From assembly GCA_052327205.1 (NCBI GenBank), contig JBMRGM010000037.1:24800001-24837590 (forward strand): DNA of 37,590 nucleotides, given 5' to 3'. Origin of the DNA: Somniosus microcephalus. Taxonomy: Eukaryota. Under the pieces are notes generated by a model, which saw nothing but the letters and a program-made list of their open reading frames with translations, did not search any database and was not told the origin of the DNA. Positions 1 to 37,590 of the stretch are shown here, in pieces; position 1 is the first letter of the stretch; every line of letters starts with the position of its first letter. The translations under genes were made by a program, and so were the position numbers.

Positions 1-170
1 CCTTGAAGTGTTTGATGGGACAGTGTAGCAGGAACATGACTCAGTTTCTAACCAGTGCTCCATATGATGGGGCAATGTAGATGGAGCTTTACTCTTTATC
101 TAACAATGCTGTACCTGCCTTGGGATGTTTGATGGGGACAACGTAGAGCAAACCTCACTCTGTATCTGTA
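1..170 (+). repeat. Degenerate ~55-65 bp tandem repeat, about 3 copies
   Basis: TGATGGG(G)ACA..GTAG...ACTC..T.TCT recurs near 13, 65 and 130. It resembles the GTTTGATGGGACAGTGTAGAGGGAGCTTTACTCTGTATCTAAC repeat I recall from shark genomes (not searched). Confidence 0.55.
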
Positions 171-175
171 ATGAG

Positions 176-374
176 GTAACTAGGGATAATCGTATATTGG
201 AACTAATGTTTAGTAGTGAGCCTGACCTCGTATCGGGCCTCCATGTGGGGAACCTCTGATCAACAGTGACCACAACATTCTATGGTTCCAATTGGAACGT
301 GTTACTAAAGGCACTGAGAATCTGCAACTCGTTCCAGATTTCGGAAGAGGAAACCTCACCAAAATGGCAGATGA
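176..374 (+). mobile_element. CR1-type LINE ORF2 fragment, end of APE endonuclease domain (decayed)
   Basis: Hand translation with one frameshift gives VTRDNRILELMFSSEPDLVSGLHVG/PLINSDHNILWF...DFGRGNLTKM. This matches the CR1 'TR..ILDL....LGxSDH...DF.K.N' pattern. Confidence 0.7.
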
Positions 375-1145
375 TTTTTTTGTTTTATTCATTGATGGGA
401 TGTGGGCGTCGCTAGCTAGGCCTGCATTGAGTGCCCATCCCTAATTGCCCTTGAGAAGATGGTGGTGAGCCACCTTCTTGAACCGCTGCAGTCCATATGG
501 TGTCGGTACACCCACAATGCTGTTAGGAAGAGTGTTCCAGGATTTTGGCCCAGCGACAGTGAAGGAACGGCGATACAGGTGCAAGTCAGGATGGTGTGTG
601 GCTTGGAGGGGAACTTGTAGGTGGTGATGTTCCCATGCGTCTGCTGCCCTTGTCCTTCCATGTGGTAGAGGTCGGGGGTTTGGAAGGTGCTGTTGAAGGA
701 GCTTTGGCGAGTTGCTGCAGTGCATCTTGTAGATGGTACTCACTGCAGCCACAGTGCGCCAGTGGTGGAGGGAGTGAATGTTGAAGGTGGTGGCTGGAGT
801 GCCAATCAAGCGGGCTGCTTTATCCTGAATGGTTTCGAGCTTCTTGAGTGTTGTTGGAGCTGCACTCATCCAGACAAGTGGAGAGTATTCCATCACACTC
901 CTGACTTGTGCCTTGTAGATGGTGGAAAGGCTTTGGGGAGACAGGAGGTGAGACACTCACCGCAGAATTCCCTGCCTCTGGCCTGCTCTTGTAGCCACAG
1001 CATTTATGCGGCAGGTCCAGCTCAGTTTCTGATCAATGGTAACCCCCAGGATGTGGATAGTGGGGGATTCAGCGATGGTAATGCCATTGAATGTCAAGGG
1101 GAGATGGTTAGAGTCTCGTTGTTGGAGATGCTCATTGCCTAACAT
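375..1145 (-). mobile_element. 5'-truncated CR1-group LINE 3' end (RT C-terminus, 3' UTR, A-tail) inserted antisense into the older CR1
   Basis: ORFs 957-1145 (ILGVTIDQKLSW) and 441-956 (YKAQVRSVMEYSPLVW...IQDKAARLIG...SWNTLP) are RT thumb/C-terminal motifs. The minus strand ends GAATAAAACAAAAAAAA at about 375-391. Confidence 0.85.
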
Positions 1146-1760
1146 TTGGAATGGGCAAATTGGCTAATGAGACCGATATACAATATAAATGGAAAGTTTT
1201 GAAGAACAAGGTAAAAAATATGGAAAACAAATATGTACCCTATTCAAAAGAAGGAAATATGGTAAGAAATATCCAAGGTGACTGACTGATAATGGAAAAA
1301 AGGATTGTTGACAAATGTGGAAATAACGTGAAAAGCTTTTTCAGTTGTGAAGAATTGGAGAATTACTAAAGTGTTCATACTTGAAGATGATGCTCGACTA
1401 TTAGGATTTCATAATGATACTAACAAAACCAGTATCAATATAAATGAACAGATTGTTTTAGAAAGAATTAAGAACTTGAAAATAGATGGAGCAGCCGGGC
1501 CAGATGATTACCACTCGAGAGTCCTCAGGGAGATCAGGCATGTGCTGTGCCAGCCCCTAGCCTGTATTTTTAATAACTCACTGCACTCTGGAATGGTTCC
1601 TGTAGTCTGGAGGGAGGCTAATGTAGTCTACTTCTTTAAAAAAGGTGACAAGACAGACCCGGATATCTATAGGCCCATTAGTTTAACATCAGTAATAGGT
1701 AAGATGCTTAAAGGAATCACTCCGGATGCAATATATGAACACTTCGATTGTGAGGGACAT
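1146..1760 (+). mobile_element. Continuation of the CR1-type LINE ORF2 (linker and RT N-terminus), decayed
   Basis: KWKVLKNKVKNMENKYVP near 1190-1240. The first part of ORF 1347-2021 reads LKIDGAAGPDDYHSRVLRE...PLACIFNNSL..G.VP..WREANV..FKKGDKTDP..YRPISLTSVIGK, then homology stops near 1760. Confidence 0.85.
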
Positions 1761-1763
1761 AAT

Positions 1764-2184
1764 GGCCCAGAATTCAGGTCGGGGGCTTTCGCGGGTGTAA
1801 GCCCTCGAGCTGCACTTACCTTGCGCTGGCAGTTGAGCTTTAGGGCTCCCGTGGAATTCCGATCCGGGGCCTGGCCCAGCTGCCTGCGCGCTGTGCTTGC
1901 ATGTCCCAGAGGCATAGTTAGTGCGATGCGTCCCCTGGGATCACGTGAGCCATGGGCAGCCAAACGGAGGAGGGAAAACCCCATTCATAAGATTGACAGA
2001 AAGACCTGTCAAAACTTATAAATACTACGGGCCCCAAAATAGCAGTAAACCTTCAAATAATTTTTTTTTTTAATTCACACTTTTTAAATAAAATATAAAT
2101 TACATTAAATAAATATTGTAAACAATAATTAAAATTTTTGAAAAAAATAATGTTATATTCTAACGGGGCTAAAAATAAACTTAC
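1764..2184. mobile_element. Probable end fragment of a non-autonomous (MITE-like) element; other end absent
   Basis: CR1 homology ends abruptly at GGCCCAGAATTC. A GC-rich ~220 bp segment with a subterminal repeat (GAATTCAGGTCGGGG ~1770, GAATTCCGATCCGGGG ~1854) is followed by AT-rich sequence. No partner TIR is visible, so the class is a guess. Confidence 0.3.
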
Positions 2185-2382
2185 TGTAGTGTCTCAAGGG
2201 GTTTTATATCCTTATCTATATAACAATTAAGAAGGAATCTGGTGTGGAGGGTTTAGTTAACGGCCATTTTATTTACAATATGCTTCTTCACTCAATGCAT
2301 GACATTTCCCATAGTGCATTGCATATCACCACTATGGTCTCCCATATGGGACAATTCTTATACACATTGAAAATGCACAACA
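2185..2382 (-). repeat. 3' LTR of Gypsy element 1 (198 bp)
   Basis: TGTAGTG...CACAACA termini, adjacent to the PPT, homologous to 6698-6878. Confidence 0.88.
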
Positions 2383-2384
2383 TA

Positions 2385-2397
2385 TTTCCTCCCCCTT
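2385..2397 (-). other. Polypurine tract of Gypsy element 1
   Basis: Minus strand AAGGGGGAGGAAA, 2 nt before the LTR TGTTG. Confidence 0.85.
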
Positions 2398-2516
2398 AAA
2401 AAAGAATGTCCACAAAACAGAATAACTGAAAATGACGATAATTTGGAAGAGAGGGTAGACTGCTCTACCTTCCGCTAACCCTGGGGATTATTCTGCCCCA
2501 TGCACACAGGTTAGCA

Positions 2517-5500
2517 CTAACTGTAACTAAGGTGCTCTGGAGGCTGCCTTTCTCTTTGCGGGTAATGCCTATTCTCAGGATCAGGCTCTGGCCGGCTCTC
2601 CCATGACCCTGCAGGCGTGGCTTCCTCCCTCGATGGCTCAAGAGTGGATGGTGTCACCGTCTCAGGTTCAGACAACCAGTCCCTGCTGGGGCCCCCAGCA
2701 GGTCCTTGATCCTCTGTTTCTTGGGAAACCTGTGGCGACTGTCTTGGCAGTAACTAGTCTACATGCCAGCTCCATGTTCGGTCGTCTCCAGTGCGGACTC
2801 GGTATGAAACGGGGCCCGTCTTTTGAATGACTGTAGCGGGGACCCACCACTCCGGGGTGGTGTATTACGCGCGAGGACTTTGCCCCTCACCACAAAGTGC
2901 CGTTCTTTGGACCTCTGAGCTCGTCTGCTGACTTGATCCTGCTGATTGGCGTGCACCACTGCTTCTGTGGACGTTGCCCTCAGCAGGTCAAGGCGTGTCC
3001 GTAGCTGCCTTCCCATGAGTAGGTAAGCAGGAGCTGCTCCCGTCGTAGCATGAGGCATGTTTCGGTATTTCAGCAAGAACGCATTTAGGCGCTGCTTTAG
3101 AGGAGCATCACTTCTTGCAGCTTTCAACACGCGTTTCAGCGTTCTGACAAATCTCTCCGCCAATCCATTCGTGGATGGATGATAAGGCGCGGAGAATGTG
3201 TGCTGGATTCCATTGCTCTTGAGCAACTCCTCCATCTCCTGGGATGTGAACTGTGTTCCATTGTCGGACCAAATCACCCGAACATCTCTCTCAGAGCCTC
3301 GATGGTTTTCTCCGTCGTGGTAGTGGACATTACTGCAACCTCCGGACATTTGGAATAGGAGTCCACCACGACCAGGAACATCGCTCCTTCCACTGGTCCC
3401 GCGAAGTCCAGATGGATCCATTGCCACGGTGTCGCTGGCCATTCCCATGGATTCAGTGGCGCTGCTCTTGGCATATCCCTGGTTGTCTTGCATGATGGGC
3501 ATGATTTCGCTTCAACTTCAATTTTATGATCCAGACCGGGCCACCAGAAGTAGCTTCGTGCCAGCTCCTTCTTCCGGACAATGCCACAATGTCCCGAGTG
3601 CAGCTCGTTGGGGACATGTTTCCGCAGCTTTGGTGGTATGATCACTCGCATGCCCCAAAGGAGGCATTCTGACGTGACAGACAACTACTTCCCTCTTGAC
3701 AGGAAAGGTAGGAGCTCAGTTGGTGCGTCTGACACCCGTGATCCATCTCCTCGCATCACCCGATCCAGCACCTTGGATAGCATAGGGTCCACTCTGGTCT
3801 CTTTCTTGACCTGCCGGGCCATGACAGGGGCATTGCTCACCAGGTCAAAGTAGAAAATCTTCTGAGCACAGCCTTCAGAGGGCACAGGCAGTGGAAGTCT
3901 TGACAATCCGTCTGCATTGCCATGTGCTGCTGACCTCCGGTATTTGATGTTGTCATTGTGAGCACTTAACATCAGCGCCCAGTGCTGCATCCTGCACGCT
4001 GCCAGGGAGGGTATTCCTGTGTGTGGACAAAAGATTGATGTCAGAGGACGATGATCCGACAGCAAGGTGAATTTCCTTCCGAACAAGTTGTGATGGAACT
4101 TTTTGATTCCAAAGATGATGCCCAAAGCCTCTTTTTCGATCTGCGAGCATTTCACCTCCGCCTTGCTCAGGGACCTTGATGCGAATGCAATCGGCTTCTC
4201 TTCACCTGAAGGAAAGATGTGGGACATGACCGTGCCGACGCCATAAGGCGATGCGTCACAGGCCAGCTGAATTTGCAACAACGGGACAATGTGCGCCAAC
4301 ACTCTGGGGTCAGTCAAAGCTGCTTTGGCTTTCTTGAATGCAGCTTTGCACTCCTTCATCCACGCCCAGGCCTTGCACTGACACAGCAACTCATGTAATG
4401 GCTTCAACAGTGATGCCAACTGTGGATTAAACTTTCTGTAACAGTTCAGGAGACCTAAGAATGACCGCAGCTGGCCGACATTTGTAGGTGCAGGAGCGTC
4501 GGCAATGGCTTTCACTTTCGATGGTGCTGTGTGTAGGCCGTCTGCGCGGATGACATTGCCTAGATACTCCACTGATGGCTTGAAAAATTCGCATTTGTCC
4601 TTGCGAACGTGTAAGCCATATTCTTCAAGTCTTCACAGTGTCTTTGCCAGGTTCCGCAAATGCTCGTTGTCGTCCTTTCCTGTGACAAGGATATCGTCGA
4701 AATAACATTGTACCCCTGGAATGCCGCTTAAAATCTGGCCCATAGCCCGCAGAAACAAAGCTGGTGCTGACGTTATGCCTAAGGGTAGGCGGCAGTGCCT
4801 GTAGAGGCCCTTGTGGGTGGTGATGGTGAGGTACTTCTGTGAGTCCTCTTCTACATGCATCTGCAAGTACGCTTGGCATATATCAATCTTGCTAAACTTC
4901 TAACCACCTGCTAGACCCACGAAAAGATCTTCAATGATGTGGAGGGGGTAATGTTCAGCTGAGAACACAGGGTTCACTGTTACTTTGAAATCTCCACATC
5001 AGCGAACCGCGCCGTCACTCTTCATCACTGGTACCACGGGCGTGGCCCACTCACTGTGCGAAACCGGCACTAGGACCCCTAACTTGACCAGACGCTCCAG
5101 GTCAGCCTCCACCTTTGGTCTGAGGGCGTAGGGGAACGTTCCTGGCCTTCAGGAATCGTGGCTGGCTGTCAGGCTTCACCTTGAGTTTGACTGTAATCCC
5201 ATTCATACTCCGCAATTCTCCGTCAAAGACAGCCGTATGCTTTGTCAACACTGCCGCTAGCCCCACCTCTTCGACTGACACCGCATTCACTTTTACCCAA
5301 TTCGGTTGGATTTTCTCCAACCATTGCCTGCCCATCAGGGATGGATAGTCACCCTTGACCGCGTAACAAGGCAGCATCACGGTTTGTCCATTAAGCTCCA
5401 CCTTGGCCTCCGTCTTACCCAGCATTGGGACTGTTTCCCCAGTGTAGGTCTTTAAGATGAGCTTAGCCGGCGTCAGTGATAGGTGGTTCAGTTTTTCTTT

Positions 5501-6455
5501 GAATAGCTTCCCTGAGATCAAGGAGACAGCGGCCCCCATATCCAGCTCCATTTTGACCGGTATTCCCTCTAGTTGTGGAGTGACTCCATAGCCTGATGAG
5601 CCTCCATTCACTGTTAACACATGGAGATTCAACTCCCCATCAGAGTCTGTGTCACTGTCTTCCTGTTCTTGTTTCACCATGCGTAGGTTTTTCTTTTTGG
5701 ATCGCCTGTTGGATTTGTTTCCTTTTTTGTTTTTGTGTGTCTCTGTGTAGGATTGTTTGCTTTGCCCTTTACACACACGTTCAATGTGACCTTGCTTTTC
5801 GCATTGCCAACAGTTCAGGTCTTTACACCAGCAGTCAGACTGCTGATGACCTGCCCCCCCACATCTGTAACACTCTCTGGCGCCCCTTATATGCTTATCC
5901 GGTGTAGCTTCTACCCTGTGCACTCTCGTAGCATCCCCAACAGCTGTGCATCTTTAGTTGCTCACTCCATAGACACAGAGAGCGCCTCTGCTGATTTAAG
6001 CATCAGTTTGTCAGTCGTGAGCAAGCGCTTCTCTGTTGCTTCACATCTTAATCCACACACACACCTACATGGACAATGTCATTTAGAGTTTCACCAAACT
6101 CACAATGCTCAGTTAGCTTCTTTAGCACTGCAAAATATTCGGCTGTGGACTCACCCTCCCCTTGGTTTCGTTGGGGAAACCTGAACCTCTCGGCAATCAG
6201 CAGCGGCTTGGGTGCGAAATGTGTTTCCAAAACTTCCACAATCTGATCATATGTCTTAGTACCGGGCTTATCCGGGTGCATCAAACTCCGTAACAAGCCA
6301 AATGTTTTTGCTCCGATCACACTTAGGAACGTCGCTACATTCACGTCATCTTTAATGCCATTTGCAGTCACGAAAAATCGGAAACGCTCTGTATAAGCCC
6401 TCCATTGCTCTGCCGTTTCATCGAATGGTCCAAATGCTCTGGTTAACATAGCCAT
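2517..6455 (-). pseudogene. gag-pol polyprotein pseudogene with multiple frameshifts and stops
   Basis: Gag begins MAMLTRAFGPFD...W..Y.ERF (ATG 6455). Zinc knuckles CYRCGGAGHQQSDC and CWQCEKQGHIERVC; protease LDMGA (DTG mutated); RT YFDD at 4693-4704; RNase H CDASPYGVG; integrase H..H...C..C, HLDFAGP, SDNGTQF, NGLAERFV. C-terminus RHYPQRERQPP, stop 2517-2519. Confidence 0.92.
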
Positions 6456-6679
6456 TTTTTTTTTTAGTACTTTTTCCTCCACTTCGTTTGTTTTTCACAG
6501 CCCTTTTCCTCCCCTTCGTTTCATTGTATCATTACTCTCCCCCTTCTGATTTGTGTAACACCCGAACCTCCACCTTTACGAGGCGATTGCATCAGCCCTA
6601 AGCTGCCATTAAGAAAAGGCAGGAACTTCTTACTTTAAACATCGCCGATTCCAGTGCAAAATTATGCACAAGCCCGTCG

Positions 6680-6691
6680 TCCTCATCGCCA
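6680..6691 (-). other. Primer-binding site, tRNA-Ser(GCT)-like
   Basis: Minus strand TGGCGATGAGGA, 6 nt inside the 5' LTR. One mismatch to the complement of the vertebrate tRNA-Ser(GCT) 3' end ...TCCTCGTCGCCA. Confidence 0.75.
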
Positions 6692-6697
6692 GTTCTT

Positions 6698-6878
6698 TGT
6701 TGTGTCTCAAGGGGTTTTATATTGTATCTCAAGAGGGTTCATGCCCTTATCTATATAACGATTAAGAAGAACTTCAGGGTGGTGTATTTAGTTAATGGCC
6801 ATGTTTTGTACAGTCATGTAAATCACAACTACGGTATCCCCTGTGGACAATTCTAATACACAATCAAAATACACAACA
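6698..6878 (-). repeat. 5' LTR of Gypsy element 1 (181 bp, apparently chimeric)
   Basis: TGTTGTG...CACAACA termini; internal ~22-bp duplication at 6698-6743; diverged from the 3' LTR by substitutions and a ~40-bp indel. Confidence 0.85.
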
Positions 6879-9800
6879 GGTCTGATCACAGACTGGGTGT
6901 TTGACTGGTCCCGGGCGTGTGTCTGATCAGAGACTGGGTGTACGACTGCTCCTGGGGGTGTGTCTGATCACAGACTGGGTGTTTGACTGGTCCCGGGTGT
7001 GTGTCTGATCAGAGACTGGGTGTTTGACTGGTCCTGGGGGGTGCGTCTGATCACATACTGGGTGTTTGACTGGTCCTGGGGGTGGGTCTGATCACAGACT
7101 GGGTGTCTGATGTTCCTGGGGGTGGGTCAGATCACACACTGGGGCTTTGACATGTCCCGGGGGTGTGTCTGATCACAGACTGTGTGTTTGACTGGTCCCG
7201 GGGCTGTGTCTGATCACAGACTGGATGTTTCACTGCTCCCGGGATTGTGGCTGATCACAGGCTGGTTGTTTGTCCGGTCCTGGGGGTGTGTCTGAGCACA
7301 GACTGGTTATTTGACTGGTCCCGGGGGAGTGTCTGATCACAGACTGGGTGCTTGACTGGTCCCGGGAGTCAGTCTGATCACAGACTGGGTGTTTCACTGC
7401 TCTCGGGGTTGTGGCTGATCACAGGCTGGTTGCTTGTCTGGTCCCGGGGGTGTGTCTGATCAGAGACTGGGTATTTGACTGGTCCCGGGGGAGTGTCTGA
7501 TCACAGACTGGGTGTTTGGCTGGTCCCGGGGAGGGTCTGATCACAGACTGGTTGCTTGACTGGTCCCGGCAGTGGGTCTGATCAAAGACTGGGTGTTTGA
7601 CTGGTCCCGGGGCTGGGTCTGATCACAGACTGGATGTTTGACTCGTCCCGGGGGTGGTTCTGATCACAGACTGGTTGCTTGACTGGTGCCGGGGTTGGGT
7701 CTGATCACAGACTGGATGTTTGACTGGTCCCAGAGGTGGTTCTGATCACAGACTGGTTGCTTGACTGGTCTCGGGGGTGGGTCTGATCACAGACTGGGTG
7801 TTTGACTGGTCCCGAGGATGTGTCTGATCACAGACTGGATGGTTGACTGGTCCCGGGGTTGCGTCTGATCAGAGACTGGGTGTTTGACTGGTCCCAGGTG
7901 TGGGTCTGATCAGAGACTGGGTTTTCAACAGGTCCCGGGGGTGTGTCTCATCACAGACTCGGTGTATGACTGTTCACGGGCGTGAGTCTGATCACAGACT
8001 GGGTGTCTGACTGGTCCTGGGGGGATGTCTGATCTCAGACTGGGAGTTTGACTGGTCCCAGGGGTGGCTCTGATCACAGAATGGTTGTTTGACTGGTCCC
8101 GGGGGTGGGTCTGATCACAAACTGGTTGTTTGACTAGCCCGGGATCATGTCTGATCACAGATTGGGTGATTGTCTGGTCCCGAGGGTGGGTCTGATCACA
8201 GATTGGGTGTTTGATATTCCCGGGTGTGAGTCTGATCACAGACTGGGTGTTTGACTGGTCCTGGGGGAGTGTCTGATCACAGACTCACTGTTCGACTGTT
8301 CCCGTGTGTGTGTCCGATCACAGACTGTGTGATTGACTGATCCCCGGGGGGTCAGTCTGGTCTCAGACTGGGTGTTTGACTGGACCCGGGGATGTGTCCA
8401 ACAACAGACTGTGAGTTTGGCTGGTCCCAGGGGTCGGTCTGATCACAGACTGGGAGTTTGACTGGTCCTGAGTGTGTGCCTGATCACAGACCGGGTGTTA
8501 GACTGGTCCTGGGGGTCGGTCTGATCACAGACTTTTTGCTTGACTGGTGCTGTGGGTGGGGGGGGAGATCTGATCACAGTGTGTGTGTTTGACTGGTCCC
8601 GGGGGTGTGTCTGATCACAGACTGGGTGTCTGGCTGGTCCCGGGGTGGGTCTGATCACAGACTGGGTGTTTGACTGGTCCCGGGGGTGGGTCTGAACAAA
8701 GACTGGGTGTTTGACTGATCCCTGGGGTGGATCTGATCAAAGACTGGGTGTTTGACTGGTCCCAGGGGTGGGTCTGATCACAGACTGGGTGTTTGACTGT
8801 TCCCGGTGTTGGGTCTGATCACAGACTGGGTGTTTGACTGGTCCCGGGGGTGGGTTTGATCACAGACAGGGTGTTTGACTGGTCCCGGGGATGAGTCTGA
8901 CCACAGACTGGGTGTTTGACTGGTTCTGGTGGAGGGTCTGATCATAGTCTAGATGTTTGACTGGTCCCGGGGGTGTGTCTGATCGCAGACTGTCTGTTTG
9001 ACTGGTCCTGGTGGAGCTTCTGGTGACAGACTGGGTGTTTGGCTGGTCCCGGGAGTGGGTCTGATCAAAGACTGGGTGTGTGACTGGTCCCGGTGGTGGA
9101 TCTGATCATAGACTGGGTGTTTGACTGGTCGCAGGGGTGGGTCTGATCACAGACTGGTTGTTTGACTGGTCCCGGGTGTGGGTCTGATCGCAGACTGGGT
9201 GTTTGACTGGGCCCAGTTGTGTGTCTGATCACAGACCTGGGTGGTGGACTGGTCCCAGGGGTGGGTCTGATCACAGACTGCGTGTTTGACTGGTCCCGGG
9301 GGTGTGTCTGATCACAGACTGGATGTTTCACTGCTCCCGGGATTGTGGCTGATCACAGGCTGGTTGTTTGTCCGGTCCTGGGGGTGTGTCTGAGCACAGA
9401 CTGGTTATTTGACTGGTCCCGGGGGAGTGTCTGATCACAGGCTGGGTGCTTGACTGGTCCCGGGAGTCAGTCTGATCACAGACTGGGTGTTTCACTGCTC
9501 TCGGGGTTGTGGCTGATCACAGGCTGGTTGCTTGTCTGGTCCCGGGGGTGTGTCTGATCAGAGACTGGGTATTTGACTGGTCCCGGGGGAGTGTCTGATC
9601 ACAGACTGGGTGTTTGGCTGGTCCCGGGGAGGGTCTGATCACAGACTGGTTGCTTGACTGGTCCCGGCAGTGGGTCTGATCAAAGACTGGGTGTTTGACT
9701 GGTCCCGGGGCTGGGTCTGATCACAGACTGGATGTTTGACTCGTCCCGGGGGTGGTTCTGATCACAGACTGGTTGCTTGACTGGTGCCGGGGTTGGGTCT

Positions 9801-12800
9801 GATCACAGACTGGATGTTTGACTGGTCCCAGAGGTGGTTCTGATCACAGACTGGTTGCTTGACTGGTCTCGGGGGTGGGTCTGATCACAGACTGGGTGTT
9901 TGACTGGTCCCGAGGGTGTGTCTGATCACAGACTGGATGGTTGACTGGTCCCGGGGTTGCGTCTGATCAGAGACTGGGTGTTTGACTGGTCCCAGGTGTG
10001 GGTCTGATCAGAGACTGGGTTTTCAACAGGTCCCGGGGGTGTGTCTCATCACAGACTCGGTGTATGACTGTTCACGGGCGTGAGTCTGATCACAGACTGG
10101 GTGTCTGACTGGTCCTGGGGGGATGTCTGATCTCAGACTGGGAGTTTGACTGGTCCCAGGGGTGGCTCTGATCACAGAATGGTTGTTTGACTGGTCCCGG
10201 GGGTGGGTCTGATCACAAACTGGTTGTTTGACTAGCCCGGGATCATGTCTGATCACAGATTGGGTGATTGTCTGGTCCCGAGGGTGGGTCTGATCACAGA
10301 TTGGGTGTTTGATATTCCCGGGTGTGAGTCTGATCACAGACTGGGTGTTTGACTGGTCCTGGGGGAGTGTCTGATCACAGACTCACTGTTCGACTGTTCC
10401 CGTGTGTGTGTCCGATCACAGACTGTGTGATTGACTGATCCCCGGGGGGTCAGTCTGGTCTCAGACTGGGTGTTTGACTGGACCCGGGGATGTGTCCAAC
10501 AACAGACTGTGAGTTTGGCTGGTCCCAGGGGTCGGTCTGATCACAGACTGGGAGTTTGACTGGTCCTGAGTGTGTGCCTGATCACAGACCGGGTGTTAGA
10601 CTGGTCCTGGGGGTCGGTCTGATCACAGACTTTTTGCTTGACTGGTGCTGTGGGTGGGGGGGGAGATCTGATCACAGTGTGTGTGTTTGACTGGTCCCGG
10701 GGGTGTGTCTGATCACAGACTGGGTGTCTGGCTGGTCCCGGGGTGGGTCTGATCACAGACTGGGTGTTTGACTGGTCCCGGGGGTGGGTCTGAACAAAGA
10801 CTGGGTGTTTGACTGATCCCTGGGGTGGATCTGATCAAAGACTGGGTGTTTGACTGGTCCCAGGGGTGGGTCTGATCACAGACTGGGTGTTTGACTGTTC
10901 CCGGTGTTGGGTCTGATCACAGACTGGGTGTTTGACTGGTCCCGGGGGTGGGTTTGATCACAGACAGGGTGTTTGACTGGTCCCGGGGATGAGTCTGACC
11001 ACAGACTGGGTGTTTGACTGGTTCTGGTGGAGGGTCTGATCATAGTCTAGATGTTTGACTGGTCCCGGGGGTGTGTCTGATCGCAGACTGTCTGTTTGAC
11101 TGGTCCTGGTGGAGCTTCTGGTGACAGACTGGGTGTTTGGCTGGTCCCGGGAGTGGGTCTGATCAAAGACTGGGTGTGTGACTGGTCCCGGTGGTGGATC
11201 TGATCATAGACTGGGTGTTTGACTGGTCGCAGGGGTGGGTCTGATCACAGACTGGTTGTTTGACTGGTCCCGGGTGTGGGTCTGATCGCAGACTGGGTGT
11301 TTGACTGGGCCCAGTTGTGTGTCTGATCACAGACCTGGGTGGTGGACTGGTCCCAGGGGTGGGTCTGATCACAGACTGCGTGTTTGACTGGTCCCGGGGG
11401 TGTGTCTGATCAGACACTGGGTGCTTGACTGGTCCCGGGAGTTGGTCTGATCAGAGACTGGGTGTTTGACTGGTCCCTGGAGTGGGTCTGATCACAGACT
11501 GGGTGTTTGATGTTACCGGGTGTGTGTCTGATCACTGACTGTGTGTTTGACTGGTCCCGGGGCTGTGTCTGATCACAGACTGGATGTTTCACTGCTCCCG
11601 GGATTGTGGCTGATCACAGGCTGGTTGTTTGTCCGGTCCTGGGGGTGTGTCTGAGCACAGACTGGTTATTTGACTGGTCCCGGGGTAGTGTCTGATCACA
11701 GACTGGGTGCCTGACTGGTCCCGGGAGTCAGTCTGATCACAGACTGGGTGTTTCACTGCTCTCGGGGTTGTGGCTGATCACAGGCTGGTTGCTTGTCTGG
11801 TCCCGGGGGTGTGTCTGATCAGAGACTGGGTATTTGACTGGTCCCGGGGGAGTGTCTGATCACAGACTGGGTGTTTGGCTGGTCCCGGGGAGGGTCTGAT
11901 CACAGACTGTTTGCTTGATTGGTCCCGGCAGTGGGTCTGATCAAAGACTGGGTGTTTGACTGGTCCCGGGGCTGGGTCTGATCACAGACTGGATGTTTGA
12001 CTCGTCCCGGGGGTGGTTCTGATCACAGACTGGTTGCTTGACTGGTGCCGGGGTTGGGTCTGATCACAGACTGGATGTTTGACTGGTCCCAGAGGTGGTT
12101 CTGATCACAGACTGGTTGCTTGACTGGTCTCGGGGGTGGGTCTGATCACAGACTGGGTGTTTGACTGGTCCCGAGGGTGTGTCTGATCACAGACTGGATG
12201 GTTGACTGGTCCCGGGGTTGCGTCTGATCAGAGACTGGGTGTTTGACTGGTCCCAGGTGTGGGTCTGATCAGAGACTGGGTTTTCAACAGGTCCCGGGGG
12301 TGTGTCTCATCACAGACTCGGTGTATGACTGTTCACGGGCGTGAGTCTGATCACAGACTGGGTGTCTGACTGGTCCTGGGGGGATGTCTGATCTCAGACT
12401 GGGAGTTTGACTGGTCCCAGGGGTGGCTCTGATCACAGAATGGTTGTTTGACTGGTCCCGGGGGTGGGTCTGATCACAAACTGGTTGTTTGACTAGCCCG
12501 GGATCATGTCTGATCACAGACTGGGTGATTGTCTGGTCCCGAGGGTGGGTCTGATCACAGATTGGGTGTTTGATATTCCCGGGTGTGAGTCTGATCACAG
12601 ACTGGGTGTTTGACTGGTCCTGGGGGAGTGTCTGACCACAGACTCACTGTTCGACTGTTCGCGTGTGTGTGTCCGATCACAGACTGTGCGATTGACTGAC
12701 CCCCGGGGGGTCGGTCTGGTCTCAGACTGGGTGTTTGTCTGGACCCGGGGGTGTGTCCAACAACAGACTGTGAGTTTGGCTGGTCCCAGGGGTCGGTCTG

Positions 12801-15226
12801 ATCACAGACTGGGAGTTTGACTGGTCCTGAGTGTGTGCCTGATCACAGACCGGGTGTTAGACTGGTCCTGGGGGTCGGTCTAATCACAGACTTTTTGCTT
12901 GACTGGTGCTGTGGGTGGGGGGGGAGATCTGATCACAGTGTGTGTGTTTGACTGGTCCCGGGGGTGTGTCTGATCACAGACTGGGTGTCTGGCTGGTCCC
13001 GGGGTGGGTCTGATCACAGACTGGGTGTTTGACTGGTCCCGGGGTTGGGTCTGAACAAAGACTGGGTGTTTGACTGATCCCTGGGGTGGATCTGATCAAA
13101 GACTGGGTGTTTGACTGGTCCCAGGGGTGGGTCTGATCACAGACTGGGTGTTTGACTGTTCCCGGTGTTGGGTCTGATCACAGACTGGGTGTTTGACTGG
13201 TCCCGGGGGTGGGTTTGATCACAGACAGGGTGTTTGACTGGTCCCGGGGATGAGTCTGACCACAGACTGGGTGTTTGACTGGTTCTGGTGGAGGGTCTGA
13301 TCATAGTCTAGATGTTTGACTGGTCCCAGGGGTGTGTCTGATCGCAGACTGTCTGTTTGACTGGTCCTGGTGGAGCTTCTGGTGACAGACTGGGTGTTTG
13401 GCTGGTCCCGGGAGTGGGTCTGATCAAAGACTGGGTGTGTGACTGGTCCCGGTGGTGGATCTGATCATAGACTGGGTGTTTGACTGGTCGCAGGGGTGGG
13501 TCTGATCACAGACTGGTTGTTTGACTGGTCCCGGGTGTGGGTCTGATCGCAGACTGGGTGTTTGACTGGGCCCAGTTGTGTGTCTGATCACAGACCCGGG
13601 TGGTGGACTGGTCCCAGGGGTGGGTCTGATCACAGACTGCGTGTTTGACTGGTCCCGGGGGTGTGTCTGATCAGACACTGGGTGCTTGACTGGTCCCGGG
13701 AGTTGGTCTGATCAGAGACTGGGTGTTTGACTGGTCCCTGGAGTGGGTCTGATCACAGACTGGGTGTTTGATGTTACCGGGTGTGTGTCTGATCACTGAC
13801 TGTGTGTTTGACTGGTTTCGGGGGTGTGTCTGATCATAGACTGTATATTTGACTGGTCCCGGGGCTGTGTCTGATCACAGACTGTGTGTCTGGCTGGTCC
13901 CGGGGTGTGTCTGATCACAGACTGGGTGCTTGACTGGTCCTGGGGGTGCATCTGTTCAAAGGCTGGGTGTTTGACTGTGCCCGGTGGTGTGTCTGATCAC
14001 AGACACGGGAGTTTGACAGGTTCCGGTTGTGTGTCTGATCGCAGACTGTTTGTTTGACTGGTCCGGGGAGTGCATCTGATCACAGACTGGGTGTTTGACT
14101 AGTCCCCGGGGTGTATCATATCAGAGACTGGATGTTTGACTGTTCCCAGGTGCGGGTATGATCAAAAACTGGGTTGTTGACAGGTCCAGGGTGTATGTCT
14201 GTTAACAGACTCGGTGTTTGACTGGTCCTGGTTCTGGATCTGATCACAGACTGGGTGTGTGCGTGGTCCCAGGTGAATATCTGATCACAGACTGGGTGTT
14301 TGACTGGCCCCGGGTGAGTATCTGATCACAGACTGGGTGCTTCGCTGGTCCCGGGTGAGTATCTGATCACAGGCCAGGTGTTTGACTAGTCGCGGGGGTG
14401 TGTCCGATCACAGACTGTGAGTTTCACTGTTCGCGGGTGTGGGTCTGATCACAGACATTGTGTTTGACTGGTCCCGGGGGTTTGTCTGATCACAGACTGG
14501 GTGTTTGCGTTGTCCCGGGTGAATATCTGATCACAGACTGGGTGTTTGCGTTGTCCCGGGTGAATATCTGATCACACACTCGGTGTTTGACTGGTCCCGG
14601 GTGAGTATCTGATCACAGACTGGGTGTTTGACTGGTCCCGGGTGAGTATCTGATCACAGACTGGGTGTTTGACTGGTCCCGGGTGAGTATCTGATCACAG
14701 ACTGGGTGTTTGACTGGTCCCGGGTGAATATCTGATCACAGACTGGGTGTTTGACTGGTCCCGGGGGTTTGTCTGATCACAGACTGGGTGTTTGACTGGT
14801 CCCGGGTGAGTATCTGATCACAGACTGGGTGTTTGACTGGTCCCGGGTGAATATCTGATCACAGACTGTGTGTTTGACTGGTCCCGGGGGTGTGTCTGAT
14901 CACAGACTGGGTGTTTGCCTGGTCCCTGGTGAGTATCTGATCACAGACTGGGTATTTGACTGGTCCCGGGTGAGTATCTGATCACAGACCAGGTGTTTGA
15001 CTAGTCCCAGGTGTGTGTCCGATCACAGATTGTGAGTTTCACTTTTCGTGGGTATGTGTCTGATCACAGACTGTGTGTTTGACTGGTCCCGGGGGTGTGT
15101 CTGATCACAGACTAGGTGTTTGCGTGGTCCCTGGTGAGTATCTGATCACAGACTGGGTGTTTGACTGGTCCCGGGTCAGTATCTGATCACAGACCAGGTG
15201 TTTGACTGGTCCTGGGGGTGGGTCTG
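6879..15226 (+). repeat. ~41-bp satellite array, block 1
   Basis: Consensus GGTCTGATCACAGACTGGGTGTTTGACTGGTCCCGGGGGTG. Period 41 measured directly, e.g. TGATCACAG at 14651 and 14692. Confidence 0.97.
7190..13815 (+). repeat. Higher-order repeat: three near-identical tandem copies (2098 and 2261 bp spacing, ~51 and ~55 monomers)
   Basis: Marker CTGGATGTTTCACTGCTCCC at 7221, 9319 and 11580. Identical spurious 104-aa ORFs at 7925, 10023 and 12284. Confidence 0.95.
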
Positions 15227-16339
15227 TTTAAAGTGTTTTCCTTGAGAGATTTCCCTGAGGTTTCTCTCTCTAGAGGCCTCTTCCCTTGCACAGTAAACCT
15301 TGAGTGGTTGGACCCACTCGACCCTTAGATTCTGTACTCTGGCCTTAGGGGCAGGAACTACAATGTAGAGAAAACTCCTGTCGACCAAATTTGATGAAAC
15401 AAATTGAAATTTTATTGCATAAGGAAAAATATCAAATCAAATGCAAGCAGATAAGGGAGTACATGGGAGGGAAAAACACACAAACAAATCATAATGACAC
15501 AGTACTAACGAAATCAAATACAGGCATCTTATACACTACAACGATCATCATGAAATAAGGAAACACACGGAACATCGAGGGACAACAACTCATGTTAATT
15601 GTACCATTAAATCCACCCCCTTATTAAACCTGCCTAGATCTGATTCTGAAGGGCCAGAAACATGCTCACCAATCCCACTAGGAAGTGCACGGTTTTGAAA
15701 TCGAGTCTGTGTTTGGTCCTATCAGGTGTTTCGTCTCCAGGTGGATCGTGGAGCCCCTGCGAGCTGCGCCACCCCTCTCTCCTGAGGTGGGGGTCGGGGG
15801 TGGCTGGACACCGGTGGGCCTGGATGTCGGCGGGGTCGAGGATTGTCGGCTCGATCCTGGTTAGAGGAGCCTTGGGCTAGCTCCCATTGCTTCCTCAGTT
15901 TCCTTTTCTCTCTTCTCCCGAGCCGGGGTGACTGCAAGTTTCCTCCTCTTGTGGTTTTTATTTTTTTGTCTCTTCTTCCAAGTTGAGTCAATGGCCTCTC
16001 GTTCCGGCAACGGCCCGGGGATGGTCGATGATCTCCCGATGTGTTTCGGGAGGCTGGCTTCGAGATGCCCTTCTCGATGTTGGCTTTCTTTTTCCTCCTG
16101 CGAGTGCCTGCTTCCTCTGGCTGTGATTCAAACTCTCCACATTCCAGCTCTCTCTGGCTCCAAGCTTCTTTTCAACTCAGTAACTCTCCAAGCTTGCCCC
16201 AAATGCCGAAAATTCTCTCCAAATATACATTTCTCCCAGAAACTTCCGTCTCCCGCACAAAATCAGGTTCGTCTTTGTTTTACTTTTGGCAGGCTGGGAG
16301 CACAGTGGGGTAGTTATTATATTTTAAAATATCTTAAAC
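15227..16339 (-). mobile_element. Truncated duplicate of solo-LTR-like element A
   Basis: Highly similar to 18505-19626 with the same left satellite junction (GGGTCTG|TTTAAAG); right part missing. Confidence 0.75.
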
Positions 16340-18504
16340 AGACTGGGTGTTTGACTGGTCCCGGGTTTGGTTCTGATCACAGACTGGATGTTTGACTGGC
16401 CCCGGGGGTGTGTCCAGTCACAGACTGTGAGTTTGACTGTTGGCTGGTGTGTGTCTGATCACAGACTTGGTGTTTGCCTGGTCCCGGGGGAGGGTCTGAT
16501 CACAGACTGGGTGTTTCACTGGTCCTGGGGGTGTGTCTGATTACAGACTGGGTGTTTGACTGCTCCCGGGGGGTGACTGATCAGAGACTGGATGACTGAC
16601 TGGACCCGGGGGTGGCTCTGATCACAGACTGGGTGTTTGACTGGTCCCGGTGGTGGGTCTGATCACAGACTGGGTGTTTGACTGGTCCCGAGGGTGTGTC
16701 TGATCACAGACTCGGTGTTTGATTGTTCGTGGGTGTGTGTCTGAACACAGAATGGGTGTTTGACTGGTCCCAGGGGGTGTCTGATCAGAGACTGGATATT
16801 TCAATGGTCCCGGGGTTGGGTCTGATCACAGACTGGGTGTTTGACTGGTCCCGGGTTCGGGTCTGATCACAGACTGGGTGTTTGACTGGTCCCGGGTTCG
16901 GGTCTGATCACAGACTGGGTGTTTGACTGGTCCCGGGGGTGTGTCCAGTCACAGACTGTGAGTTTGACTGTTGGCTGGTGTGTGTCTGATCACAGACTGG
17001 GTGTTTGCCTGGTCCCGGGGGTGGGTCTGACCGCAGACTGGGTGTTTCACTGGTCCTGGGGTTGTGTCTGATTACAGACTGGGTGTTTAACTGGTCCCGG
17101 GGGGGCGACTGATCAGAGTCTGGATGATTGACTGGTCCCGGGGGTGGCTCTGATCACAGACTGGGTGTTTGACTGGTCCCGGTGGTTGGTCTGATCACAG
17201 ACTGGGTATTTGGTGCTCCCGGGGGTGGGTCAGATCAGAGACTGGGTGTTTGATGCGTCCCGGGGGTGTGTCTGATCACAAACTGGGAGTTTGACTGGTC
17301 CCGGGGGTGTGATTGATCACAGATTGTGTCTCTGGCTGGTACCGGGGTGGGTCTGATCACAGACTGGGTTTTTGACTGGTCATGGGGTTGTGTCTGATCA
17401 CAGACTGGGTGTTTGACTGGTCCTGGGGGTGCATCTGTTCAAAGACTGGGTATTTGACTGTTCCCGGGGATGAGTCTGATCACAGACTGGGTGTTTGACT
17501 GGTCCTGGTGGAGGATCTGATCATAGACTAGGTGTTTGACTGGTCCCGGGGTTGGGTCTGATCAAAGACTGGTTGTTTGAATGGTCTCGGGGGTGGGTCT
17601 GATCACAGACTGGGGGTTTGACTTGTCCCGGGTGTGTCTCTGAACACAGACTGGGTGATTGACCGGTCCTGGTGGTGGGTCTGGTCACAGATTGGTTGTT
17701 TGACTGGTCCCGGTGGTGGGTCTGATCATAGACTGGGTGTTTGACTGTGACCGGTGGTGTGTCTGATCACAGACACGGGAGTTTGACAGGTTCCGGTTGT
17801 GTGTCTGACCGCAGACTGTTTGTTTGACTGGTCCGGGGAGTGCATCTGATCACAGACTGGGTGTTTGACTAGTCCCCGGGATGTATCATATCAGAGACTG
17901 GATGTTTGACTGGTCCCAGGTGCGGGTCTGATCAAAAGCTGGGTTGTTGACAGGTCCCGGGTGTATGTCTGATGACAGACTGGGTGTTTGACTGGTCCCG
18001 GGTGTGGGTCTGATCACAGACTGGGTGTTTGACTGGTCCCGGGTGTGGGTCTGATCACAGACTAGGTGTTTGACTGGTCCCGGGTGTGGGTCTGATCACA
18101 GACTGGGTGTTTGACTGGTCCCGGGTGTGGGTCTGATCACAGACTGGGTGTTTGACTGGTCCCGGGTGAGTATCGGATCACAGACTGGGTGTTTGACTGG
18201 TCCCGGGTGAGTATCTGATCACAGACTGGGTGTTTGACTGGTCCCGGGTGAGTATCTGATCACAGACCAGGTGTTTGACTAGTCCCGGGTGTGTGTCCGA
18301 TCAAAGACTGTGAGTTTCACTTTTTGTGGGTGTGTGTCTGATCACAGACTGTGTGTTTGACTGGTCCCGGGGGTGTGTCTGATCACAGACTGGGTATTTG
18401 CGTGGTCCCTGGTGAGTATCTGATCACAGACTGGGTGTTTGACTGGTCCCGGGTGAGTATCTGATCACAGACCAGGTGTTTGACTGGTCCTGGGGGTGGG
18501 TCTG
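16340..18504 (+). repeat. ~41-bp satellite array, block 2
   Basis: Same monomer. The start matches 20392 onward, and 17751 onward matches 13981 onward. Confidence 0.97.
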
Positions 18505-20056
18505 TTTAAAGGGTTTTCCTTGAGAGATTTCCCTGAGCTTTCTCTCTCCAGAGGCCTCTGTCTCTTGCACAGTAAACCTTGAGTGGTTGGACCCACTCAA
18601 CCCTTAGATTCTATACTCTGGCCTTAGGGGCAGGAACTACAATGTAGAGAAAACTCCTGTCGACCAAATTTGATGAAACAAATTGAAATTTTATTGCATA
18701 AGGAAAAATATCAAATCAAATGCAAGCAGATAAGGGAGTAGATGGGAGGGAAAAACACACAATCAAATCATAATGACACAGTACTAACGAAATCAAATAC
18801 AGGCATCTTATACACTACAAAGATCATCATGAAATAAGGAAACACACGGAACATCGAGGGACAACAACTCATGTTAATTGTACCCTTAAATCCACCCCCT
18901 TATTAAACCTGCCTAGATCTGATTCTGAAGGGCCAGAAACATGCTCACCAATCCAACTAGGAAGTGCACGGTTTTGAAATCGAGTCTGTGTTTGGTCCTA
19001 TCAGGTGTTTCGTCTCCAGGTGGATCGTGGAGCCCCTGCGAGCTGCGCCACCCCTCTCTCCTGAGGTGGGGGTCGGGGGTGGCTGGACACCGGTGGGCCT
19101 GGATGTCGGCGGGGTCGAGGATTGTCGGCTCGATCCTGGTTAGAGGAGCCTTGGTTTGGCTCCCATCGCTTCCTCAGTTTCCTTTTCTCTCTTCTCCCGA
19201 GCCGGGGTGACTGCAAGTTTTCTCCTCTTGTGGTTATTATTTTTTTGTCTCTTCTCCCAAGTTGGGTCGATGGCCTCTCGTTCCGGCACCGGCCCGGGGA
19301 TGTTCGATGATCCCCCGATGTGTTTCCCCGGGGTGGGACGCCGGCTTCGAGATGCAATTCTCGATGTTGGCTTTCTTTTTCCTCCTGCGAGTGCCTGCTT
19401 CTTCTGGCTGTGATTCAAACTCTCCACACACCAGCTCTCTCTGGCTCCAAGCTTCTTTTCAACTCAGTAACTCTCCAAGCTTGCCCCAAATGCCGAAAAT
19501 TCTCTCCAGATACACCTTTCTCCCAGAAACTTCCGTCTCCCGCACAAAATCAGGTTAGTCTTTGTTTTACTTTTGGCAGGCTGGGAGCACAGTGGGGTAG
19601 TTATTATATTTTAAAATATCGTAAACGGCCGGTAAAAGCCCATCTCTGGTCTGGAATTACCTTCATTGTTTTTAATGTCCTGCTAATCTCGTTATCTAGT
19701 CCTGGGTGCTGTTCTCATGAATATGAAATTGTTCCCTTTTGTCTGGGTCAACATTTTGATGGCCTCTGTCTCTAGGGCGATCTTGACTGGATCTGCATCT
19801 AATCCATATGCATACGTGTGGGTCTGCTTTCGTTCTCTCAGAAATGGCTTCCAGAACTTGCTGTAGGTTGAATGCACAAAGCTGTCTGAGGTTGCGCAGG
19901 AACCATTTTAAATGTCCCAATAAGCTGGTCACAGGGTATGGCAGCCATTTTGTATGCCCCTTTTTCTGGGCTTCTTTTTATAACAGTCTTTGAAATCATG
20001 GCCTCTTCTGCCATTTGAACCTTATTAATAAAAAGTCCATTTTTGCGAATCCTACA
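18505..20056 (-). mobile_element. Solo-LTR-like element A (1552 bp; ERV or Gypsy unresolved)
   Basis: Flanked by a 4-bp direct repeat TCTG (18501-18504, 20057-20060). Right end ...CCTACA; left end TTTAAAGG (TG presumably mutated). Minus-strand AATAAA at 18690-18695 and splice donor TG|GTGAGC at 18943-18950. No recognisable protein. Confidence 0.7.
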
Positions 20057-23000
20057 TCTGATCACATAATGGGTGTTTGATGTTCCCGGGGGTGGGTCTG
20101 ATCACAGGCTGGGTCTTTGACCGGTCCCGGGGGTGTGTCTGATCACAGACTCGGTGTTTGACTATTCGTGGGTGTGTGTCTGATCACAGAATGGGTGTTT
20201 GACTGGTCCCGGGGTTCGGTCTGACCACAGATTGTGAGTTTGCTTGTTCGCGGGTGTGTGTCTGATCACAGACTGGGTGTTTGACTGGTCCTGGGGGTAT
20301 GTCTGATCACAGACTTGGTGTTTGACTGGTCCCAGGGGGTGTCTGATCAGAGACTGGGTGTTTCAATGGCCCCGGGGTTGGGTCTGCTCACAGACTGGGT
20401 GTTTGACTGGTCCCGGGTTTGGTTCTGATCACAGACTGGGTGTTTGACTGGTCCCGGGGGTGTGTCCAGTCACAGACTGTGAGTTTGACTGTTGGCTGGT
20501 GTGTGTCTGATCACAGACTTGGTGTTTGCCTGGTCCCGGGGGTGGGTCTGATCACAGACTGGGTGTTTGACTGGTCCTGGGGGTGGGTCTGATCACAGAC
20601 TGGATGTTTCACTGGTCCTGGGGGGGTGTCTGATTACAGACTGGGTGTTTGACTGGTCCCGGGGGGGTGACTGATCAGAGACTGGATGACTGACTGGTCC
20701 CGGGGGTGGCTCTGATCACAGACTGGGTGTTTGACTGGTCCCGGTGGTGGGTCTGATCACAGACTGGGTGTTTGGTGTTCCTGGGGGTGGGTCAGGTCAG
20801 AGACTGTGTGTTTGATTGGTCGCGGGGGTGTGTCTGATCACAAACTGGGAGTTTGACTGGTCCCGGGGGTGTGTCTGATCACAGATTGTGTGTCTGGCTG
20901 GTACCAGGGTGGGTCTGATCACAGACTGGGTTTTTGACTGGTCACGGGGTTGTGTCTGATCACAGACTGTGTGTTTGACTGGTCCCGGGGGTGTGTCTGA
21001 TCACAGACTGAGTGTTTGACTGTTCCCGGGGTGTGTCTGATCACAGACTGGGTGTCTGGCTGGTGTCGGGGTGGGTCTGATCACAGACTGGGTGTTTAAC
21101 TGATCCCGGATGTGGGTCTGATCAAAGACTGGGTGCTTGACTGATCCCAGGGGTGAATCTGATCACAGACTGGGTGTTTGACTGGTACCGGTGGTGTGTT
21201 TGATCACAGACTAGGTGTCTGGCTGGTCCCGGGGTGGTTCTGATCACAGACTGGGTGTATGACTGGCCCCGGGGGTGGATCTGATCAAAGACTGGGTGTT
21301 TGACTGATCCCGGGGGTGGATCTGATCAGAGACTGGTTGTTTGACTGGTCCCAGGGGTGGGTCTGATCAAAGGCTGGGTGTTTGATTGGTCCCGGTGGTG
21401 GGTCTGATCAGAGACTGGGTGTTTGACTGGTCCCGGGGGTGGATCTGATCACAGACTGGGTGTTTGACTGGCCCCGGGGTTGTGTCTGATCACAGACTGG
21501 GTGGTTGACTGGTCCCCGGGGTGCGTCTGATCATAGACTGGGTGATAGACTCGTCCCGGGGATGAGTCTGACCATAGACTGGGTGTTTGACTGGTTCCGG
21601 TGGAGGGTCTGATCATAGACTAGATCTTTGACTGGTCCCGGGGGTGGGTCTGACCACAGACTGGGTGTTTGACTGGTTCTGGTGGAGGGTCTGATCATAG
21701 TCTAGATGTTTGACTGGTCCCGGGGGTGTGTCTGATCGCAGACTGTCTGTTTGACTGGTCCTGGGGGAGCGTCTGATCACAGACTGGGTGATTGACTGGT
21801 CCTGGGGGTGGGTCTGATCAAAGACTGTGTGTTTGACTGGTCCCTGTGGTGGATCTGATCATAGACTGGGTGTTTGACTGGTCCCGGGGGTGGGTCTGAT
21901 CACAGACTGGGTGTTTGACTGGGCCCAGTTGTGTGTCTGATCAAAGGCCCGGGTGTTGGACTGGTCACAGAGGTGGGTCTGATCACAGACTGCATGTTTG
22001 ACTGGTCCCGGGGGTGTGTCTGATCAGGGACTGGGTGTTTGACTGGTCCCAGGAGTTGGTCTGATCACAGACTGGGTGTTTGACTGGTCCCGGGAGTGGG
22101 TCTGAACACAGACTGGGTGTTTGATGATACCGGGTGTGTGTCTGATCACAGACTGTGTGTTTGACTTGTCCCGGGGGCGTGTCTGATCATAGACTGTGTG
22201 ATTGACTGCTCCCGGGGCTGTGTCTAATCACAGACTGGGTGTCTGGCTGGTCCCGGGGTGTGTCTGATCACAGACTGGGTGTTTTGACTGGTCCCAGGGG
22301 TGTGTCTGTTCAAAGACTGTGTGTTTGACTGTTCCCGGGGATGAGTCTGATCACAGACTGGGTGTTTGACTGGTCCCGGTGGAGGGTCTGATCATAGACT
22401 AGGTGTTTGACTGGACCCGGGGTTGGGTCTGATCACGGACTGGGTGTTTGCCTGGTCCCGGGGGTGTGTCTGATCACAGACTGGGTGTTTGACTGGTCCC
22501 GGGGCTTGTCTGATCACAGACTGGGTGTCTGGCTGGTGCCGGGGTGGGTCTGATAACAGCCTGTATGTTTGACTGGTCATGGGTGTGGGTCTGATCTAAG
22601 ACTGTGCGTTTGACTGGTCCCGGGGGTGTGTCTGATCACAGAGTGGGTGTTTGACTTGTCCCGGTGGTGTTTCTGACCATAGACTGGTTGTTTGACTGGT
22701 CCCGGGGGTTGATCTGATCACAGACTGGTTGTTTGATTGTTCCCAGGGGTGGGTCTGATCACAGAATTGGTGTTTGACTGGGCCCAGAGGTGGGTCTGAT
22801 CACAGACTGGGTGATTGAGTGGTCCTGGGGGTGGGACTGATCACATACTGTGTGTTTGACTGGTCCCGGTGGTGTGTCTAATCACAGATTGTGTGTTTGA
22901 CTGGTCCTGGGGAGGCGTCTGATCACAGACTGGGTGTTTGACTGGTCCCGGGGGTGGCTATGATCACAGCCTGGGTGTATGACTGACACGGGATTGTGTC

Positions 23001-25171
23001 TGATCACATACTGGGTGTTTGTCTGGTCCCAGGAGGGTATCTGATCACAGACTGGGTGTTTGACTGGCCCCGGGGATGTGCGTGATCACAGAACGGGTGT
23101 TTGACTAGCCCGGGATCATGTCTGATCACAGACTTGAGTATGTCTGGTCCCGGGGGTGTGTCTGATCACAGACTGGGTGTTTGATGTTCCCGTGATTGTG
23201 TCTGATCACAGACTGGGTGTTTGACTGGTCCCGGGGGAGGGTCTGATCACAGATTGGGTGTATGACTGGTCCCGGGGTTCGGTCTGATCACAGACTGGAT
23301 GTTTGACTGGTCTCAGGGGTGTGTCCGAACACAGACTGCGAGTTTGACTGTTTGCGGGTGTGTGTCTGATCACAGACTGGGTGTTTGACTGGTCCCGGGG
23401 GAGGGTCTGATCACAGACTGGTTGTTTGACTGGTCCTGGGGTGTGTCTGATTACAGACTGGGTGTTTGACTGGTCCCGGGGGGGTGTCTGATCAGAAACT
23501 GCATGTTTGGCTGGTCCCGGGGGTGGGTCTGATCTCAGACTGGGTGTTTGACTGGTCCCGGGGGTGGGTCTGATCACAGACTGGGTGTTTGATGTTCCCG
23601 GGGGGGGTCAGATCACAGATTGGGTGTTTGACTGGTCCCGGGTATGTGTCTGATCACAGCCTGGTTGTTTGACTGATCCCGGGGGCATGTCTGATCACAG
23701 ACTGAGTGTTTGACTGGTCCCGGGGGTGTGACTGATCACAGACTGGGTGTCCGCCTGGTACCTGGGAGGGACTGATCACAGACTGGGTGTTTGACTGGTC
23801 ACAGGGTTGTGTCTGATCACAGACTGGGTGATTGACTGGTCCCGGGGATGTGTCTGATCACAGGCTGGGTGTTTGACTTGTCCCGGGGGTGTGTCTGATC
23901 ACTGACTGGGTTTCTGGCTGGTACCGGGGTGGGTCTGATCAGAGACTGGGTGTTTGATTGGTCACGGGGTTTGGCCTGATCAAAGAATGTGTGTTTGACT
24001 CGTCCTGGGGGTGATACTGATCACAGACTGGGTGTTCGACTGGTAACGGGGAGGTGTCTGATCACAGACTGGGTGTTTGACTTCAGACTGGTTGTTTGAC
24101 TTGTCTTGGAGGTGTTTCTGATCGTAGACTGGGTGCTTGACTGGTCCTGGGGGTGGGTCTGATCACAGACTGGTTGTTTGACTGGTCCCGGAGGTGGGTC
24201 TGATCACAGACTGGGTGCTTGACTGGGCCCGGTGTTGTTTCTGATCATAGACTGGTTGTTTGACTGGTCCCGGGGGTGGGTCTGATCACAGACTGGGTGT
24301 ATGACTTGCCCGGGAATGTGTATGTTCACAGACTGGGTGTTTGTCTGGTCCCGGGTGTGTGTCTGATCACAGACTGTGTGTTTGACTGGTCCCGGGGGTG
24401 GGTCTGATCACAAATCGGTGTTTGACTGTTCGCGGGTTTGTTTCTGATCACAGACTGGGTGTTTGACTGTTCCAGGTGTCGGTCTGATCACAGACTGGGA
24501 GTTTGACTGATCCCGGGTGTATGTCCGACCACATATTGTGAGTTTGACTGTTCGCGGGTGTGTGTCTGATCATATATTATATGGTTGACTGGTCCCGGCG
24601 GGTGTCTGATCAGAGACTGGGTGTTTGACCGGTCCCGGGGTTGGGTCTGATCACGGACTGGGTGTTTGACTTGCATGGGATCATGTCTGATCACAGACTG
24701 GGTTTTTGTCTGGTCCCGGGGGTGTGTCTGATCACAGACTGGGTGTTTGATATTCCCGGGGGTGGGCCTGATCACAGACTGGGTGTTTGATTGATCGCAG
24801 GTTTATGTCTGATCGCAGACTGGGTGTTTGACTGTTCCCGGGTGTCGGTCTGAACACAGACTGGGTGTTTGTCTGGTCCTGGGGGTGTGTCCAATCACAG
24901 ACTGTGAGTTTGACTGTTCACGGTAGTGAGTCTCACCACAGACTGGGTGTTGGACTGGTCCTGTGGGTGTGTCTGATCACAGACTGGATGTCTGACTGGT
25001 CCCGGGGGTGTGTCTGATCAGAGATTGGGTGTTTGACTGGTTCTGGGGGTGGGTCTGGTCACAGACTGGGTGTTTCATGTTCCCGGGGGTGGGTCAGATC
25101 TCAGATTGGGTGTTTGACTGGTCCCGAGGATGTGTCTGATCACAGACTTGATGTCTGTCTAGTATCGGGGT
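20057..25171 (+). repeat. ~41-bp satellite array, block 3
   Basis: Same monomer throughout. Confidence 0.97.
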
Positions 25172-26862
25172 TGGAGCGGTGCTGTCGCACAACTTCTCGG
25201 ACGACTCAGAGAGGCCAATATCCTTTACGTCACGATCACTAACCTCAGCCGAGCGTAACTACGCCCAGATTGAAAGGGAGGCCCTCAGCCTAGTGTGTGG
25301 AGTGAAAAAGTTCAATCACTATCTGCACGGGCAGAAGTTCACCTTGCTGACTGACCACCAACCACTTGTCTCCATCTTTATCCAAAGAAGGGCGGTCCGG
25401 TGATGACTGTGCAACGGCTACAAAGATGGTCCCTTTTTCTAGTGGCGCACCAATATGAAATCGAGAATAAGGGCACGATAAAGCATGGAAAGGCTGATGT
25501 GCTATCAAGCCTGCCACTGCCTACTGTGGAGGAAGCACCAGCAGTGGATCCTGTCGAAATATTTCATTCGACTATAATTGAATGCTTGTCAGTAAATAAC
25601 GCTGGTATAGAGAAGGAGACCAGAAATGACCCGACACTGTCTCGGGTATATGAATTGACGGTGAAGGGATGGCCAGCACATGGCGACTCACTGTTGCCAG
25701 CATTCTCATCCAGAAGAGAACAGCTGTCAGTATGCCAGGGGACCTTGATGTGTGGAACCCGAGTGGTAATTCCACCCAAGTTAAGGGAGAGAGTGCTCAA
25801 TGAGCTTCACCAAGGTCATCCGAGAGGGGTGAAAATGAAAAGCCTTGCTAGGGCTTATGTGTGGTGGCCGGGAATCGATCAGCAAATCGAGGACCTGACA
25901 AAAAGCTGCTCAGGATGCCAGAAGGCCCAAAATGCACTACCACATGCCCCTCTACACCCATGGGAGTGGCCCTCATCTCCATGGCAACGGGTGCATATTG
26001 ATTTTGCTGGTCCATTCATGGACTCAATGTTGTTAATAGCCGTGGATGCGCACTCGAAATGGCCTGAGGTGATCAAAATGTCCTCCACCACCACGGAGAA
26101 AACTATTGCAGTCCTATGGGCCATTTTTGCCAGAGCAGATTTGCTCTGATAACGGACCACAGTTTGTGTCCGAAGAGTTTCGATGATTTATTAAAAGGAA
26201 TGGGATAAAGCATTACACATCTGCCCCGTATCATCCAGCCACAAATGGATTGGCTGAGACGTTCGGACAAATCTTTAAGAAGGCAATAAAGGCTATGTAC
26301 AATGACAACATTCCGCTGCAGCACAAGGTGGACAATTTCCTGTTCTCCTACCGGAATGCGACACATGCAGTCACCAACCAGGCCCCAGCCATAATGTTCT
26401 TTAACCGAAGGTTAAGATCTCGCCTGGATTTGCTCAGACCAAACGTATGAAGGGATGTTGAGAGTAAGCAATTCCAGCACATCCATGAGAAGCCAACATG
26501 GAGCTTCAATGTAGGGCAACCAGTCTTGCCCGCTACTACCGAACAGAAAAATGGCAGCCAGGAACGATATGCACACGGCAGGGCCCATTAATGTACACAG
26601 TGGACGTTGGGGAGAGCATCGTGAGATGCCATGCTGACCAGATCCTAGAGTCACAGAAACAAGTCAACCCATGCCTCGCCCATACGCACCTGGTGGTGAA
26701 CCTGACGTACAGGTAGCATCTACCCCAGAAACAGTAGCATCGGAAGCTGATGAACCAACCGACGACAGGGGGCCAGAATTGCCTCCGCACCAAGAGCAGG
26801 ACACTCGGGAAAGGCGCTATGCGGAAAGGATCAGGAAGCCTCCACAAAGACTGAATTTATAA
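25167..26862 (+). pseudogene. pol fragment (RNase H and integrase), frameshifted
   Basis: [30 protein letters not shown]...WWPGID...CSGC, RVHIDFAGP, VDAHSKWPEV, SDNGPQF, NGLAE; C-terminus RRYAERIRKPPQRLNL*. Confidence 0.92.
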
Positions 26863-26957
26863 ATATACTATTTTTAGCTAATGTTGCATGTTAAAAGTGT
26901 TAATTTTAATTAGTTTGATATTTAATTGTTAAATGAGTGTTATGGTACTGTTAATCT

Positions 26958-26970
26958 AAAAGGGGAGGAA
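26958..26970 (+). other. Polypurine tract of Gypsy element 2
   Basis: AAAAGGGGAGGAA, 1 nt before TGTAATG. Confidence 0.85.
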
Positions 26971-26971
26971 T

Positions 26972-27184
26972 TGTAATGTATTTGCCTTTAAGGGGAGAAC
27001 TACTTTTTACAGCTCCTGTATACTGTAGTACCTTCAGTGATCACACCTGTTTATAAACCCTGAGTAGTGATCTGTAAAATTAGTTCTAGATTAACCCTCA
27101 TTCAGTAAACACCTGTGAAATCGCTCCCTGCAGCATGTTGTCTGATTATTGAAGGACACAACATTAAGAAACACGGATCTAACA
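26972..27184 (+). repeat. 3' LTR of Gypsy element 2 (213 bp)
   Basis: TGTAA...TAACA termini following the PPT; TATAAA near 27052 and AGTAAA near 27104. Confidence 0.82.
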
Positions 27185-30100
27185 GGTCTAATCAAAGACT
27201 GGGTGTTTGACTGGTCCCGGGGGTGCGTCTGATCACAGACTGGGTGTTTGACTTCAGACTGGGTGTTTGACTTGTCCCGGTGGTGCTTCTGATCGTAGAC
27301 TGGGTGCTTGACTGGTCCTGTGGGTGGGTCTGATCACAGACTGGGTGTATGACTGGCCCAGGAATGTGTATGATTACAGACTGGGTGTTTGTCTGGTCCC
27401 GGGTGGGTGTCTGATCACAGAATGTGTGTTTGACTGGTCCCGGGGGTGGGTCAGATCACAAATCGGTGTTTGACTGTTCGCAGGTTTGTTTCTGATCACA
27501 GACTGGGTGTTTGACTGCTCCAGGTGTCGGTCTGGTCACAGACTGGGTGTTTGACTGATCCCGGGTGTATGTCCGACTACATATTGTGAGTTTGACTGTT
27601 CGCGGGTGTGTGTCTGATCATAGACTATATGTTTGACTGGTCCCGGCGGGTGTCTGATCAGAGACTGGGTGTTTGACCGGTCCCGGGGTTGGGTCTGATC
27701 ACGGACTGCGTGTTTGACTTGCATGGGATCATGTCTGATCACAGACTGGGTTCTGGTCTGGTCCCGGGGGGGTGTCTGATCACAGACTGGGTGTTTGGTA
27801 TTCCCGGGGGTGGGTCTGATCACAGACTGGGTGTTTGATTGTTCGCAGGTTTATGTCTGATCGCAGATTGGGTGTTTGACTGTTCCCGGGTGTCGGTCTG
27901 ATCACAGACTGGGTGTTTGTCTGGTCCCGGGGGTGTGTCCAGTCATAGACTGTGAGTTTGACTGTTCATGGGTGTGTGTCTGAACACAGACTGGGTGTTT
28001 GACTGGTCCTGGGGGTGTGTCTGATCACAGACTGGATGTCTGACTGGTCCCGGGGGTGTGTCTGATCAGAGATTGGGTGTTTGACTGTTCCCGTGGGTGG
28101 GTTTGATCACAGACTGGGTGTTTTACTGGTCCCGGGAGTGGGTCTGGTCACAGGCTGGGTGTTTGATGGTCCCGGGGGTGGGTCAGATCACAGACTGGCT
28201 GTTTTACTGGTCCTGGGTGTGTGCCTGATCACAGATTGGGTGTTTGACTAGTCCCGGGGATGTGTCTGATCACAGACTTGGTGTCTGGCTAGTATCGGGG
28301 TGGGTCTTTTCACAGACTCGGTGTTTGATGTTCCCGGGGGTGGGTCAGATCACAGACTGGGTGTTTGCCTGGTCACGGGGTTGTGTCTGATCACAGACTT
28401 GGTGTCTGGCTAGTATCGGTGTGGGTCTTTTCACAGACTCGGTGTTTGATGTTCCCGGGGGTGTGTCTGATAACAGACTGGGTGCTTAACTGGTCCCAGG
28501 TGAGTATCTGATCACAGACTGGGTGTTCGATTGGTCCCGGGTGAGTATCTGTTCACAGACTGGGTGTATGACCGGTCCCGGAGTTGTGTCTGATCACAGA
28601 GTGGGTGCTTGACTGGTCCGAGGAGTGGGTCGGATCACAGACTGGGTGTTTGACTAGCCTGGGATCATGTCTGATCACAGCCTGGGGGTTTGTCTGGTCC
28701 CGGGGGTGTGTCTGATGACAGACTGGGTGTTTGATGTTCCCGTGGGTGGGTCTGGTCACAGACTGGGTGTTTGACTTGTTCCGGGGGTGTGTCTGATCAC
28801 AGACTCGGTGTTTGACTGTTCGTGGGTGTGTGTCTGGTCACAGACTGGGTGCTTGACTGGTCCCAGGGGTCGGTCTGATCACACACTGGTGTTTGACTGG
28901 TCTCGGGGGGGTGTCTGCTCATAGAATCGGTGTTTGACTGGTCCGGGGGTTGGGTATGAACAGAGACTGGTTGTTTGACTGGTCCCGGGGGTGGGCCTGA
29001 TCACAGACTGAGTGTTTGACTGCGCCTGGTGGTGGGTCTGATCGTAGACTGGGTGTTTGACTGGTCCCGAGCGTGGGTCTGATCAGAGACTGGTTGATTC
29101 ACTAGTCGCGGGGATGTGTCTGATCACAGACTGTCTGTTTGAAGGTCCTGGGGGTGTGACTGATCACAGACTGGGAGTTTGACTGGTCTCGGAATGTGTC
29201 TGATCAAAGACTGGGTGTTTGACAGGTCCCGGGGGTGCATCTGATCACAGACTGGGTGTATGACCAGTCCCGGAGTTGTGTCTGATCACAGAGTGGGTGC
29301 TTGACTGGTCCGAGGAGTGGGTCTGATTACAGACTGGGTTATTGAATAGCCTGTGATCATGTCTGATCACAGACTGGGTGTTTGTCTGGTCCCGGGGGTG
29401 TGTGTGATCACAGACTGAGTGTCTGGCTTGTCCCGGGGTGGGCCTGATCACAGACTGTCTGTTTGACTGGTCCCGCGGGTGTGTCCGATCACAGACTGTG
29501 AGTTTCCCTGTTCGGGGGTGTGTGTCTGATCACAGACTTTGGTATTTGACTGGTCCTGGCGGTGTGTCTGATCAAAGACTGGGTGTTTGACTGGTCCCGG
29601 GGGTGGGTCTGATCACAGACTGGGTGTTTGATTTGTCCCGGGGCTGGATCTGATCATAGACTGGGTGTTTGACTGGTCCGGGGATGGGTCTGATCAAAGA
29701 CTGTGTATTTGAAGTCCCCGGGGTTGGGTAAGATGACAGACTGGACGTTTGACTCGCCCCGAGGTTGTGTCTGATCACAGACTGTGTGTTTGACTGGCCC
29801 CGGGGGTGGGTCTGATCAAAGACTGGATGTTTGACTTGTCCCGGGCTTGGGTCTGATCACAGACTGGATGTTTGACTGGTCCAGGTGGTAGGACTGATCG
29901 TAGACTGAGTGTTTGACTGGTCCCAGGGGTGTGTCTGATCACAGACTGGGTGTTTGACTGGGCCTTGTGGTGGGTCTGATGATAGACTGGGGGTTTGACT
30001 GGTCCCGAGGGTGGGCCTTATAACAGACTGGTTGAATGACTGGTCAAATTGGTGTGTCTGATCACAGACTCGGGTGTTTGACTGGTCCCGGGGGTGGGTC

Positions 30101-33100
30101 TGATCATAGACTGGGTGTTTGACTGGTCCCGGGGGTGTGTCCAATCACAGATTTTATTTTTGACTAGTCCTGGGGGTGCGTCTGATCACAGAGTGGGAGT
30201 TAGACTGGTCCCAGGTCTGAGTCTAATCACAGATTGTGTGTTTGACTGGACCCGGGGTTGCGTCTGATCACAGACTGGGTGTTTGACTGGTCACCGTGGT
30301 GTGTCTGATCAGAGACTGGGTGATTGACTGGTACCAGGTGTGGGTCTGATCAAAAACTGGGTGTTTGACTGGTCCCGGGGGTGTTTCTGATCACAGACTG
30401 CGTGTTTGACTGGTCCCGGAGGTGGGTCTGATCACAGACTGGGTGTTTGACTGGTCCTGGGGGTGTGTCCGATCACAGACTGTGAGTTTCACTTTTCGCG
30501 GCTGTGTGTCTGATCACAGACTGATTATTTGACTGGTCCTGGCGGTGTGTCTGATCAAAGACTGGGTGTTTTTCTGGTCCCGGGGTGATGTCTGATCACA
30601 GACTGGGTGTTTGACTGGTCCCGAGGCTGGGTCTGATCATAGACTGGGTGTTTGACTGGTCCCGGGGGTGGGTCTGATCACAGACTGGGTGTTTGACTGG
30701 TCCCGGGTTTGTGACTGATCACAGACTGGGTGTTTGTCTGGTCCCAGGGGTGTGTCTGATCACAGACTGGGTATTTGACTGGTCCCGGGGTGTGTCTGAT
30801 CAAAGACTGGGTGTCTGGCTGGTCGCAGGGTGGGTCTCTTTACAGACTCGGTGTTTGACTGGTCCCGGGGGTGGGTGTGGTCAAAGATTGGTGTTTTACT
30901 GGTCCCGGGGGTCTGTCCGATCACAAACTGTGAGTTTCACTCTTCGCGCGTGTGTGTCTGATGACAGACTGTGTGTCTGACTGGTCCCGGAGGTGTGTCT
31001 GTTCACAGACTGGGTGTTTAACTGGTCCCAGGTGAGTATCTGATAACAGACTGGGTGTCTGACTGGTCCCGGGTGAGTATCTTATCACAGAGTGGGTGTT
31101 TGATTGGTCCCGGTGATGGGTCTGATCACAGAATGGGTGTTTGACTGGTCCGAGGAGTGGGTCTGATTACAGACTGGGTTTTTGACTAGCCTGGGATCAT
31201 GTCTGATCACAGACTGGGTATTTGTCTGGTCCCGGGGATGTGTCTGATCACAGACTGGGTGTTTGATGTTTCCGGGGGTGGGTCTAGTCACAGACTGGGT
31301 GTTTCACTGGGCCGAGGAGTGAGTCGGTTCACAGACTGGGTGTTTGACTAGCCTTGGATCATGTCTGATCACAGCCTGGGTGTTTGTCTGGTCCCGGGGG
31401 TGTGTCTGATGACAGACTGGGTGTTTGATGTTCCCGGGGGTGGGTCTGGTCACAGACTGGGTGTTTGACTGGTACCGGGGGTGTGTTTGATCACAGACTC
31501 GGTGTTTGACTGCTCGTGGGTGTGTGTCTGATCACAGACTGGGTGCTTGACTGGTCCCAGGGTTCGGTCTGATCACACACTGGTGTTTGACTGGTCCAGG
31601 GGTTGGGTCTGATCAGAGACTGGTTGCTTGACTGGTCCCGGGGGTGGGCCTGATCAGAGCCTGGGTGTTTGATTGGGCCCGGTGGTGGGTTTGATAGTAG
31701 ACTGGGTGTTTGACTGGTCCCGGGGGTGGGTCTGATCAGAGACTGGTTGATTCACTAGACCCGGGTAAGGGTCTGATCACAGACTGGGTGTTTGACTGGT
31801 CCCGGTGGTGTTTCTAATCCTAGATTGTGTGTTTGACTGGTCCCGGGCGTGCGTCTGATCACAGACTGGGTGTTTGACTGGTCCCCGGGGTGTGTCTGAT
31901 CAGAGACTGGGTGTTTGTCTAGTCCCGGGGGTGTCTTTTATCACAGACTGGGTGTTTGACTAGTCGTGGGGATGTGTCTGATCACAGACTGTCTGTTTGA
32001 CTGGTCCCGGGGGTGTGACTGATCACAGACTGGGAGTTTGACTGGTCTCAGAATGCGTCTGATCAAAGACTGGGTGTTTGACAGGTCCCGGAGGTATATT
32101 TGATCACAGACAGGTGTTTGACATGTCCCGGGGGTGTGTCTGATCACAGACTGGGTGTCTGGCTTGTCCCGGGGTGGGCCTGATCACAGACTGGGAGTTT
32201 GACTGGTCCCAGGCGTGTGTCCAATCACAGACTGTGAGTTTCCCTGTTCGGGGGTGTGTGTCTGATCACAGACTTTGGTATTTGACTGGTCCTGGTGGTG
32301 TGTCTGATCAAAGACTGGGTGTTTGACTGGTCCCGGGGGTGGGTCTGATCACAGACTGGGTGTTTGACTGGTCCCGGGGCTGGATCTAATCACAGACTGG
32401 GTGTTTGACTGGCCCGGGGGTGGTCCTGATCATAGATTGTGTATTTGAAGTCCCCGCGTGTGGGTCAGATGAAAGACTGGACGTTTGACTGGTCCCGAGA
32501 TTGTGTCTGATCACAGACTGGGTGTTTGACTGGTCCCGTGGGAGTGTCTGATGACAGATTGGGTGTCTGGCTGGTCCCGGGGTGGGTCTGATCACAGACT
32601 GTGTGTTTGACTGGTCCCGGGGGTGGGTCTGATCAAAGACTGGGTGTTTGACTTGTCCCGGGGGTTGGTCTGATCACAGACTGGATGTTTGACTGGTCCA
32701 GGTGGTAGGTCTGATCGGAGACTGAGTGTTTGACTGGTCCCAGGGGTGGGTCTGGTCACAGACTGGGTGTTTGACTGGGCCCGGTAGTGGGTCTGATCAT
32801 AGACTGGGTGTTTGACTGGTCCCGAGGGTGGGCCTTATAACAGACTGGTTGAATGACTGGTCCAAGTGGTGTGTCTGATCACAGACTCGGGTGTTTGACT
32901 GGCCCCGGGGGTGGGGCTTATCATAGACTGGGTGTTTGACTGATCCCAGGTCCGTGTCCAATCACAGATTGTGTTTTTGACTAGTCCCGGGGGTGCGTCT
33001 GATCACAGACTGGGTGTTTGACTGGTCACCGTGGTGTGTCTGATCAGAGACTGGGTGATTGACTGGTGCCAGGTGTGGGTCTGATCAAAAACTGGGGAGT

Positions 33101-34727
33101 CTGACTGGTCCCGGTGGTGTTTCTGATCACAGACTGCGTGTTTGACTGGTCTCAGAGGTGGGTCTGATCACAGACTGGGTGTTTGACTGGTCCCAGGGGA
33201 GTGTCCGATCACAGACTGGGAGTTTCACTCTTCGTGGCTGTGTGTCTGATCACAGACTGATTATTTGACTGGTCCTGGCGGTGTGTCTGATCAAAGACTG
33301 GGTGTTTTTCTTGTCCCGGGGTGATGTCTGATCACAGACTGGGTGTTTGACTGGTCCCGGGCGTGGGTCTGATCACAGACTGGGTATTTGGCTGGTCCTG
33401 GGGGTGTGTCTGATCACAGACTGGGTGTTTGACTGGTCCCAGGGATGTGTCTGATCAGAGACTGGCTGCTTGACTGGTCCCGGGGGTGGGTCTGATCACA
33501 TAGTGGGTGCGTAGCTGGTCCTGGGGTGGTTCTTATCACAGGCTGGGTGTTTGACTGGTCCTGGGAGTGTGTCTGATCAAAGACTGGGTGTTTGACTGGT
33601 CCCGGGAGTGGGTCTGATCACAGACTGGGTGTTTGATTGGTCGCCGTGGTGGATCTGATCAAAGAATGGGTGTTTGAGTGGTCCCGGGGTTCGGTCTGAT
33701 CACAGACTGGGTGTTTGATTGGTCCCAGGGTTGAATCTGATCACAGACTGGGTGTTTGATTGGTCCCCGTGGTGGATCTGTTCAAAGAATGGGTGTTTGA
33801 CTGGTCCCGGGGTTCAGTCTGATCACAGACTAGTTGTTTGACTGGTCCCAGGGGCGAGTCTGATCACAGACTGGGTGTTTGACTGGTCCCGGGCCTGGGC
33901 CTAATCAAAGACTGGGTGTTTGACTGGTGCCGGGGTGTGTCTAATCACAGATTGTGTGTTTCACTGTTCCAGGGGTGCGTCTGATCACAGACTGGGTGTT
34001 TGACTGGTCCCAGATGTGGATATGATCAAAAATTGGGTGTTTGACTGGTCCTGGGGGTGTGTCTGATCACAGACAGGGTGTTTGACTGGTCCCGGGGGTG
34101 GGACTGATCAGTGACTGGGTGTTTGACTGGTCCTGGGGATGTTTCTGATCACAGACTGGGTGTTTGACTGCTCCCGGGTGTGTGATTGGTCACAGACTGC
34201 TGTTTGCCTGGTCCCGGGGGCGGTGTCTTATCACAGACTGCGTGTTTGACTGGTCCCAGTGATGTGTCTGATCACAGACTCGTTGTTTGACTGGTCCCGG
34301 GTGTGTGACTGGTCACAGACTGGGTGTTTGACTGGTCCTGGTTGTGTGTCTGATCACAGACTGGGTGTTTGACTTGTCCCTGGGTGTGTCTGATCACAGA
34401 CTGTTTGTTTGACTGGTCCCAGGGGTGGGTTTGATCACAGACTGGGTGTTTGACTGGTCCCAGGTGTGGGTCTGATCAAAAACTGGGTGTTTGACTGGTC
34501 CCGGGGATGTGTCTGATCACAGACTGTGTGTTTGACTGGTCCCGTGTGTGTGACTGTTCACGGACTGGGTGTTTGACTAGTTCCGGGGGGCGTTTCTGAT
34601 CACAGACTGGGTGTTTGACTGGTCCCGGGTTGTGTCGGATCACAGACTGGGTGTCTGACTGGTCCCGGGGGTGGGTCTGATCACAGACTGGGTGTTTGAC
34701 TGGTCCCAGTGTTGCGTTTTATCACAG
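27185..34727 (+). repeat. ~41-bp satellite array, block 4
   Basis: Same monomer, more heterogeneous; contains older kb-scale duplications; ends ...TTATCACAG. Confidence 0.97.
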
Positions 34728-34812
34728 TGTATTGCGTTTTGGTTTGGGGTTTTGTGACTGGCCAGTCAGTCGTATCTGATCTGCACCAGCCCCATGTGGT
34801 TCGAATCACTTC
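34728..34812 (-). mobile_element. Left piece of LTR-like element C (diverged relative of A)
   Basis: Begins TGTA where the satellite stops. TGCAC...GTGGTTCGAATCACT aligns with A's TGCAC...GTGGTTGGACCCACT (12/15) at a similar distance from the end. Confidence 0.45.
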
Positions 34813-36160
34813 TGTAGGGGTTTTACAAAATTCCCCTATTTTTCCCTGAACATAAAAAGGATTGGTCCACATCGTGGACGAAGTATTGGGTGATGTGACT
34901 TGCCTAAAACATTTTAAAATGTGCCTAGAACCGCAAAATACTGCCCTGAGATGGAAAGAACGTGGACAACACGGGAGTCGAGGAGCTCTGTGGAAAATAT
35001 TCACACACCTTAAGACAGTACTTTATTAACAAAGTCGTTCCCTGGAGCCTGGTAAATCACAAAAGGTTTTAACATGGCTGTCACAAAGCAGGACAAAGCC
35101 TCACAGCAGCTGGCAGATAGGATGTCTGTGTATAAAAGTGGGAGGATACAGCAGTGCAGTCAGACCCGACAATCAAAACTTGGAGGTTCCCCTTCTCTTC
35201 AGAGGCAAGGTCTGTTTATTGACATAAACAATTACCCACTTGAGAGTAGAAACCGCAAAACAATCGGCTATGGTTACACAGCTAATCAAAGCACTCACAG
35301 ACAATGATAGACTGAAACCATGGAACGGATTTTGATCTGCAACAGTTCCAGAACTGAATGGGTTTAAATCACCCATCATTCTGGACAATAGGGCAGTTGG
35401 AATCCCTTTTGTTTTAGCCGAGGTGGGCTCCGGATGTGGGCGGGAACATTTTGGCCCCACAGCGCAGACATATTAACCCATTCCAACCACTTTGATTTAG
35501 CCAATCACAGCGTTTCATTTGTGTATTGGAACTTTTTGGGCGCGAATTTTCCAGACAGGCGAACAGCAGGGGGTGCTCAGCAGGTATATATGATAGTTTC
35601 TGAGAAGCTATCGCTCTGTTTTTACTTCCTGGGACCACAGGTGAGCTTTTCCCTCTCTCTCTCACTTCGCTGGATCACATGTGAGCAGAGTTTCTGACAC
35701 CTCAGCAAGGCAAGGTAGTTAGGGATCGGGGGGTGGTGATTTAAGGGAAATTGCGAAGATTGTTTAAATAACATTGTAGCCATTTAATCCCTCGTTTTTA
35801 CCGTCTGCATTCCCCCAATTAAGCAATTTTACTGTAATTACTGTCTTCGTGTGGTACAGTTTATAATTTGACTATAGTTTCTTTTCGTTAATAAAGCTTG
35901 ATTTTTCTCTCATCTAGACCATTTTTCCGTTTTAATATTATTAATTATAAGTCCTTCAGTCAGAACTGGAAGGTGGGGTAGTGATTCGAAACCGCTGTTT
36001 GAAAATTGGTTTATTGGAAATTGGTTTACAGTGTAGCAGCAGGCTGCCTGACCAGGTGAATTAGCATAAACCAGGTAAAAGATTGGAATTGGTAAGAGTG
36101 CAGGCAAAGGCTGCAGACCAGGTGAATTACATTAAACCAGTTATAAGATGCCCCCCTACA
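34813..36160. mobile_element. Solo-LTR-like element B (1348 bp) nested in element C
   Basis: Perfect 8-bp terminal inverted repeats TGTAGGGG/CCCCTACA; flanks CTTC/ATTC (4-bp TSD with one mismatch). On + strand: CCAAT 35501, TATATA 35585, CAG|GTGAGC 35638-35646, AATAAA 35890. Orientation not fully certain. Confidence 0.7.
35501..35895 (+). promoter_or_regulatory. Putative LTR promoter, splice donor and poly(A) signal cluster in element B
   Basis: CCAAT about 84 bp before TATATA, donor about 55 bp after it, then AATAAA; motif spacing only. Confidence 0.4.
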
Positions 36161-36480
36161 ATTCCCCTTTTTTTCTGACCGCCGGACTTATTTACAAGTA
36201 GCGATATAGACAAACGAGACCAATAGTTCGGTGCTAAGAAAACCAATGTTTCATTAAAATAGAGAAACAATTACTATACAGAGAATATCACTGTGGATGC
36301 AGCACAATTACACTTAACAGGGGGAGGAGAAAAGGACACATCGAGCAAAAATGACTAAAATGACACTTTAGCAATTCTCCTTAACTCCCGCCCTTTACAC
36401 CTATCTAGATTGTCTTGTGATGGGCCACAAAGTTGATGCTCACCAGTCTAGGATGTTTTGGAGGGCATGTTGTTGTTGGA
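36161..36480 (-). mobile_element. Right piece of LTR-like element C, truncated by GA-rich repeat
   Basis: Colinear with A 18601-18965: GACCAA, ACATCGAG, CCTTAA.TCC..CCC..T.ACCT..CTAGAT...GGGCCA.AAA..ATGCTCACCA...CTAGGA. Confidence 0.6.
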
Positions 36481-36483
36481 ACA

Positions 36484-37590
36484 GAGAGAGAGAGAGCAAC
36501 TGGGGGGAAGAGGGACAGTGAATGGGGGGGGGAAGAGAGAGCGACTGGGGGGAAGAGAGAGAGCAACTGGGGGGAAGAGAGAGAGCAACTGGGGGAAGAG
36601 AGAGAGCGACTGGGGGGAAGAGAATGAGCGACTGGGGAAGAGAGAGAGCGACTGGATGGAAGATAGAGAGCGACTCGGCAAAAGAGAGAGACTGGGGGAG
36701 AGAGAAAGAGTGGGAGAGAGAGAGAGGGGGAGAGTGAGAGAGGGGGGAGAGAGAGAGGGGGAGAGAGGGAGGGCGAGAGACGGGGGGGGAGAGACGGAGG
36801 GGGATGGAGGGGGCAGAGAGAGAGAGGGGGAGGCAGGGGCAGAGAGAGAGAGGGGGAGGCAGGGGCAGAGAGAGAGGGGGAGGGAAGGGGCAGAGAGAGA
36901 GGGGGAGGGAAGGGGCAGAGAGAGAGGGGGAGGGAAGGGGCAGAGAGAGAGGGGGAGGGAGGGGGCAGAGAGAGAGGGGGAGGGAGGGGGCAGAGAGAGA
37001 GGGGGAGGGAGGGGGCAGAGAGAGAGGGGGAGGGAGGGGGCAGAGAGAGAGGGGGAGGGAGGGGGCAGAGAGAGAGGNNNNNNNNNNNNNNNNNNNNNNN
37101 NNNNNNNNNNNNNNNNNNNNNNNNNNNNNNNNNNNNNNNNNNNNNNNNNNNNNNNNNNNNNNNNNNNNNNNNNNNNNNNNNNNNNNNNNNNNNNNNNNNN
37201 NNNNNNNNNNNNNNNNNNNNNNNNNNGGGAAGGGAGGGGGCAGAGAAAGAGGGGGAGGTAGGGGGCAGGGAAAGAGGGGGAGGGAGGTGCAGAAAAAGAG
37301 GGGGAGGGAGGGGGCAGAGAAGGAGGGGGAGGGAGGGGGCAGAGAAAGAGGGGGACGGAGGGGGCAGAGAAAGAGGGGGACGGAGGGGGCAGAGAAAGAG
37401 GGGGACGGAGGGGGCAGAGAAAGAGGGGGAGGGAGGGGGCAGAGAGAGAGGGGAGAGAGAGGGGAGAGAGAGGGGAGAGAGAGGGGAGAGAGAGGGGAGA
37501 GAGAGAGGGGGGCAGGGAGGGGGAGGGAGGGGGCAGGGAGGGGGAGGGAGGGGGAGGGAGGGGAGAGAGAGAGGGGGGCAGGGAGGGGGA
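36484..37590 (+). repeat. Purine-rich low-complexity/minisatellite region
   Basis: ~21-23 bp GAGAGAGC(A/G)ACTGGGGGGAA units at about 36484-36710, then ~25-bp GGGGGAGGGAGGGGGCAGAGAGAGA units on both sides of the gap. Confidence 0.92.
37078..37226. other. Assembly gap (149 N)
   Basis: Run of N. Confidence 0.99.

Follow-up and report, generated by a model that had tools for sequence, protein, structure and literature searches.

LTR retrotransposons that target satellites or centromeres, such as the plant CRM elements and Arabidopsis Tal1, are concentrated in satellite DNA. The locus described here resembles these cases in that LTR elements lie inside satellite arrays, but the families involved have thousands of dispersed copies and single array hits.

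Integration hotspots at exact positions have been described for HIV-1 in Alu repeats, where they are intrinsic to the integrase (PMC10547254). The likeness to our case is that the repeat offers one near-ideal target and that exact positions, not their surroundings, are favoured (PMC10547254). The two systems differ in that we deal with several endogenous Gypsy families, a short tandem satellite and 11 old genomic insertions read from sequence alone. Recurrence at one repeat position, as expected for a system of the HIV-1/Alu type, was found for seven of these 11 insertions (five of seven when only perfect target site duplications, TSDs, are considered), and the same context was favoured outside the repeat in the one family for which it was measured. 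With regard to target sequence, retroviral integrases favour A-philic sequence at the joining sites (PMC9410886) and plant LTR retrotransposons prefer weak palindromes (PMC6911290). Our elements share with both a weak symmetric motif around the TSD, with CC/GG-rich cores being favoured here. A-philicity itself has been shown for retroviruses (PMC9410886), while our evidence consists of CC/GG steps rather than an energy profile. In Drosophila, repeated independent insertion at one target site results from insertion-site preference (PMC5932611). There as here, site preference leads independent events to the same motif, but that report concerns tandem dimers of the same family at one locus, whereas in our case different families share the same phase in different monomers. 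A literature search, conducted mostly at the level of listed titles, turned up no report of Gypsy elements inserting in phase into a short satellite of a vertebrate.

The satellite family and its phase-32 insertions

The window is a stretch of 37,590 nucleotides from contig C37 of a 6.45-Gb vertebrate assembly. It contains a GC-rich array of a 41-bp satellite (6879..34727 on the forward strand, with the end at about 34727; detected with TRF), in which about 23 kb of satellite (23,235 bases by mask) are split by three large interruptions and which contains internal block duplications. Phase 1 of the monomer was set at the initial G of GTCTG in the TRF consensus, and the dyad GTCTG-ATCA-CAGAC occupies phases 1-14 with its axis at 7.5. 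Copies of the canonical 41-mer are few: an exact 59-mer has 40 occurrences in the genome, which all fall within a single array (C37:30.9-31.0 Mb), and among the DNA matches listed the canonical satellite is confined to three arrays. An 18-bp sister satellite, which has no dyad, lines up with the latter half of the 41-mer. Its arrays are located on C37 (18.03-18.04, 27.63-27.67, 42.03-42.12, 42.88-42.97 and 44.01-44.12 Mb) and C40 (31.99-32.00 Mb), and mixed variants with a 42-bp unit are found at C37:37.3 Mb, C39:2.0 Mb and C40:45.88-45.93 Mb. Within this satellite family, the 41-mer seems to be a derived unit. Eleven regions with the 41-bp satellite or its relatives were fetched, several of the arrays in part, and their large interruptions were read; more arrays of the family are present on contigs C39, C73 and C245.

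Seven out of 11 independent two-sided Gypsy insertions with 5-bp TSDs duplicate monomer positions 32-36 (CCGGG or a variant), three of them in 41/42-bp arrays and four in the 18-bp sister satellite, and the remaining four lie at phases 24, 25, 34 and 1. The only consensus CpG of the monomer is located inside this hot TSD. The seven phase-32 insertions are distributed over five arrays, come from two or more unrelated lineages whose LTRs show no similarity, and occur in both orientations. Three same- or related-family pairs among them face opposite ways, which argues for independent events. Perfect TSDs are present in five of the seven, and the other two (3/5 matches) were placed by eye. When only insertions with perfect TSDs are counted, five out of seven are still at phase 32 (P below 1e-3 in all additive target models).

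Several inserts were left out of the 11, namely duplicates of K2, of element A (see below) and of a 1,277-bp Gypsy fragment, the LINE-like inserts, and three unclassified inserts of 1,578, 926 and 699 bp. The one-sided junctions (Gypsy 1, Gypsy 2, M2, the edges bRedge and C40Ledge, and the 1,277-bp fragment) were also omitted, as were two array edges at phase 32 for which no partner LTR could be located. Since three of the omitted one-sided or unverified junctions, together with bRedge, are at phase 32, this exclusion biases the count against the hotspot.

Array entry and target preference outside the satellite

The sequence-only reading had suggested that the array acts as a sink in which LTR families are enriched. 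This part of it is contradicted by our counts. None of 29 other loci each for Gypsy 1, Gypsy 2, element A and element C is in satellite (0/116, the loci being best sequence matches and not a random draw), and six of these 116 carry a single chance mask of 30-34 bases. Likewise, none of 30 loci of the K3 family lies in satellite. The density of Gypsy pol clusters is no higher inside than outside, with 26 raw clusters (12 after duplicates were collapsed by hand) in 511 kb of satellite versus 24 in 488 kb of flanking DNA, where clusters were not de-duplicated, and a 50-kb degenerate array contains no large inserts. A genome-wide pattern search for LTR-like ends no more than 30 bp away from the satellite core had eight matches, all at four known junctions; this pattern required an exact 15-base core, missed the right end of element A and is not exhaustive. 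The combination of an A-family end with the satellite core, a pattern without positive control, gave no match, and junction-spanning DNA queries returned no second satellite junction among the matches listed (42/42 for one query, the best 150 of 410 for another). Junction patterns for the 18-bp sister satellite mostly matched internal variants and were used for finding arrays, not for counting junctions. Dispersed family ends found by pattern, by comparison, number 15,574 for K3, 7,619 for G2 and 2,163 for M1, the latter two with a filter whose retention is roughly three quarters. A DNA search with the K3 LTR gave no candidates, probably on account of the abundance of this family. This is not a satellite-targeting system, as neither of the two tests showed enrichment.

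Target models were trained on off-satellite flanks only (103 flanks representing 72 events in four families). In off-satellite targets the first base of the TSD is not T, the ends are rich in G/C, and the positions two and three bases out favour A and C. CC/GG steps amount to 0.72 per TSD versus 0.47 under a column-shuffle null (p = 0.0006). In the logistic model, the four highest-ranking of the 41 phases are 24, 32, 3 and 41, all of which were observed as hit; with the mononucleotide model, phase 32 moves between ranks 3 and 15 depending on flank width. The additive and logistic models predict 0.5-1.2 of 11 insertions at phase 32. For at least seven of 11 insertions to share a phase, the models give a probability of no more than about 2e-4 (about 1e-3 when the upper bootstrap bound is used), and for the logistic model the phase-32 excess has P of about 5e-5, up to 1e-3 under bootstrap.

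The hot context is also favoured away from the arrays. At least three M1-family ends outside arrays carry the exact hot 7-mer versus 0.06-0.09 expected (32-47x, lower 95% bound 7-10x), and at least eight are within one mismatch of the hot 8-mer versus 0.46-0.57 expected (14-17x). These counts come from one family only, with the best 20 of 40 scored ends and an estimated denominator of about 1,330, and some of the targets may themselves be repeats. Two off-satellite M1-family insertions (L380 and L383) have similar sequence downstream, a hint that a further dispersed repeat may have a position hotspot of its own. The CCGGG pentamer as such is about 2x enriched in the G2 family (nine of about 3,500 ends versus a background of 0.125%) and is absent from the 46 listed outer flanks of the M1 family, counted by eye. 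With illustrative phase shares as for a 30-50x preference (0.2/0.33 and 0.3/0.45), seven of 11 would be reached at P = 0.007-0.05 (intact 7-mers only).

We consider it probable that phase choice is set by the ordinary local preference of Gypsy integrases and is repeated by the tandem array, with no excess entry into the array. LTR elements enter these arrays no more frequently than the DNA around them; an integrase near the DNA would then select its site locally, and the tandem repeat would turn a modest preference into one dominant phase. Such a preference would be non-additive, in that a C/G-rich self-complementary core combined with the favoured half-site two and three bases out would let one site per monomer win. 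Runs of CC/GG are A-philic, and their A-form propensity might be a plausible physical cause. Generic preference would largely explain the phase-32 bias, and a residual array-specific effect may remain. If this explanation is true, short satellites are natural target-choice assays for integrases, and the preferences of vertebrate Gypsy integrases are sharper than a TSD logo suggests and non-additive. It would also be a caution that coincident junctions in a satellite are not evidence of targeting.

An alternative that we regard as rather unlikely is that the array itself contributes. Phased nucleosomes, a bound protein or CpG state would form a funnel that leads unrelated integrases to a single base more strongly than their generic preference does. 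Equally improbable in our judgement is the more specific form of this proposal, in which positions 32-36 with the sole consensus CpG are a base-exact entry point that draws unrelated Gypsy lineages to a degree well above their generic preference, owing to a structure or chromatin state particular to the array and conserved among the 18-, 41- and 42-bp units. The phase-32 excess over every fitted generic model is consistent with a funnel, as are the use of the hot site in all three unit lengths and the lack of any hit among the 11 at phase 31, the symmetric alternative one base to the left. However, the same context is favoured outside satellites, and the differing unit lengths would speak against one nucleosome register. 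CpG as the cause was rejected, as it carries no positive weight off the satellite (5/103 TSDs versus nine distal, negative model coefficient). If a funnel did operate, the arrays would provide a rare base-resolution readout of the effect of satellite chromatin or structure on integration.

It is very unlikely that array duplication, the replacement of elements or a small sample, rather than seven independent events, produced the phase-32 cluster. Array inserts do duplicate (K2 and element A are each present twice and one LTR fragment 14 times), the number of insertions is small and two of the seven TSDs are imperfect, but duplicates were collapsed before counting. Moreover, the distribution of the seven over arrays, lineages and orientations, and the persistence of the cluster among perfect TSDs (both given above), argue against such an artefact.

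Window junctions and the dyad

The window had drawn attention through four LTR-end junctions, read as independent hits on one dyad in the monomer. Three of them (Gypsy 1, Gypsy 2 and element A) are placed as described and that of element C is not, leaving n=3. Gypsy 1 (2185..6878, minus strand) is a degenerate gag-pol element with RNase H and integrase, whose LTRs (2185-2382 and 6698-6878) are only 78-82% alike. It has no TSD, the far flank being CTTAC, though its family makes 5-bp TSDs (three pairs), and it is likely a recombinant of two family members. The adjoining GGTCT (6879..6883, plus strand) represents a one-sided junction at phase 41. Gypsy 2 (25170..27184, plus strand) encodes RNase H and integrase, followed by a PPT and a 3' LTR (26972-27184); its end at 27184 is also followed by GGTCT at phase 41, and the junction is one-sided because the 5' side of the element is deleted. 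The two ends at 6878 and 27184 are indeed in the same register, both TSDs starting at phase 41. The elements also belong, as proposed, to different families in opposite orientation, with no LTR similarity and pol DNA that is 66-71% identical. Pfam analysis of ten window ORFs revealed rve, H2C2, RNase H and zinc knuckle domains only. Since the top ranks of the logistic model include phase 41, the coincidence of Gypsy 1 and Gypsy 2 is explained without a role of the dyad, and this phase likely represents a second, weaker favoured site.

Element A (18505..20056, minus strand) is a solo long LTR of 1,552 bp from a dispersed family with 4-bp TSDs, and is ERV-like by its length and TSD. The duplication of TCTG (18501..18504, plus strand, and 20057-20060; phase 2) is real, and it makes element A the sole LTR insertion of the window with both TSD copies. 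Its family has a perfect 4-bp TSD at at least eight of 29 other loci (read by eye). The element starts with TTT where the family norm is TGT; a start two bases earlier with a 2-bp TSD is ruled out by the 4-bp TSD of the family. A truncated copy (15227..16337) is 96% identical and has the same left flank. Its right end is a deletion breakpoint, and it is a duplicate rather than an independent insertion.

Element C (34813..36160, plus strand) is a solo LTR of a dispersed family with 4-bp TSDs, has the flanks CTTC and ATTC, and is located outside the array. It had been taken to start directly after ATCACAG (34727) on the other arm of the dyad. A start at 34728 is ruled out, as the 39 other matches all start between query positions 79 and 86 (about window position 34813), which is 85 bp past the last clear monomer. 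The intervening 85-bp spacer (34728..34812, plus strand) is separate from the element and weakly satellite-like, being at best decayed satellite (its score was reached by 35/2000 shuffles).

Three junctions would all fall on the dyad by chance with a probability of (15/41)^3 = 0.049, before correction for the post-hoc choice of the dyad. Among 13 phased LTR junctions in 41/42-bp arrays (phases in the 42-bp variant array were set by eye), six touch the dyad (phases 41, 41, 2, 3, 1 and 38) versus 5.7 expected, and the others are at phases 32 (four junctions), 24, 25 and 34. Outside the window, where the dyad was first noticed, the count is three out of ten versus 4.4 expected, and among two-sided insertions it is two out of eight. 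The TSD centres of the three window junctions are at phases 2, 2 and 3.5 versus the dyad axis at 7.5, none being centred. The dyad as a shared landing pad with the array as a sink for LTR families is thus already refuted at the available n and barely credible: all three valid window junctions overlap its left arm, three further junctions elsewhere, one- or two-sided, also touch it (phases 1, 3 and 38) and phases 41 and 3 are high in the generic model, but element C is misplaced, the dyad is hit no more than expected outside the window or in two-sided insertions, the window TSDs are off its axis, the arrays show no LTR enrichment and the 18-bp sister satellite, without a dyad, is also a target. 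What stands of the phased landing pad is the phasing itself and a phase common to several families; the dyad and the sink fall away. Generic target bias with no array enrichment, which the sequence-only reading itself had named as speaking against it, is largely what was found, and a residual excess may remain.

Duplication and spread of the arrays

Within the window, the satellite blocks flanking Gypsy 2 (24020-25165 and 27185-28310) are diverged duplicates, the left block having no insertion, and the blocks in 6880-13800 recur at a spacing of about 2.1-2.3 kb. On C37 (42.05-44.06 Mb), a higher-order unit has been amplified that combines the 18-bp satellite with the 1,277-bp fragment, which is the 3' part of a Gypsy element, and with a LINE-like piece of 1.24 kb; the fragment is present in 14 copies across three arrays. 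At C40 45.884-45.956 Mb, the 50-kb degenerate array is inverted relative to a canonical array, with a 6-kb LTR element of the C family between them that carries a nested solo LTR within its 3' LTR. Near-identical non-satellite edges are common to the arrays at C37:18.0, C37:27.6 and C40:32.0 Mb and to those at C37:37.3 and C39:2.0 Mb, indicating that these arrays spread by segmental duplication together with their flanks.

A dispersed repeat at loci L199-L205 (contigs C2, C3, C8 and C23) has a match of about 16-40 bases to the satellite core near an apparent LTR boundary, which possibly reflects a shared origin, or chance. Finally, a 2.36-kb LINE-like insert lies inside the dyad in three duplicated copies (C37 30.985-31.003 Mb), outside the junction counts given above, and the remaining LINE-like inserts are spread over various phases.
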